From Prasinococcaceae sp. CCMP 1430 (Eukaryota > Plantae > Prasinodermophyta): a stretch of DNA of 63,257 bases. The translations under genes were made by a program, and so were the position numbers. The notes beneath the pieces were generated by a model. The model did not search any database and had not been told where the DNA came from. It saw only the letters and a program-made list of their open reading frames with translations. Location: NCBI GenBank assembly GCA_013416795.1, contig RQSC01001094.1:1-63257 (forward strand), in the 5' to 3' direction. This document shows, in pieces, positions 1 through 63,257 of the stretch; position 1 is the stretch's first letter, and each line of letters begins with the position of its first letter.

Positions 1-2
1 AG

Positions 3-794
3 GCGGCGGCCGCCGCCGAGCGCGCGCGCGCCGAGCGCGCGCAGAGGAAGCGCGAGCGCCGGCGGGAGCGGCAACAGCAGGGGGGGCAAGAGGCAGGGGG
101 CGGCGAGGAGCGGAATCAGGATGAGGAAGCGGTGGTCGGAGCCAGCGGAGGCCAGGACGGGAATGACAGAGGGCGCGGCGCCAAGAGGAGACGCGAAGCG
201 GCCGCGCGCTCTGCCACGGCGGCACCTGACGGCAAGGGCGGCGAATACGAGACGGTTGCGCGCCGCCCGCATGCGCTCGCTGCATCGCTACGGCTATTCT
301 ACGAGGGCAAGGAGGCCGTGCCGGACGCGCAGGTGGCGCGCCTGATGCGTCGCGTGGCTCAGCCTGGGAGGAAACAATACGGTGGTATGGGGCTTGCCAA
401 GCCAAGCAAGCTCCTGCTCCCCACTGAGGGCGACTTCCTTGAGAAGCTCGAGGACGCCTTCGACGAGCGCATCGAGGGCTTCAGCAGCGGCAAGGCATCC
501 TTCAAGGGCCTCAGCCGCAAGCAGGAACAAAAGACCATGTTGTGGAAGAAAGCGCTCGACGCCAAGCAGGCGTCGCAGCAAGAGGTCGCGCGGCGCCAGG
601 AGGCACGCGAGCTCGCGGAGGCCGGCGGCGGGCGCCTCAGCGGGGGCGCCGGTGGGGTGAAGGCCGCGCGGGCGAGGAAGGGCTCCAACGCGCCAAGCTC
701 TACGCTCGCGGCCTTTCTCGCCGAGGAGGAGGCGGCGAAGCGCGCTCGCCAGCCTCCGCGCCAGAAAAAGAAGAGCAAGTGGCGCAAGGGCTGA
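3..794 (+). CDS. Hypothetical protein, 3' part (frame open to window start)
   Basis: The frame of ORF 132..794 stays open back to position 3. It has a globular-looking core (LRLFYEGKEAV...FDERIEGFSSGK...TMLWKK) and a basic K/R-rich tail. Family not recognised. Confidence 0.55.
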   Translation, partial: AAAAAERARAERAQRKRERRRERQQQGGQEAGGGEERNQDEEAVVGASGGQDGNDRGRGAKRRREAAARSATAAPDGKGGEYETVARRPHALAASLRLFYEGKEAVPDAQVARLMRRVAQPGRKQYGGMGLAKPSKLLLPTEGDFLEKLEDAFDERIEGFSSGKASFKGLSRKQEQKTMLWKKALDAKQASQQEVARRQEARELAEAGGGRLSGGAGGVKAARARKGSNAPSSTLAAFLAEEEAAKRARQPPRQKKKSKWRKG

Positions 795-913
795 GCGCGT
801 GGGCTGTAATATCTGCGGGATGCATGCAGGCCTTGGGCTGCAATGGCCAGCACGCCACCCTTCGTGCGAGAGGGCTACAGAGACGTACTATACAACAGTC
901 GCGGAGCGGTGCT

Positions 914-1682
914 CTACGCCCGCGCGGCACCGCCGATGCCACTCGCGCGAGCCTCAACCTGCTGCTCGATCCACGCGGCGAGCTCGGCGTGGCCGCGCTC
1001 ACGCGCGCGCTCGGCGGGCGTCCTCCCGGAGCGGTCGCGCGTGCCAGGGTCTGCGCCGGCCGCCAGAAGCGCTCGCACTGCACTGTCCGCGCCCGCGTCT
1101 GCGGCAGCGCGCGCGCGGAGGTCAGCGCCGGTGCAGCGCGCAACAGCCGAGCGCGCGTGTTGACGCCCAAACCAGCTCGCACCTGCAGCAATGGCTGTGA
1201 CGGTCCAGCCCGCGTGGTTGCCCTCACCAACGAAATCGGCGCCCGCCTCGAGCAGTATCTCCACGATGTGCCCGTGTCTTCGGGTGGCCGCCGCGGCGAG
1301 CGCGCTGTTGGCGAAGCGGTCGCGAGCGTCGAGGTCGACGCCCTGCGCGATGAGCCATGCCACCGCGGCCGCGTCACCCGCGCGAGCGCCCTCTACTAGG
1401 CAGAGCTCGCCGTCGTTGCGAGAGCCAGGTTCGGCGCCCCGCAGCTGCAGCGCTCTGAGCACACCGGCACCCGCGCCGCCGCGGCATGCGGCGCACAGCG
1501 CCCGCGTCGCCGCGCCGTCAGGCGCCCACGGGAAGCCTGCGAGGCACACTACGGCCTCCCAGTTCTTCGACGCAACGGCGGCGCGCATGTCAAGCGTCCA
1601 CTGCGTGCGGCGCTCGACTTCGCGCCGCCGCTCGCCGCCCTCGTCGCCCTCGTCGCCCTCGTCGATGAGCTTGTTGACCTTG
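914..1682 (-). CDS. Ankyrin-repeat protein, 5' end lost in N gap
   Basis: Ankyrin-like units: AWLIAQGVDLDARDRFANSALAAAATRRHGHIVEILLEAGAD and ALLAAGADPGTRDRSGRTPAERARERGHAELAAWI. The ORF runs into the gap. Confidence 0.8.
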
Positions 1683-1911
1683 NNNNNNNNNNNNNNNNNN
1701 NNNNNNNNNNNNNNNNNNNNNNNNNNNNNNNNNNNNNNNNNNNNNNNNNNNNNNNNNNNNNNNNNNNNNNNNNNNNNNNNNNNNNNNNNNNNNNNNNNNN
1801 NNNNNNNNNNNNNNNNNNNNNNNNNNNNNNNNNNNNNNNNNNNNNNNNNNNNNNNNNNNNNNNNNNNNNNNNNNNNNNNNNNNNNNNNNNNNNNNNNNNN
1901 NNNNNNNNNNN
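1683..1911. other. Assembly gap (229 N)
   Basis: Run of N. Confidence 1.
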
Positions 1912-2373
1912 AGGGCGGCGATGGCGGCGATGGAGGCGCGGCTCCGGGCGAGATTGGCGGCGGGGCGTCGTCGGAGGCGGACGAGAGGCCACCTCGGCGG
2001 CGCGCGCTGCGCCCGCGGCCGCAGGGCGCGATGGCGAGCACGTCGTACCGGTCGGTCGAGTATGTGCTGATGAGCGCTGACCGCAGCGCGAACCGCCACC
2101 TGCGACGGCTGCTGGGCAGCGGGGGGGGCGGTGACGAGGACCAGCGCGCGGCGGCGGTCACGCACGAGGCGCTCGAGCGTGCAGGTGGCGACGAGGCGTG
2201 GGCGAAGGAGTTCGTCAGGCTATCATCGGAGGTATGGACGGGACATGGAACAAACACGCACAGGTGGAATTCCGATTCCTGCTGCGGACCCGCCTCAAAT
2301 GCGATGCCGGCAAGGAGCCCCGCATCTCAAAGCGAAACGACTTGGAAAACGCCATCGAAAGGTGTACGTGTGT

Positions 2374-2946
2374 ATGACCGAGGCCACCAACGCGCTGCTG
2401 CGCGACTACGCTTTCGTTTGTGAAGCGAGGCGCGCATTGCGCGCACTTGTTACAGGCGGCGTCCGCGCCTGGCAGTACAAGTTTGACTACAAGCTCCGCT
2501 GGCCGGAGTCCCAAGAGCTCGGACTTGGCACCTACCACACGTCGGAGCTGCCCTTCGTCTTCAGGCACGCCTGGCCGCAGGTGCGATCGTGCAGACGCGT
2601 GTCTGCAGGCGTCCCACGATTTTATCTCCGCTTGCGTGGCTGCGTGTGTGCTGACACCGGCGACGCGCACGTGCGCGGGTGCGACTCACGCCCGTCCGCT
2701 GCCGGACTCAAGGGCCTGCGCCACTTCGACGCCGAGGAGTGGGCCATCGCGGACCTCTTCAACACATTTTGGGGAAACTTTGCGGGGACCGCCGACCCCA
2801 ACGTCGGCGCGCAGACGCCGCCACTGCGCTGGGAGCAGTTCTCCGGGACCGCCAGCTATTTGAGGATAAACCATTCTCCCTCGATGCAGCAAGGCCTCGC
2901 CAAAGACGTGTGCGACATTCTCGACGAGGTCCCGCTCGAGCTGTAG
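2374..2946 (+). CDS. Type-B carboxylesterase/lipase family, C-terminal part only
   Basis: LLRDYAFVCEARR, AWQYKFDY, catalytic-His motif TYHTSELPFVF, and FWGNFAGTADPN...WEQF...YLRIN. Probable intron starting at GTGCGA 2581. The N-terminal catalytic Ser region is not found. Confidence 0.7.
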   Translation: MTEATNALLRDYAFVCEARRALRALVTGGVRAWQYKFDYKLRWPESQELGLGTYHTSELPFVFRHAWPQVRSCRRVSAGVPRFYLRLRGCVCADTGDAHVRGCDSRPSAAGLKGLRHFDAEEWAIADLFNTFWGNFAGTADPNVGAQTPPLRWEQFSGTASYLRINHSPSMQQGLAKDVCDILDEVPLEL

Positions 2947-2983
2947 CGCGCAGTCCACCTCGCGATTGTCACAGTGTACAGTA

Positions 2984-3655
2984 CTAATTTACAGTCAACG
3001 ACCCCCTGTCGGCGTCGGCAAGCGCCACAGCTATGATGGGGTCCGCAGCAGTAGCGCCAAGCAAGCTGTCGTCCTCGCCAGCGGCCGATGTGTTCGCGAT
3101 GGTGCCCGACGCCGTCATGACCGCTGCATCAGAGGCGGAGACGCGAGCGCGGAACCGCGCCCAATGGCGCCGGTACCGTGCGCGGTGGGCAGCGGCATCC
3201 GGTGCGGATGGCGTGCCGTCGTCCCCCTCGCCACCGTTTGCGCGATCCACCGCGGCCGCGCATCGCCGCGCACGCGCCTCGGCGTCCGCGCAAAGGCTGG
3301 CGTAGTGTCGCTCGACGAATGCGGCACGCACATTGCCGCCACCGGCCGCTAGCTGCAGCAGTTTTGCGCGCGCGGCCGCCGCCTTGCCGCTCTCGGCGGC
3401 AGCGCTGTGCGTGACGACGACGCGCGCTCGCTTGGGCGAAGGCTGCGCAGCGTCCGCGCCCACAGTCTTCTCGGCCGGCGCCCCGCCCGCCGGGTCCGCC
3501 GCAGCACCAGCCGCTTCTCTGGCTGCCCCTCGCACCCACGGCAGCCCCTCTGCGAGCGCCGCCCGCTCCTCAGCGCGCCGCGCCTCGTCGAGCGGGGCGA
3601 GCAGCTTGGCCTCGCGCGCCAGCGCCTGGAGCTGCCGCGCGCTGTTAAATACCAT
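2984..3655 (-). CDS. Hypothetical Ala-rich protein
   Basis: ATG at 3655 (MVFNSARQLQALAREAK) with helical-looking segments. Divergent from the GARP-repeat gene and ends convergently with the esterase. No family recognised. Confidence 0.4.
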   Translation of the reverse strand: MVFNSARQLQALAREAKLLAPLDEARRAEERAALAEGLPWVRGAAREAAGAAADPAGGAPAEKTVGADAAQPSPKRARVVVTHSAAAESGKAAAARAKLLQLAAGGGNVRAAFVERHYASLCADAEARARRCAAAVDRANGGEGDDGTPSAPDAAAHRARYRRHWARFRARVSASDAAVMTASGTIANTSAAGEDDSLLGATAADPIIAVALADADRGSLTVN

Positions 3656-3843
3656 CGCATACGCACGCTCCCGCGCGCGCTGTGGCGGCCGCCTCCCCCA
3701 CCCTCCCCTGACCCCCCGCTTCCCCCCCACCCCCACGTACGCACCCACCACCACCAGGAGCTGCGCGCGCGCGCTCGAGTGCAATGTAGTTCAAAATGCA
3801 AGGGCAGACGTCCACATTCATTTTGACCTCTTGCGTTTCGGCC

Positions 3844-5138
3844 ATGGCGGCGACGTCGGCAGGTGCACGCCGCGCGCCCTGCCCCTGGGGTGCGCCACAG
3901 GGCGCGCAGGCGGCGGCGGGNCGCGCCGAGCTTTCACGAGCGAGGCGGCCGACGCGGGCAACACTGAGACCGCAGATGTGCGCACCCTTGCGAAGGGGGG
4001 CAGCAGTACTCGCGACGGTGGACGCGTGTCCGTGCGATTCACGCGTGCCATGCAGGCCAAGCTCGAGGAAATAGTCGAAGAGCTCGGCGGTGTGCAGAAG
4101 GACGAGGAACCGGGTGGCGGTGTGCGGGACGGGGCGGAGGGCCGTGTGGGAGGGCGAAGAAGTAGGGATGAAGTCGCCGCGGAGCGCGACTTCTTTGCCG
4201 CCGTGCGCGACGCCATGCAGATCCGTCACGGCGTCAAGCTCACAATGAGGCAGGTTGAGTATCGCATGCGCGTGCTCAAGGACCCCGTCAAATACGGCGC
4301 GCGCACGGTACGATGGACAGAGGAATCCAAGCTGGATTTTGACAGCGCCGTTGCGGCGCTCGGCGGTGTCGAGAACGCGAAGCTGTCGTTGCTCTACGAG
4401 GAACTGAGGAGGCATGGGCTCACATACGTCCAGGTCCAGATGCACCTGCGCGCACTGCAGAAGGCCAGCACGCTTGGCGAGGGTGCCGACGCCACGAGGG
4501 TGGCGTTCACCCACGAGCTCAAGGAGCGTGTGAACGCCTGCGTTGAGCAGCTCGGTGGGGCGCGCGATGCCTCATCGGCGGATGTGTGGGAGGCGCTAAA
4601 AGCGGAGGGGGTCACTGGCGACAGCGGTGGGCTGTCTCTCGCCCAGATCGAGCAGTGGATGTGCCGTCTGCGCGACGATTGGTACACACGAGGCAGCAAG
4701 CCGCTCACAGCCGAAATGCGCACCCGCTTGGATGCGTGCATTGAGGCGCTCGGTGGACCCGAGATGGCCACACCACGTTCGCTGCGCGACGAGTTCGGCA
4801 AAACTGAGGAGGTGGGCACGCTCTCGTACTTTCAGCTTCATCGCTACATCATGTCAGTGCGCAAGCGACAGCCGTGGAGCCCCATGCACGCGGCGCTCAT
4901 TGACGGCGCCATTGCACGACTGGGTGGCCTCGGCAAGGCCACGCCCGCCGATGTCTCGCGCGAGATCGAGCACGCCGCGACGAGTGCGGGAGTAGGCGGC
5001 AGCGGCGACGATGGGGTGGACGGACGCGCGGTGCCTTACGAGACCGTCGTCGCGCGCGTGGCGATGCTGCTGCGCGAAGGGCGCCGCTCGCTGCCGCGTG
5101 CCGTCGGCGCCGTGCGGCCGGGCCCCGTTGCGCAATAA
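3844..5138 (+). CDS. Protein with five tandem GARP/G2-like (Myb-related) DNA-binding repeats
   Basis: Five repeats of the pattern [W/F]T-x-L...A-x-x-x-LGG...AT/AK...L[T/S]. Example: VRWTEESKLDFDSAVAALGGVENAKLSLLYEELRRHGLTYVQVQMHL, versus the GARP consensus LRWTPELH.RFV.AV..LGG...ATPK......V.GLT...VKSHLQ. The ATG at 3844 is in a different frame upstream of the N at 3921, so the start is uncertain. Confidence 0.7.
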
Positions 5139-5368
5139 CCTGTACTTTATACAGAAGCCAGCGCTTTGCAATCGTACTGTATAGTACCAAGCGTCGCTAC
5201 TGTAGCCTGTTTGACAATGTGAATGCCACAGAGTGGCTCTCTAGCTTGATACGAGATAGTCGCAAGCATTGCGGGGCATGCCACGCGCCTGGTTGCAGCG
5301 CGCGCGCTGTACATTTGCGCCGAGGCGTGGCCTTGCGCGCACGCGCGGCGTGAAGATTCGTTTCTACG

Positions 5369-6757
5369 CTACACGCTGCTGCTGGGTACGCCCGAGTCCT
5401 TGCCCTCGCCGCTTCCGGACTGCACACGCTCCGATGCGACCAGCGCACGGACGCGGTCGCTCGCCGAAGCTTCCAGCGCAGCCATGACGGCGTCAGCGTT
5501 GGCGATGGAGTCAAATGCCGAGTGGTGCGTGCGCTTGCCGATCCCTCCTCCAACCTCGACATTCATGTGACCCGACACGCCGGCGCCCTGCCCCGCCTTG
5601 GGCCAGCCCATCGTGATCACGCGGCGCACGAGCGTCGCGTCCGCGTCGACGCCCCATGACCGCATCCATGCCATCCACGCGTCGACGCTGTCATCGATTC
5701 GGGTCGAATCGTACTCGAATGCATCCAGGTCCTCAGTAGCGACTGTTTCGAAGTCGGTGAACCCAATACTGCGGAGGAAGTCGGCCTGAGAATCGCCGTG
5801 GTGCACCAGCTCGCGCGCCTGCGCCTCGGCCCAGGCGGGATCGATGTACACCTTGACGCCAGTTTTGCGCGCCATCCTGCGTTGCTTGCCGAAGTTGAAA
5901 CCCTCGTCGAGACAGTTATCGATCAATTTCCCGCTTGCGTCGACCATGTGCAGCGAGCTGTTGTGGACGATGCAGTCGCGAGCAAGGCACACGAGCCGCT
6001 CGAAGGGGTGCCTTCTCCACACATTGACCACCCGGGTGGTCTCCAGTGCTTCTGGGCTGAGGAACGTGTGGTGGAAAGCGTTGCGCGCGAGGTCGTAGTC
6101 CATGCGCTTGAACTTGGAGTAGTAGTGCTTGCCTTTCATCCGGTCTTGCGACACCCCATCCTTCAATTTCTTCTCGACAAGCGCCATCTCTGCCTTGGTG
6201 GCACGCCTGTCAATAGGGGGTTCTTCCCTGGCCTTCCAGTGCACCGCGTGCCGGTACACGTCCTTGATGCGCTCGGAGTAGCCGCCGTACGCAGCGATCC
6301 CGTGCGCCTTGAGGATGGCACGTGCCATGGATGCCGCCCACGAGGAGCCCGTGCAGTCCTCCATGAACAGCAAGAAATTGGCAAGCGCGAATTGCGGCGG
6401 CGGTGATGCCTTTGCTGACGCGCCCGCGACGGAGTCGTTCTTCGCTGCACCAGCCGCCTGGAGCGCCTGCGCCGCTTCACCTACGCCTGCGCTATCGCCG
6501 GCCACAGGACTGCTTTCCTCGGCCATCAACCGCGCCTCAACCTGACTCGTAAACACCGCCGCGTTGTGGGGTCCACCTGCGCTGCCGGTCGCGGCATCGG
6601 CGTTGCCAGCGCCGCTGCTCGCGGCGCCAAGGGCGCCCACACCGACGGCGGGCCTCGCGGCGGCCGCGGTCGCGGGAAAAAGCAGTAGCGGGGCCATCGC
6701 TACGATCGCGGCACGCCCGCACCCGCGCCATCGGAGGCAGCCCCTCGGCGTCGCCAT
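5369..6757 (-). CDS. Secreted/type II sulfotransferase-like protein (Stf0-like), copy A
   Basis: N-terminal hydrophobic signal (AAIVAMAPLLLFPATAAAA). Motifs in sulfotransferase order: FMEDCTGSSW (degenerate 5'-PSB), VVNVWRRHPFERLVC (3'-PB-like), VATEDL (YEDL-like), SIANADAVMAAL (Stf0-like C-terminal N..EV..AL). The coding region is reasonably confident; the family call is weaker. Confidence 0.5.
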   Translation of the reverse strand: MATPRGCLRWRGCGRAAIVAMAPLLLFPATAAAARPAVGVGALGAASSGAGNADAATGSAGGPHNAAVFTSQVEARLMAEESSPVAGDSAGVGEAAQALQAAGAAKNDSVAGASAKASPPPQFALANFLLFMEDCTGSSWAASMARAILKAHGIAAYGGYSERIKDVYRHAVHWKAREEPPIDRRATKAEMALVEKKLKDGVSQDRMKGKHYYSKFKRMDYDLARNAFHHTFLSPEALETTRVVNVWRRHPFERLVCLARDCIVHNSSLHMVDASGKLIDNCLDEGFNFGKQRRMARKTGVKVYIDPAWAEAQARELVHHGDSQADFLRSIGFTDFETVATEDLDAFEYDSTRIDDSVDAWMAWMRSWGVDADATLVRRVITMGWPKAGQGAGVSGHMNVEVGGGIGKRTHHSAFDSIANADAVMAALEASASDRVRALVASERVQSGSGEGKDSGVPSSSV

Positions 6758-7576
6758 CGTCGCCTCCGCGTGAGGGCGTTGATTTCTGTCTCCGTACGCG
6801 ATCCGCCAAGCAAACTTCCGCCACGACACCCAACACCCCTCGTTATGGCAAGGCACCCGGGCCAACGCCGCTAACCCCTCCCTGTCGTGCAAAGGAGCGC
6901 CCGGCGGGCAGCGGCACGGCGCGCTGCAGCCCGCGGCCGGTCGCGGCTCGGCGCCCCGCGCCGGCGCGGAGTCCCGCGGCGCGCGCTCAAAGTGGCGCCG
7001 CTCCCCCGAAATTTAAATCTTGACTCAAAGCGCGCAAGCCAAACAAACAGCGACGTCCTCGGAATCCGCGGCTGGCGATTAGCAGCCAGCGAGAGTTTTT
7101 CCGTTGAAACTTGANCCCGCGGCCCGCTGCGTGCGCGCCGGGGAGTAGCGCGGCGGGTGGCGCGCCCGCCAGCGCGCCCGCAGCTCTCGACGCCATCGTT
7201 TGGACGAAGGGCCAGAGCCGGGCGGCGCACTCAAGGAGGCACCCACCGCAGTGCGCGCGCGCGCGCGCCCGTGTGGCGCCCGCGTGTGCGCGCCGGCAAC
7301 CGCAACCGAATCTGCGCGGATAAGCGCCACCGCCCAATCAGAAGCACTGGCGGACGAACTCCCTGCAAGGCAGCATTCATTTTGATATGGGTCGAAGGTC
7401 GCACGTGCGTGCCTGTTTGACAATGTGGATGCCACAGAGTGGCTCTCTAGCTCTAGACACGAGACAGTCGCAAGCATTGCGGGGCATGCCACGCGCATGG
7501 TTGCAGCGCGCGCGCTGTACATTTGCGCCGAGGCGTGGCCTTGCGCGCCCGCACGGCGTGAAGATTCGTTTCTACG

Positions 7577-9032
7577 CTACACGCTGCTGCTGGGTACGCC
7601 CGAGTCCTTGCCCTCGCCGCTTCCGGACTGCACACGCTCCGATGCGACCAGCGCACGGACGCGGTCGCTCGCCGAAGCTTCCAGCGCAGCCATGACGGCG
7701 TCAGCGTTGGCGATGGAGTCAAATGGCGAGTGGCGCGTGCGCTTGCCGACGCCTCCTCCGATCGCGGCATTCATGTGACCCCACACGCCGGCGCCCTGCC
7801 CCGCCTTGGGCCAGCCCATCGTGATCACGCGGCGCACGAGCGTCGCGTCCGCGTCGACGCCCCATGACCGCATCCATGCCAACCACGCGTCGACGCTGTC
7901 ATCAATGTGGGCCGAATCGTACTCGAATGCATCCAGGTCCTCAGTAGCGACTGTTTCGAAGTCGGTGAACCCAATACTGCGGAGGAAGTCGGCCTGAGAA
8001 TCGCCGTGGTGCACCAGCTCGCGCGCCTGCGCCTCGGCCCAGGCGGGATCGATGTACACCTTGACGCCAGTTTTGCGCGCCATCCTGCGTTGCTTGCCGA
8101 AGTTGAAACCCTCGTCGAGACAGTTATCGATCAATTTCCCGCTTGCGTCGACCATGTGCAGCGAGCTGTTGTGGACGATGCAGTCGCGAGCAAGGCACAC
8201 GAGCCGCTCGAAGGGATGCCTTCTCCACACATTGACCACCCGGGTGGTCTCCAGTGCTTTCGGGCTGAGAAACGTGTGGTGGAAAGCGTTGCGCGCGAGG
8301 TCGTAGTCCATGCGCTTGAACTTGGAGTAGTAGTGCTTGCCTTGCATCCGGTCTTGGCTCACATCATCCTTCAATTTCTTCTCGACACGTGCTATCTGTG
8401 CCATGGTGGCATGCATGCTGGAACCTCTCTTCCAGTGCACCTCGTGCCGGTACACGTCCTTGATGCGCTCGGAGTAGCCGTCGTACGCAGCGATCCCGTG
8501 CGCCTTGAGGATGGCACGTGCCATGGATGCCGCCCAAGTCCTTGATGCGCTCGGAGTAGCCGTCGTACGCAGCGATCCCGTGCGCCTTGAGGATGGCATG
8601 TGCCATGGATGCCGCCCACGTGGAGCCCGAGCAGTCTTCCATGAACAGCAAGAAATTGGCAAGCACGAATTGCGGCGGCGGTGATGCCTTTGCTGACGCG
8701 CCCGCGACGGAGTCGTTCTTCGCTGCGCCCGCCTGGAGCGCCTGCGCCACCCCACCTACGCCTGCGCTATCGCCGGCCATAAGACTGCCTTTCTCGGCCA
8801 TCAACCGCGCCTCAACCTGACTCGTGAACACCGTCGCGTTGCGGGGTCCACCTGCGCTGCCGGTCGCCGCATGGGCGTCGCCAGCGCCGCTGGCCGCGGA
8901 GCCAAGGGCGCCCACACCGACGGCGGGCCTCGCGGCGGCCGCGGTCGCAGGGAAAAGCAGTAGCGGGACCATCGCTACGATCGCGGCACGCCCGCACCAG
9001 CGCCATCGGAGGCAGCCCCTCGGCGTCGCCAT
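7577..9032 (-). pseudogene. Stf0-like sulfotransferase-like protein, copy B, frameshifted by an 82-bp internal duplication
   Basis: Close paralog of 5369-6757, split into ORFs 8364..9032 and 7577..8755 by the tandem duplication at 8456-8619. Pseudogene or assembly error. Confidence 0.6.
8456..8619. repeat. 82-bp direct tandem duplication
   Basis: GTCCTTGATGCGCTCGGAGTAGCCG...GATGCCGCCCA starts at both 8456 and 8538. Copy A has only one unit. Confidence 0.95.
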
Positions 9033-9445
9033 CGTCGCCTCTGCGTGTGGGCGTTGACTTCTTTCTCCGTACGCGATTCGCCAAGCAAACTTCCGTCACG
9101 ACGACCAACACCCCTCTTTGTGGCAAGGCACCCGGGCCGACGCCGCTACCCCCACCCTGTCGCGCAAATGAGCGCCCGGCGGGCAGCGGCACGGCGAGCG
9201 GCAGCCCGCGCCCGGTCGCGGCTCGGCAGGCAGCGGGGGCGGCGGGCGCGGCGAGCATCGCGACGCGCCGCGGCGAATTTTCGCGCGCGCGGCGAATTTT
9301 CTCGCGCGCGGCGGATTTCGAATCGTTTGGGCGGCGCTGCCACACCGCGCACAAGGGACGGCGCAGCGCCGCCGCGCGGGCGCACAGACTCCGAACGTCC
9401 GCCCAATCCTCGCGCCCCCCATTTCCCCCCGCGCGCGCCTGTCCC

Positions 9446-11233
9446 ATGCCCATGCCATCGCGCCGCCGCCGTGGCTGCGCCGGTGGCGTAGCAGCACTGG
9501 CCGCACTGCTGCTACTCCCGGCATTGGGCGCGGTTGTGCTGCAACGCAAGGCCTTCACCGCGCTAGAGTTTACGCGCGGCAACAGGCGGCAGCAGCCGTC
9601 ACGGCGACGGCTGCAGGATGACGCGGGCGAGCGAGAGTCGCTGTGCAGCCGGCTCATGAAAAGGCTACAATGGATGCGAGCAGCTCGCAGCCAATACACT
9701 GTGTCTGATTCCATCGATGTGCAGAGCACGCTGACCAGCAAGGCTATTGACTTTGTGTTCTCCGAAACGTCCGAGGCTCTTGTTGATGCGCCACACGACG
9801 AGGATGCCATTATCAAGGCGTCTGAAGGAGGGGCTGGTGCCGACGCCGGCGCCGACGTCGACGTGAGCGCCGGTGCGTTTGCCATGCGCGCCGACGCCAG
9901 CAAGGCGGTGGCCGCCACTGCGGACAACGTCAGCGTGCTCGACCCGCGCTCCTACCAGTTGCTTGAGCCTGCAGAGTGCGACTCGACACGTGTGCAGCCC
10001 GCGAGTGCCGCCAAGGTGGCGTTCCTCTTCTTTTTGATGCACGCCAGCATGCCTGAGCGCATGTGGCGGGCATTCTTCGAGGGGGTGCCAAGTGAGCAGT
10101 ACCGTATCTACACGCACATCAATCCAGACTGTCCCACTTTCGCGAAGCCAGATCCGCACAACTGCACCTTCGGGCCGGGTTCTCTCTTCCACGGCACCGC
10201 GGTGAGGAATGTGCGCACAGGCGAGGTGCTGCGGATACGTACGGGGCGCTTCTCCTTCAGCCTCGTTCAGGTGGAGCGCTACATGCTCGCTCACGCCCTG
10301 AAGGACGACCCCCTCATCGACAGGTTCGTGCTGCTCAGCGAGAGTAGCGTGCCGATGTGGTCCTTCTCCGCCATCCGACGAGCGGTCATGCTGCAGCCTG
10401 CGATGATCAGCGCCATGAACGACTATTCGAAAGTGATTCACACGCTGCGGGAGCGACAGAGGACGAAATGGGCGCCTGGCAGGCTGGCCAATACGTGGTT
10501 CGAGACGGAGCGCAATAATGTTGCCGCGGCGTATCTAACTGGCACAACCGCCGAGTACAAGACTCTGGTGAGGGCCAACGAATGGGGCAAGAGTTCGCAG
10601 TGGTGGGCACTCACGCGGGCTGAGGCGTGCGCTGTGACCACCGACTGGAAAGTGACCGCGGCGCACGACAAGTCGTGCCATGATGGCGGCAGGTGTGCAG
10701 ACGATGGGACAGACCAGTACAACAACGACTCGTACTACCGCCAGCATGCTCCAGACGAATTCTACTTCCCCACGACCATTGCCCACTACGGCCTCGGCCG
10801 TGGCACAAGTTGCTTCAGTACCCACAACGGCATTTCGTTTCTCCCTATCGAAGGGGGGCATACGGCATCGTATGAAGGCGAGACGCGCTTGCAGGCGCAT
10901 CAGATTGCAACACTTCGCGAGTCGCACTGGAAGGAGGGCGCTATTGATTCGGAAAAAGACGACGACCCCGATCGAGAGGACGCGACTGTCGACTTGACTG
11001 CGCTCAACTCGCAAGAGTACCTCGACGAGTTCTTGCCCGAGCACGTGGCGAGGGGCAAGGGCTGTGACCTGCTCCGTGTGCGCACGATGTGCGGTCTCTT
11101 TGTGCGCAAGGTACCCTACTGGGAGGCAGACTACTATTACTTGGCGCTGAAGAGCGTGTGGAACACCAACGGCACGGGCTTCCCCGAGCCGAGTGGCCCG
11201 GGCTGGCCTTGCGCGTCCTTCTCGCAATACTAG
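9446..11233 (+). CDS. Core-2/I-branching (GT14-like, DUF266/Branch) glycosyltransferase, type II membrane
   Basis: Signal anchor [20 protein letters not shown]. Family motifs: KVAFLFFL, W.AFFEG, YRIYTH, SLVQVERYMLAHAL.DD...RFVLLSESSVP...FSAI, KSSQWWALTR.EA, APDEFYFPT. Confidence 0.85.
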   Translation: MPMPSRRRRGCAGGVAALAALLLLPALGAVVLQRKAFTALEFTRGNRRQQPSRRRLQDDAGERESLCSRLMKRLQWMRAARSQYTVSDSIDVQSTLTSKAIDFVFSETSEALVDAPHDEDAIIKASEGGAGADAGADVDVSAGAFAMRADASKAVAATADNVSVLDPRSYQLLEPAECDSTRVQPASAAKVAFLFFLMHASMPERMWRAFFEGVPSEQYRIYTHINPDCPTFAKPDPHNCTFGPGSLFHGTAVRNVRTGEVLRIRTGRFSFSLVQVERYMLAHALKDDPLIDRFVLLSESSVPMWSFSAIRRAVMLQPAMISAMNDYSKVIHTLRERQRTKWAPGRLANTWFETERNNVAAAYLTGTTAEYKTLVRANEWGKSSQWWALTRAEACAVTTDWKVTAAHDKSCHDGGRCADDGTDQYNNDSYYRQHAPDEFYFPTTIAHYGLGRGTSCFSTHNGISFLPIEGGHTASYEGETRLQAHQIATLRESHWKEGAIDSEKDDDPDREDATVDLTALNSQEYLDEFLPEHVARGKGCDLLRVRTMCGLFVRKVPYWEADYYYLALKSVWNTNGTGFPEPSGPGWPCASFSQY

Positions 11234-12173
11234 CTAGCTGGCCCCACTTCCGCGCGCGCTTGCACTATATAATGATTAAATGAATGCAGTTTGGCGCACC
11301 AGCGCAGATTCGCTTGCTTCCCCCCATCCCACCCCCCGCGCGCGTTGCAGCGCGTGCTGAGAGAGAGAGCCAGAGTACACCTTTGTGACAGGCATGCAAC
11401 CGAGCGGGGCGAGCAAGGTCGATCGTATAGAGTGGGTCCAACGGTCACATGCGTGCGTAACGGGAGTGCGCGATCCTTATCAAAGGGCGGTGGTCACTTT
11501 AAATGACGGTGCGCCGCTGCCGCTGCTGTGCTGAGAATCATCATGAGACCCTCTGACTGACACGGCAGATGCTGCGAGTCCGCCGGTCTCTCGTGCCGCC
11601 AGCCGCGGCACAGCGCGCGCGGCGTGCCCGCCTATCCTGCGGCGGCGGCGGCGTGGGAGTGCCGGGTGCGGCGCTCGCTCGCCGTCCGGCGGTTCCTGCG
11701 CCCGTGCGGCGCGCGCACCTCGCGGCCGCGGGGAGGGCGCGCGAGATTGACGCGCGGACGCGCGCGCGCCGGCGCTCGGCGTGGGCGCCGGCATGTGTGC
11801 GCCAGTCCCTTAGCTGCTCGATGGCAAAAAAAGCTCGCGAGAGCCACACGCGCGCTTGGGGGCGGGAGGGCGGATGGGGGCAGTCAGCGCGTCAATGCAG
11901 GCAGCGGCTGCCATCGCCACGAATCACGGCTGCGAGCGCTGTGAGTTGGCGGTATCGGATGCCGCTTCGCGGCATCATCGCGCGGGTCAACCCGTCAACG
12001 TTGGCAGAGGCTGCCAAGTGCTCCCTCGCGGGCTACTGGCGCAGCTCGCCGGTAGCAGCCACTCGTCTCGCGGCGCGCGCGCGCTGTGCGAGCTCCCCCC
12101 CCCTCCCCCCCCTTCCCCTTCCCTTCCCCCTGTCCTTCCCCCGTCCCGCCGGCGTGCTGCTCTCCGCTGAGCT

Positions 12174-13574
12174 GTGCGCATGTGCGTGGTGGGCGGTGCG
12201 CTTCGGCGCCCGCCCGCGCCCTCCTTCGGTGACGCCGCAGAGGACGACGCCCTCACCGTAAGCTGCGAATGGGAGTCGCGGCCCATAGGGCTGTCGCCCA
12301 AGGGGCGGTCGTCCAGAAGGCTGTCGCCCATAGGGCTGTCGCCCCAGTCGTCGCTCGAGTGGCCGCGCTCGCCTGTCGACAGCGCCGCTGCCGACTCGGC
12401 GTCGTCAGAAGAGGGCGAGCAGCAGCATGAGCAGCCGCAGCAGCACGAGCAAGAGGACCAGGGGCAAGGGGAGGCGCACCGTCCGCAGCAGGAGCAGCGA
12501 CCGAGCGGGTCGATGGCAGACGCACGCGGGCGGCGAGGGGCGAGGGGCGCCGACGACGGGGGAGGCGGAGGGGGCAGCGATGAGGAGGGCCGTAAGCGCC
12601 GGCGGCTGCCTCGCGGCGGCTGCGCCGCTGAGGGTGCGGACGAACCCGGCGACGATGCGGCCGCGCTGGCACAATTGGGAGGGCCTGATGTGAGTGCTGG
12701 CGGCGGCGAGACCAGCAACACCGACGACAGCGCCGCCATGCAAGAGCGCCTTTCACTAGTGCACCGCATGGACGCATCCATCGCTGCGCGCATGCTTGCT
12801 TCGGGGGATCTCGCAGGGAAGGTCAACAGCGGATCGCAGACCACCCCTGCCAATGGCACTACCACTACCAGCGGCTGCGGTGGTGATCTCCGCGGCGGCA
12901 CTGTCGGGCGTGGGGCGAGCAGCAGTAGCGACGACGGTGCGGGACGCAGCGGCGCGCGGCACAGGCGCGGAGGGGGGGGTGCAAGAGGAGGGAAAGCCAA
13001 CGATGCCCCTGATCGTTCGACAGGAAACGACTCTGCGCGAGCGGGCTCCAACGGCAGTGGTGGCGCGACGAAGCGCCAGCGCTGCCTCCAAGACCCGAGC
13101 GACGCCATAGCAGTCCCTACACCGCCGGCACACACGTGCTCGCCCTATGTGCACTACTCGGGCGCGTCGCTTGCTCGCACCCCCGCGACTACCGCCATCA
13201 TCGCCGGCAGCGGCTACGACGCGTACGGAATGCCTCCGTCTTCGTCGACCACCAACTCGCAAGCGTTGCTGTCGTTGCTCGGTACAGATCCATTGCCCAT
13301 CAACGCGCCCGCGGCTGAGATTGCGCCAGCATCGCTGGCTGTGCTCGCGCCGTTTACGCAGGCAATGCGGAAGTTGCCGCTCAGAGACCGACTCTCGACT
13401 ACTCTCCAGCACGTTTTGCCTGCTTCTCTTCCGGCGTCTGCGCCGCCGCTGTCCGTGCTCGCACAGTGGGACGCGCCCGTTCACGCGCTCAACCAAAGTA
13501 CTGCGGCAGCTGCAGCTGCGCAGTCGCTCATCGCTGGCATGTTGGTCGAGAATGCCTCCGACTCTCCCGAGTGA
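12174..13574 (+). CDS. Hypothetical low-complexity protein, possibly nuclear
   Basis: 466-codon ORF, G/S/D/Q-rich, with basic clusters RKRRRL and KRQR, followed by an AT-richer 3' region. Start uncertain; no domain recognised. Confidence 0.45.
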   Translation: MRMCVVGGALRRPPAPSFGDAAEDDALTVSCEWESRPIGLSPKGRSSRRLSPIGLSPQSSLEWPRSPVDSAAADSASSEEGEQQHEQPQQHEQEDQGQGEAHRPQQEQRPSGSMADARGRRGARGADDGGGGGGSDEEGRKRRRLPRGGCAAEGADEPGDDAAALAQLGGPDVSAGGGETSNTDDSAAMQERLSLVHRMDASIAARMLASGDLAGKVNSGSQTTPANGTTTTSGCGGDLRGGTVGRGASSSSDDGAGRSGARHRRGGGGARGGKANDAPDRSTGNDSARAGSNGSGGATKRQRCLQDPSDAIAVPTPPAHTCSPYVHYSGASLARTPATTAIIAGSGYDAYGMPPSSSTTNSQALLSLLGTDPLPINAPAAEIAPASLAVLAPFTQAMRKLPLRDRLSTTLQHVLPASLPASAPPLSVLAQWDAPVHALNQSTAAAAAAQSLIAGMLVENASDSPE

Positions 13575-13593
13575 GGTCGGACCGAGCGAACAG

Positions 13594-13614
13594 ACACACA
13601 CACACACACACACA
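13594..13614. repeat. (CA)n microsatellite
   Basis: ACACAC... run. Confidence 0.9.
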
Positions 13615-13968
13615 TCAAATAGGTCTACACTCATATACTTCGAAGTATACGCTACACATACTCCAACCCTGCTATATATATGCAACAAGCAGCGCCCAAC
13701 CACCGTCCAGGGCACGCCACCACCGATCACGCACCATCGATGTTTCCACCCGTTCTTACCACCGAAGACTACTTGGCAACCACATGTGCCACTTCCCATG
13801 CTTCAGTACCACCTCGACCGTGCACATTTTCTCGCGCTTCAGAAGGCAGCAGCTTTGTACAAAAACTCACGAATTACAAACAGGCGACGGTGTCGCGCGC
13901 AGGACGGGGGCGGTAGATGAATCGCCGGGGTTGCGCCTGCGAGCCCACAGTGGGTGGCGACGGGCGCA

Positions 13969-16401
13969 CTACCCGCCGAAACAACCGCACATAGGCTGCT
14001 TCTTCGGTGTAGGTGCCGGCGCGGGTTCCAATGGTTTCGGCGGCGGGGGCGGAGGCGGCGCGATCGCGGCCTCGTACGTCTCCCACAGCCCCACCTGCGC
14101 CCACGGCCCGCCGAAAGCCGTCATAGCAGCCTGCGACGAGACCCGTCCTGCGAATTGCGCCTTCGAGACCACGCCCGATGTATAGAGAGCCTTCATGGCC
14201 GCGCGGTCGCTGGGCAGCCCACACTTGTCCAGGAATTTGGCGAGCGCGCGCAGCTTGAGCATCTCAGACGCGCTAGGCGACCGACCTGCGTTCGGCGCCC
14301 TCTCCGCAGTCGCCTTGGGCGCCGTGCCTGCGCCGCCATCGGGGCGAACGTCAGCAGCAACGCGGCCGACGTCGGCCCCATCCAATCGCACGGCCTCCTC
14401 GGAGGCCCCCTCCTCCTCCTTCCCTGCCTCTTCCTCCGCCTCGACAACGGCCTCGGCAGCGTCGAGCGCCTTGCGCGCGTAGGGCCGCCAGAGCTCGCAC
14501 GCCGATACGTCCATGCCGAACGAGTGCAGCACGCCGCGCAGCAGCAGCACGAAACGCATGACCATCCACATCTGGCTGTCGAAGCCGATCTCCACGCTCT
14601 GGCCCAGCCCGCCCTGCGCGAAGGGCGAGGCGAGCGCGTCGTCCACCGCGCGCGTGTCGAACAGGATGTACGCCACGGTCACCGCCTTGTCCATGCCACC
14701 CGCGTCGCCGCCCATGCGCTGCTCCGCACCCTCCTTGAGGGTCACGTCCAGGCCCGCCGAAGCCATCGCATCCCGAATGGTAGCCTCGTCCCCTTCAGCG
14801 AGCATCTCAACCATGTTCGCGAACACTACGCGAATCTCGGGCGTGAGCACCTTGGTCTGACCGAAGTCTAGCAGCGCGAGCCGGCCGTCGCGCATCATCA
14901 TGAGATTGCCGGGGTGCGGATCAGCGTGGAAGACGCCGTCGACGAACATCGCATGGCCGTACGAGCGCAGCAGCTCGATGAGCGCCTCGGGCACCGCCTC
15001 GATCATGGCGCGCTCCTTGTCGCCGAGCGGCTCGCCGCCCGGCGCACTTTCGGCCTCCTTCGCGCGCAGCAGCGCTGAAAGGGGCTCGCCGTACACGCGC
15101 TCCATCACGAGGAGGCGCTCCGACGACACCGCATCCACGCACGCAGGCACGTAGATGGTCTTGTCGAAGCCCGCCGCGGACAGCGTGGCTTTGACGTGCT
15201 TCTGCATCTCGCGCTCGCGGTCGAAGTCGAACTCCAGCGGAATCTGCTTGAGGCTCTCTTCGGCGATGGGCATGATGTCCAGAGGCAGGTAGGGGCTAAT
15301 GAAACGCGCGACGCGCCGCAAGTTGAGCAAGTCTGCGCCGATGAGCGCCTCGAGTCCGCGGTGCTGCACCTTGATTACCACGTCCGTCGTAGGCGCGCCG
15401 GCGGCCTCGGCCACATCGGCGCGCAGCGTGGCGGCATGCACCTGCCCGATGGAGGCCGCCGCCAACGCCTCCTCGTCCACGCTCTCAAACACGTCGGCAG
15501 GCCCGACGGACTCCGCGCCGTCGCGGCCAAGCGGTGACATGAGCAGCTGCTCAGCGATCGAGAGCTCGACGTCGGTCCACGGGCGCGGCGGGTGCATGTC
15601 AAAGAGCACGTTGAGGCGCTCAATCCACTGCCGCGGCATGAATTCCCCCTTGGAAGCCATCACCTGCGCGGACTTCACATAGAAGCCACTCATCGCGAGG
15701 ACGAGCTCATACACCTTCTCGCCGCCCCACTCGTGCGTCTGGTCCCAGCGCGCGTGCCTCTTTTCTGCGGGCAGGCCACGCACCGCGCGTTGCACGCGGA
15801 TGTATCGCAGGAAGATGGGCATCATGCGCCGCCAGAACCCCAGCGCGCGGCGGTCGCCTGGCGAGAAGTGCGCGAGCATCCCCTCGAGCGCGAAGACGGC
15901 CGCCGCAGGCACGCTCAGCCACTTCATGCGCGCGTCTACCTCGGCGAGCGCGCGCTCGATGGGTGGCCCCGCGCCGCCGTCGTTGTATCCGGGCGTCCCG
16001 CCGCCGCCGCCGCCTCCGAGCATCTCGCAGATGCTCTTGCGGCAGGGCGGTGACGCCGCCATCGCCAGGATTGCCACCCCGCGCCACACGCGCGCAGGCA
16101 GCAGCGCCGACGCGCCAAAAAGCGCGCCCGAGCGCGCCGCGACGGATGCGCCGCGTCGCGCGAGCCGCGCGCCGAGCCGCATCGCGCCAGCAGCGGCGCT
16201 CGCGCGCCCGCGCGCCCCCGTGCCCCCCGCATCAGCAGCCTCGGCCGCATCCATGCCCTCCACCGCCGCCGCAGCTGCTACCTTCGCCAACCCCTCCATT
16301 GCGCACCCCACCGCTGCTGGGCGGCGGCAGAGTGGCATCCGTTCGCAGCGCTTCGGCCTGCCGCGCTGTCCTGCTGCTGCGGCTCGCGCGGCGGCGCCCA
16401 T
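13969..16401 (-). CDS. ABC1/UbiB (ABC1K) atypical protein kinase
   Basis: GFYVKSAQVMASK..F, ALAAASIGQVHAATL, VVIKVQH, EFDFDRE, LLVMERVYG, DGVFHADPHPGNLM, LALLDFGQTK. ATG at 16401 or 16290. Confidence 0.92.
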   Translation of the reverse strand: MGAAARAAAAGQRGRPKRCERMPLCRRPAAVGCAMEGLAKVAAAAAVEGMDAAEAADAGGTGARGRASAAAGAMRLGARLARRGASVAARSGALFGASALLPARVWRGVAILAMAASPPCRKSICEMLGGGGGGGTPGYNDGGAGPPIERALAEVDARMKWLSVPAAAVFALEGMLAHFSPGDRRALGFWRRMMPIFLRYIRVQRAVRGLPAEKRHARWDQTHEWGGEKVYELVLAMSGFYVKSAQVMASKGEFMPRQWIERLNVLFDMHPPRPWTDVELSIAEQLLMSPLGRDGAESVGPADVFESVDEEALAAASIGQVHAATLRADVAEAAGAPTTDVVIKVQHRGLEALIGADLLNLRRVARFISPYLPLDIMPIAEESLKQIPLEFDFDREREMQKHVKATLSAAGFDKTIYVPACVDAVSSERLLVMERVYGEPLSALLRAKEAESAPGGEPLGDKERAMIEAVPEALIELLRSYGHAMFVDGVFHADPHPGNLMMMRDGRLALLDFGQTKVLTPEIRVVFANMVEMLAEGDEATIRDAMASAGLDVTLKEGAEQRMGGDAGGMDKAVTVAYILFDTRAVDDALASPFAQGGLGQSVEIGFDSQMWMVMRFVLLLRGVLHSFGMDVSACELWRPYARKALDAAEAVVEAEEEAGKEEEGASEEAVRLDGADVGRVAADVRPDGGAGTAPKATAERAPNAGRSPSASEMLKLRALAKFLDKCGLPSDRAAMKALYTSGVVSKAQFAGRVSSQAAMTAFGGPWAQVGLWETYEAAIAPPPPPPPKPLEPAPAPTPKKQPMCGCFGG

Positions 16402-16439
16402 CCGCAGGCGCGGCTGCGCGGCAGTCGCGGCGGCGGCGA

Positions 16440-17178
16440 GCAACTACCAGCTCGACTTCGGTGGAGGAGTCGATGGTGGCGGTGGGCGCATCGTGTTTGT
16501 CGCAAGCGCACAAGCCAAGCACGACCTGGCGCCCTTGAAAGACCATTTCAACGACACAAACACACCATCCATCAGGGACATGCTTCAGGGATGGCATTCC
16601 GGGCATCGCGGGTCGCCTCATGCGTCGAAGAAACAGATCAAAAAATGCCGCAAAGCCGGCTTGCGAGCATGGTCGCGGGAGTGCATTGCACTCACCGGCG
16701 TGGACGACGCGCTCGCCGCCGCCGTCGCCGCCGGTGGTCTCTCGGGCATCACCACCGCCTCGCCTGGGTCTTTGCAGCCGGCAGAGCCTGCGGAGAAGGT
16801 CGTCCTGGTGCATACGCAGCGCGATCCGATAGCGACGGCCGTGTCAGGCATGATGTACTTCAACAAGAAACTTGCCCTGAATGCTGACGGGAAGATCGTG
16901 CGGTCTGACACCAACGAGCCACCCGATGCCGACGATGTGGTTGAGGCTTGCACGGAGAGCGCAGTACACATGGTGCTCTTCCATTGGGTCGCCACGCAAG
17001 CCCTGCCATCGCTGGGCTATGATGTGCGAACGTTCGAGTACGCCGACGAGCGCGGCACAACACGCGCATGGCTACGACAGCTTAGCGACGCGCTGGGACT
17101 GACCAGTATGCCCGAGTCAGCCATCGAGAGGGTCTGCGAGGAGATCGATCCAGACCGCATGCGCGCCTTGCAGAACGA
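16440..17178 (+). CDS. Sulfotransferase paralog fragment (copy 1; middle of gene only)
   Basis: Intact 3'-PB motif VVLVHTQRDPIATAVSGMMY. Homology to 18666 onward begins abruptly 39 bp from the ABC1 ATG and ends in the N gap. Confidence 0.7.
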
Positions 17179-17369
17179 NNNNNNNNNNNNNNNNNNNNNN
17201 NNNNNNNNNNNNNNNNNNNNNNNNNNNNNNNNNNNNNNNNNNNNNNNNNNNNNNNNNNNNNNNNNNNNNNNNNNNNNNNNNNNNNNNNNNNNNNNNNNNN
17301 NNNNNNNNNNNNNNNNNNNNNNNNNNNNNNNNNNNNNNNNNNNNNNNNNNNNNNNNNNNNNNNNNNNNN
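17179..17369. other. Assembly gap (191 N)
   Basis: Run of N. Confidence 1.
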
Positions 17370-18046
17370 CCCCCACCGCCGGCGGCAGGAGGGGCCGAAG
17401 CCGCAGCGGGCGGCCGATCGGCGGCCGCCGCTGCGGGCCCTAGAGCGAGCGAGGCGTCCCGCCCGGTGCGCTCGCTCGCTCTCGCGCGCGCCCGCGCATA
17501 TCCGCTCGCCGCGGATTCGGGGAACGGCGAACACTCGACGCTTCGCATCGCATTTCGGACGCGGCTTCCGCGCGTCGCGACGGGCCGACGCACATGTCCC
17601 GCCATCCGTCCCGAAAACGCGCGGCGACGCGTTCGCGCGCGCGAACCCCACGTTGCGCGCGAAACCCAATCCATATTTAAGGTATTTGATTTGGCACAAC
17701 GCCGTCGTGATGGTAAAAGAGCGTCTGCTGAGATTCCGCTCTCGAGAGATTGGATGCATAATAGGGTTCAAATTTTGGGACGCGCGAGCGAAGTTCGCGA
17801 CGATCCCGATGCCCCGCTCGCGCCGCGCGGTGCGGCTGTTGGAGATTTGAATTTTCGATTTTGGATCGTTGAAGGCGGTGCTTGTAAACCGACCGTCCAA
17901 ACGCGTACCGTACGACGCCCCCCACCCCGAGCTGCTGGGGAAGGGGGGGGGCACTGCGGGCGCCAGCGGGCGGGGCGCGGGGCGTGGAGGTGCCACTGCG
18001 CGCGTGGGGCCGTGGGTAGCGCCCCTCCTCATTCGGTCTGGGCGCG

Positions 18047-19705
18047 ATGGCGGCCGGCCGCGGCCGAGCGACGCGGACGGGTGGGCCCGCTGCGGGGCTG
18101 ATAGCGCTGCTCGCGCTGCTCACAGCGACGAAAGCCGCGGGGCGTGCGTCGGCGACTTTGGAGGGACGCACGGCGGCTGCTGTGGTTGATGGCGACATGC
18201 CCCCGCTGCGGCTCGCTCCGGAGCTCGCCCGTGCGCTCGCACAACCTGAGGGAGGTCAAGGTGAGACAGGAAGGACGCACTCGTGCGCGCCGCGTGCGCG
18301 TCTGGGCGTTAGCGCGCGTGGGGCGTTCACTGCGCCCCACGTCCGTGCGCGCGCGCACGCCACGGTGCCTTCGTGTTCTGAGTTGGACGGGCGAGTTCAC
18401 CAGTCAGCTTGCTCTAGCTCTGACTCGCTCCGTCGCCCGCACTGTGACTGCACGCGCGCAAATCCGTTTACCGCTGCACCTGCACCCATGCCTCGCCACA
18501 ACGCACACGCATGCGCAGGCGGGCGCAGAGATCGCGCCGTGCGCACGGTGATTCTGACGGACAGTAAGCCCAAGACCGGCACGACTGTTTTGGAATGGGC
18601 CGCCGCCGCGCTCTTGCGAGAGGCTGCCAAAATCCTGGAGAATGCAACCTTCAGCGATGAGTCCCGCAACTACCAGCTCGACTTCGGTGGAGGAGTCGAT
18701 GGTGGCGGTGGGCGCATCGTGTTTGTCGCAAGCGCACAAGCCAAGCAGCTGGACCGCGGGAACTTTCTGGTAAAGTTGCTGTGTTTGTGTGGTAGGTAGT
18801 CCAAAATGCTTACGGGGCATCATTCGTCGCGTCATTCGTCGAAGAACAATATCAATAAGTGCCCCAAAGCCGGCTTGCGAGCATGGTCGCCGGAGTGCAT
18901 TGCACTCACCGGCGTAGACGACGCGCTCGCCGCCGCCGACGCCGCCGGTGGTCTCCGGGGCATCACCACCGCCTCGCCTGGGTCTTTGCAGCCGGCAGAG
19001 TCTGCGGAGAAGGTCGTCCTGGTGCATACGCAGCGTCTAGGCTATCGCTGCCGGCACAGTCCGTACTACATGAAGTTGTTCTTTGAACGGGTGAATGCTG
19101 ACGGGAAGATCGTGCGGTCTGACACCAACGAGCCACCCGATGCCGACGATGTGGTTGAGGCTTGCACGGAGAGCGCAGTACACATGGTGCTCTTCCATTG
19201 GGTCGCCACGCAAGCCCTGCCATCGCTGGGCTATGATGTGCGAACGTTCGAGTACGCCGACGAGCGCGGCACAACACGCGCATGGCTACGACAGCTTAGC
19301 GACGCGCTGGGACTGACCAGTATGCCCGAGTCAGCCATCGAGAGGGTCTGCGAGGAGATCGATCCAGACCGCATGCGCGCCTTGCAGAACGAGATCAACT
19401 CAGGCCACAAGCGTTCGGGCGGTCAGCACTACGCCGGCTTGGGCGGGAGCGGAGGGTCGGCCAACAAGCGCAAGGTTGCCACGGCGAGCGCGCGCGCCTA
19501 CGAGACGCAACTCTCGCCCGACGTGGTCGCACGCTGCAAGGCCGCGGCGGCATTCCACCTGCCGCGTGACCTCGCCGAGTTGTACTACGGGGAGGAGGAC
19601 GAAGAAGCGCCGCTGCCTCGAGCGACTACCTCGGGCTCTACTTTCTTATCGACCCTCGGTCGGAGTCAACAATGCGCTAGGTTCGGCCTAGGATATATCC
19701 GTTAG
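18047..19705 (+). CDS. Secretory-pathway sulfotransferase (P-loop, PKTGTT), copy 2; apparent stop at 18797 and scrambled 3'-PB motif arise from complemented blocks
   Basis: Signal peptide GLIALLALLTATKAAG, 5'-PSB VILTDSKPKTGTTVLEW (about 18569), FEYADE, ERVCEEI, and a C-terminal LSPDVVARC...AFHLP. ORFs 18047..18799 and 18806..19705 are in the same frame. Possible intron from GTGAGA 18261. Confidence 0.75.
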
Positions 19706-19919
19706 ACTATATACAGTACAGTACGTTTTTCCGTTCCAGAATGATCATTTGTTTGTACGAAAGAACTGCTCTTTTTGGCGCCAAATTGTATCAGTCTATG
19801 GTTACCGTTTCCGTTTCTAAGGATGACCGTCCGGGGATTTCGGGCCAAAAAGGATGACCTTCCTGGGAAAATCGCGTGTGAGTCCTCAACGTCGATAAAG
19901 ATGCTCCATTGTCGCGGTC

Positions 19920-20638
19920 GTGCGGCTGTTGGAGATTTGAATTTTCCGCCACGAACATTTGGCTGGCAGGTTTGCGCATGGCATGCTGCGGGGGGTGGGG
20001 CTCGCGCTGGGGAAGGGGGGGGGCACTGCGGGCGCCAGCGGGCGGGGCGCGGGGCGTGGAGGTGCCACTGCGCGCGTGGGGCCGTGGGTAGCGCCCCTCC
20101 TCATTCGGTCCNCGTGCGGTCTGACACCAACGAGCCACCCGATGCCGACGATGTGGTTGAGGCTTGCACGGAGAGCGCAGTACACATGGTGCTCTTCCAT
20201 TGGGTCGCCACGCAAGCCCTGCCATCGCTGGGCTATGATGTGCGAACGTTCGAGTACGCCGACGAGCGCGGCACAACACGCGCATGGCTACGACAGCTTA
20301 GCGACGCGCTGGGACTGACCAGTATGCCCGAGTCAGCCATCGAGAGGGTCTGCGAGGAGATCGATCCAGACCGCATGCGCGCCTTGCAGAACGATATCAA
20401 CTCAGGCCACGAGAGTTCGGGCGGTCAGCACTACGCCGGCTTGGGCGGCGGACCGGGCGGAGAGTCGAACAACAACATGCGCAAGGTTGCCACGGCGAGC
20501 GCGCGCGCCTACGAGACGCAACTCTCGCCCGACGTGGTCGCACGCTGCAAGGCCGCGGCGGCATTCCACCTGCCGCGTGACCTCGCCGAGTTGTACTACG
20601 GGGAGGAGGAGCTTCTTCGCGGCGACGGAGCTCGCTGA
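19920..20638 (+). CDS. Sulfotransferase paralog, copy 3 (5' flank plus 3' half; middle missing at N 20112)
   Basis: 19920-20110 matches 17830-18037; 20113-20638 matches 19111 onward; ends EELLRGDGAR*. Confidence 0.7.
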
Positions 20639-20969
20639 TGGAGCCCGAGATGAAAGAATAGCTGGGACCACGATGAGATGGCTTTCAGTCGGAATCAACA
20701 GTGCGCTAGGTCCGGCCCAGAATATATCCGTTATGCTCGTACACACTTTCTGTCTCATTCTCCCTCTCGTTTAGACTAGGACTAGACTAGTACTGTTGTC
20801 ACAAGTGACTATTTGAATGGATGAACTGCTGTTTTTGGCGCCAAAATCGATGCTTGATGAGTAGTCTAGTCTAGACTAGTACTAGTCAATCACATGATTG
20901 TACTGTACCAAGTTTTGTATCAGTCTATGGTTTCCGTTTCGTTTCTGGCTGAGGCGAGGAAGGGCCGCC

Positions 20970-23045
20970 ATGCGGGGCGTCGGGCTGCGGCGCGCCACAG
21001 CGGGTGCGCTGGGGTGGGGCGGGCGCGAGCGGCCCGCACAGCGCACCGCGGAGGGAGGGGGCACGGGACATCGCGTAGCTCCGTCCCGCGGGATGGGCAC
21101 GGCTGCCCGGAGTGGCGCGGGGCGCTGCGATGGCGGCGTTGGCCCGCGCACCCGCGCGGTGCCCTCCGCGGTTTTCGTCCGCTTTCGTGCCCTCGTCCTC
21201 GTCGTCAATGCGGCGCTCGCGCTCCTGAGCCTGGTCCCGCCGGCTGAAGGTGTTGGCGGCACGCGGCGTTCGGATCCGAGCCTGCGGGAGCTCGAGGGGC
21301 GCCTCGAAGGAAAGGTGTCTGACCACGCGGTGCGTCGTGCCGAGGCCGTTCCGGGTGGTTCGAGACGCCGGCAGCGAGGAGAGCGAAACGATGGCGTGGC
21401 CGCCAGCGACTGGTGGCCCGAGGAGGGCGACTGCTCGGCGATGCTTGCCGGTCTCGCCTCGGTCCACGTTCGAAGCAACTACCTGTCTGCGAGCGGCGAA
21501 GAGGGCGGCGATGCGAAGAATGTTGTGCAAGAAGGGTTCATGCCTGTGTCGTTCGAGCCTCGGCACTTCGTGTGTGATGCGCACCGCGCGAGGGGTGCGC
21601 TGCTGTCGGCCGAAGCGCACGACTGGCCTAGTGCTGCGCGCGACAAGGCCACCGGTGCCGCGGTAGTGCGCGCCGCCGACAGTGCCAGCGTGTTCAGCGG
21701 CGCGAAGAGCGGCGGCGGCAGTGCCAGTACTGGGGACGAGGCCGAGCGGGCGCTCATATATTGGATGCATGAGCGCAAGGCGGGCGGTGACCTCGTCAAG
21801 GGGTGCATGAACGTGCCGACGAAAGGTCATAACTTTGGTTTTTACGGCAAGGATGAGGAGATACCATTCGGGCGGCAAGAGTACTGTAACCGGTCGCAAT
21901 CACTGCTCGCGAACACCTCCGCGTTGACGGTCGTGACCGAGTACTTTGCGCCGCCGGTGATGTGCATGCACGACGAGGCGGTGATGCGACACACGAGCTT
22001 CGTGGCCGTCGTACGCCACCCACTCTTCCGCTGGCAGAGCGAGCTTTCATGGAGTTCGGCAATCGCAAAGCTCGATGGCGTTTGGCAGCTTTTTGCGGAG
22101 GAGCCTCCCCCGCTTGGCGGATGCGAGCCGGGCCGCCCTTGCACCGGGTCTGGTGGCATACGAGAATACCTGCAGCCCGGCAAGCTCAGCCCGAGGTCAC
22201 GCGAGCGCATCAGCGACGCGCAGCTCGAGGCGGCCATGCGTTCCCTGCGCTCCTGGATGGATAACACCTGGGATGGAGGAAAACGTTGCAGGGATATGCG
22301 AGACAAAGACATGAAAGCAGCAGGCCCGCGAGACAAGGCTCTGTCGAGGGCTGGGCATATCACAGAAAGCTGCTACATTGACAATTATCTCGTGCGTCTT
22401 CTGTCACAGAATTGCTCCTGCGATGTTGGTTTGCTTCAGACGGCGAGGCGTGCATCCAGCGACACACTTTACCTCCACACTAACCGCGACGGGTGCGAAA
22501 TCAACTATCACCGCCGGGTGACGTACGAGGATTTCCTGCTGGCACGGCAAGCTGCGGCTTCATTCAACGCACTTGTTCCACTCGAGCGTCTCCAGTGCGA
22601 CGCGAAGCGGGTGTTCGCACTCCTGGGTGGCAACACCGGCGCGTCGATGCACCCTGACTTCTCGCTCCCGTCGGGCAGTCACGTCAGCACGCTGGAGATC
22701 CGCGTACTGGAGGTGCCGGAGCTTCGCGCGATGCTCGAGGCGGACAACATGTACGACCTGGTGAGTCTGCGCTAGCGGCGGGCGCTGCGGCGCCCACCCA
22801 TCCGATGACAACAGACTGACTGACTGAGTGCGCCGCACGCGCGCATCGAGTGCGCTGACACATCGCTGCTCATTCCCGACGCCAACGCGTCTCGCTGCTC
22901 CGCGCATGCGGCCCCCCGCACGCGCGCACAGATGCTCTACGAGTGGATTTCCCAGGAGCTCTATCCGAGCTACTTCTGCGAGCCGCCCCTCGTGTCGCCG
23001 GCGCTCGATCCCAACGCCCGAAATGCGCTCGGGCGCTCGCGCTGA
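20970..23045 (+). CDS. Type II membrane sulfotransferase (Sulfotransfer_2-like), 2 exons
   Basis: Anchor FVRFRALVLVVNAALALLSLV, IYWMHERKAGG (5'-PSB), FVAVVRHPLFRWQSE (3'-PB). Intron 22761-22931 (GTGAGT...CAG) restores the C-terminal N.YDL.LYEW motif. Confidence 0.75.
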
Positions 23046-23599
23046 TGGCGCCGCGAGGATCTGCGCGTACCCCACCACACGGCTTTTCAAGTACAGTAGT
23101 GCTAGTACGAAGTACAGTAACCAGCGACTCTGCGCTGATGCGCAAAAGTGCATTCATTCTGCTTATGTCTACGGCCGAAATCGAAATCGAATTGGAATTG
23201 CAACGCAATGTGGCGCCAACACCCGCGCGCGAGCGAAGGTCAATATGCATTTGAATTCGAGTAGGCGCGACGGCGCCGACGGCCACACCGCGCGCGCATG
23301 GCGGCGGCGGCGGCCACCGCAGCGTACAGCGCCCTCGCTGCCACGCACGCAGGGTTCGTGGCCCGGGCGGCGGCGCGCGTGTGGTCGGGTAGGGGAACTT
23401 TTTTTTTGCGCGGCAGCAGCGATCGGCTAGTCGGCGTGCAGGGAGAGGCACGCAGACATCGGTCGCTCGAGCTTGGGTCGCGCTGGGCACCGCCCGAGCC
23501 GCGTGCGCGGCAGTAGCTCGCGGTATGCGGGCGTTGGAGGCTCATGCGGACGGCCCGCGCCTCGCGCGATGCGCGCGATGCGGCTTCTCTCGCCTCGCA

Positions 23600-25000
23600 A
23601 TGTACGGCGCTGCGCTCGTGCTACTCGCATTGACGACAGGCACGCTCTTGGCGTCGCAGAGGCAGGTGGGTAAGAACAGAGATGCCCGCGCGGGCATCGA
23701 AAGCAGAAGTTCGCACCGCCTCCTATTGGGAATGGGAGGGCCTGAGATCTCATCGCGCAGAGACAGTCGTGGCGGCTGGACCACCGACTCCGTCCTGCCC
23801 CACGCGCGTAGCGAAGGGGACATTCTGGCCTTCGTCGCAGTATTCACTGGCTTTGGCGAAAGCTCCGCTGCTCGACGAGCCAACTTGCGCGCGACGTGGT
23901 TCCCGGCCTCGCGTGACGCGCTGGCCAAATTTGAAGAGAGACACAGCATCGCCATGCGATTCGCTGTAGGGGATGCCGATGCGAGCGCACCAGTAGGTAA
24001 CATCACAGCGCAGGAAGCCGAAGCAGCGCTGCAAGCAGAGGTCGACATCTATGGAGGCTTCATGCGCATGCACGGCGTTACGGAGCGCTACAGCAATTTG
24101 CCTCACAAAACGCGCACCTTCTTCGCGTCTGCAGCGCGCCACCCGCTGCTGTCGCGGGCGCAGTGGCTGGTGAAGATTGATGACGACGTGTACGGTGCGT
24201 CGGGCAGGACAATGCGCCGGTCGCCAGCGCGTGGCTGCCAGTGGCGTTGAGCTCGCCACGCCGTGCACTTGCCAGAATGTCCGGATCTATCCATCTCGCA
24301 ATCGGATTTGTGATCATCTCTGACTGTCCTGCTCACAGTCATACCTCGCAACCTAAACGCAGTGTTGCGCCGGCACACTCCTGCGTCGGGTGCAGAGCAG
24401 CGCATTTACCTCGGGGTCGTTAAAGCGGGTGATATTTACCGCCCCGGCCATGAGGGCTGGGGGAGCAAGGTGCGCTCGCTTAGCAACGCCTTTCAGAGCG
24501 GTGGCCAGCCCCGTCGTCGTGCCCGATCTGAGCGGCGCCTGCAAGCAGCTGACGCGCATGCGCCATGCCCTGCGCGTCAAGTGGGTGGAGCCAAGCTGGG
24601 GGCTGCTCGCGTCGCAATACTATCCGAACTGCTTCGGTACCGCCTACGCCGTGTCACAAGCAGCTGCTGCTCAGTTGGGATCGTTTGCCGGCTCGGCGCT
24701 TCGGTATCTCGCGAATGAAGATACGATGATGGTGCGCACGCGCACGCCCGCATGCGCACGCGCTCGTGCGTGCGCGTTCTAACACGCACGCACGCGCGCA
24801 CGCACGCGCGCGTTCACACCCAGGGACTGTGGAGCATTGCGTTCGGCTGGGACATGGTGAACGAGCCGGACCTGGGTAGGGCGCGGTGCGGCGAGGGCGC
24901 AGCGGTGGTGTACGAAGTATGGGAATGCGCGGGGCTCTGCCACCCGGAGAAAGATATGTCCGCTCTACATGCCAATTCCTCGTGCAACTTGGACTCGTGA
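23600..25000 (+). CDS. GT31 beta-1,3-galactosyltransferase (AGP/hydroxyproline GalT-like), about 4 exons
   Basis: Anchor MYGAALVLLALTTGTLL, VAVFTGF...RRANLRATWFP, RFAVG, ERYSNLPHKTRTFF, WLVKIDDDVY (DxD), IYLGVVKAG, W.EP...YYPNCFGTAYAVS, LANEDTMM/GLW, and a Cys-containing tail CAGLCHPE. Introns start GTGCG. Confidence 0.9.
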
Positions 25001-25861
25001 ACATAGCCACGCACTCTTACCATCGCACCCCTCGACTATCGTTTGTGACCACCGCCACCGCCCTCATACCATTGAACTCATCTCTCGACTATCGTTTCCT
25101 CTCAGTATACACGGGGCGCATCCCCGCGCGCGTCCGGTCTCCCTCTCCCATAGCTACTGTAGCTATGCTGCTCAAAATGTAACACCCCGCGGAAAATTTT
25201 GGGTGCGAAAATCAAATTTGAGGCGAACAGGCGGCTCGACGCTGTACCCGTCTCCCCCTGTGCGGGGGAAGGGGGGGGGTACTGGGTCGACCGTTATCGC
25301 AATTGGACGTGGAGAAGTCGATCGTGAGCCGCGGCGCTGCGGCTCTGCCTCCTCCCCGCCCTGCACGGCCTCTGCCGTGCCGAGCCGCTCGGCGCTCGCT
25401 GCGCGCCGAGTGGCGCTCTGCTGCCAACTCTCGCTCTCAATTATACAGTTTCGCCGGTGGGCAGCACTTGTGCAAGTGTAGGCTAGGGCGTGGCGCTGGC
25501 CGGGGTGTGCCGCGGGGGCCTTTTCTGGCAATGTAGAGACATGGTTACGAGTCCTTCGCGGCCGCGCGACCAGTCGCGCGTGGCCTCGCTTCAGGGCCCC
25601 CTCCGTAGTAGCCACGTCGGCAATCCTGTACAGTAGGACTTTTTAGTAGTCTCGGACTATGCATCGAGATGATGGCCGTTCGCTCGGTGTGCGAGGCTCA
25701 GGATGCGAGCCTGCGAGTGCGTGCGGCCAGCTGGCAGGTCCACAGCGCGCGCACCCGGCGGCGCCTCCCCGCCCGGCCCGCCCCCCCGCGCGCCGCCACC
25801 CCTGTCCATGCGTCGAAGGCGCCGCGCTGGGTAAAGAGCGGCGTTGGTTGGCGTTGAGTGG

Positions 25862-27094
25862 ATGGGTCCTGCGGCGAGGGCGCGCCCGCGTCAGCGCCGC
25901 GGTTTGCGGGGGCGGCGGCGGGGCGAGGGGAGAGCGGCGGCAGCGGCGGTGGCGGCGGCCCTCATGCTGGCCTGTGACGCCGCCGTCGTGAGAGCTCACT
26001 TGAGCGACGCGGCGCTCCTGGCCCTGGCGGCACGCTACGACGAGACGCGCGCTCTGGCGCTGCGTGCGGCGGCCGAGGGCGGCGCCTCAGGGCGCGGCGT
26101 CGGGTGGCTGCACATACCTAAGTGCGGGACCGCTTTCGGCGTGGCGCTGTACCACTACGCGTGCCGGCGGTAGGGACGCTTACGGTGGTGGGAGGGTACG
26201 CCGTCGTTTAACGGGTTGCGTACGAAACCAAACTGCAGGATCCAATCTGAGACGGTGCCGTACGCGAACGGCGAGGGCAGGCGCCCTCTTCGCCAGGGAT
26301 ATCCGGTCGGCAGAATACATAGCGACCTCGTGGACGGCTATCCAATGGCCAGGTGGTGCCCGCGCGCGCGCTTTGCCAATGTCAAAGGGGATCACACACC
26401 GTACATTTTGCTGCGCAGAAAGGCCAGGCACGAAGGCAACGCAGGCGTGGCCTGGGCCACCATGCTGCGTCGGCCCAAGCAGCGCCTCTTGAGCGCCTAC
26501 GGCGCGGGGTTGCACGCCATGAGGATGTCCAAGGACTACGCATTCGCTATGTACGCGCTCGTGGAGACGCCGCTCATGTTTGCGCGCGTGGGGGGCGTGG
26601 CGGGTTGCCAGACGAAATCCTTACTGGACAAGCACTGCGGGCAGAGAGGCGAGCGCAGGGACGGGCTGCGGCGTGGGGATGTCGCCAGGGCGAAGCGCGT
26701 GCTCGCCGAACAGTTCACGTATTTTGGGATTACGGACAGGTGCGCAATCCAAGAGTGGGCGCAGATAGACACGCGTTGTGTGCAAGCGTCGCGCTGCCGA
26801 GGCCCTGACCGCCGCCGCCGGCGCGCCCGCAGGTGGCAAGAATCTATTGCGCTGTGGCATGCCGTGGTCGGGACACCTGCTCCGCCCGAGCAGCTCGCCG
26901 TCGAGCTCATGGACAGCAGGCACACGCCCTCGAACGGCTTCGACGCGCGCGAGCAAGTGGACGTTGGATCGCAGGCGAGGCGCTACGACGAGTCGGCGCT
27001 TGACGGCTTCGAGGACGAGGCGGACGAGGAGGTCTACAGGTTCGCGGAGTTCGAGAAGCTCCGCTCCGAGCGCGCGAAGTTGCAGTGCCAGTGA
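25862..27094 (+). CDS. Type II membrane sulfotransferase (Sulfotransfer_2/Gal3ST-like), about 3 exons
   Basis: Anchor AAAAAVAAALMLAC, VGWLHIPKCGT (5'-PSB), ATMLRRPKQRLLSAY (3'-PB), FTYFGITDR/WQESIALWH, and D.ADEEVY..A. Confidence 0.8.
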
Positions 27095-27263
27095 CCCAGT
27101 GGTACACACACGTAGACTAGACTACTGTGCGGGTGTCGCGCCTGGAGGACCCACTCAAGCGTCCTTCCGCGCGGCGGCAAAGGCGGTGCACACGTCGCGC
27201 GCGGCGTGGCGCCCGACAGACAGCCCCGCTCGCGCTGACGGTGAGCCCCTTCCTTCCCTCCTC

Positions 27264-27298
27264 ATTAGGGTTAGGGTTTATATTAGGGTTAGGGTTTA
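27264..27298. repeat. Interstitial telomere-like repeat: (ATTAGGGTTAGGGTTTA) x2
   Basis: Four TTAGGG units arranged as a 17-bp direct repeat in intergenic DNA. Confidence 0.85.
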
Positions 27299-28078
27299 CT
27301 ACTTGTTTCAGATGCGAACTGTTGAGGGCATCCCTCGCGCGTTCGTTTTGACCTCGGGGCGTTCCCGTTCCCCCGCGCGCGTTTGAACGCGCCCGCCCGC
27401 GGCGACGCGCCGCAGCGGTGGCGGGGTCCGGTGTGTGTGGGGGGGGTGTCCGGCGTGAAGGGTGGAGGGGTGGCTGTGGGGTGGCGGAGGCGGCGTCCGC
27501 GCGCGCGAGCTGGCGGTGCCACTCCGCGCGCGTCCTGGGAGGGGTGTGTGGGGAGTGGGGGGGGAAGGGAAGGGACGGAGTGAGGGAGGGAGGGTGGGGG
27601 GGGAGGGAGGGCGGGAGAGCGCGTGCCACACACCGTCCCCTTCCGGCACCGCCGACCGACGCCCGACGCGTGACCTCGAAATGAATGCATTTTAAGTCTC
27701 CCGTGGCTAAATGTAATTCCATTAGAAATGACGTAGCCAGAGACCGAGCGCCGGTGCGTTCCCCCGCGGCAGCAGGGGACGGCGCGAGTCCCGCGCGGGC
27801 GAGGGGGTGGGGAGGGGAGGGCGGGGGTGAGGGGCGCCACACGCGCCGACGCCGCGAGATCTCTGCTGCGGTGTGACTGAGGTCATCGGCGCCGCGGCCG
27901 CGGCCGCGGCCGTGGCGACCGATGCGGCGCGGGATCTACAGGTTCGCGCTCAAGCTCTTCGAGGCGAGGCTCGCGCGCTTCAACGTCACGGTCACTGGGT
28001 CACATACATACACGTAATGATGATAGAGTGTACAGGCGCGTCGCGCACGATGGTGGCAGGCATGGCATGCCGAACCGC

Positions 28079-29767
28079 TCAGAATGGCAGGTTGATGAAT
28101 CGTGAGCGGAGCGCCTCGCTCGCCGTGGCGCGCCCCCTCCACAGCGACCCGCGCGGCGCTATGAGCGTCTCGGCAAGGGCCCAGCCAGCGCCGCCGTTCG
28201 CATCCAAGATCTCCGTGTCGAAGCCGTCCATCATGCCCGAACGCCGCGCCTCCCGCAGATCACCGCCGCACCTGTCGAGGGCGCGCTGCCTCCAGCGCTG
28301 GAGCGCCTCCCTGTTCTTCAGCTGCGGAATCGCCAGCTGGAGCAGGACCAAGCCAGCTGAAAAAGTGTCGAAGCACCCCGGCAGGAAGGCCCCGTAGAGC
28401 ACGGGCGACGCCAGCGTGGCGATGGCCGGCACGGTGGCCCGCGGCGTCTTCTTGGGCACGCACAGGAGCTCCGGCGGAGAGTACACCGGGTCGAAGAAGC
28501 CCTGGTCGGGGTTGAAGTTGACTTGCGCGCGAAGGTCGGCCGCTGCACCCATGTCGATGACGCGCAGGCGCCCGCGGCTTCCCAACAGCAGATTGGCCGG
28601 CTTGACGTCCCTGTGCACGATGCCGGCGGCGTCGAGCTTCTTCAGGGCTGCGAGCAGCTGCTTCATGACCTTTCGGACGACTTCCTTGCGCCTGCGCAAG
28701 TCGAGGCCCTCATCGCGCAGCCCCTCCTGCTCGCGCCCCCGCAGCCACGCATCGAGGGAGGCCAGCGGTGCGCGCGAGCGCATCGCGTCGTCCAGGGTGA
28801 GAGCGCCATCGAACTTCCAGACGAGCACCTGCCCGGTGCCATCGCCCGTTTCGAAGCTGCCCAGGTACGGCGCGCCGACGCCCGGCATTGAGACCGCCAT
28901 GCGCTCGTTCATATAGCGCTCGGCCACCGAGGTCTCCGCGGCGCCCACAGCGATGGTGCCCCGGCTCAGGAAGTCGCGGCGCGCCTCGCCCAGCGAGTCA
29001 CGCCTCGTCCTCTTCAGCACGTACTCCCTCTTGTCGCGCCCGGTGCCCTCGGCGAGGTCCACGCGCCCGAAGTTGCCGCCGCCGAGGTTCTGCTGCGTCA
29101 CGAAGCTGTCCTCGCTAAAGCGCCCGCGGAAAAGCCCCAGCACCGGCCGCGCCACGTAGAAGTACAGCACGCCGCTGTACGGTCCCGGGCTGAGGAACGC
29201 GTACGACGCGAGGGCAGCGGTCAGCAGCGGGAAGTCAGAGGCGAACGAGGTCGCGGCCGACGCGGCGGACGTCACCACGGTGGGCAGCTGCACGTGCACG
29301 TCCGCGAGGTCGGATGCCTTGAAGATGCCCTCCAGCGCCTCGGCTGCGCCCGCGGGCAGGGCGCCATTGGCGGCGTCCAGCAGGGCGGGCGCCACCGAAG
29401 CCTGCGCCGCGGCGTCCAGCTCTTCCCCGGCAATCGCCGCTGCGGCCGGGACAACCCCGTCGGCAACCACCGCAACGTTCACGCACGGTTCGCCATTGAG
29501 CGCCTGCACCCAGCAATCGACAGCGTCGTCCACGCCGTTGGCGCCGCTGCCGGCCGCGACCACCGCGCTCCCGCGTCGCGGCGCCCGCAACACACGCGGG
29601 CGAGTCGTTTGCGCCGACGGCCACACGCCCGCCCGCCCGCGAGGCTGCCGCGTCGCAGCGCGCGCGTGTGCCCACCTCACGCCGGAGGGCCGCAACGCAA
29701 CCGCAAAAAGCACAGTCTTATCCACACTGTGGGGCGCAAGCGGCCTCGCCCGGTCCCCATCAAACAC
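28079..29767 (-). CDS. STN8: Thylakoid Ser/Thr kinase, STN7/STN8 family (STN8/Stl1-like)
   Basis: Transit-peptide-like N-terminus and TM segment ASYAFLSPGPYSGVLYFYVARP. Kinase motifs F...DSF....LGGGNFGRV, YMNERM, HRDVKPANLL, IDMGAAADL. The short C-terminus GAGWALAETLI.PRG..RGR..A.EALR.RF is STN8-like. True ATG not located. Confidence 0.8.
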   Translation of the reverse strand: MFDGDRARPLAPHSVDKTVLFAVALRPSGVRWAHARAATRQPRGRAGVWPSAQTTRPRVLRAPRRGSAVVAAGSGANGVDDAVDCWVQALNGEPCVNVAVVADGVVPAAAAIAGEELDAAAQASVAPALLDAANGALPAGAAEALEGIFKASDLADVHVQLPTVVTSAASAATSFASDFPLLTAALASYAFLSPGPYSGVLYFYVARPVLGLFRGRFSEDSFVTQQNLGGGNFGRVDLAEGTGRDKREYVLKRTRRDSLGEARRDFLSRGTIAVGAAETSVAERYMNERMAVSMPGVGAPYLGSFETGDGTGQVLVWKFDGALTLDDAMRSRAPLASLDAWLRGREQEGLRDEGLDLRRRKEVVRKVMKQLLAALKKLDAAGIVHRDVKPANLLLGSRGRLRVIDMGAAADLRAQVNFNPDQGFFDPVYSPPELLCVPKKTPRATVPAIATLASPVLYGAFLPGCFDTFSAGLVLLQLAIPQLKNREALQRWRQRALDRCGGDLREARRSGMMDGFDTEILDANGGAGWALAETLIAPRGSLWRGRATASEALRSRFINLPF

Positions 29768-30088
29768 AACGTTGCCCGTCGCCCGAATCTCCCCTCTGTC
29801 TAGCTAGAGAGATCTGAATTGCTGAAGCAGGTCAAGCTGAACTGAATTGGCCGAATCTAGATCAAGAGGCATCTGCCGCACCATCACATGGTATCGTGCT
29901 CGTGGGTACACCTGCGCGCGCGCGACCAAGGCCATCAATGGCTCCGACGCTTACAGGCGGCTCTTCGCCACGGCGACCAGGGGTAGCGCGCATGCACATA
30001 TTTGAGGCTCTGCTGCACAGAGACAACGCGTTCGTACCATCTTGTCAGGCGCGTGCTCGTGCACCGACCTGCCTCTCTAGCTAGCTAG

Positions 30089-31798
30089 CTAGACACCGAA
30101 CCCCCCACCGGCCGATTCTGCTGCCGAGGCCGTCTCGCGCAAGAACACCTCGGCGCAGTTGGCGCCCGCGGCCGCCATCACACCGCCGCCAGGATGCGCG
30201 CCAGCGCCGCACAGATAAAGCCCCGGAACGGGCGTCGAATGGCCCGAGTACCCCGGCGCTGGGCGCTGCCACATGAGCTGGTGCAAGCTGAGCGCCGAGT
30301 GGAAGATGTTGCCGCGATGCAGCGCGAAGATCCGCTCGAGGTCGCGCGGAGTGAGCACATCCATGCCCACGATCGAGTCTCTGAAGCCGGGCGCGTGCTC
30401 CTCCACCACATTCAGCACGCTCTCTACGAACCGCGCGGTGAAACCGCCGGGGCTCGAATTCATGTCGTCCCACGCCAGCTCGTACGGCGCGTACTGGACG
30501 AAGAGCCCCACCACGTGCTTGCCCTCTGGGGCGAGCGTGGAATCCAACGCCGTCGGAATCGTCATCTCCACCACCGGGCGATCGGGCGCGATGCCCGCGC
30601 TCGACTGCCGCCACGCGGCGTCCAGCTCGCCCATGTGCGTTTCGAAGTGTATGGTCCCGCGGTGATGTGGCATCGCATCCTCGCCGTGAGGGTGCGTCGT
30701 GAATCGCGGGAGCGCATCCAGCGCGAGGTTGATCTTCATGGCCCCGCAGCTGTAGTCCGCCGCGCGCACGTGCGCTAGGAAGCTCGACGGCAGCGCTTCC
30801 TCAGGCCTCTCCAGCAGCTGCGTGAAGGTCGCCATAGGACTCGCGTTCGAAAGCACAGCAGGCGCCTCGAGGACGGCGCCGTCTGCCATTCGCACGCCAG
30901 CTACCCGCCCCCGTGAGTCCAGCACGATGCTTTGCACCTCAGCGTCCGTCTGGATCTCGGCGCCGTGATGAACGGCGGCGGCGGCCAGCGCGTCGCTGAT
31001 TGCGCCCATGCCTCCCTCAACATAAGCCCACACCCCAGATCGGCCGTCTACCTCGCCCATGACGTGGTGCAGCAGGACGTAGCCAGAACCGGCATGATAC
31101 GGAGAGGTCATGGCTCCGATCACAGCATCTGTGGCTAGGGTCGCCTTGAGTATGTCGCTTTCAAACCAGCGGTCTAGCACATGAGCGGCTGGCGCCGTGA
31201 CGATTTCGTAGAGCGGCCTCAGGCTCGCGCGATGTCGCCATCCTGCGGTCGATATTAGGCGGGCGATGGACGTGGCGCTCGCGAGCGCCCCGGCGGGCGA
31301 AGTAGCGCGCACCTCGGGCGGCGGCGCGTCGAGCAGTGGCGTGACGAGCGCGCGGCATCCCGCGAGCATCTCCTCGTACTCCGGGAGCGCGTCGGCGTCC
31401 CTTGCCGAAAATTGCGCCACCGAGGCGTGCGTTGCGTCGCGGTCGGCGCCCAGCAGCAGGCCCTTGCCGGCGTGCGGCCCCGCCGCGAGTGTGGGCGTGA
31501 AGCTCGATGGGTCACGCGGTAGGAAGGTCAGGCCGTGCCGGGTCTGCAGCTCGAGGTCGCGGATGACGCGCGGGCGCAGGAGGCCCGCAAGATATGATGC
31601 GCGGCTGAAGCGGAATCCGGGGACCAGCTCCTCGGTGACTGCGGCGCCGCCTACCACGTGCCTGCGCTCGAGCACGAGCACGCGCCGCCCCGCGCGCGCA
31701 GCGTACGCAGCTGCGGTCAGGCCATTGTGCCCGCCACCTACCACGATGGCATCGTACGCCGCCGCCGCCGCCGCAGCCACAGCGCGGCACCCGCGCAT
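30089..31798 (-). CDS. PYROXD2: Pyridine nucleotide-disulfide oxidoreductase domain protein 2 (phytoene desaturase-like FAD oxidoreductase)
   Basis: YDAIVVGGGHNGLTAAAY, VLERRHVVGGAAVTEELVPGFRFSRASYL, GYVLLHHVMG, TPRDLERIFAL..GNIFH, GLYLCGAGAHPGGGV. Confidence 0.9.
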   Translation of the reverse strand: MRGCRAVAAAAAAAYDAIVVGGGHNGLTAAAYAARAGRRVLVLERRHVVGGAAVTEELVPGFRFSRASYLAGLLRPRVIRDLELQTRHGLTFLPRDPSSFTPTLAAGPHAGKGLLLGADRDATHASVAQFSARDADALPEYEEMLAGCRALVTPLLDAPPPEVRATSPAGALASATSIARLISTAGWRHRASLRPLYEIVTAPAAHVLDRWFESDILKATLATDAVIGAMTSPYHAGSGYVLLHHVMGEVDGRSGVWAYVEGGMGAISDALAAAAVHHGAEIQTDAEVQSIVLDSRGRVAGVRMADGAVLEAPAVLSNASPMATFTQLLERPEEALPSSFLAHVRAADYSCGAMKINLALDALPRFTTHPHGEDAMPHHRGTIHFETHMGELDAAWRQSSAGIAPDRPVVEMTIPTALDSTLAPEGKHVVGLFVQYAPYELAWDDMNSSPGGFTARFVESVLNVVEEHAPGFRDSIVGMDVLTPRDLERIFALHRGNIFHSALSLHQLMWQRPAPGYSGHSTPVPGLYLCGAGAHPGGGVMAAAGANCAEVFLRETASAAESAGGGFGV

Positions 31799-32159
31799 CG
31801 CGCGCTCCCCGCGCGCCGTATGGCTGACCCTTGTGCCTCTCTCCCCCCCCCCCCCGCGCGGCTGCACACGCGCTCTCAGCGCGAGTGCGCAGCGCGCACA
31901 GAGTGGCGTCAACTGTTTCCCGACCCAATCGGCGTTCCAATCGCTTTGCACACTCCGGGCATTTCTTCCCGGCTGCCACAGGTGCGGCACCAGGGGACAT
32001 GTGCTCGCGAGGCAGGGGCACCAGCGGTGACACGGGGGGCAGCGCGACGTGACGCGGCGTCTGTGAGCGTGAGCGACGCGGTGGTGTTGCTTGTCGCCGT
32101 CGCCCTTCGCGTCGGTCCTCTGCACCTCGAGGAACGCGGCGCGCTCGCGCACTTCTCCG

Positions 32160-33740
32160 ATGGCGGCGCGACGCAATGTCACGTACCTGTGCGTGCACGT
32201 GGCCACCACGCTGCTGACGCTGGCGCTGGTCGCGAGCATCCCCGGCGCGGGTGCGGGCACGGCCGAGGCCTCGGAACTGCCGCGCACGGCACGTGTTGCC
32301 ATCGTCGGTGCCGGTGCTGCCGGTTCTAGCACCGCGCGCTTCCTCTCGCACGCTGCGAGGGACCGCGGGGCGCGCGTGGACTTGCATGTGTTCGAGGCGA
32401 CCTCACGCGTTGGCGGCCGTGTGCGCTCGCACGTCGTGGAGCATGGCGCGCACGTCGAGGCGGGGGCGTCCATCATGGTTGATGCCAATAAGTACGTCCT
32501 ACAAATGGTGCACGAGCTCCCGAACGTGACGCTTTCGCGGCCGCCAGCGGACACTCTCGGCATCTACGCTGGAGGCAGCGTGCCGCTGATGCTCACTGGT
32601 GTCGGGTCATTTGACTCGGCCGCTCTAGCGCTGCGGTACGGCCTCAGGCCGTTGCAGCGCATGCGCGCAGCCGTCTCCTCTGCCCTCGAGCGCTGGCTGC
32701 GCATCTACGAGCTCCAGTCGCGCGGCGAGGCTTTCTCCACGGCCGAGGAGCTGCTCGACGCTGTAAACTTGTTGGGGGAGACGAAGGTCAGCTTAGCCGC
32801 GGCACTCGAATCCGCAGGCATGAAATCACCACTACTCATGACTGAGCTCGTGGCGTGCTGCACGCGTGTCAACTACAATCAGCTCCCCGAGCACATCAAC
32901 GCACTCGCAGGTTTGGTGAGTATGGTGCCAATGGTGGGCTCGAAGGTGTGGAACGTGGCGGAGGGCAACGCGGCCCTCTTTGCCGCGGCGATTGAGGAGG
33001 CGCGCGCCGATTTGCACCTGCGTGCCGCGGTCGAGGGCCTGTCAGTGCAAGACGGCGACGATGGTGCGCGTTGGTCCCTCAAGCTCGCAAGCGGCGATGG
33101 GGCCGCCCAAAAAGCCGCGACAACACCCTTCGATGCCGTTGTCCTGACGACCCCGCGTGCGCTCGCCGACCAGGACCTCGTTTCAACCATCGGCGAGCTC
33201 ACGGATGCTGGGTTTCCACCCGAGCGCGTCGAATTTCGCCAGTGCCACGCGACGTTCGTGAACGGCACACCGCGTGCGGACTACTTCGGCTGGCAGCCGC
33301 GCTGGTACGCAACCGACCTGCCGCGGAAGATCATGAGCGACGCGCGCGCTCCTCCCAACATGAGCTCATTCTCCGAGTACGCGTACGCACCCGCATCGAG
33401 CAACTCCAGCGACGGCGCAGAGAGTCGCATCCAGGCACCCGCTCGTGTACACAAGATCTTCTCGGAGCGAGAGCTGAGCGATGCACAGCTCGACGGCCTG
33501 TTCGAAAGCTGGCAACGGCCGGCAGCCCGCTACCCTTGGCGCGCCTACCCGTGGCTGCGCCCGCCCGCGCGCTTCCCGCCCTTTGTGCTCAGTGAGCGTG
33601 GGTTGTACTACACCCCCGCGCTGGAGCACGGCCTGTCTGCCATGGAGGTCGCCGCGGTCGCTGCAAAAAACGTTGCGCTCCTCGTGATGAAAGGCCTGGC
33701 TGTCGGCACACCCGCTGGCAGCGATGCTTGCGCGGCCTGA
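32160..33740 (+). CDS. FCLY: Farnesylcysteine lyase / prenylcysteine oxidase
   Basis: Signal peptide, RVAIVGAGAAGSSTARFL, FE...VGGRVR, EAGASI...N.Y, TRVNYNQ, W.AYP, and LYY...LEHGLSAMEVAAVAAKNVALL. Confidence 0.85.
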   Translation: MAARRNVTYLCVHVATTLLTLALVASIPGAGAGTAEASELPRTARVAIVGAGAAGSSTARFLSHAARDRGARVDLHVFEATSRVGGRVRSHVVEHGAHVEAGASIMVDANKYVLQMVHELPNVTLSRPPADTLGIYAGGSVPLMLTGVGSFDSAALALRYGLRPLQRMRAAVSSALERWLRIYELQSRGEAFSTAEELLDAVNLLGETKVSLAAALESAGMKSPLLMTELVACCTRVNYNQLPEHINALAGLVSMVPMVGSKVWNVAEGNAALFAAAIEEARADLHLRAAVEGLSVQDGDDGARWSLKLASGDGAAQKAATTPFDAVVLTTPRALADQDLVSTIGELTDAGFPPERVEFRQCHATFVNGTPRADYFGWQPRWYATDLPRKIMSDARAPPNMSSFSEYAYAPASSNSSDGAESRIQAPARVHKIFSERELSDAQLDGLFESWQRPAARYPWRAYPWLRPPARFPPFVLSERGLYYTPALEHGLSAMEVAAVAAKNVALLVMKGLAVGTPAGSDACAA

Positions 33741-33784
33741 CCTTCTGGTGCGAATATTATGATGCGCGTATCTTACACAAGGCT

Positions 33785-36700
33785 TCAGTCCTCCATCATG
33801 TCCTCCACAAAGCCACCCACCGCTTCAGCGTCGGCACCACCAGGCGTCGACTGCTGCCCTGCGTCTGGCGGGGCCTGCGGTGGCCCGTTCGGCGAGGGCC
33901 CGGCAGCCCCGGCGGCATCGACCGCCGCAGCGGGCGCGAAGGCGGCCACGTTCGCGGGCGCAGCGGCGATGTCGCCAGCTGTTGGTTGGTCGAGTGGCTC
34001 CCGCAACTGCTGCTCCTGGGTAGAGGCCGGGGCGGGCGGGCCGCTCGTGACCCCTTCGCCAGTTGCCAAGGCACCGCCTCGGTCATCACTGGTTAGCGAC
34101 ACGTCGCGCTTAACTTCAACAGTCCCCATCGTAACGTCCTGCGTAGCCCCCAGAGTTCCGCCCTCGCTTCTCTGCCTTTTCTTCTTCTTGTCTTTCTTTT
34201 TTTTCTTCTTCTTCTCGACCGCGAGCGGACCCGCCTGCGCAGACGCCGTCGGTGCGGGCGCAGCAGAGCCTCCGTCCCCTCCAGGAGTACCCGTGGCGGC
34301 AAGCTCAGCCGTGGCACCAGAGCCAGGATTCACCACGTCTGCAGGTGAGGGAGCCACAGGCGTTGTCTTTGGCGTCCTAGTGAACTTCATTTTCACTTTC
34401 AACAACTTGCGCTGTCCAGTCGCCTCGACCGAAGCTGGGTCGGTGGGTGTCAATGCAGGCGCGCCAGGTGTGATGCCAGGAGCAGACGCGGCGGAGGCGG
34501 GCGTAGAGCTTGGAAGCGTTGTCATGGGCGCCGGTGTGACTGCGGGATGCGGGCCTTGACTCGTCGCCAACACAGGCCCCGGCGTGATTGCGGTCGCGAC
34601 CGTCGCCCCAGGCCGCCCCTCACCAGCATCGCGTCTCGAAATCTTGACCTTGAAGGTGGTCTTGGACGACATCTTCTCGGGCGAAGGGCCAGCAGCCTTG
34701 ACCGCCGACTTGCCTCCGAACGATATGGTCAGCTTCTTTGGGGTGATTGCGGGGAGGGCCGCATCCATGAAGAGATTGCCTGCACCCCCTGGCGCGCCCC
34801 CGCTCGGGGCTGTTTCTTTGAGTGGCTGAGCACGTTCCTCCGCCAGAAGCACCTTCTCGTCGATCTCCACGGGCTGCGGCAGCTTGGTAAAAGTGATATC
34901 AGCACCGTTAGCGAAAAGGTCATACCACCCTTTGTCACCGTCAGTGAAGTACACGTGAATGCACTGCGGGCCGGCGTTGGCCCTGTGTTCCACGACCTCG
35001 CCGTTGTAGCTCTTCCCCATGTGCGTCCAGTACACTTTGACTGCGGCACCCTCCAGCTGCGGCGGCGGGTACGTGCGAAGGTCCAAAAGGTTCGCCTTGA
35101 TGCCGCCGCGCGGCACCTTTGTGAACTTTTTGGGCTTCACAACGGGTGCTGCCTCTGCCGCTTGCGGTTGAGCGTAGATGGGATCGTGAGCTGCCACGGG
35201 CGCCGGCATCGCGGCTGGCGTCTGACCAACATCTGTGAATTGAATGAGCTGTGCGTCACGCGACAGGGAGAGGGTCTCTTCCGAGCCTTCCTGGTACGTG
35301 ACGACGATGGTATCTCCGTCGTGCGCGGTGACGGTGCCCGCGTAATACCCCACCTCGGGAAAGAAGATCTCGACTGGCCTGCCCACGTTGGAGGCAGGCG
35401 CTCTGCGAGCGGTCCGCTTCTTCGTGGGGGCAGCATTCTCCTGCTCGGTGATCATCTTCTCGAAAGCGTCGTCATCCTCCTGTTCGGCCTCAATCAGCTT
35501 GCTAGCCTTCGACGAGTGCGCGCGTGCGCTTGAGCGCTTGCCGCGGCCGAGCGTGTCACTCATCACCGTGGGGTCGAGCTCATCCTCGCTCATGTACTGG
35601 ATGTTGTCGTCGTCATCCACGAACTGAGCGTGCGAGAGCGGTGGGTCAGCGGGTGAGCATTTGGAACAGGGTGCTCGGCAACAAATACGGCCAGGTGGCT
35701 GCCGAGACGACAGCACGCGAGCAAATATCGCACCTGCACGCGCTCCTTCTTCTTCGTCTTCTTTTTGGGCGCTTTGGTCGTCCCGAGCTTGGTGCCGTGC
35801 GTGACGATCTTCGCAAACCCTTCCTCGATCTTGGCGGTGGCAACATACTCCACACCTTGACAGAAGTCAAGGCTCACAGCTCTGCACAGATTGCGAGGGC
35901 AGCCGCTGATCACCTGAAGCAGCAGGTACGCCACCTCCGCGCACTCACGCGCGTCGGCGCCCATTACCGGCGACGACGACGAGATGGCGGTGAGCAGGCC
36001 GCGAAGCGCAGCGAGCTCGGATGCGGAGTCGTCGCGCGGGGCTTCGACGATGAGCGTGAGGGCCGGGGCCAGCATTGCTCGCCGGACGACCGATGGGAGC
36101 GCCCGTTGTGGGTCAGACAACAGCCGCATGAGGAAAGATATGCCACCTGATCGCCCTCCCGCTTCCAGCTCCTGCGACAGCAGAATCACGAGCGCCTGCG
36201 CGCGCGCAGCAGGCTTGACGTCTCCATCGTACGCACTCGCCTCGCACAGCGCCTTGATGCTAGAAGCAACGTCTTCAGCACTGACGCCACAGCCCTCCAC
36301 GCTTGAGTGCGCAAGTCTCCCGAGCTGCTTGCAGAGTGCGCGCAGCGCGGCGCAGGAGATAGCGCCTGTGGTCGTGCTGGTGCACTTGTCGAGCTTTAGC
36401 GCATGGTCGATGGCCTTGACGACTTGCACATGCGTCTCCGAACCTCCGGGCAAAATCAGTCCCCCAAGCGCCTCGATTGTCTCCGCCGTGACGTGCTCGT
36501 CTGAGAGCACGTTGTGTGTATTATTGTTGAAGCGGAGGAGCTCAAGTAGAAAGTCGGGAGTCTCCTCATGTGCCTCCCCGTTCTCGTCCACGATGGCGGC
36601 GAGGGCCCCTGGCAGCGCTCGTCGCACGTGATACGCGTGCAGGTCCGAGAAGTCGTTCGCGCTCACCTGCCCTACCATTTGGTCAAATCGCGTGCTGCGG

Positions 36701-39528
36701 AAGTAGCGAGAGAGGTACGTGAAGGCGGCATTGCTGTGAGGACCCTGCCCAAGCAGCCCCAGCGCTCGTGCGGCCGACGCGCGAACACGTGGGTAGCAGT
36801 CTGGGTTCTCCATCGTCGTTGCCAACATCTGCAGCGTCTCGTGCGATACATTGCGCCTCAGGACCAACTCTGCGATGGCTTCGTCCTGCGCCGTGACATC
36901 CCTCTCGCGCTCTAGCTGGTAAAGAAGCGCCGACTCGGTCTGGTGGACCACCGTATTCATGAGCCACAACTTGTCTCCATTCACACGTAGGTACAGCACG
37001 TTCGACTTCGTCACGCCCTCCTCCGTCTTGGGATCGTGCATAGCCGTCGTGGCCTCTTCGCCCTCCCCAAGCGCGCTCTTTGTGCGGATGGTGCGATCGA
37101 GCGCAGAGTGAAATTGCTTGTTGCGGCTGCTAAATCTTGCGTGGCACGCCAATTCGATATGCATCCAACCCCCAGTCAAGTGCAGCCCCTTGATGTAAGG
37201 GTAGTGTGAGTAGACGCCCTCGATCTCCGTCACAGTCATCATGAGATCCCCACTCCATCCTCCTTCGCTAACACCGTCTGCCGCCGACTTCTCAACCTTT
37301 TCCGGCGTCAGCGGGACCTTGCACGCCTCAGAAAGTGGCCTCCCGACCGTGCCGTTGTGAGCGCGCGTCTTTGGCCGCGCGCGGGGTTGAGAACGTTGGG
37401 GACGAATCAGCACACGCCGGTCGGCCGCGGCGTCCAGAACGCGCAGCGGCGCGTGGCATCCGCAAGCGCGCGCGCTGAACAAGTGCTGGCGCTCGGACGC
37501 ACCTCGATGAAGTTCGCAACTGATCGGGCGGTGCTCGCCGCCATTGCTGGCGGGCTCAGGTGCACAGCAACTTCGAGCACATTGCGTTTCAAGTTGTACT
37601 CGTACGCTATCTCGCACGTGGGGCATCCCGCGCCGTACACCCACTTCGCCTCGAAGAGCTTCACCGCATCCTTCAGCAATCCCCCAACCTTGACACTAGT
37701 TTCAAGGAACTTCTCCGTGCCAATCTGAAGCCCCTTGCTCAGCGCACGTCGCACGAGCATCTGTACGACCTTGCGCATGCTTTCCTCTCCCATCCAACTC
37801 TCAAGCATGAGGACAACGCAGCCGGCCTTCTTCGATAGCATACCATCGCTGCCCTGCGCAGCCCAGTCACCCGCATTGGCATAAGGGTGCGCTGCGCCGC
37901 AACCGCTGTGGCGCATGCAGAGCGGCGGCAAGGAGCCGTCGTCCGCGGCGATGACCTCCTGGGCGACAGCATGCGCGCGCCACTTCATCTCGTTGCGTCC
38001 GAGCTGCTGCCGCCCACCGACGTGCATCAGCAGCGTCGCCAGTCCGTCGATAAGCCAGCAGTGGTGCAGCGCCTCGGGCCTGATCCAACAGCCAAACCAC
38101 TGGTGTGCGAACGCGCGCGCTACTGCGAGACGACCCTCAACCATCTCCTCGTACTGCGCACGCCTGGCGAGCAGCTGGTCATCGAAGATTGAGCACCCCG
38201 CCATGCACATGGGCTCAGCAGGTGCCACGCTGGATGGCAAGAACACCTGCATGTATCCCTCGGGAGAAGCCGTGGCGCCGTCGCTTCTAGCTGCGCGGGG
38301 TGGTGTCTCTTCTTGTAGCTCAGCCCCAGCCTCGTCTTTTGGCTTCTCTGTTGGGCGGGCGGGGCACGCCTCTCCCACATAGCTCTCAAAGAATCGCCAC
38401 ATGGACGGGAACGTTGCAGTCACGTCCCTGCGATGAGCACCGTCGATGCACGCCTGGGTCAGGGCGCGTGGGGCGACGCGAATACGCGGCGCGGTGCACC
38501 GTTGCTCGAAAACGACGGGGGGCACAAACGCCAACACACGTGCGTGTGGGCGCGCACGCGCTCTCGACAGCACAGCCAGCCCCACACGCGCATGCGCGCA
38601 CATACCTGCAAGCGTCTAGCTTCCTCGCAGGGCACAGGTACGACACCCCTTTGAGCTCGCGGTCCGGAACACGCAAGAAAGGGCCGCAAGCCACCATGAA
38701 GCTGTCGAATGCGCCTTTGCCATTCGAGAGCGGCAGTCGATACGTGTAGGCATCCCCAGCGCCGTCAAGCACGCTCCCTGGTTCGGAGCACACCAACCGA
38801 CCGCCCGTGACGGCAGAGTGCCCGCGAGGCACCGCGATGCGCAGCAGCAGCTCTGTCGGCGGGGGCAGCTGCCCTCTCGACGCCACTGTCGGCACGAAGA
38901 GGCTCATGGGGGCTCGCTTGCTCCCGAGGCGCGCCCACGGGCCGTCGAACACCACACCACCGGCACCCACGTCAACCTCAAATGCAACGGCCAATAGACT
39001 GTCGCAGGAGCTGCTCGAAGCGCAAGCAGGGAGGGACAGGACGACATCGGCGGTTGGGACCAAGCCTGCGCGGAGCTTTTCCGTGTAGCGCTCGAAGCCG
39101 AGGTCAGCAAGCTGCGCGGGTGTCGTGGACGGGTCTGGCGCCGGCGGCTTGATCGTCATGCCCGCTCCCTTGCCACGCAGCCAGCGGACCGTCGCTGGCC
39201 GCATCAAGAGCTCCTTTGCCCCGCCTGTTTGTCCATCCGCTGCGCTCGTGTTCTGACCGAATTCTGGGCAGTACGCGGTGAGCGTCCTGACACCGGGTGC
39301 GGATAGCATCACCTGAGTATCGTCCGCGCGGACTCTGAGTTCTGCGAGGCCACGCACCGAGCGTGCCTCGGCATCAACGTAGAGCGTCACGCGCTGCTCG
39401 TGAGCCGCTGGCAGCGACGGTGCCAAGGCAGCTGCTGACGATTGGGTGGCAGCGCCAACGGGATGCGCCGCCGGCGCCGCCACTGAAGCGACTACCGCCG
39501 GGGCATCATTGCCACCTCCTGCGCCCAT
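33785..39528 (-). CDS. TAF2: TFIID subunit TAF2 (aminopeptidase-N-like fold) with C-terminal Tudor-like extension, 4 exons
   Basis: ARAFAHQWFGCWI.P....CWLIDGLA, FEAKWVYGAGCP, YNLKRNVLE, QLERERDVTAQDEAI.EL, YPRVRASAARALG, NDFSDLHAYHVRRALPGALA. Introns inferred at 38605-38428, 37502-37327 and 35733-35624 (the last checked as in-frame, phase 0). Confidence 0.85.
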
Positions 39529-39765
39529 ACCCTCCGACCCACGCGCGCGAACCGCGCGTCGGCCGCCTCCGTCTGCGGCAGCAGCAGCAGCCTGGCACTC
39601 CCTCGCCGACGGCCGCACTACCGCCGATGTCGTCGACGATGCCGCCGCCCGCTGCCAAGCCAAGGCGAAATCCCTCCTCCCCCCTCCTCCGCACACACAA
39701 ACACGCATCCCTCGGCTACGCGCAGCGCCGCGTGGGGCGCTGCGTTGAGCGAGCGGTGGGGTGCG

Positions 39766-41011
39766 ATGATGCAGCAGCGGCGCGTGGGCGTCGGCGGCGT
39801 CGGCGTCGGGGGCGCTGGTGGTGGCGGTGCACGGCCCCGCGGGGTGGGGGCGTCGCTCGTGCGTATGGATGCGTTCGGCGTGGCGGAGCGCCACCTGCAA
39901 CAGCGCACAGGTGGCGGTGCGGCCGTCTCGATCGCCGGCGTGGTGATGATGGTCGTGCTCCTGGTGAGCGAAGTGGCGCACTTCGTGTCGCCGGGCGTCG
40001 AGTCGGTGATGGGCGTCGACATGCGTCACACAGGCGAGGAGAAGCTGGGAGTGCACCTCGAGCTGCGATTCCTGGCGATGCCATGCGAGCTGCTCAGCAT
40101 CGACACGCTAGACATCAGCGGCGGCCACGAGGCCAACGCCGATACGCGCATGGAGAAGACTCGCCTAGGTGCCGACGGCGCGCCGCTCACTGGCGATGCC
40201 GCTCAATACGTGCCGCCACCATTTCCAAAGATGGGGCTGCCGCTCGACGCGGCCGCGGGCGACTTGATCGTGCAGCGCGCCACTGGCGCGCTGCAGCGCG
40301 GGGAGGGCTGCGCGGTGTCCGGCCATCTCGACGTCGCGCGCGTCGCCGGCAACTTCCACGCATCAGTGCACGCCCAGTCGTACGCCGTGCTGCAAACGCT
40401 CCTCAGCAAAGAGGATCTACACGGCCGTAGCGCGCTGAACATGAGCCACACAATCGACGCTCTCAGCTTCGGGCCAGAGTATCCGGGCGTGGTCAACCCG
40501 CTCGACGGGGCCGTGCGCATAATTGAGGACGAGACGGACCTGCACGGCAGCACGAAGTACGCGCGCGCGGCGCGCTTGCTTGTTCGGGCGCCTGCAGACA
40601 TCAGCACGCTGCCATGGCCAAAGAGCTCGCTCACCGCTGACGTGTCCGCTCGCGCTCGCGCCGTCGACCCACCACTTGCGCTACCACTGGCCTTCCGCAA
40701 GGTACTTCCTCAAGCTCGTGCCGACGACGTACGTGTCCGCCCGGGGCGCCGCAGTCGAGTCTAACCAGTTCTCGGTGACCGAGTATTTCTCGCCGCCGGC
40801 CCTCGGCAGCGAGCTCGTGTCGTTGCCTGGTGTGTACTTCATCTACGATGTGAGTCCAGTCGCGGTCACACTGAAAGAAAAACGTCGCTCGATTGGGCAC
40901 CTGCTCAGTAGGCTGTGCGCCGTGGTCGGTGGCACGTTTGCCATTACGGGCATGCTGTCGCAGATGGTGTCGGCCGTTCTAGCCAGGGATGCGCTTAGGG
41001 AGGCGAGGTAG
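39766..41011 (+). CDS. ERGIC/Erv41-like ER-Golgi cargo receptor subunit, 2 exons
   Basis: DAF....RT.GG..VS, MPCELLSIDTLDISG, EGCAVSG.LDVARVAGNFH, NMSHTI..LSFG, YFLKLVPT.Y, PGVYFIYDVSP. Intron 40557-40701. Confidence 0.85.
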
Positions 41012-41071
41012 TACGGGTGTAGTTGATGGTTACGATTAATATTGCTACAGTATGATACAGCACGCGCGCCC

Positions 41072-42411
41072 TCACGAAAATTTGCCCAACTCCATCTTTT
41101 TTGCGATGGCCTTGGAGCCGTGGTACACGAAGCCGTCCACCATGGAGCTCACGGTGAAGATGCCGCCTAGTATGGCGAACACGCTCGTGAGGAACTGCAG
41201 CGCCGATCGCCTCTCCTCGGCGAACTTGATCTTGATGGGGCTGAGGTCGTAGTAGAAGAACACGCCCGGCACGCCGCCGCTCATGATATTCGCCATGGGC
41301 TTGTAGTGCCTCGTGAACGAAAACTGGTTGGTGTTGATCATCACGCCGGTCACCTCCTCGTACTGCGTGGGGACTACCTTGACGAAGTAGCTGAACATGC
41401 CGGTGGACGATGTGGCGGGCATCGTGACCACCTCCTCGTCGAGCGGATTGACAGCGCCCGGGAATGACTCTCCGAAACTGAGGGAGTTGATGGTGTGGCT
41501 CGTGTCGAAGTCATAGCTCGCAAAAGGCATGAGGTCATGCACATGCAAGCCATTCTGGTTGAAGGACTTGCCTGGCGCGAAATGGAAATTGCCGGCAACC
41601 TTGTTCACGTCTATGTGCCCCCATATCCTGCACCCCTCCCCCTGTTGCGCGTGTAACTTGGCCGTGAAGCCCTCGCGCACGCACTGCTTGATCCCATCGG
41701 CGTTCGAGAAGGACCAGCCCGCGCGCCTGTACGCCTCGCGCACCTCGTCGCACGTATTACAGCACCTTGTTTCGTCGCTCTCCGCGCCGTAGCAGCTGCC
41801 GCACTCCTCGCCCTCGTCCTCGCCACCTCCGATAACCGCCTGGCTCGAGTGACACACAGGATGACACGAACGTCAGGACGCGCCAGCGAGCGCATCCGGG
41901 CACACACACACTACATTGCGTGTACCAGCACACGCGCACACCAGAGCGCGCATGCCGCGTATCAAAGAGCATTTCGACGCAGCGGGACGCGAGGCGCCGG
42001 GCGCACCTCGTTGTCCTTCATGTCTGTACCCCCGACGATGTGCCTCTCTGCCTCGGCGATCGGCTTGCCCTGCTTGTCAAGTCTGCGCTTGTAGATCGTA
42101 TGGTCCACGTCCAGATGATTGTCGCCGGTGATGTCCATCGCGTCCAGGCTAATTACGCCGCATCCCATCGCGTGGAACGTCATGTCGAGGTTGATCCTGA
42201 GTGTGACATCGCGAGAGGTGTCGACCTCGAGCTCATTCACGGTGTCGGTCCTGACGTACGCGCGTAGCTCCGACAGGAAGAGCGCCGCCATCAAGAACGC
42301 CGCAATGAGCGTGATCGCGCCACCCGCCGACGTCCGCGTCGCGAACTCCGAGTTGACGCGGGGGTGCATGTCCATGCGGCGGAAGCGCGCGCCCACGCCG
42401 CCCCCCGCCAT
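41072..42411 (-). CDS. ERGIC3: ERGIC3/Erv46-like ER-Golgi cargo receptor subunit
   Basis: RRMDMHPRVNSEF..RT.AGG, the Cys cluster CGSCYGAE...CCNTCDEVREAYRR.GW, EGCRIWG...NKVAGNFHFAPG, PGVFF.YDLSP, and the C-terminal KKMELGKFS (KKXX-like). Confidence 0.9.
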
Positions 42412-42969
42412 TGCCGCCGAGGGTGCACCCACCGCGGCGCTCCACCGAGGGCGCCCTGCAGCCAGGCGCCCCCCCCCCCCTCGCGTACGCGCTGTGGCGG
42501 CGGGGGCTCCTGCGCGTCTGCCGGCCGCGTCTGCCCTCGTCGCCAGCGCCGGCACGCCGCGCATCAAAACGCCCGCATTCAGCACCCGCCACGATATTCA
42601 AGGTATTCAATATCACACGTGCTCACGGGAGCCACACTTGCGCGGGTCGAAACGCATGCGGCGTTTTTCGGCCGCATGCGAGGCCGACGTTGCGCGCAAA
42701 GTTTGTTTTTGAGCGCGCAGCCGGAGGCGCTGCGGCCGCGGCTGTTGCCTGTGCCACTCGCCGCTGGCAGGGCGGCTGCGGGGCTGCCCCCGGCTGCAGG
42801 CGCCGCTAAGGGCGGCTGCGGCGGCTGCGGCGGCGGAGGTGGCCGTGGTGGTGCTGGACAGGGGGCTCAGAGGGCGGGCGAGGGAGCTGGGCCCTCCGCC
42901 TTGGGCGTGAGCTTCGAGCGCTGCAGGCCCAGGGTCGGGGGCCTCCGGAAGGCTGCGCAAGCGGCGTGC

Positions 42970-44040
42970 ATGGCGTCAGGCGGCGAGGGCAGCCACGCTG
43001 CCGAGAGCGGGGCGCGTGGAGGCGCGCAGGTGGGCGGGCCTGCCGATGGAGGGCACTCCCTCTTGCCCGCAGCGCTGCCTCTCCCGCCCGCCTACTTTCT
43101 CAACGTTCCGGCTGCAGCGTCCGCTGGCGCGGCGAGGGCGCAGCAGGCAGGAGCGCCCAGCGCCGGTGCAGCAGGCAGAGGCGAGTCATCGGACCGCAGC
43201 CCGCCACGGCCCATGCCACGAGCGCGGCCAAATGCGGAGCAGCTGCGTGCGTTCCACCAGATGCAGGCACAGCATATTCTGAGGTCGCTCAACACCAATG
43301 GCCAGTACGGCGTCATCCCGGCTAGCGGGGACGCGGTCGGCGCTGGCATTGGCAGCAGGGCCAACGTTCTGCCGCGTGCGGCGGGCGAGGCACAGAAGGA
43401 GACAGAGGGGGATAGTGCGTCTGAACGAGACGCACCGGGCGCCGATGGCAAGGAGCACGACGGGCAGGGCAGTGCTGCGGTGCAAGACAGCCAGGGCCGA
43501 GGGGCCGAGGGAGCTGATGGGGACCGGCGTGCTCCCAAGCGCAAGCGCAAGAGCGGGGTCCGCAATTGCAAGAGCGGGGTCCGCAAGCGCAAGAGCGGGG
43601 CCCGCAAGCGCAAGGGCGGGGTCGAGGACGCGGGCGGCTCGGCGGCCTCGGCGGAAGGGGGCGAGGACGCAGCAGCGGCGCCTTTGAAGCCAGACGCGGT
43701 ACTGAGCATGCCAGGTCTTGGGTACCCCGTGCCTATCGTGGCGATTCCCGGCTACAACGGCGGTCCGCAGGTATTCGTCAATACCAAGCAGGCGAAGGCT
43801 ATCATGCGTCGGCGAGAGCAGAGAGCCAAGCTGGCTCGCACGACCGAGACCGCCCGGAAGCAGTACCTCCACGAGAGCAGGCACAGGCACGCGACAAAGC
43901 GAAAGCGAGGGCCGAACGGGAGATTCCTCACCAAGGCAGAGCTCACGGCACAGCAGGAGGACGTTGGCGGCGCCGGCGCGACCGCAGGCGAGCACGATGC
44001 GGCCGCTGGCGGCAGCAACGAGGCCAGCGGGGCGCAGTAG
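42970..44040 (+). CDS. NF-YA: Nuclear factor Y subunit A (CBF-B/HAP2)
   Basis: VFVNTKQAKAIMRRREQRAKL...RKQYLHESRHRHATKRKRGPNGRFLT. Confidence 0.92.
   Translation: MASGGEGSHAAESGARGGAQVGGPADGGHSLLPAALPLPPAYFLNVPAAASAGAARAQQAGAPSAGAAGRGESSDRSPPRPMPRARPNAEQLRAFHQMQAQHILRSLNTNGQYGVIPASGDAVGAGIGSRANVLPRAAGEAQKETEGDSASERDAPGADGKEHDGQGSAAVQDSQGRGAEGADGDRRAPKRKRKSGVRNCKSGVRKRKSGARKRKGGVEDAGGSAASAEGGEDAAAAPLKPDAVLSMPGLGYPVPIVAIPGYNGGPQVFVNTKQAKAIMRRREQRAKLARTTETARKQYLHESRHRHATKRKRGPNGRFLTKAELTAQQEDVGGAGATAGEHDAAAGGSNEASGAQ
43540..43623 (+). repeat. 4 x 21-bp coding tandem repeat (RKRKSGV)
   Basis: CGCAAGCGCAAGAGCGGGGTC units at 43540, 43561, 43582 and 43603. Confidence 0.9.
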
Positions 44041-44094
44041 TGAGCGAGATCGGTCGTGTGTATTTTAAAAATAGCGGATGTACCAAGCCCCCGC

Positions 44095-45036
44095 TCACTG
44101 CACCGACTGCACCTGCGTCCACTGGCCGTCGATGGCCTCCTTCCAGAGGGTCACCTGGTTGTTGGCATCGGACACGGCGAGGATATTGCCAGTCACCGAC
44201 CAGCTGACGCGCCACACCGGCGCCCCGAAGTTGTGCAGCTGCACGTTAGTCCACGCCGCGCCGGCGTCCGCCTGGGTCCAGATTTGCACGGTACCATCCT
44301 GCGACGCGCTCGCGATTGTGTTCTTGGGTAGGCCGATGTTGGGCGCCCAGGCGGCGTCCCGCACCCAGTCCGAGTGTGCTGAAAGCGTGTGCTCGAGCGC
44401 CCACTCGCCCCCGACAGCCTGCTGCACCCAAACCTTGAGCGTGTTGTCGCATCCGGCGCTCACGAGCCGGCGCACCGGCGCGGCGCCCTGCGCAACACCC
44501 ACGAGCGCACCCGCCGACGCGGCGGGGGACCAGCTCACGGCCAGGGCACCCAGCGTGTGCGCCCCTGACAGTTTCTTGGAGTCCCACTCGCCCGTCTGGT
44601 CGTTGTACGCCAGCACTGCCACGCTGCCGTCCGACGACGCGCTCGCCAGCATCAGCCCGAGCTCGTGCGGCGCCCAGCACACGCTGTTGACCGAGCTGTC
44701 GTGCAGTGTCGCCGGGCTCACGTACACCTGCGTCCAGCTGCGCCCCTGCGAGCCCTCGGCCTCGCGCCACACGATCACCTTGTGGTCGTACCCGCAGGTG
44801 GCCAACAGGCTGCCGAACTTAGGGTGCGCCCACGCCACCTGCCACACGGGCCCCTCGTGGCCGCTGAGATCAGCTAGGTGCGACTGCGAAGGCGCGTCCG
44901 GCGAGCCCGAGACGGAGAACACCTTCACCGTGCGGTCGCTGCTGCACGTGGCGAGGCGCGTCCCATAGTAGTCGAGCTGGCAGTCGTGCACGACGTCCTG
45001 GTGGCCCGTCTCCATCGGAGTGGTAGCAACGGCCAT
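44095..45036 (-). CDS. SEC13: COPII coat/nucleoporin SEC13
   Basis: ETGHQDVVHDCQLDYYGTRLATCSSDRTVK, GHEGPVWQVAWAHPKFGSLLA, HSDWVRDAAWAPNIGLP, VWRVSWSVTGNILAVS. Confidence 0.97.
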   Translation of the reverse strand: MAVATTPMETGHQDVVHDCQLDYYGTRLATCSSDRTVKVFSVSGSPDAPSQSHLADLSGHEGPVWQVAWAHPKFGSLLATCGYDHKVIVWREAEGSQGRSWTQVYVSPATLHDSSVNSVCWAPHELGLMLASASSDGSVAVLAYNDQTGEWDSKKLSGAHTLGALAVSWSPAASAGALVGVAQGAAPVRRLVSAGCDNTLKVWVQQAVGGEWALEHTLSAHSDWVRDAAWAPNIGLPKNTIASASQDGTVQIWTQADAGAAWTNVQLHNFGAPVWRVSWSVTGNILAVSDANNQVTLWKEAIDGQWTQVQSVQ

Positions 45037-45790
45037 GGCCGCGGCGGGCGTGCGCGCGCGAGAGTGCGCGGAGTCTGTTTTGACCGCTTGCTCGCGGCGC
45101 CGACGAACGCCTCCCCCTCCGCTCCTCTCCTCGGCCACTCTCCTCCTCTTACCCCTGCGCGGTCCGCTGTGGGCAGCGCGGATGCGTCCTCGCCCTCCCG
45201 CTGCCGTCCGCCGGCCACCGCCCTACGAGCGTGCACGAGCTCGCGCGCGCGTGCGCCTTCGCCCGTGGCTGAGCCGCCAGTCGCGCGCGCGATGGGGCAC
45301 CGACCTCGGCCTCAGATCGCCCTCCTCGTCGCCCTTCACTCCCGTCTGCGCCGTCCAGCGCCCCACTACTTGCCTCCCGCCGTCGCGCGCCGCCAGTGTG
45401 GCGCCCGCGCGGGCCACCCGCCCTCGCCCTCGCCCCCGCCCTCGCGCGCGCGCGCGCGCGGCCAAAAACCGTGCGACGAACTGGCGTCCTTCCGGAAAAT
45501 CCCCTCCAGGCAAAGGCCACTTCCAACTCTCTGCGCCACCGTTTCCGGGAAGGCGCCGCGGGCGCGCATTCGCGAGCGCGCAACGAAATGTCGTTCCGCC
45601 GATCGCTCGCGCGGTTCGGGGCACGGCGCGCCCTCGCCCCGACCCCAGTCTACCCGCCAGCGTCCCCGGCAAGGCCCGGATTGTACCGGGTGAATGAGCG
45701 AGACCTAGGCGGTCGGACCGGGTTCGAACCGGGGTCAGGCCGCGTCCCCGCGCCGCGCGCGCCGCCGCGAAAAAACGCCGCGCGCCGGAG

Positions 45791-45873
45791 GATTTTGATT
45801 TTGATTTTGATTTTATTTATTTTTATCGTGTTCGTGTGTGTTTGAGCGCGTGCGCTCTTGCCTCAGAACAAGG

Positions 45874-45925
<52 letters not shown>
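45791..45925. repeat. (GATTTT)4 plus a 51-nt poly-T tract in the SEC13/VPS53 divergent promoter
   Basis: GATTTT x4 at 45791-45814; T run at 45875-45925. Confidence 0.95.
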
Positions 45926-45928
<3 letters not shown>

Positions 45929-46164
45929 TTCCAAGGGGGGGTGTTGAGAGCGCATGCTGTGGCCCTTCCCCTGCTTCGCCTCCCCTCCGTGAGGGGGGGA
46001 GGCCAGAGCTCGCGCGCGGCGCGCCCGCCAGGGGCGGGTGGCTCGGGCCCCGAGGTCAGCGGGGCGACTTGGGAGAGGGGAGAGACAGGGAGCGTGAGTG
46101 TGCAGGAGAGGCTTTGGGAAGGCGCGGGCCGAGGGCCACGCGCCCGCCGCCCCGCGGGCGGACG

Positions 46165-48738
46165 ATGGAGTTCGACGCCGGTGCGGTTGAGGGGGGCGGC
46201 GGTGCCCCCGCTGCTGCGCCGATTGTGCTCGACGGCGACGTGCTTGAGATGGGCGTCGGGGGCGGGGACACGGCGGAGGATCCCTTCGACGCCGAGGACT
46301 TCTCGGCGGTTGCACTGGTGAACTCGCTCTTCCCGACCGAGGCGTCGCTCTCGGGCATCGAGCCGTTCTGCGGCAGGCTACGGCGGAAGATCGGTCGCGT
46401 GGACGCTGACATCCTCGGTGCGGTGCGCGAGCAGAGCAGCAGCGGCGCCCGTGCGAAGGAGGACCTGTCGGATGCCACGGCTGCGATCCGCGAGCTGCAA
46501 GGCCGCATTCACGAGATCAAGCGCAAGTCGGAACAGTCCGAGGCGATGGTGCAGGAGATCTGCCGCGACATCAAGAAGCTCGACTTCGCGAAGAAGCACC
46601 TCACAACAACAATCACAGCGCTGCGCAGGCTCGCGATGCTCGTGAGCGCGGTGGACCAGCTGGAAGCAATGGCGTCCAAGCGCCAGTACCGCGAGGCCGC
46701 CAACCTGCTCGAGGCTGTCAACCAGCTCATGGAGCACTTCGCGCCGTACGGCTCCATCCCGAAGCTCGCCGAGCTGCGCGGCAAGTTCGCTGCCATCAGG
46801 CAGCTGATGCGCAGCGCCATCTTCGAGGACTTCCAGAGGCTAGGCACGGCGAGCGCGGCGGAGGGCGCGGGTGGGGGCGTGGACAACGACGAAGAGCACG
46901 TCGCGGCCGTCCTGTCCGCGCCCCCTCAGCAGTTGGCCGACGCCTGCCTGGTGGTGGAGGCGCTCGAGACGGGCGTGCGAGACGACCTCGTGAAGATGGT
47001 CGTCGGGCGCGAGCTCGACACGTACAGGCAGATCTTCGGCGTTTCGACAGAGGGTGGCAAGCTCGAGACGGCTGACCGCCGCTATGCGTGGATTCGGCGC
47101 CGCGTGCGCGCCAACGAGGAGACCTGGAGCGTCTTTCCCGCGCACTGGAACGTGCTGGGCTTGCTCGTGGCGGAGCTGTGCACGCTCACACGCACGCACC
47201 TGTCCGATATGCTCACCGCGCGGCACGGAGAGGTCGAGGTTGCGACGCTGCTGCAGGTGCTCCAGAGAACGATCGAGTTCGAGAAGGACATGCAGGAGCG
47301 CTTCGGGGGACTCCCTGCTCAGGCGGCCGACGAGGAGGCGGACGTCTTCGCTGGCGTTGGCGGCGCTGGCAACTCCGCTGCCGACGTGCGTGGCAAGTAC
47401 GAGCGCATGCGCAAGGAGCAAGCTGCGGAGGAGGCCGAGGAGGCCAACGGACCTCAGCCCGCCACGCAGCAAGTGGCGTTCCAGGGGCTCATCAGCTCGT
47501 GCATTGAGCCCCACCTGGGCGCGTACACCGCCCTAGAAACGCAGACGCTCATTGAGACGCTCGATCAGCTCATCGCCAGCGAGACGTGGGACGGCGAGGG
47601 CAGCAGCAGCGGCAAAGTGCTCGCGAGTGCCGAACACCTCTTCTTGCACATCAAGAAGGTCAAGGATCGCTGCTCGGCGCTGAGCCGTGGCCAGACGCTG
47701 TACAAGATGCAGAGCGGCCTCTGCAAGGTGCTCCTCGCGTACGCCCAGAAGCTCGCGGCACGCTTGCCCAAAACCGCCGGTGGCGCCGCGATCGCGACCG
47801 CTGGGCTGCCAGGCGTGTCGCCCGCGGACTGGCGCGTGTACTGCCAGGAGAAAGACGAGGTCGCGGCGGCCTTCATCGTCAACACGTGCGAGTACTGCCA
47901 GAAGACCACCACCGCGCTCGCTGACTCCATTCGGCGCGCCATCGAGCCCGCCTTCGCGGAGCGCGTGGACATGACGGGGGCCGAGGACGAGCTTCTTGCG
48001 TCGGGCGCGCGCGCCTTGGGCATTCTCGTGCTCGCGGTGGAGACCCGCCTGAACGAGCCCCTGCTTGCCATGGCGAAGCTTCCCTGGGGCACTCTCGAGG
48101 ACGTCGGCGATCAGAGCGAGTGGTCGCGGCAGGTGAGCCAGACGTTTCAGAGCGCGGGCTTTACGGCCGGGAACGTGCTGGACTCCCTGCACGCCCGCCT
48201 GCTGTGCGACAAGCTCGCCGCCTCGTTCACCCCGCGCCTGTACGCAGCGGTGCTGCGTTGCCACCCCGTGAGCGACGCGGGCGCGCAGCAGATGCTGTTG
48301 GACGTGCATGCCGTCAAGACGGCGCTCGCAAAGCTTCCCAGCTCCATGGGCATGGCTGCGACGCCGGCCAGTTACACCAAGATGGTGCAGCGCGACGTGG
48401 GGCGCACGGAGACGCTGCTCAAGGTGTTGCCCAGCCCCCAGGACCAGATTGCCGCAACCTTCAGCGCTCTCATCCCGGATGGCACACCCGCGGACTTTGC
48501 GGCGCTGCTAGAGATGAAGGGCCTCAAGCCTGCGGACGCGCGGGCCATGAGCGAGGCGTTCGCGCGCGCGACCGGTGCAACGGCGGGTGCGGGTGCACGC
48601 TCGGCTGGCGGGGCAGCAGGTCGAGCGGGTGGAGTGGGCGCGCCTGCTTCCGCTCGAAGCTCGAGCTCCATGGGGTTGGGCAAGGCCGCCAGTGCTGCGT
48701 CCAGCATTCGGCGCTTCCTCCGCAACGCGCGCCAGTGA
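46165..48738 (+). CDS. VPS53: GARP/EARP tethering complex subunit VPS53
   Basis: DPFD..DF.AV..VN.LFPTEASLS, IKRKSEQSEAMVQEICRDIKKLDFAKKHLTTTITALRRLAMLVSAVDQL, FIVNTCEYC, VGDQSEW, GAQQMLLDVHAVKT. Confidence 0.95.
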   Translation: MEFDAGAVEGGGGAPAAAPIVLDGDVLEMGVGGGDTAEDPFDAEDFSAVALVNSLFPTEASLSGIEPFCGRLRRKIGRVDADILGAVREQSSSGARAKEDLSDATAAIRELQGRIHEIKRKSEQSEAMVQEICRDIKKLDFAKKHLTTTITALRRLAMLVSAVDQLEAMASKRQYREAANLLEAVNQLMEHFAPYGSIPKLAELRGKFAAIRQLMRSAIFEDFQRLGTASAAEGAGGGVDNDEEHVAAVLSAPPQQLADACLVVEALETGVRDDLVKMVVGRELDTYRQIFGVSTEGGKLETADRRYAWIRRRVRANEETWSVFPAHWNVLGLLVAELCTLTRTHLSDMLTARHGEVEVATLLQVLQRTIEFEKDMQERFGGLPAQAADEEADVFAGVGGAGNSAADVRGKYERMRKEQAAEEAEEANGPQPATQQVAFQGLISSCIEPHLGAYTALETQTLIETLDQLIASETWDGEGSSSGKVLASAEHLFLHIKKVKDRCSALSRGQTLYKMQSGLCKVLLAYAQKLAARLPKTAGGAAIATAGLPGVSPADWRVYCQEKDEVAAAFIVNTCEYCQKTTTALADSIRRAIEPAFAERVDMTGAEDELLASGARALGILVLAVETRLNEPLLAMAKLPWGTLEDVGDQSEWSRQVSQTFQSAGFTAGNVLDSLHARLLCDKLAASFTPRLYAAVLRCHPVSDAGAQQMLLDVHAVKTALAKLPSSMGMAATPASYTKMVQRDVGRTETLLKVLPSPQDQIAATFSALIPDGTPADFAALLEMKGLKPADARAMSEAFARATGATAGAGARSAGGAAGRAGGVGAPASARSSSSMGLGKAASAASSIRRFLRNARQ

Positions 48739-48887
48739 CGAGCGCCCGTCTGTAAAAAAAAAATGTACCAACAGTTGCTACAGTTGGCCAGGCTGGCGGT
48801 GAGTGGGTGGCGCCACCTCAGCGCCCCGCGTGTCCTATCCCCGTACGTAGACCAAAAATGCAACCATGGCATTCGCGCGAACGCCTC

Positions 48888-49613
48888 CTATGACCGGTCG
48901 GACTCCCAGCCGAGCAGCTCGAGCAGCTGGTGATAGTCGTCGACTGCCGCGACGCATCCGAGCTCGAGGAGCTCGTCGGCACCCATCGAGGTGGTGAGGC
49001 CGACGCACGCGATGCCCGCCGCAATGGCAGCCGTCACCCCGCTCTTGCTGTCCTCGCACACGAGCACCGCAGCCTTGTCCTCGATGTCAAGCAGCTCGCA
49101 GCCGCGGTTGTATGGCAGGGGGCTTGGCTTGGCCTCTGGCAGCTCGTCCCCCACGATGAGGGCCTCGAAACAGCCGTCCAGGCCCGCCGAGCGTATGAGA
49201 AGCTCGGCGTTCTTGCGCGGCGCATTGGTGACGGCGACGCGGCGTACCGAACGCTCGTCCATGGCAGCCACCATGGCCGTAAGGCCGGAAATGGGGCCAA
49301 GGGCGTCGCCCGCTCGCTCGCGGAAGGCCGTCTCCTTCTCGTCGATGAACTTGGCCGTGTCCTCGGGATTGGTGATGTGCGGGAAAAACTCGTCGACGAT
49401 GTCCGGGTTGTGTCGACCGCTTATGCGACGGCGGAAGAGCTCCTCTGTGCACTCCTCGGTGGCGCAGTGCTGCTCGAACATGTCTACGAAGACCGCGTAG
49501 TGCAGCGGGTCGCTGTCGACGAGCGTCCCGTCCACGTCGAACAGCACCGCCCGCAGCGCGCCCGGCGCGCCGAGCGCCCTCAGGCGCTCGCCGCCCCCCC
49601 GCAGCGCCGGCAT
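48888..49613 (-). CDS. HAD-superfamily hydrolase (CbbY/Sgpp-like sugar phosphatase)
   Basis: AVLFDVDGTLVDSDPLH (motif I), VAVTNAPR.NAE (II), AKPSPLPY (III), VCEDSKSGV.A (IV). The 5' end may extend further. Confidence 0.9.
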   Translation of the reverse strand: MPALRGGGERLRALGAPGALRAVLFDVDGTLVDSDPLHYAVFVDMFEQHCATEECTEELFRRRISGRHNPDIVDEFFPHITNPEDTAKFIDEKETAFRERAGDALGPISGLTAMVAAMDERSVRRVAVTNAPRKNAELLIRSAGLDGCFEALIVGDELPEAKPSPLPYNRGCELLDIEDKAAVLVCEDSKSGVTAAIAAGIACVGLTTSMGADELLELGCVAAVDDYHQLLELLGWESDRS

Positions 49614-50199
49614 CCCGGCCAAAAGCAAGGAGCTTCTCACACCGCGGGCATCGCCTCATCAAACGACGCGCCTCGCCGCCCCCCGCGCTGCCGCCGCCAT
49701 GCGCGCAGCAACGGCCGCCGCCCCTCTGGCTCACCCACGCCGGGCGCTCTCATCCCCCCCCTCTCTCTCTCGCGAGCGCACCGGCTCCTGAAGCCCTCGC
49801 AAAACAGACCGCCTCTGCTCATACAGTATTGTCATGCACAAACCCTGAATCCCAACCCTCGACACCAACCCTAATTCTCGCCCGCCTTCCCGAGGATTCC
49901 TCCAAAGGATTTCTTGAGCTTGTCGGGAACTTTGGGGTTCCAGCTGTTTTGATGGGGGGGTTCTCGAAGGCCCACCCGCACCCCCAACCGCGCGCGCGCG
50001 AGTGCGGCGGCGGCGGCTGCCTGCGCCGCTGGGGGGGGGCGCGACACACTCGGCGCGGTGCGCGCGGGGGGTGGCGCAGGGCGTCGGGGGCGCTCGGGAC
50101 GGGACGGGTCGACGCTCTCCGCGGCCACGTCGCGCGCGCGAGCGGGGCGTGCGAGAAAAGGGGAGTTGGGGGTTGGGGAGGGGCTGGGCGGCGCGAGCG

Positions 50200-51971
50200 A
50201 TGGGCGGCGCGGCGGATGCGGCGGTGGATGCGCTCGCGATGGCGAGCCTGAAGCGCTCGCGCGAGCTCTTCGCGGGCAACTACACGGTGCGGCCGACGAT
50301 CGACGCGAGCTCGAGGAAGACACGCGTCGCTATGAAGGTGCGCGCGCGCGCGCGCGCGCGCGAGGGCACGCGCTGCGGTGCGCATGGAGGGCCGACGCGG
50401 CTGGCGTGCAGCCGTTCGTGCGAAAACCCGCCGGCGCACGTGCGCTTGTGTGCGCGCGCTGACAACTGGCGCACCTCGTCTCGTAGACCTCGGAGGAGTA
50501 CGATCGGGTCGTGGTGGAGGAGGTTGAGGCACAGGAGAAGGCCAAGGCACAGGACAAAAAGAGCGCGAGCGCTGACGAAGCAGCAAAGGGTGCGTCAAGC
50601 GCGGCACGCATCGCTTTGCCGCTGCTGTGCTTAGGGTTGGTTGGTCCGCCGTGCCCTGGGCTGCCTGCGCCCGCACCTTCGCTCGTGTGCGTCTATAGGG
50701 CCGCTTGCCACGCCCACCCGGCCTGTCCCCGCGCTGATGCCGGGCGCGCCCATCCCGCCCTCGCCCCCTGCGTCCTTCCCTCGGCCCCGCCCGCCCCGCC
50801 ATGCGTTGCAGAGGGCGGCCCGGCCCCGGCGTACCAGGCTTCTGCCGCGGCGGGCAGTCTCGTCGTGCACTCGCAGATGCCCGCGGCGGGCGGGGCGCCG
50901 CCCCCGCGCACGGCCGCGGCGCAGGCGGCGCAGGCGCGCTCGTCGCACGCGCTCGTGAAGCGCCTCGCGCACAAGTGGCCGCGCCCGGAGTGGCACGCCC
51001 CTTGGAAGCTGTACCGCGTAATCTCCGGCCACCTCGGCTGGGTGCGCTCGATCGCGTTCGAGCCGGGCAACGAGTGGTTCGCGACAGGCTCCGCCGACCG
51101 CACGATCAAGGTGTGGGAAACAGCCACGGGGAAACTCAAGCTCACGCTGACGGGGCACATCGAGCAGATCCGCTCGCTCGTGGTGAGCCAGCGCCACCCG
51201 TACATGTTCTCGGCGGGCGACGACAATCAGGTCAAGTGCTGGGACCTGGAGACGAACAAGGTGGTGAGGCACTACCACGGCCATCTGAGCGGCGTGTACT
51301 GCATGGCTCTGCACCCGACCGTCGACGTGCTGATGACTGGCGGGCGCGACTCGGTGTGCCGCGTGTGGGACATCCGCACGCGCAAGCAGGTGCACGTGCT
51401 CGAGGGCCACAACAACACCGTGTGCTCGGTCGTCAGCCAGGCCCACGACCCACAGGTCATCACCGGTTCCCACGACTCCACCATTAAGACGTGGGACCTG
51501 GTGGCAGGCAAGTGCTCCACGACGCTCACCTTTCACAAGAAATCGGTTCGCGCGATGGCGCTGCACCCAACCGAGAACTGCTTCGCCAGCGCCAGTGCGG
51601 ACAACATCAAGAAGTTCAAGCTGCCCGAGGGCACCTTCATGCACAACATGCTGGAGCAGCAGAAGTGCATCGTCAATTGCATGGCCATAAATGAGGACAA
51701 CGTGATGGCCACTTGCGGCGACAATGGCACCACCTGGTTCTGGGACTGGACCAGCGGCCACTGCTACCAGAAGGAGATGGCTATCGTGCAGCCGGGGTCG
51801 CTTGACGCGGAGGCGGGCATCTTCGCCTGCTCGTTCGACCAAACCGGCACGCGCTTCGTGACGTGCGAGGCGGACAAGACGATAAAGATGTACAAGCCAG
51901 ACCTGTCAGCGACCAAAGAGTCACATCCAGGCTTGGAGTTCAAACCGCCCACCGACATGCGGCGCTTCTGA
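50200..51971 (+). CDS. PRL1: Pleiotropic regulatory locus 1 (PLRG1/Prp46; Prp19 complex WD40 protein), 3 exons
   Basis: SLKRS.ELF N-terminus, [41 protein letters not shown], and C-terminal [17 protein letters not shown]. Confidence 0.97.
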
Positions 51972-52223
51972 TCTGCGGGCGGACGGAGCGGCTCGAGCGC
52001 GCACGTGCGTCGCCGGGCGTATGTAACATATACGATTACCTATGGAAGGCCAAGCGCTGCTGCTCTGGGCGATGCGCTCGCCCGGGGCGCGCGGGCGGCA
52101 GCGCCGCCATGCCCCCCCCCCGGCCGAGGCGAGGCACGCAGCGTGGCCCTACCCATCACGTACGACTGGGGCGCTGACGACGCCGACGTCATCGTCGTCA
52201 CGGATGGCTCCCACGTGCTCGAC

Positions 52224-52578
52224 CTAGGCGACCTTGGCATCCAAGGCATCGAGCTGTGCATAGGCACGCACGATTTGTACGTTGCAGGCGACGCGGCTAC
52301 CCCAGCAAGACGCCCGCGAAGACGAACAAGACACCCGCAATCGAGTACTTGATTGCGATAGCTGTGGTCATCCACACGAGGCCGAGCCACCACCACACGA
52401 ACTTGAGCAGGGCGAGCACCACCAGCGACGTGAGCGCGACCGCCACCGTGTTCTCCGGGCCGGGTTTCGAGAAGCTATTCTCGAAGTCGAGCGCACCCTC
52501 GCCTTCCGCCGGCGTGCGCGCGGCCCCTGCGCCGCCCCCAGCAGCCGCAGCAGCCCCCGCCCGCCGCGGCCGCGCCTC
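52224..52578 (-). CDS. Small membrane protein, 5' end lost at N 52579 (absent from the ORF track)
   Basis: Open minus frame: GEGALDFENSFSKPGPENTVAVALTSLVVLALLKFVWWWLGLVWMTTAIAIKYSIAGVLFVFAGVLLGS...*. It has two hydrophobic helices. Confidence 0.55.
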
Positions 52579-52875
52579 NGCGCCGAATGCGTTTTGAAGT
52601 GCGGGCCCGCCCGCGCCCGTTCGAAACTGAAGCTAAAAACTTGACCGTTGCGGCGCGATTGTGCACTCGTGCGCACTCGAGAGAGAGGCGCGGGCGGGGG
52701 CGCCACACGCGCCGCGCGCGGCGGGGGTGGCGCGGCGGAGCCGCGAGGGGACCGGGCGCTAGCAGCTCTCTCTCCCCCCTCACCCCCCCCCCTGCCCCGC
52801 CTGCTTCTCCGCGCCCTCCCGCGCAAGCGCGAAGGGCGGCGGCGGCGGGCGCGTGCGGCGCGCCCCGCTGGCGCG

Positions 52876-54455
52876 ATGGACCGCGGGAGGGGTGGCAGGG
52901 GAGGCCGCGGGGCGGATGGCGGGCAGGATGGTGGCCCGGCCCCGCCGCGGGTCATCCGCTTCCGGACGTCGCTGCACAACACGGTGTGCGACGTCATGAG
53001 GGCGCGCAACTGGGTGGAGACTGATAGCGAAACTGACTGGGACTTCAACTGGGCGGACACGGGGTGGGTGCACGAGAACTTCGACCACATGTACATGAGC
53101 GAGGGCCAGCGCATCAACCACTTTCGCAACCACTACGAGCTCACTCGTAAGGACTTGCTTATCAAGAATCTCAAGCGCGCCAAGAAGCAGCTCGAGAAGG
53201 AGGGCAACGCCGCCGAGGCGGCCAAGTACGACTTCTCCCCGCAAACGTACTCGCTGCCCGCAGAGTACGGCCTCTTCGTGGAGGAGTTCAAGCGCACGGG
53301 TGGCGTGTGGATTATGAAACCCATCGGGCGCGCGCAGGGCAAAGGCATCTTCCTCTTCAACAGGCTCAGCCAGATCGCCGATTGGAAAAAGGTGTGCGGG
53401 AACGCGAGTCGCGTGGACGCGCCCGCTCCGCGAGGGCCGCGGCTGGCGCCCGCCCACGGTTCCCTTCCCTTAACCCCATTGCAACCGCGCTACCCTCGCC
53501 GACCCCCACCCCACCCGATCCCCTCTCTCACTTTCCCCCTCGCCTACCCCGCTCGCTCCGCAATGCAGGACGCGCGCTGGCGCAACAACGGCGAGAATCA
53601 GGCGGAGAACTATATCGCGCAGCGGTACCTCGAAAAACCGTACCTGATCGGGGGCAAGAAATTCGACCTGCGGCTGTACGCGCTGGTGACCTCGTACAGC
53701 CCCCTGAAGGTGTACCTGTACCGCAGTGGCTTTGGGCGCTTCAGCAACTCGCGCTTCTCAATGAAAAAGAGGACATCTGCAACAACTTCATCCACCTGAC
53801 CAACGTGGCCATCCAGAAGACCGCGGACAACTACGACCGTAAGAGGGGCATGAAGTGGAGCGTGCGATCGCTCAAGCTGTACCTGACCAGCCGCCACGGG
53901 GCGGAGGCAGTCGACGACCTCTTTTTTGAGATGCAGAGCCTCATCGTGCGATCACTGAAGGCTGTGCAGCCTGCAATCATCAACGACAAGCACTGCTTCG
54001 AGATGTACGTGCGCGCGTCGATCGGGGCGACATGGGAGGGCATGGGCGCGGGCGCCTCGAAAGCGCGCCGCTCGCTGCGCACGACGGCTGACATTGCGCA
54101 CCGCGCCCCCTCCTCACTCGCGGTCACGCGCGGTCGCAATAGATACGGCTACGATCTGCTCATCGATAACAACCTCAAGCCGTGGCTCATCGAGGTCAAC
54201 GCCTCTCCGTCGCTGTCGGCCGACACACCGGCGGACTACGAGCTCAAGTTCGGCATGCTCGACGACGCGTTCTCGATCATCGACATGGAGGGGCGCCTCG
54301 CGCACCACGATGGCCCCGTCCACCAGGTTGGCGGCTTCGACCTCGTGTGGAACAACGGGCCCGTGAATCACAACAGGGTCCTGCCCAGCATGCTTGGCAC
54401 GTTCAATGACAGGCTCAAGAACCTCAAGAGCCTCTTCGCGGCGGGGAGGCGGTAG
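52876..54455 (+). CDS. TTLL9: Tubulin polyglutamylase TTLL9-like, with a 1-base frameshift near 53766
   Basis: [13 protein letters not shown]...[103 protein letters not shown]. Confidence 0.9.
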
Positions 54456-55139
54456 GTCACTAATACGATCGAAATAATACCATTGGCTGGACCAGGCACT
54501 TTGCACGCGTGCGAGCACGCGCGCGCGGCGTGTGGCGCCCACCTCTGCAACAGCGCCCCGCCCACACCTCCCGCCGCGGCCAACGCAGCGAGCGCTGCGG
54601 TTGCAGGCATGAGCTCGGGCGCGGGCGCTGCTCCTGCCGCGCGCGCACGCCCGGCAGCGGCGGACAGGCACGGGGCGGCAGCAGTGAAAGCGGCGGGCGC
54701 AGCCTCAGCAGCAGCGGCGCGCGCCGCCAGCGCCGTGCGCCGCACGTAGCCCAAAGGAAGTACGTTCCGACGCGAATTTGCGCTCGACGAAATTTCGCGA
54801 CCGCTTCCGTCGCCCTCTTTTTTTTTTTTTTTCTGAATCGTTCATCGGAAAAGTTCCCGACGGCGGCGCCGCTCCGCGCGGCCGCGCCGCTCGCGGGCCC
54901 GCGAGTGCTCGAGATGCAAAATAGAAATATAAATCAAATATGACCACGGCGTAGCTCAAGGAGGGCGTGGCCGCGCGTGGGCGTGGGCGTGCTCTGCTGT
55001 GCTCCCACCACCGCCGCGCCGCGCCGTGCGAGCGAGCGGGCACCTGTGCTCCTGCCTCTGCCTGTGCCTGACGGAGTTGCCGACCCGAGCCAGTCAGCAG
55101 CCAGCCAGCACATCTGTCGCGGCGCGAAGGACCTCCCTA

Positions 55140-55225
55140 CACCCACCTACCCACCCACCCACCCAGCCAGCCACCCAGCCAGCCAGCCACAGCCAGCCGG
55201 CCACCCGTCCACCCACCCACCCACC
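55140..55225. repeat. Degenerate tetranucleotide repeat (CCCA/GCCA)n
   Basis: ACCCACCTACCCACCCACCCACCCAGCCAGCCACCCAGCCAGCC... Confidence 0.85.
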
Positions 55226-55787
55226 GACGCAGACGCACAGACGACACGAACGAACACTCCGCTCCGCCGCAGCTCTCCGCTCGCCACTCAGCTGTGCCTG
55301 CAGCACTCGCTCTCGCTGTCTGGTGTGTCCTTGTCTCTTCCTCTCTTCCTCTCTTCCTGCCTCCCTCTCTTCCTGGCCCCGGCCGGCCGACTCCCCCGCT
55401 GGCTGTGTGTGCCGCGCGGCTGGGAGCCTGCGACTGCCCGACCGCCCCACCGCACGCCCAACCCAAAGCGCTTCCGCAGTTTGCGCCCGGCGCCTCCGCG
55501 CGCACCGCGAACGCGCCCGCGAATTCGCGGAAAGCGTCGCGCAAACCCAACCAAACCGCGAACGCGACGCCGTCGGCATGATGACTCGGCCCGGACCGAA
55601 ACCGCGGCGGCCGCCGGCCGCCGCGAAACCCGCGGGGTTCCGCGTGTTGGATTCCGTGGCATAAAATGGGATGATGAACGTACACACCCGATTTGGATTC
55701 GCATGAATATCCACTGGATCGAGTGAGGATTCCGCGACGCCCCGCGCGCCCAGCGCGAGGGTTGGGTGGGCGAGCCCGTGCGTTTTG

Positions 55788-57944
55788 ATGGCTGATTTTC
55801 GGGGAGGTCAAAACGCATTTGTTTCGGGGCGAGGAGGGTCGGGGCCGGGCGGCGGCGGGGATGCGCGCGCGGGGTGCGTGCGCGGGAGCATCGGTGCTGC
55901 TTTCGACGCGTCCGATGGGGGCGAGGACCTGCTAGGCCTGGCTCCGGGCGGCGCGTCTGGCACGCCCGCGTCACCCGGGGGCCTCGGAGGCGCGCTCGTC
56001 AATCGCAGGCGGCGGAGAGCTGATTCTAGCGGGGGCGTCGGCGCCGCCGCAGGCAAGCGCATCCGGTTCGGCAGGCCCACGGTCGTGCGATCGACACTCA
56101 TCGAGACGAAGGCCAGCGGCGAGGAGCTTGGGCAGCTCGATGACTTTGAATACATCATAGATGGCCTCGGGGAGCGAGCGAACGACCGGCTGAGGCGCAG
56201 CTCCGCCGCGGGAATGTGCGAATTCCTGGCGAAGCGGCCGGGCCGCGCCTTGCTGCAGACGCATGGCAAGACGGGGGAGGCGCTCGGGGCGGCTCGCTCG
56301 CTCGCGCTTCTCGGCCACTCGGACGCGGCGTGCTCGATCGCGGCTGTTGGCATTCTCGCGCTGCTCGCACAGGAGCCCGCCATCGTGGCGGCACTGGAAG
56401 CTGACAGCGCCGAGAAGAGTGCGCATACTAGCAGCCTGGCGCCGTCGCAGCTCTCCAGCCACCCGACCAAGGACTCGTCGTTGCTGACCTTGCTGGCGCA
56501 CTCGCTTGAGGCGCAGCCTGCACCGGCGCCGGTCGACAAGTTTGCGTGCCGCGCGGTGGCGTCCATCAAGAAGGTTTTCGGCAAGAAGGGCGCTGCTGGG
56601 GAGCTCGGTGTGTGCCACGTGACCGCTCGCTCTCTGGCGGCGCTGGCGCTGCAGCTCGCGACGTCGGTGCCGCAGGCGATGCGGCGGCGAACGGGCGGGC
56701 TGAAAGAGGACATCGCCCTCTCGGGGGCATTGGAGCAGGCGGCCAAGTGCGTGGGGAAGCACGCGGCGCACGTGACGAGCGGTGGTAGCCGAGCTGCGGG
56801 CGAAGGTGCCGGCCGCGACGATGGCAGCGCCGGAGAGGGCGAGGGCGAGGACGGCGGCGAGATGGCCGAAGTTGCCCTTAGATGCCTGCTCACCATGGAG
56901 GCAGTCACCTTCTTGAGCTCGTCCAACCAGGAGCGCCTCCTCATGATGGAGGTGGGCGTTCGCAAAACCTTTGTCGGTGCTCTGGTGGACATAGTCGCAG
57001 CCGGTGCTGGCGCGGGGGCGGCGGAGATGCGCCGCGAGTGCTGGCATGCGGCGCTCAAGGTGCTCACGAATTTGACCAACGAGAACACACTGGGGTGCCG
57101 CTGCACGCGCGCGTGCAAGGGCGTGGAGGCGCTGGCTGGGGCGCTGCTGTCCTGCTGGCACATTGGTGCAGGCAGCACCGGCGGGGACGAGCGCGACGTG
57201 GACGGCGCCGCGGCGGTGCTGGGTTTGCTTGTCAACCTTATAGAGCACGATCAAGAGAATTGCAGTGTGCTGGCTGGCTTTGGCGGATTCGTGGACGGCA
57301 AGGGAAAGAGCGTCAGCGCGGCGCAGTTCCTCGCGGACGTCTTCGCGGGCTCGCGCTCTGCGCGGCGGCGCAAAATTCTCGGAGGCGGGAGCGACCCGAA
57401 GGACCAGGTGCGTGTGAAAGGGCGCCGGACGTCTGCGATGCGGGCACGGGTGTGAGCGCACGCGCATGCTCGCAGCGCCAGGAGCGCGCAGACGAATCAC
57501 GCAGCCTCACTGACGCGCATGCGCGCCGCTTGGGATACGCAGGCCGCGCTCCAACGCCAAGGCGAGGAGGAGCTCGCCGGCATCTCCGTCGAGGCGCCCG
57601 CGGCCATTGCCGTCGCGTGCATCATCAAGCGCAGCTCGCGCCATCGCTACGAAGTGGCGAACGCGCTTGAGAGGGGCGGCGTCAAGGGCGGGCTGGGCAC
57701 GCTCGCGTCGACCATCGCCGAGTTCCGCGAATTTGCGGTGGGTGCCGGCGCTCTAAGCACCTCGGCCATCAGGCAGCTCGAAGGGCTAGAGCAGTCGCTG
57801 GTGGCACCGCGGGGCGGCGATGAGGCAGCCCCCGGCGGTGGCAAGTGCGAGGACAAGGGGCCGGGCGAGAGTGCAGCGGGCTCGGATAGGGACAGCGAGA
57901 GTGAGGACCACGGCAAGATGGACTGGACCTCGGCGTGGTGCTGA
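55788..57944 (+). CDS. WAPL: Cohesin release factor WAPL, 2 exons
   Basis: STLIETKASGEELGQLDDFEYIIDGL...RRSSAA, LRCLL.MEAVTFLS..NQ..LL, ALKVLTNLTNEN.LGC, LGLLVNLIEHD.EN. Intron about 57408-57543. Confidence 0.8.
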
Positions 57945-58125
57945 GTGGCAGACGCGCGCGCGCGTGCGCGGTCCTGCATCGGGCGTCCGCTCCGCGCAAG
58001 AATATAATAAGCGAGCACCTCGCGAGTGCTTTCTGACACCTTGCCTCATCGCTGTACAGCCAGCGCAACCAAAGGTAGGAAATCTGTACACACGACCACG
58101 ATCGGGCGATGCGTGCGCACGCGTT

Positions 58126-59908
58126 CTACGCGCCCTCGGCGACCGTGAGCATGAGCTTGCCCTCCCACACGGCCACGCTAGGCGGCGTGGAAAACATCTT
58201 GGGCGGCTCGCCGCCGCCGCCCTTGGCACCCGCGCCGGCGCCAGCAGGCTTCGCCTTGCCCTCGCCGTGCGCGCGCTTGAAGGCGGCGCCCTCGCGCCAC
58301 GCCTGGAAGCTCGCCCTGTCCTTCCACACCGTGGTCGACACGTAGTTGTAGCCGTCGTCGGCTTGCGGGGCGTCCCTGCGCATCATGGTGAAGAAGACGA
58401 AGCCATCGCACTCCGTGAGCTCGCTCTCGCGGCTCGCCCAGCGCTGTTCGAACGCGGCCTCCATACCGGCGTCCACCTTGAAGCGGTTCTGCGCGACGAA
58501 AACATCGGCGGGCAGCGGGTTCTTCCCGTCCGCCTGCACCTGGCGCCACCCACCGACAGATTCAGGGACCTCGACCTCGGGCGCCGCGATGGGGATGAGG
58601 CCGTCGTAGAACGCCGGCTTGGGCGTGCCCTTGAGCGTCATGGTGGAGGACAGAATCATGTCGAGGAAGCCGAAGATGCTGGTTCGTTGGAGAGGGGTGG
58701 GGGCAGTGCGGATGGGAAAGCACCAAACGTCAGCGCGCAACAACACACGCGGACATGCGCGCACGCGCGGGGGCGCGCCCATCGCTCCGCCGGGGCTGGG
58801 GCCCTCGTCGCGCGCGCTGGCACTGACCTGCCACCGCCGTGCGCCTCCTTGAATGCGTCGCCCTTGCGCCACTTGTCGAAGCCAGTCTTGTCCTCCCACA
58901 CCGTCATGCTCATGTAGTTCGGCTCATCCTCGGGCGGCGTCCAGTTCGCCTCGGACTCGTCGAACGGCACGCGCCGCAGGAGCGAGAAAAACCTGAAGCC
59001 GTCGAGCTCGGCGAGGCGGCTCGGGCGCTCCGCCCAGCGCTTCTCGAAGCGCGCGGCGGAGCCGTCCATGTCGCGCGTCTCGAAGCGGTTGAACACCACG
59101 TACCGCTCGCCCTTGAGCTGCCCCTCGGTAACGACCCCCGAGCCGACCTCGGCGAAGGCGTCCGAGGTGGCGCGCGCGGCCGCGCGCCGCAGCGGCCACT
59201 GTGTCCGCCCGACGGGCGGGTGGGCCCGAAGCCTGCCGCGCCGCGCGAGCACGCACGCGCACGCGCGCGCACTCCTCGCCCGCACTCCTCGCCCGCACCA
59301 CGCGCGCGCGGTGTGGCGCGTTCCCGCAGCAGCAGCAACAGCCCCGAAAAACGGAATCCACACGCGCCCCCGCGGCCCGCCCCCAAAAATGGAATCCAAG
59401 AACCCCCACGCACCCGCCCACTCACGAATTAGACCGGGCGCGCGGGCGGGTTCCGTCGGGCCTCCCTCGCGCCGCCCCGCGTCGGCGCGCGCCCTCGCCA
59501 CTTTGAGCGTGCGCCTGAAATCGGCGCGCGGGTTCCGGGCCGCGCGCGCGCGTGCGGGAGGCGCGCGCGCAATTCGCGGCCCCGCACCAGTTTTTTTAGC
59601 CGACTGTTCGTACTGAGATTTTCGTCTGAAGCGCCTTTCACCGGAAGGTTTTCGAGCGCGTTTTCCTCCGGCAGCTCGCCGAGCGGGGCGGTGGAGAGTT
59701 GATGGGGCCAAACGCGATTTAGATTTTTTTTTTGATTTTTGAGTTTTTTTTTAGGTGCAGGAGGCTTGGGGCAGGATGAGAAGAGCCTGGCGCTGAGAGG
59801 ATCGAGTGTGCTCACCTCGCGAGAGCGCGTGCGGACGAAGGCGCGGGGCCGCTCGGGGGTCACGGCGCGAGCCGCCGCTCCTCGAGGCCCTGGGGTTGGG
59901 AGCGCCAT
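58126..59908 (-). CDS. IsdG/LFO1-family heme-degrading monooxygenase with two tandem ABM domains, 3 exons
   Basis: Domain 1: VVFNRF...TVWEDKTGFDKWRKGDAFKEAH. Domain 2: VAQNRF...TVWKDRASFQAWREGAAFKRAH. Inferred exons 59908-59816, 59198-58828 and 58678-58126, checked in frame. Transit-peptide-like N-terminus. Confidence 0.8.
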
Positions 59909-60379
59909 GATGGTGGTTGAGAGGGGCGCTCGAAAGGAGGTGTGTCTGTGTGCGTGGGGGGAGGGAGGAGGAGGAGAGAGGGGAGGAGGCGGCGGCGCGG
60001 CAGGAGGTGGAGTGCGGCGGCCTCGCGCAGCCGGCGCCCTCTCGTCCTCGGTGGCGGCGGGAAAAAAACATTTGCATCTGTGTTACATCGCCTCGGGTGT
60101 GTGTTCATAGGCTTGTCCGCAGACTGCACTCCATAAATCGCTACAGTCCACACGTCGGTGGCGTGGGGCGCCGCCCCATGCGTGCAGTGACGCATACGAG
60201 CGCGGGCGCGCACCTGGGACGTCTCTAGGTCCCACTACTGTGCCTCTGTGCATGGTCCAAAACGCGTCGCGTGCCGAAGCCCTCACGTTCCCCAATCCTC
60301 ATCCTCATCTCATCGCCCGTCGCGGCGCGATAGTAAGCAAAAAAAATAGCGAGCCCACGGTGGAGGCTCGTGCGTGCGC

Positions 60380-62657
60380 TCAACCCTCAAGCGCCGCCGA
60401 GCGCAGCTGCGCGGCGGGGTTGGCGTGCGGAGACGTGCTCCTGGGCGCAGCCTCCTTACGCGCGGCCGCCTTTTCGAGGACGGTCCGGGCGATGGGACGG
60501 CTGGGCTTGGTCTGCACGGCGCCAGACGGAGCACATGCCGACCGGGAACGCGATCGGCTTTTCCTGGCCGCACCTGCGGTCGAGCCGCCGCCCCCCGAGC
60601 CCCCGCTGCTGGGCGCGGCCGTTCCCTCCGCCTGCGCCTGAGCGCGCGCCTGCGCCTGGCCCTGCTGCGCCTGGGCATGCTGCATCTGGGCCATGTAGTT
60701 GCCCCATGCCTGCTGATGGTACTGGTACCACGCCCCGGCGTGCTGCTGTTGCGCCTGCGCCTGCGCGGCCTGCACTTGCGCGGCCTGCGCTTGCGCGGCC
60801 TGCGCTTGCGCGGCCTGCGCGTGCGCGGCCTGCGCCTGCGCTTGCGCGTGCGCCTTCGCCTGCGCCTGCTGCGGCCCGCCGATCGCACTCTCCGCAGCGC
60901 TTTGACTCTCCACGCCAGTCGTCGCTCCCGACGCGCCCGGGCCGAGCGCCTGCGGTGGCCACCCACCACCGGCGTACATCCACGGCGCGACACCCGAGTA
61001 GCCACCAGCTGGATGCGCGCCGCTCGGCGTGGTTCCCACAGGCATCGGCGGCAAGGGCGCGCCAGGCATCGCCGAGCCCACGGTGGCCATGCCCGGCAGC
61101 GCAGGCATCATCTGTTGCATCTGCTGGGCGGAGTACGCGGCCTGAGCCGGCATGGGCGGCATGGCCGGCATCGGGGGGCCGGTCCCCGGCATGGGATACA
61201 CGCCGCCGTACGGAGGCCAGGACGCGGCAGTCCACCCCGGCCAGAACGAAGAGTACGCGCCGGCCGCGGCCGCGGCAGCACCCTGCTGAACGCCGTTGTT
61301 GCTCGCCCAATTCCCACCTGTCGGCACCGCCAGAGCGCCCGGCCTCGGCGCCTGAATCTTGGCGTTGTACTGCTGCTCGAGCGAGGCGCCACCGTACGCG
61401 TGCAGCGAACCCCGCCCATCCTCGGTGGCGGATTTGCCATCGCCGCTGCCCTGCGCACTGCCACGCCCCGAGTCGTTGTCATCGGGCGAATCGCGCGCCC
61501 GCCCCTTGCCCTTGCGCGCCGACTTCTGGGCGACGTCCGGCGACTTGGCCGCCATGCCAGCGGCTTTGCCCGCGGACGCGACGCCAGTGCTACGATTCGA
61601 CGCCGCGTTGGTCGCCGCCGCCGCGCCATTCCGCACCGTTCCGGTGGTGTTACCCACGCGGTCGACAAGCGTGAGGTGCGAGCTCACGCCGTCCGCACTG
61701 TCACCGCCGCTCCCGCCGCTGGCATCCCCGCCGCTGCCGTTGCCGTTGGCAGCATTCGCCCCTGCCTGCGCGCCATCAGCCGCGGTCGTCGCGGCTGCCA
61801 CGTCGCCGCCAGCCTGCGCTTGCGCTTGCGCCAGCTGCTGGAACGAGCCCATCGACACCATGCCGCTCGCGGCGGCCGAATTCCGAAGCTGCTGGGCCTG
61901 GATGGCCTGGGCCGCGTTGAACATGGCGGCAGGCGTGGGGAGCACGCCGGCGCCCATGCCCATGGGCATTTGTGGGACCGACGCGACGGTCCCCGGCATC
62001 TGCGCGATGCTTGCGGGCGTGACCTGGGCGGCGGCTGCGTGCTGCACTTGGGCCTGCGCGTGGGCGGCGGCGTTCGCCGCTGCCGCGATGGCCGCGGCGG
62101 CCGCCGACTCGGCCGCCGCCTTCTCCGCCTTGGCGGCGCTCTTGCTCTTGCGGCGGCCCGCGCCGACCGGCACGTTGCGCAGCGTGCCTCCCGCCGTCCA
62201 GTACCTCTGACAGCTACGGCAAAGGTGGCGCGGCTGCTTGATATTGTAGTTGTTGTAGTAGCAAAACTTGGTGTCGGTGCTCTTGCATCGCGGGCACACC
62301 GCCGGCTTGTCGGGCTTGGGGAGGTCGGGCTTGGCGTCGCCCGCGTCGTCCTTGGCAGCGGCTGCGCCCTCCGCGACGGCGCCGGCGGCCGCCTTGCCGC
62401 CACCGGCGCCCCCCTTGCGTGCGGCGGCATCGTCCGGCGCGCCGCCTCCCTCCTTGGGTGCGCCGCCCCCCTCCTCGGGCGCGATGCTCGGCCCCGCTGC
62501 CCGGCGCCGGCACGTCGGCCCCCGTCGCCGCGTCGTCCGACTGCACGTCGGCGGCCCCCGCGCGCGGTCGCTCGGCCGGCGCGCAGTGCGCGTCCGAGAT
62601 GGGTATGCTGTCCGCCTTCACGCCTGGCTGGCCCGTCGACCCCGACGAGGAGCCCAT
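60380..62657 (-). CDS. Dof zinc-finger transcription factor (CDF-like), probable frameshift near 62490
   Basis: [58 protein letters not shown], with a Q/A-rich C-terminus. The upstream ATG (62657) is in another frame, so the start is uncertain. Confidence 0.88.
60735..60870 (-). repeat. Coding Q/A repeat (AQAAQ)n in the Dof protein
   Basis: Repeated GCCTGCGC(TT)GCGCG units encoding [32 protein letters not shown]. Confidence 0.85.
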
Positions 62658-63257
62658 GACGTCCTCACCGCCCCTGCCCGCGCGCCTCAGGCCAGCCTTG
62701 CCCGACCCGCCACGACTTTGCTTCCACCGCCGGTCCGACCCCTCCGCCACCGCCGCGCTCGGCGCGGCGCCCTGCGTCGCCACCGTGCCTCCCTCGGCGG
62801 CGGGGCCCTGCGCTGGCAGACTACTTTGCCTCCGCGCCGGCTCCTGCTCCTGCGCCTCCTGCGGCCGCTGCTGCGCCGGCAGCTGCTCCTGCGTCGAATC
62901 GGGCGTCGCGGGGCGAGTCAGTCAACAGGTCATCCCGCGCATCCCCCACCCGCGGCTTGCCGCCGCCTCTCGCGCAAAGGCGGTTGCTGCGCGCGCCCTC
63001 GCCCTCGCCCCGCACGCGCCCCGGCCGCCGCCGCGCCTCCCCCCTCCCCCTCCCGCGCTTTTTTTTTTTTTTTTTTTAGGGTGCTGGAGGAGGGCGGCGA
63101 GGGGCGGGGCGGGTGTTCCTCCCATCTGGCTGGCCGCGCCGCGTGCCCTTGGTCACACGCCTCCTCCCGCCCCTCCCCACCCACTCCACGCGCGCTGGCA
63201 CCTCGCGCCCTCCGCCGCGGAGGGCGGAGGGCGCAGCGAGAGGGCCGCGGCGGCCGC

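Follow-up and report, generated by a model that had tools for sequence, protein, structure and literature searches.

A sulfotransferase-like and glycosyltransferase gene neighbourhood in Prasinoderma coloniale, a candidate biosynthetic gene cluster

The window, the whole 63,257-nt stretch of contig RQSC01001094.1 analysed here, harbors four distinct sulfotransferase-like genes (types A, B, C and D) together with a GT14 and a GT31 glycosyltransferase gene, a span of about 18 kb after correction of the assembly errors (Table 1). These six secretory-pathway glycan genes fall among nine consecutive genes. The neighbourhood of non-homologous Golgi-type enzymes is real and non-random, and we lean towards reading it as a lineage-specific site of glycan modification, which makes it a candidate, not a demonstrated, biosynthetic gene cluster. 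Two proteins of the window are 100% identical to Prasinoderma coloniale PRCOL_00003921 (GT31) and PRCOL_00003922 (type C), identifying the DNA as that of P. coloniale.

A first-pass annotation had described seven sulfotransferase-like loci or fragments of about four unrelated types alongside a GT14-like enzyme, a GT31 galactosyltransferase and an ABC1 kinase. The neighbourhood, both glycosyltransferases, the kinase and the four types at their places all stand. The seven loci do not: they reduce to four genes, because the supposed array is a single gene (L004, L018) and the second type A copy, A2, probably comes from another locus (L015).

Table 1. Features of the neighbourhood in window coordinates
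Feature	Position	Strand	Basis or remark
Type A1, 462-aa secreted or type II protein	5369..6757	-	intact ORF; Stf0/TPST-like fold
Type A2 block	7116..9227	-	gene 7577-9032; starts after single N at 7115
GT14 (Branch-domain) type II glycosyltransferase	9446..11233	+	Pfam PF02485
ABC1 atypical kinase, not a glycan gene	13969..16443	-	Pfam PF03109, E 9e-43
Assembly artefact: inner piece of gene B (16440-17178) and N gap 17179-17369	16440..17369	+	L018
Type B, one intronless gene, 526-aa type II protein	18047..20638	+	L004/L018 ORF; P0156
Type C, 593-aa type II protein	21093..23045	+	exons 21093-22759 and 22931-23045; equals PRCOL_00003922
GT31 (Galactosyl_T) type II glycosyltransferase, multi-exon	23525..25000	+	Pfam; matches PRCOL_00003921
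Type D, ~380-aa type II protein	25862..27094	+	motifs; intron 26740-26832 (93 nt)

Gene order and content of the neighbourhood

The physical clustering of this non-homologous enzyme set, as first proposed, recurs in independent metagenomes. Tara Oceans scaffolds give the order GARP, A, GT14, ABC1, B, C, GT31, D over ~18 kb. Scaffold L001 carries GARP-A1-GT14, where A is present once, flanked by the GARP gene and GT14, and scaffold L018 carries ABC1-B-C-GT31-D; the two come from one shared sample and overlap at window 11389-11585. Scaffolds from four further samples (L019-L022) repeat the B-C adjacency, and three of the four also include GT31. All matching scaffolds are 95-99% identical to the window and thus belong to the same species. 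Logan DNA contigs show zero differences from window 21095-25473, and the consecutive numbers of PRCOL_00003921 and PRCOL_00003922 in the published gene set indicate that GT31 and type C are adjacent genes there as well.

The GT14 protein matches PF02485 over profile positions 1-207 of 250 (E 1e-17, 64-65 bits against a cutoff of 23.4) and has its predicted anchor at residues 15-33; its counterpart in L001 matches PF02485 too and lies next to A1. Exon 1 of GT31 (23525-24194) reaches 38.7 bits in the Galactosyl_T profile (cutoff 23) over positions 1-92; it matches P0185 with 100% identity and encodes a DDD motif within KIDDDVY at 24173-24193. A later exon matches positions 129-180 with 16.8 bits. 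An intron at about 24735-24823 consists of a high-copy simple repeat. The exon borders of GT31 are predictions, with weak RNA coverage confined to 23863-24161 and 24823-25222. Both glycosyltransferases are assigned at the level of the CAZy family.

An N-terminal hydrophobic segment, a predicted anchor, lies behind a short Arg-rich tail in each of the six distinct glycan genes, in keeping with the signal peptides or type II anchors noted at first reading. The set is interrupted by the unrelated ABC1 kinase, whose position is identical in L018, and, between GT14 and that kinase, by a 2.7-kb stretch poor in coding signal. As the earlier annotation had also held, a combined Pfam and motif scan found no further sulfotransferase or glycosyltransferase genes in the remaining 40 kb of the window. 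Housekeeping genes lie on both sides of the neighbourhood. Coding G+C is 0.62-0.65 in five of the six glycan genes and 0.66-0.74 in their neighbours, and the genome mean of P. coloniale, 69.8% (PMC7455551), lies above the values of those five.

Several features of the assembled window are errors. The "PKTGTT array" at 16440-20638 is rejected as a set of several genes, since the Tara scaffolds L004 and L018 (95-98% identity) each carry one intact 526-aa ORF between ABC1 and type C; P0156 is the full-length 526-aa form. In the window, this ORF is broken by plain-complement blocks at 18750-18802, 19033-19089 and 19600-19660, and its 3' part is present twice, at 19111-19705 and 20113-20638, with a single N at the join (20112). 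The extra copies are ~100% identical to each other and carry 53-61-nt plain-complement blocks. A further piece (16440-17178), 100% identical to the later B copies, is joined straight to the 5' end of ABC1. In L018, ~56 nt stand in place of window 16439-17369, and the sequence from 17370 then follows the upstream region of ABC1. The ORF at 15800-17443 is consequently spurious, for no one reading frame runs across the N gap (17179-17369). A stop at 26171 in type D is likewise an artefact: it falls inside a complement block at 26166-26220, as L011, L018 and RNA loose ends indicate.

The A2 block probably derives from a different locus, as a contig mis-scaffolded into the window. Its identity to A1 is 93-95%, and an 84-nt internal tandem duplication shifts its frame. 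The homology of Tara scaffold L015 ends exactly at 7116, and the A2 match there sits between Lipase_3 and GSIII genes. The MMETSP transcript L002 is 98-99.9% identical to A2 and lacks the 84-nt duplication.

The four sulfotransferase-like types

Profile searches do not recognize the sulfotransferase-like proteins. Neither types A-D nor their homologues match any sulfotransferase profile of Pfam, NCBIfam or PHROGs, even at E<=10 (Sulfotransfer_1/2/3/4/5, Sulphotransf/Stf0 and Gal-3-O_sulfotr considered), and sequence and profile searches with these types against PDB chains found nothing. The HMM check suggested with the first annotation thus succeeds for Branch and Galactosyl_T and fails for Sulfotransfer_1/2/3 and Stf0. 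Similarity among the four types is undetected by hhalign, consistent with the earlier description of them as unrelated.

Motifs, folds and language-model neighbours point to sulfotransferases nonetheless. The 5'-PSB catalytic Lys is present in B (KPKTGTT), C (ERKAGGD) and D (IPKCGTA) and absent from type A. The same three types have a 3'-PB Arg with a Ser eight residues on (B, RDPIATAVS; C, RHPLFRWQS; D, RRPKQRLLS). A fold test was applied to type A, and B and C were assessed through language-model neighbours, among which the named atlas matches are exclusively sulfotransferase families.

Type B, with PKTGTT as its 5'-PSB motif and RDPIATAVS as its 3'-PB motif, falls with Sulfotransfer_1/3 clusters in the protein atlas (score 0.96, 175-184 shared features, a language-model similarity rather than an alignment). 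Type C carries HERKAGGD, which resembles a 5'-PSB, and a 3'-PB motif, VRHPLFRWQS. It falls with Sulfotransfer_2/Gal-3-O clusters (score 0.95, 177-181 features, again language-model similarity and not alignment). The protein is 100% identical to P0093, its catalytic part is kept in 70%-identical paralogues, and its 171-nt GT..AG intron is spliced in two RNA data sets.

Type D is a candidate sulfotransferase on the strength of conserved motifs. WLHIPKCGT (5'-PSB) and RRPKQRLLSAY (3'-PB) are accompanied by GCQTKSLL and FGITDRWQES, and homologues at 34-61% identity keep both PAPS-binding elements, with IPKCGSS and IPKTGST as variants of the first. The 93-nt intron is spliced in two RNA data sets. 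Two DNA data sets hold half-depth sequence variants at 26046-26288.

The structural model of type A confidently predicts a sulfotransferase fold that covers both PAPS-binding elements. The AF2 model of A1, built with 46 homologues, has a pLDDT of 85.6 and a pTM of 0.85. Its top AFDB-cluster match is named "Sulfotransferase" (E 3e-15, TM 0.65) and is followed by a Stf0-domain protein (E 4e-5); an ESM Atlas fold search returns a Stf0-family cluster (TM 0.52/0.65). Alignment to tyrosylprotein sulfotransferases (VIA-align) spans residues 7-338 with 250 residues and a Z of 10.5, and alignment to nucleotide kinases is limited to residues 15-261. The closest structures are protein-tyrosine sulfotransferases, not carbohydrate sulfotransferases. 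The Stf0-like label given at first reading agrees with the Stf0/TPST-like fold found in the model searches, but the canonical catalytic residues, Lys/Arg and Ser, are absent from type A. A1 reads DCTGSS in its P-loop and RRHPFERLVC in its 3'-PB-like motif. Across ~40 homologues, Cys invariably takes the place of the catalytic Lys/Arg in the P-loop (consensus G-C-S-G-S-[ST]); the family 3'-PB element, R-x-N-x-L-D-x-L-x-C, retains the Arg and has an invariant Cys at the Ser position.

Possible roles of the neighbourhood

Chance is very unlikely to have brought six such genes together in nine. The P. coloniale genome contains 83 glycosyltransferases among 7,139 genes (PMC7455551). Under random placement, nine-gene runs with at least six sulfotransferase or glycosyltransferase genes are expected 5e-6 to 2e-3 times genome-wide, a range that rests on an assumed 20-200 sulfotransferase-like genes rather than on a census. 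With the same assumed counts, the locus shows one mark of a eukaryotic biosynthetic gene cluster, at least three non-homologous genes adjacent beyond chance, in the form of six families within nine genes.

In the reading we favour, all six products would be type II enzymes of the Golgi. A glycan containing galactose, carried by a glycoprotein or polysaccharide of the wall or matrix, would be built or branched by GT31 and GT14 and sulfated at different positions by types B, C and D, which keep the PAPS-binding residues in canonical form (Lys, Arg, Ser). Type A might sulfate through a non-canonical site or be a non-catalytic relative. On this reading, one may suppose that the genes share a pathway and are co-expressed, that the product is a galactan or AGP, and that the acceptors are glycans and not proteins or lipids. 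Two RNA data sets contain both C and D, together with a weak GT31 signal, at very different depths, and MMETSP includes a transcript of the A2 type.

The genes might instead be co-located without sharing a pathway, an improbable reading that nevertheless carries some weight. Unrelated Golgi enzymes with different acceptors (protein tyrosines, lipids, N-/O-glycans) would then have become neighbours as genes were gained locally in a permissive region, with no selection for togetherness. The ABC1 kinase and the weakly coding stretch that break up the set fit this account, as do the very uneven RNA depths (in one data set, ~42 for C, ~14 for D and 0-5 for GT31) and the best structural matches of type A, which are tyrosylprotein sulfotransferases. 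The four types also represent different subfamilies whose mutual similarity is undetectable. Types A and C have paralogues, and type D has homologues, at solitary loci with unrelated neighbours (L015, L016, L003, L005), at least one of them in P. coloniale itself (PRCOL_00002826), which indicates that these families need no such neighbourhood. The low random expectation for six genes in nine argues against mere co-location, as does the predicted topology common to all six. Moreover, plant GT31 and GT14 enzymes act on one polymer class, type II arabinogalactan (PMC13213038).

More doubtful still is a fast-evolving island of cell-surface glycan variation, comparable to the outlier chromosomes, rich in glyco-genes, of other prasinophytes, in which lineage-specific sulfotransferase and glycosyltransferase genes would pile up and diversify under virus or grazer pressure rather than serve one fixed polymer pathway. 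The sulfotransferase families are too divergent for the HMM libraries searched, types A and C have close paralogues (A1/A2 at 93-95%, C at 70%), the type A variants are mosaic, and the half-depth variants of D and the lower coding G+C of five of the six genes point the same way. The nearest atlas clusters of types A and C are viral, and precedents have been reported (PMC13213038; bioRxiv 10.64898/2026.02.10.705097). Yet the locus is free of transposons and strong compositional breaks, its flanks are housekeeping genes, and its gene order is the same across several ocean samples at 95-98% identity.

A wholesale assembly artefact, in which contigs with similar genes were wrongly scaffolded, is very improbable and largely refuted: the window does contain an N gap, the misplaced A2, five or more plain-complement blocks and chimeric joins (16439/16440, 20112), but L001, L018-L022 and independent Logan contigs give single-copy A1-GT14 and ABC1-B-C-GT31-D, and L001 and L018 overlap.

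Comparison with known systems

The candidate cluster resembles the synechan xss cluster of Synechocystis (PMC8205485) in that several sulfotransferases and glycosyltransferases stand side by side. Clusters of the xss type, however, are prokaryotic operons for one sulfated extracellular polymer that include Wzx/Wzy polymerisation/export genes and regulators, and the P. coloniale locus has neither.

Animal Golgi sulfotransferases of the Sulfotransfer_2 class (HS6ST, HS2ST, CHST) share the type II topology, and their 5'-PSB (H-x-P-K-x-G) and 3'-PB (R-x-P-x-x-R-x-x-S) recur in the same order and spacing in types C and D. HMM-level similarity to the window types is not found, and in animals such genes are scattered across the genome. 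Tyrosylprotein sulfotransferases have a fold like that of type A, which lacks their catalytic Arg/Lys and Ser.

The enzymes of plant AGP synthesis, GT31 galactosyltransferases and GT14 glucuronosyltransferases, belong to the same two CAZy families and have the same type II Golgi topology. The GT31 of the window has the DDD motif, and the likeness is one of family. We know of no case in which dedicated neighbouring genes sulfate land-plant AGPs.

Neighbourhoods of sulfotransferase and glycosyltransferase genes are already known in algae, both in brown algae and in Ostreococcus. In brown algae, a microsyntenic cluster joins a sulfotransferase, a bifunctional FK-GFPP of GDP-fucose salvage and a hydrolase (bioRxiv 10.1101/2024.04.23.590721). 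Like the present locus, it is a eukaryotic algal cluster in which a carbohydrate sulfotransferase candidate is tied to sulfated-glycan genes and function is inferred from position. It is conserved across orders and includes one sulfotransferase and a nucleotide-sugar enzyme, whereas the P. coloniale locus has four sulfotransferase-like genes and two glycosyltransferases, lacks a precursor gene and is known from one species.

The earlier statement that no such clustering has been described in green algae goes too far, as four physically clustered glycosyltransferases and an enrichment of sulfotransferases have been described for the small outlier chromosome (SOC) of Ostreococcus (bioRxiv 10.64898/2026.02.10.705097). 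Glyco-genes are also concentrated on the outlier chromosomes of Pseudoscourfieldia (PMC13213038). Prasinophyte outlier chromosomes and the present locus have in common a green-lineage picoalgal host, an accumulation of glycosyltransferases and sulfotransferases for surface glycoconjugates, and lineage-specific, poorly annotated families. The outlier chromosomes are low-GC, repeat-rich and hypervariable, in contrast to the housekeeping surroundings, mild GC dip and stable gene order in wild samples that distinguish the neighbourhood in P. coloniale.

Extent and order of the neighbourhood

Four sulfotransferase-like (ST-like) genes and two glycosyltransferases (GTs) form a genuine neighbourhood at this locus, lineage-specific and smaller than first reported. 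The first-pass annotation listed seven sulfotransferase-like loci or fragments; its four distinct ST-like types (A to D) stand, but the count was inflated by complemented sequence blocks, a fragment and a duplicate of gene B, and an apparently misplaced second copy of type A (A2). The window has a G+C content of ~67% and few introns. Over 555 residues the type C protein matches the EukProt Prasinoderma coloniale protein PRCOL_00003922 at 100% identity, as exon 1 of the GT31 gene does PRCOL_00003921; the window is therefore P. coloniale.

The three apparent type B ('PKTGTT') copies are ~100% identical apart from blocks in which the paralogous sequence is complemented but not reversed. Independent scaffolds (L004, L011, L018) and RNA contigs confirm such blocks of 53-61 nt (17872-17932, 18750-18802, 19033-19089, 19600-19660, 26166-26220); complementing the correct sequence reproduces each of them at 98-100% identity. 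At 26200-26220 the RNA contigs have the correct letters, and DNA and RNA contigs both break at 26165. The blocks introduce false stops and false 'introns' into genes B and D; a 69-nt in-frame intron considered for gene D at 26170-26238 was rejected, the stretch being a plain-complement artefact. This assembly makes the error systematically, and other parts of the genome are probably affected too.

Scaffold L018 (Tara Oceans, 13.3 kb, 98% identical) passes from the region upstream of ABC1 (16438) to 17370 in ~56 nt, then continues with one intact B gene, C, GT31, and D. The segment 16440-17178 with its N gap is therefore a piece of gene B that was inserted here. Sequence left and right of the gap does not share a reading frame, and at the chimeric join 16439/16440 the 5' end of ABC1 runs straight into an internal piece of B. 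A duplicated overlap occupies 19600-20112, and the single-N joins at 7115 and 20112 border the putatively misplaced A2 block and the duplicated 3' part of B. About 217 nt found between A1 and GT14 in scaffold L001 are missing from the window (9225-9281).

An A2-type transcript from MMETSP, L002 (98-99.9% identical), lacks the internal duplication of A2. Tara scaffold L015 places an A2-type gene between lipase and glutamine synthetase III genes, with homology stopping exactly at 7116, while L001 has a single A1 between a GARP gene and GT14. Together with the N at 7115, these observations lead us to read A2 as a paralogue of another locus, mis-scaffolded here; it may instead be a real insertion in this strain. 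Plain-complement blocks and duplicated fragments, systematic errors of the reference assembly, give rise to spurious pseudogenes and spurious tandem arrays.

L001 and L018, from the same Tara sample, overlap at window 11389-11585 and combine to give the order GARP, A1, GT14, a weakly coding stretch, ABC1, B, C, GT31, D, with ~17.9 kb from the A1 stop to the D stop once artefacts are subtracted. The B-C pair recurs in four further samples (L019 to L022), accompanied by GT31 in three, and Logan DNA contigs show zero differences across window 21095-25473. Pfam scores above cutoff uphold both GT identities. Two interrupting genes had been described: ABC1 is recovered by Pfam, but the stretch assigned to a 'hypothetical gene' (11.5-13.9 kb) contains no ORF of coding composition. 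In all six distinct glycan proteins, hydrophobicity peaks over 19 residues (Kyte-Doolittle 1.5-2.5) in the first 51 positions, behind an Arg-rich tail, a pattern that fits signal anchors and agrees with the N-terminal anchors claimed earlier.

Features of the window and the basis of their assignment
Feature	Position	Strand	Basis or remark
Type A1	5369-6757	minus	predicted sulfotransferase fold
Type A site region	6340-6358 and 5990-6020		
Type A2 copy	7116-9227		starts right after N at 7115; 84-nt tandem duplication, frame shifted
Branch/GT14	9446-11233		Pfam, 64 bits vs cutoff 23.4
ABC1 kinase	13969-16443		Pfam
Type C intron	22760-22930		171 nt, GT..AG; RNA contigs, two data sets
Galactosyl_T/GT31 exon 1	23525-24194		Pfam, 38.7 bits vs cutoff 23
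GT31 KIDDDVY motif	24173-24193		
Type D intron	26740-26832		93 nt; RNA contigs, two data sets
Carboxylesterase type B-like ORF	2074-2943	plus	recognised by eye only
M1-peptidase/TAF2-like ORF	37410-38615	minus	recognised by eye only
ERGIC/ERV (ERV41/46-type)	39487-40761	plus	ER-Golgi cargo vesicles
ERGIC/ERV (ERV41/46-type)	41075-42597	minus	ER-Golgi cargo vesicles
Vps53 (GARP complex)	45811-48735	plus	

A later GT31 exon matches Galactosyl_T profile positions 129-180 (Pfam). RNA contigs over this gene are thin, with zero coverage at 24295-24694, and do not fix the exon borders exactly. The published GT31 model (PRCOL_00003921, protein entry P0185) splices out the segment for the conserved ...LANEDTMM... 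of Galactosyl_T (window 24700-24830); that model is probably imperfect, the RNA being too thin to decide. Inside a GT31 intron, a CA/CG-rich simple repeat (24695-24894) has a contig depth of ~900-1000 vs ~40-70 elsewhere, and many contigs break there.

Four divergent sulfotransferase-like types

Profile HMMs, proposed earlier as a check on the ST candidates, gave them no backing: the four types and their homologues match none of the sulfotransferase models of Pfam, NCBIfam, and PHROGs, even at E<=10. Searches of PDB chains with the four types, by sequence and by profile, likewise return nothing relevant. These empty searches are a sensitivity limit, not evidence of absence, and standard HMM annotation overlooks entire algal ST-like gene families. 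Comparison of family alignments with hhalign detects no similarity between A and C or between D and C, so the types are distinct and not recent mutual duplicates.

A sulfotransferase-like character is indicated for types B and C by motifs and by an atlas of protein-language-model feature clusters, and for type D by motifs. Intact type B, known from relatives (L004, L018, P0156), is a 526-aa protein with the motifs KPKTGTT and RDPIATAVS; in the atlas it neighbours Sulfotransfer_1/3 clusters and no others (score 0.96, 175-184 shared features). Type C carries HERKAGGD and VRHPLFRWQS, neighbours Sulfotransfer_2/Gal-3-O clusters (score 0.95, 177-181 features), and is strongly conserved in its catalytic half among 70%-identical paralogues; searching JGI metagenomes with the type C alignment yielded no relative. 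Type D shows WLHIPKCGT, RRPKQRLLSAY, GCQTKSLL, and FGITDRWQES, a series we take to be similar to that of HS6ST and other Sulfotransfer_2 enzymes, and homologues as distant as 34% identity still have both of its PAPS-binding motifs (IPKCGSS, IPKTGST). In each of two independent DNA data sets, the 5' part of gene D (26046-26288) contains ~10 single-base variants at about half depth, a sign of either two haplotypes or the collapse of a paralogue onto this gene; no such variants were seen across gene C.

Type A is a family of ~55 proteins with a predicted sulfotransferase fold and no Pfam model. Word-indexed searches recover only its close relatives; an exhaustive HMMER search yields 55 homologues at E<1e-3, all devoid of a Pfam sulfotransferase domain. 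AlphaFold2 with a 46-sequence alignment returns a pLDDT of 85.6 and pTM of 0.85, vs a pLDDT of 39 without the alignment. Foldseek of this model against the PDB ranks sulfotransferases at the top but weakly, with P-loop kinases intermixed. VIA-align matches tyrosylprotein sulfotransferases over residues 7-338 (Z 10.5) and many sulfotransferases across the whole domain (Z 9-10), while adenylate kinases match residues 15-261 only. An ESM Atlas fold search reaches a Stf0-family cluster (TM 0.52/0.65). Among AFDB clusters the match is 'Sulfotransferase (Fragment)' (E 3e-15, TM 0.65), followed by a Stf0-domain protein, and named matches are sulfotransferases almost throughout.

The 'Stf0-like' label given to type A survives at the level of fold. 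The P-loop and second motif, however, carry Cys in place of Lys/Arg and Ser. The family P-loop reads G-C-S-G-S-[ST] and the second motif R-x-N-x-L-D-x-L-x-C-x-V-R-D-C-F (including R-D-C-F), which puts one Cys at the catalytic Lys/Arg position and another at the Ser position of the 3'-PB motif, both invariant in ~40 homologues. Type A thus counts as a candidate sulfotransferase, whose conserved Cys pair would point to either a new way of catalysis or a pseudo-enzyme with a regulatory role. Because the catalytic Lys and the 3'-PB Ser are in contact in canonical sulfotransferases, a disulfide might link the two Cys.

Clustering beyond chance

The physical clustering of these genes is real and not random. 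Chance predicts 5e-6 to 2e-3 nine-gene runs with at least six ST/GT genes per genome, a rough bound calculated from 83 GTs in 7,139 genes and an assumed 20-200 ST-like genes, not from a true ST census. The statement that no such genes occur in the other 40 kb holds: Pfam finds no ST or GT gene among the remaining window ORFs (kinase, oxidoreductase, prenylcysteine lyase, two ERV/ERGIC, WD40, Vps53, HAD, TTL, WAPL, ABM, and Dof genes), and a six-frame motif scan of the window reveals no additional PAPS-motif contexts. The two ERGIC/ERV genes lie tail to tail, and their presence, with Vps53, in the same window as the Golgi enzyme neighbourhood may be coincidence.

Further ST-like genes exist elsewhere in this genome. 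Types A, C, and D have solitary paralogues or homologues at other loci; PRCOL_00002826 is a type C paralogue (~69% identical). Single type C or type A paralogues are seen at L016 3075-4793, L003 374-2152, and L015 10001-11380, beside unrelated genes (DnaJ, ABC transporter, MOSC, lipase, GSIII). These two ST-like families thus have several copies in the lineage. Reading L003, L016, L015, and L005 as orthologous loci of other species, with synteny lost, was rejected because the window is P. coloniale and the L016 gene (PRCOL_00002826), at least, is a same-species paralogue.

Possible product and known systems

Prasinoderma coloniale is a thick-walled, colony-forming alga. Prasinoderma belongs to the earliest-diverging green-plant phylum, and the published P. 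coloniale genome (25.3 Mb, 69.8% GC, 7,139 genes, 83 GTs) yielded no enzymes for cellulose, mannan, xylan, or xyloglucan, while the text of the genome paper leaves sulfotransferases unmentioned (PMC7455551). Prasinococcus capsulatus produces capsulan, a sulfated polymer.

A function for the ST/GT neighbourhood is plausible but unproven. The roles of GT31 and GT14 in plants, along with the shared Golgi topology, suggest that the product might be a single polymer, a sulfated galactan or one resembling AGP; protein tyrosine or a different glycan would be just as possible as acceptor. It seems rather unlikely that the locus is a true co-regulated cluster for a Prasinoderma sulfated wall or colony-matrix glycan that includes type A as an unrecognised sulfotransferase-fold family. 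A rival account makes it a fast-evolving surface-glycan island, in line with the mosaic variants of type A, the half-depth variants within D, viral sequences as the closest atlas neighbours, and a slightly low coding G+C (0.62-0.65 in five of the six glycan genes vs 0.66-0.74 in neighbouring housekeeping genes and a published genome mean of 0.698). Alternatively, the six genes may be co-located without a common pathway. The locus is a compact test set of six genes, four candidate sulfotransferases of different subfamilies with GT31 and GT14, and it could allow a direct test of how the sulfated and arabinogalactan-like glycans of green plants originated.

Related arrangements are known from other algae. 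HMM or BLAST surveys of Mamiellales genomes report 1-4 carbohydrate sulfotransferases only (PMC4659905), which shows that divergent ST-like genes are missed by standard annotation. Brown algae possess a conserved cluster of sulfotransferase and FK-GFPP genes. The small outlier chromosome of Ostreococcus has clustered GTs and is enriched in sulfotransferases, and the outlier chromosomes of Pseudoscourfieldia are rich in glyco-genes.

Follow-up and report, generated by a model that had tools for sequence, protein, structure and literature searches.

Within a tandem gene locus of Prasinococcaceae sp. CCMP 1430, short blocks of sequence read as the base-by-base complement of their paralogous counterparts, in the same direction and without the reversal that an inversion would give. 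The question is whether such blocks belong to the DNA of the organism and represent a new class of mutation, or whether they were written by the software that assembled the genome. We investigated this in the whole stretch of 63,257 nt in which the locus lies (referred to as the window), using comparisons of the window with itself, with contigs assembled from sequencing reads, with metagenome scaffolds, and with related proteins.

Complement-only blocks in the window

The initial annotation had listed four blocks between 17872 and 19656. When these were compared base by base with their paralogous sequences in the same direction, 18748–18802 and 19037–19091 were found to be the pure complement of 16522–16576 and 16823–16877, respectively (55/55 bases each), and 17872–17932 was the pure complement of 19944–20004 (61/61 bases), with no direct match in any of the three pairs. 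The fourth pair, 19600–19656 and 20611–20667, was likewise purely complementary (57/57 bases, 0 direct matches), but the artefact comprises only 19600–19654 (55 nt), because a read contig placed on 19655–19973 begins to match the window at 19655. Bases 19655–19656 are thus real, and they are complementary to 20666–20667 by chance alone.

All four blocks are therefore present in the deposited sequence, but the count of four was too low, as the window holds at least six. When the window was compared with its own complement, left un-reversed, a fifth pair of 55 nt emerged (27047–27101 and 27949–28003); the longest of the remaining complement-only matches were 16–22 nt, and these were mostly of low complexity. 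The sixth, hidden block, 26166–26220, was exposed by matching the window against the complement of the metagenome scaffolds L001–L008. Block length was exactly 55 nt in five of the six cases, when the fourth block is counted as 55 nt on the read-contig evidence. By our own estimate, the chance expectation of a 55-nt match within 63 kb is about 1e-24. Six is a minimum, and it applies chiefly to the 18 kb that L001 and L002 cover. The blocks (A1–A6) and the corresponding correct sequences are as follows.

A3, 17872–17932, unstranded: 61 nt, complement-only, with the true sequence at 19944–20004.
A1, 18748–18802, unstranded: 55 nt, the last common 55-mer before the copies diverge (18803 versus 16577).
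A2, 19037–19091, unstranded: 55 nt, the first common 55-mer after the last copy difference (19036).
A4, 19600–19654, unstranded: 55 nt, the last common 55-mer before the fork between 19655 onward and 20666 onward.
A6, 26166–26220, unstranded: 55 nt, lacking a paralog elsewhere in the window; the exact complement of positions 12649–12703 of L002.
A5, 27047–27101, unstranded: 55 nt, the last common 55-mer before the path of the window diverges (27102 versus 28004).
Correct A1 sequence, 16522–16576, forward strand: open reading frame (ORF) open, covered by DNA and RNA contigs, 52/55 to L001.
Correct A2 sequence, 16823–16877, forward strand: ORF open, covered by read contigs, 54/55 to L001.
Correct A3 sequence, 19944–20004, forward strand: covered by read contigs; the complement of A3 matches L002–L008 at 61/61.
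Correct A4 sequence, 20611–20665, forward strand: contains the stop codon of the gene; supported by read contigs and relatives.
Correct A5 sequence, 27949–28003, forward strand: 55/55 to L001.

It had also been claimed that each of the four original blocks lies at the edge of a shared stretch and borders a copy-specific difference. This was confirmed, with direct homology on the other side of every block. This homology was exact over the 82 nt that precede 18748 and the 132 nt that precede 19600, and likewise over 301 nt beyond 19091 and 105 nt beyond 17933.

Read contigs, metagenome scaffolds, and related proteins

To identify the wrong member of each pair, Logan contigs of three DNA runs (X1, X2, and X10) and one RNA run (X17) were placed on 16300–20800. 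Sampled words of this stretch were present at 80–83 % in the DNA runs and at 33 % in the RNA run. The read evidence consists of these contigs, which possibly come from isolates other than the one assembled. Differences exist between X1/X2 and X10 (in the segment Ue, described below) and between these runs and the window.

Read support for the un-complemented sequence had been named beforehand as the observation that would speak against a biological origin, and it was found: the contigs join the un-complemented blocks to copy-specific flanks. For A1, a 931-nt contig runs through 17934/18040–18665 and then through 16440–16576, and the un-complemented block therefore comes after the 82 common bases in real DNA. 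A 215-nt contig carries 16547–16576 immediately before 18803–18987, so that the un-complemented A1 block stands ahead of copy-2-specific sequence. Both joints (18665 to 16440–16576, and 16547–16576 to 18803–18987) occur in X1, X2, and X10, and RNA contig record 12 also supports the un-complemented A1. For A3, a 6.8-kb contig passes from 17370–17871 into 19944–19973, and the 931-nt contig of X1 opens with 19944–20005 before it continues at 17934 (onward to 18665); the true sequence at 17872–17932 is therefore the un-complemented one. For A2, a contig of X10 differs from the window at 16822 by a T, the base that copy 2 has at 19036, and is also placed on 19092–19467. We read this as the un-complemented A2 block lying between the variant and 19092–19467, and an RNA contig spans 16823–16896. 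For A4, a contig on 20113–20665 agrees with the window and contains no other letter, and the contig on 19655–19973, which matches the window from 19655, carries 30 further letters.

The un-complemented versions of three blocks were traversed by RNA contigs. Arithmetic on depth bins and contig pieces gave a depth of zero over 18748–18802 and 19037–19091; in X1, the depth of 19.2 in the bin 18716–18866 corresponds to exactly 64 positions of a 45.2-deep contig that starts at 18803. In all four original pairs, the member inside 17872–19656 is the wrong one. The read contigs covered 16300–20800, and A5 and A6 were assigned from metagenome scaffolds and from the restoration of ORFs.

The un-complemented version alone was carried by eight independent metagenome scaffolds (Tara or Logan). 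L001 was co-linear with the window at 96–98 % identity and matched the un-complemented A1, A2, and A5 at 52/55, 54/55, and 55/55 positions, respectively, and the un-complemented A3 at 49/61 (ungapped, across an indel). For the un-complemented A4 pair, the ungapped match was only 33/57, yet the complement of L001 is identical to 19600–19632. The complemented versions matched L001 at chance level (32 matches or fewer). When the window was matched against the complement of L001–L008, the artefact blocks alone gave matches, and these were always co-linear. At A5, L001 continues from 27046 into the version found at 27949–28003, and the complement of L001 4927–4981 equals 27047–27101. L002–L008 carry the un-complemented 61 nt of A3 directly after their match to 17370–17768, and the flanks of A6 match L002 directly across 40 nt on either side with one mismatch. 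The complemented versions were found in none of the other data, comprising read contigs, metagenome scaffolds, and relatives. Exact 40-mers of A2, complemented or un-complemented, were absent from JGI metagenome contigs, a result that is uninformative.

Three further observations concern the scaffolds. In L003–L005 (at about 2223–2399), the 57-nt sequence of 20611–20667 is present twice, 120 nt apart, as a short tandem duplication that some wild strains have at the 3′ end of the gene. Three stretches of the window are missing from L001 (20795–23096, 25108–26690, and 27047–27948); L002–L008 contain 20113–25449, and thus at least the absence of 20795–23096 is a wild-strain difference. A direct repeat of about 69 nt flanks the 902-nt stretch that follows A5, and this stretch may represent a loop that was mis-assembled.

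A protein search with copy 1 (16440–17178) returned one cluster of relatives, 91 % identical, encoded on scaffolds of Tara Oceans metagenomes and one Logan assembly. At the A1 site, all 12 relatives examined carry H[YD]L[VA]PLKD.F.DTNTPSIR, which are the un-complemented residues, and the same holds for DPIATAVSGMMYFNKK at the A2 site (12/12). At the A4 site, the C-terminus of the relatives is EELLRGDGAR, as encoded at 20611–20640. In copy 1, a single ORF remains open through 16522–16576 and 16823–16877. Copy 2 encodes nonsense residues and a stop at 18748–18802 and 19037–19091, and its ORF is broken; A1 introduces a stop codon into the tandem gene. Reading the blocks as their complement lengthened the ORF from 18047 from 250 to 526 aa, which is the length of three cluster members, and the restored ORF showed 366 identities to relative P0001 across 379/379 residues.

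Tandem gene, 18047–19629, forward strand: copy I, a 526-aa unspliced ORF after complementing of the blocks.

No Pfam family was matched in a search with the tandem gene, and the gene-position collection held no record of the broken copy-2 ORF. The tandem gene contains a canonical GT-AG intron at 18261–18518 (258 nt, in frame), which is visible in an RNA contig. On the metagenome scaffolds, gene calls of the prokaryote style read through this intron or begin within it. Outside the tandem locus, A6 splits a sulfotransferase-like ORF (25844–27094, with an HIPKCG motif), and reading A6 as its complement extended the ORF from 25844 from 109 to 423 aa.

Structure of the tandem locus

The three apparent paralogs of the locus proved to be two tandem copies plus one misplaced contig. 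In the graph of read contigs, Ua (17370–17871) leads to Ub (17934–18747 with the flanking blocks), and Ub leads through one of two unique paths, c (16577–16743) or d (18803–18957), to Ue, which consists of 16744–17178 followed by 20395–20665. From Ue, the graph exits either through Uf (19655–19943), which returns to Ub, or into Ug (20666 onward). In each of the three DNA runs, the depth of Ub and Ue was 1.7–1.9 times that of Ua, c, d, and Uf, a ratio characteristic of a two-copy tandem repeat with a unit of about 2.1 kb. Direct-repeat offsets in the locus were 2072–2226. The parts of the locus are as follows.

Mis-scaffolded insert, 16439–17369, unstranded: contig 16440–17178 followed by 191 N.
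Tandem copy I, 17872–19943, forward strand: a complete unit of roughly 2.07 kb following path d, with four artefact blocks.
Tandem copy II, 19944–20667, forward strand: incomplete, consisting of 19944–20110, a single N, and 20113–20667.

The contig 16440–17178, which follows path c, is the missing middle of copy II and belongs at the N at 20112. A joint between 16896 and 20113 was found, and an RNA contig connects 18665 with 16440–16659. The real join at the site of the insert leads from 16438 to 17370 via 56 nt in X1, X2, and X10. The same order is seen in L002, where positions 1–5057 correspond to 11389–16438 and are followed by 56 nt and then by 5114–5511, which correspond to 17370–17768.

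Single N characters are present in the window at 3921, 7115, 20112, and 52579; the N at 20112 does not stand for an ambiguous base but for a scaffolding junction within the repeat. A second tandem pair in the window (5258–6921 and 7466–9196, with an offset of 2208–2278) shows long exact direct matches and no complement-only blocks.

Origin of the blocks

The positions of the blocks were examined in relation to the contig graph. Five of the six are the first or last common 55-mer beside a copy difference; A6 has no visible difference adjoining it when compared with L002. Positions 16576 and 20665 are unitig ends and 19944 is a unitig start, and A1 and A2 bracket one bubble path at k = 55 (18803–19036). 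A3 is bounded by copy differences at 17871 and 17933, the latter being a position at which a T in the window stands against a C in every other sequence. The 61 nt of A3 would thus represent the union of two 55-mers offset by 6 (17872–17926 and 17878–17932).

The initial annotation had suggested an error of scaffolding or gap-filling software acting on k-mer-sized overlaps, and the read contigs, the scaffolds, the relatives, and the 55-nt size all support this suggestion. We consider it nearly certain that the blocks are errors of assembly software at k = 55 joins, in which overlaps were complemented and not reversed, and that they are not DNA of the organism. They would have arisen in an assembly based on a de Bruijn graph of k = 55, or on overlaps of 55 nt, when a subsequent step (repeat resolution, scaffolding, or gap closing) linked one graph contig to the next and wrote the 55-nt overlap complemented but un-reversed. 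This could happen by two routes. In one, a routine that meets a reverse-oriented node would print its junction k-mer in forward order but with the bases complemented. In the other, overlaps held in lower case would be skipped by a case-sensitive complement function when a contig is flipped; they would then be reversed only, which amounts to the complement of the correct sequence. The window sequence is all upper case and hence uninformative on the lower-case route. The same pipeline would also have mis-scaffolded the two-copy tandem repeat.

Several points speak against this explanation. The read contigs may come from isolates other than the one assembled; the junction at 19944–20004, in the same contig, was written correctly, and not all joins are therefore affected; the 61 nt of A3 require the reading as two overlapping 55-mers; and A6 has no visible copy difference beside it. 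The blocks resemble de Bruijn graph seams in that their length is 55, a common value of k, in that branch vertices of the graph are the sites of five of the six, and in that they are clustered in a repeat that was mis-ordered by the scaffolder, with N junctions nearby. Known errors at such seams are duplicated or missing overlaps, collapsed repeats, and chimeric joins. A pure complement without reversal differs from all of these, and a literature search for such a complement-only assembly artefact gave no description and nothing else of relevance. Complement-only 55-mers might be the mark left by a bug in some assembler, scaffolder, or gap closer in wide use, but we regard this as rather doubtful.

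The blocks could also have been added after assembly, by the handling of database files or by deliberate planting. The positions of five of the six blocks coincide exactly with branch points of the real read graph, and the blocks co-occur with scaffolding errors and N junctions; random or post-hoc edits would be expected to miss such positions. An origin of this kind is thus very unlikely.

An error in the decoding of colour-space (SOLiD-type) data is still less probable. Complementing a sequence leaves the 2-base colour code unchanged, and two miscalls placed 55 positions apart would transform the bases between them, a complement-only block being one of the three possible outcomes. The blocks resemble colour-space translation errors in that a run of bases stands under a fixed substitution with normal sequence on either side, but they differ in that one of the three transforms was seen and in that the length is fixed at 55. 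All blocks exchange A with T and C with G, and none shows the exchange A↔C/G↔T or A↔G/C↔T; if the three outcomes were equally likely, the same transform in six of six blocks would be expected in about 0.1 % of cases. When all 24 base permutations were tried, forward matches of at least 24 nt arose only under identity and full complement. Moreover, random miscalls are not expected to give a fixed length of 55 at graph junctions. We rejected this explanation, since of the three non-identity transforms only the full complement occurs.

The least probable of these explanations is that the blocks are real DNA of the assembled isolate, produced by parallel-orientation copying of a strand through an unknown process, and we give it practically no credence. 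To our knowledge, strand polarity forbids a parallel-complement product for the known polymerases and recombinases. Six independent events of exactly 55 nt would be needed at graph junctions, the blocks are absent from all other strains, transcripts, and wild relatives examined, and they destroy two ORFs that are expressed or conserved. The biological reading as a new mutation class was rejected, as independent data carry the un-complemented sequence. Ordinary inversion, which the blocks recall as short internal segments with mishandled orientation between co-linear flanks, was rejected since the blocks are base-by-base complements in the same direction and not reverse complements; no reverse-complement match of at least 25 nt was found within the window.

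With the blocks taken as assembly-software errors, no new mutation class is needed in biology. Each patch turns about 18 codons into nonsense, often with added stop codons, and two ORFs are split here, the 526-aa ORF of the tandem gene and the 423-aa sulfotransferase-like ORF. Homology-based annotation, tests for selection, and comparisons of paralogs are misled in this genome, and patches with no paralog in view, such as 26166–26220, are invisible from the sequence alone. The signature is simple and searchable, being a complement-only stretch of 55 nt between directly matching flanks, and the assembly could therefore be screened and corrected against its own reads. The finding is of value only as a warning about the quality of this assembly and perhaps about the software behind it. 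If widely used software were at fault, gene models would be silently corrupted in many public assemblies, and a scan of public genomes for complement-only self-matches or read matches would expose this class of error.

Two sequence-only scans of the window for further hidden patches did not succeed. A scan for ORFs that merge when a segment is read as its complement returned far too many stop-free frames in this GC-rich sequence; its best candidates, at 62205 and 32016, were rejected, as they did not appear to be coding. A scan of codon log-likelihoods, in which the sequence was compared with its complement, recovered A1 and A2 with a signal of about 0.3 nat per codon, but the 64 candidates obtained, against 23 in a mirror control, made it too noisy to use. 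Elsewhere in the window, which has a GC content of 66 %, 45875–45925 is a run of 51 T, which could be real or another oddity of the assembly.
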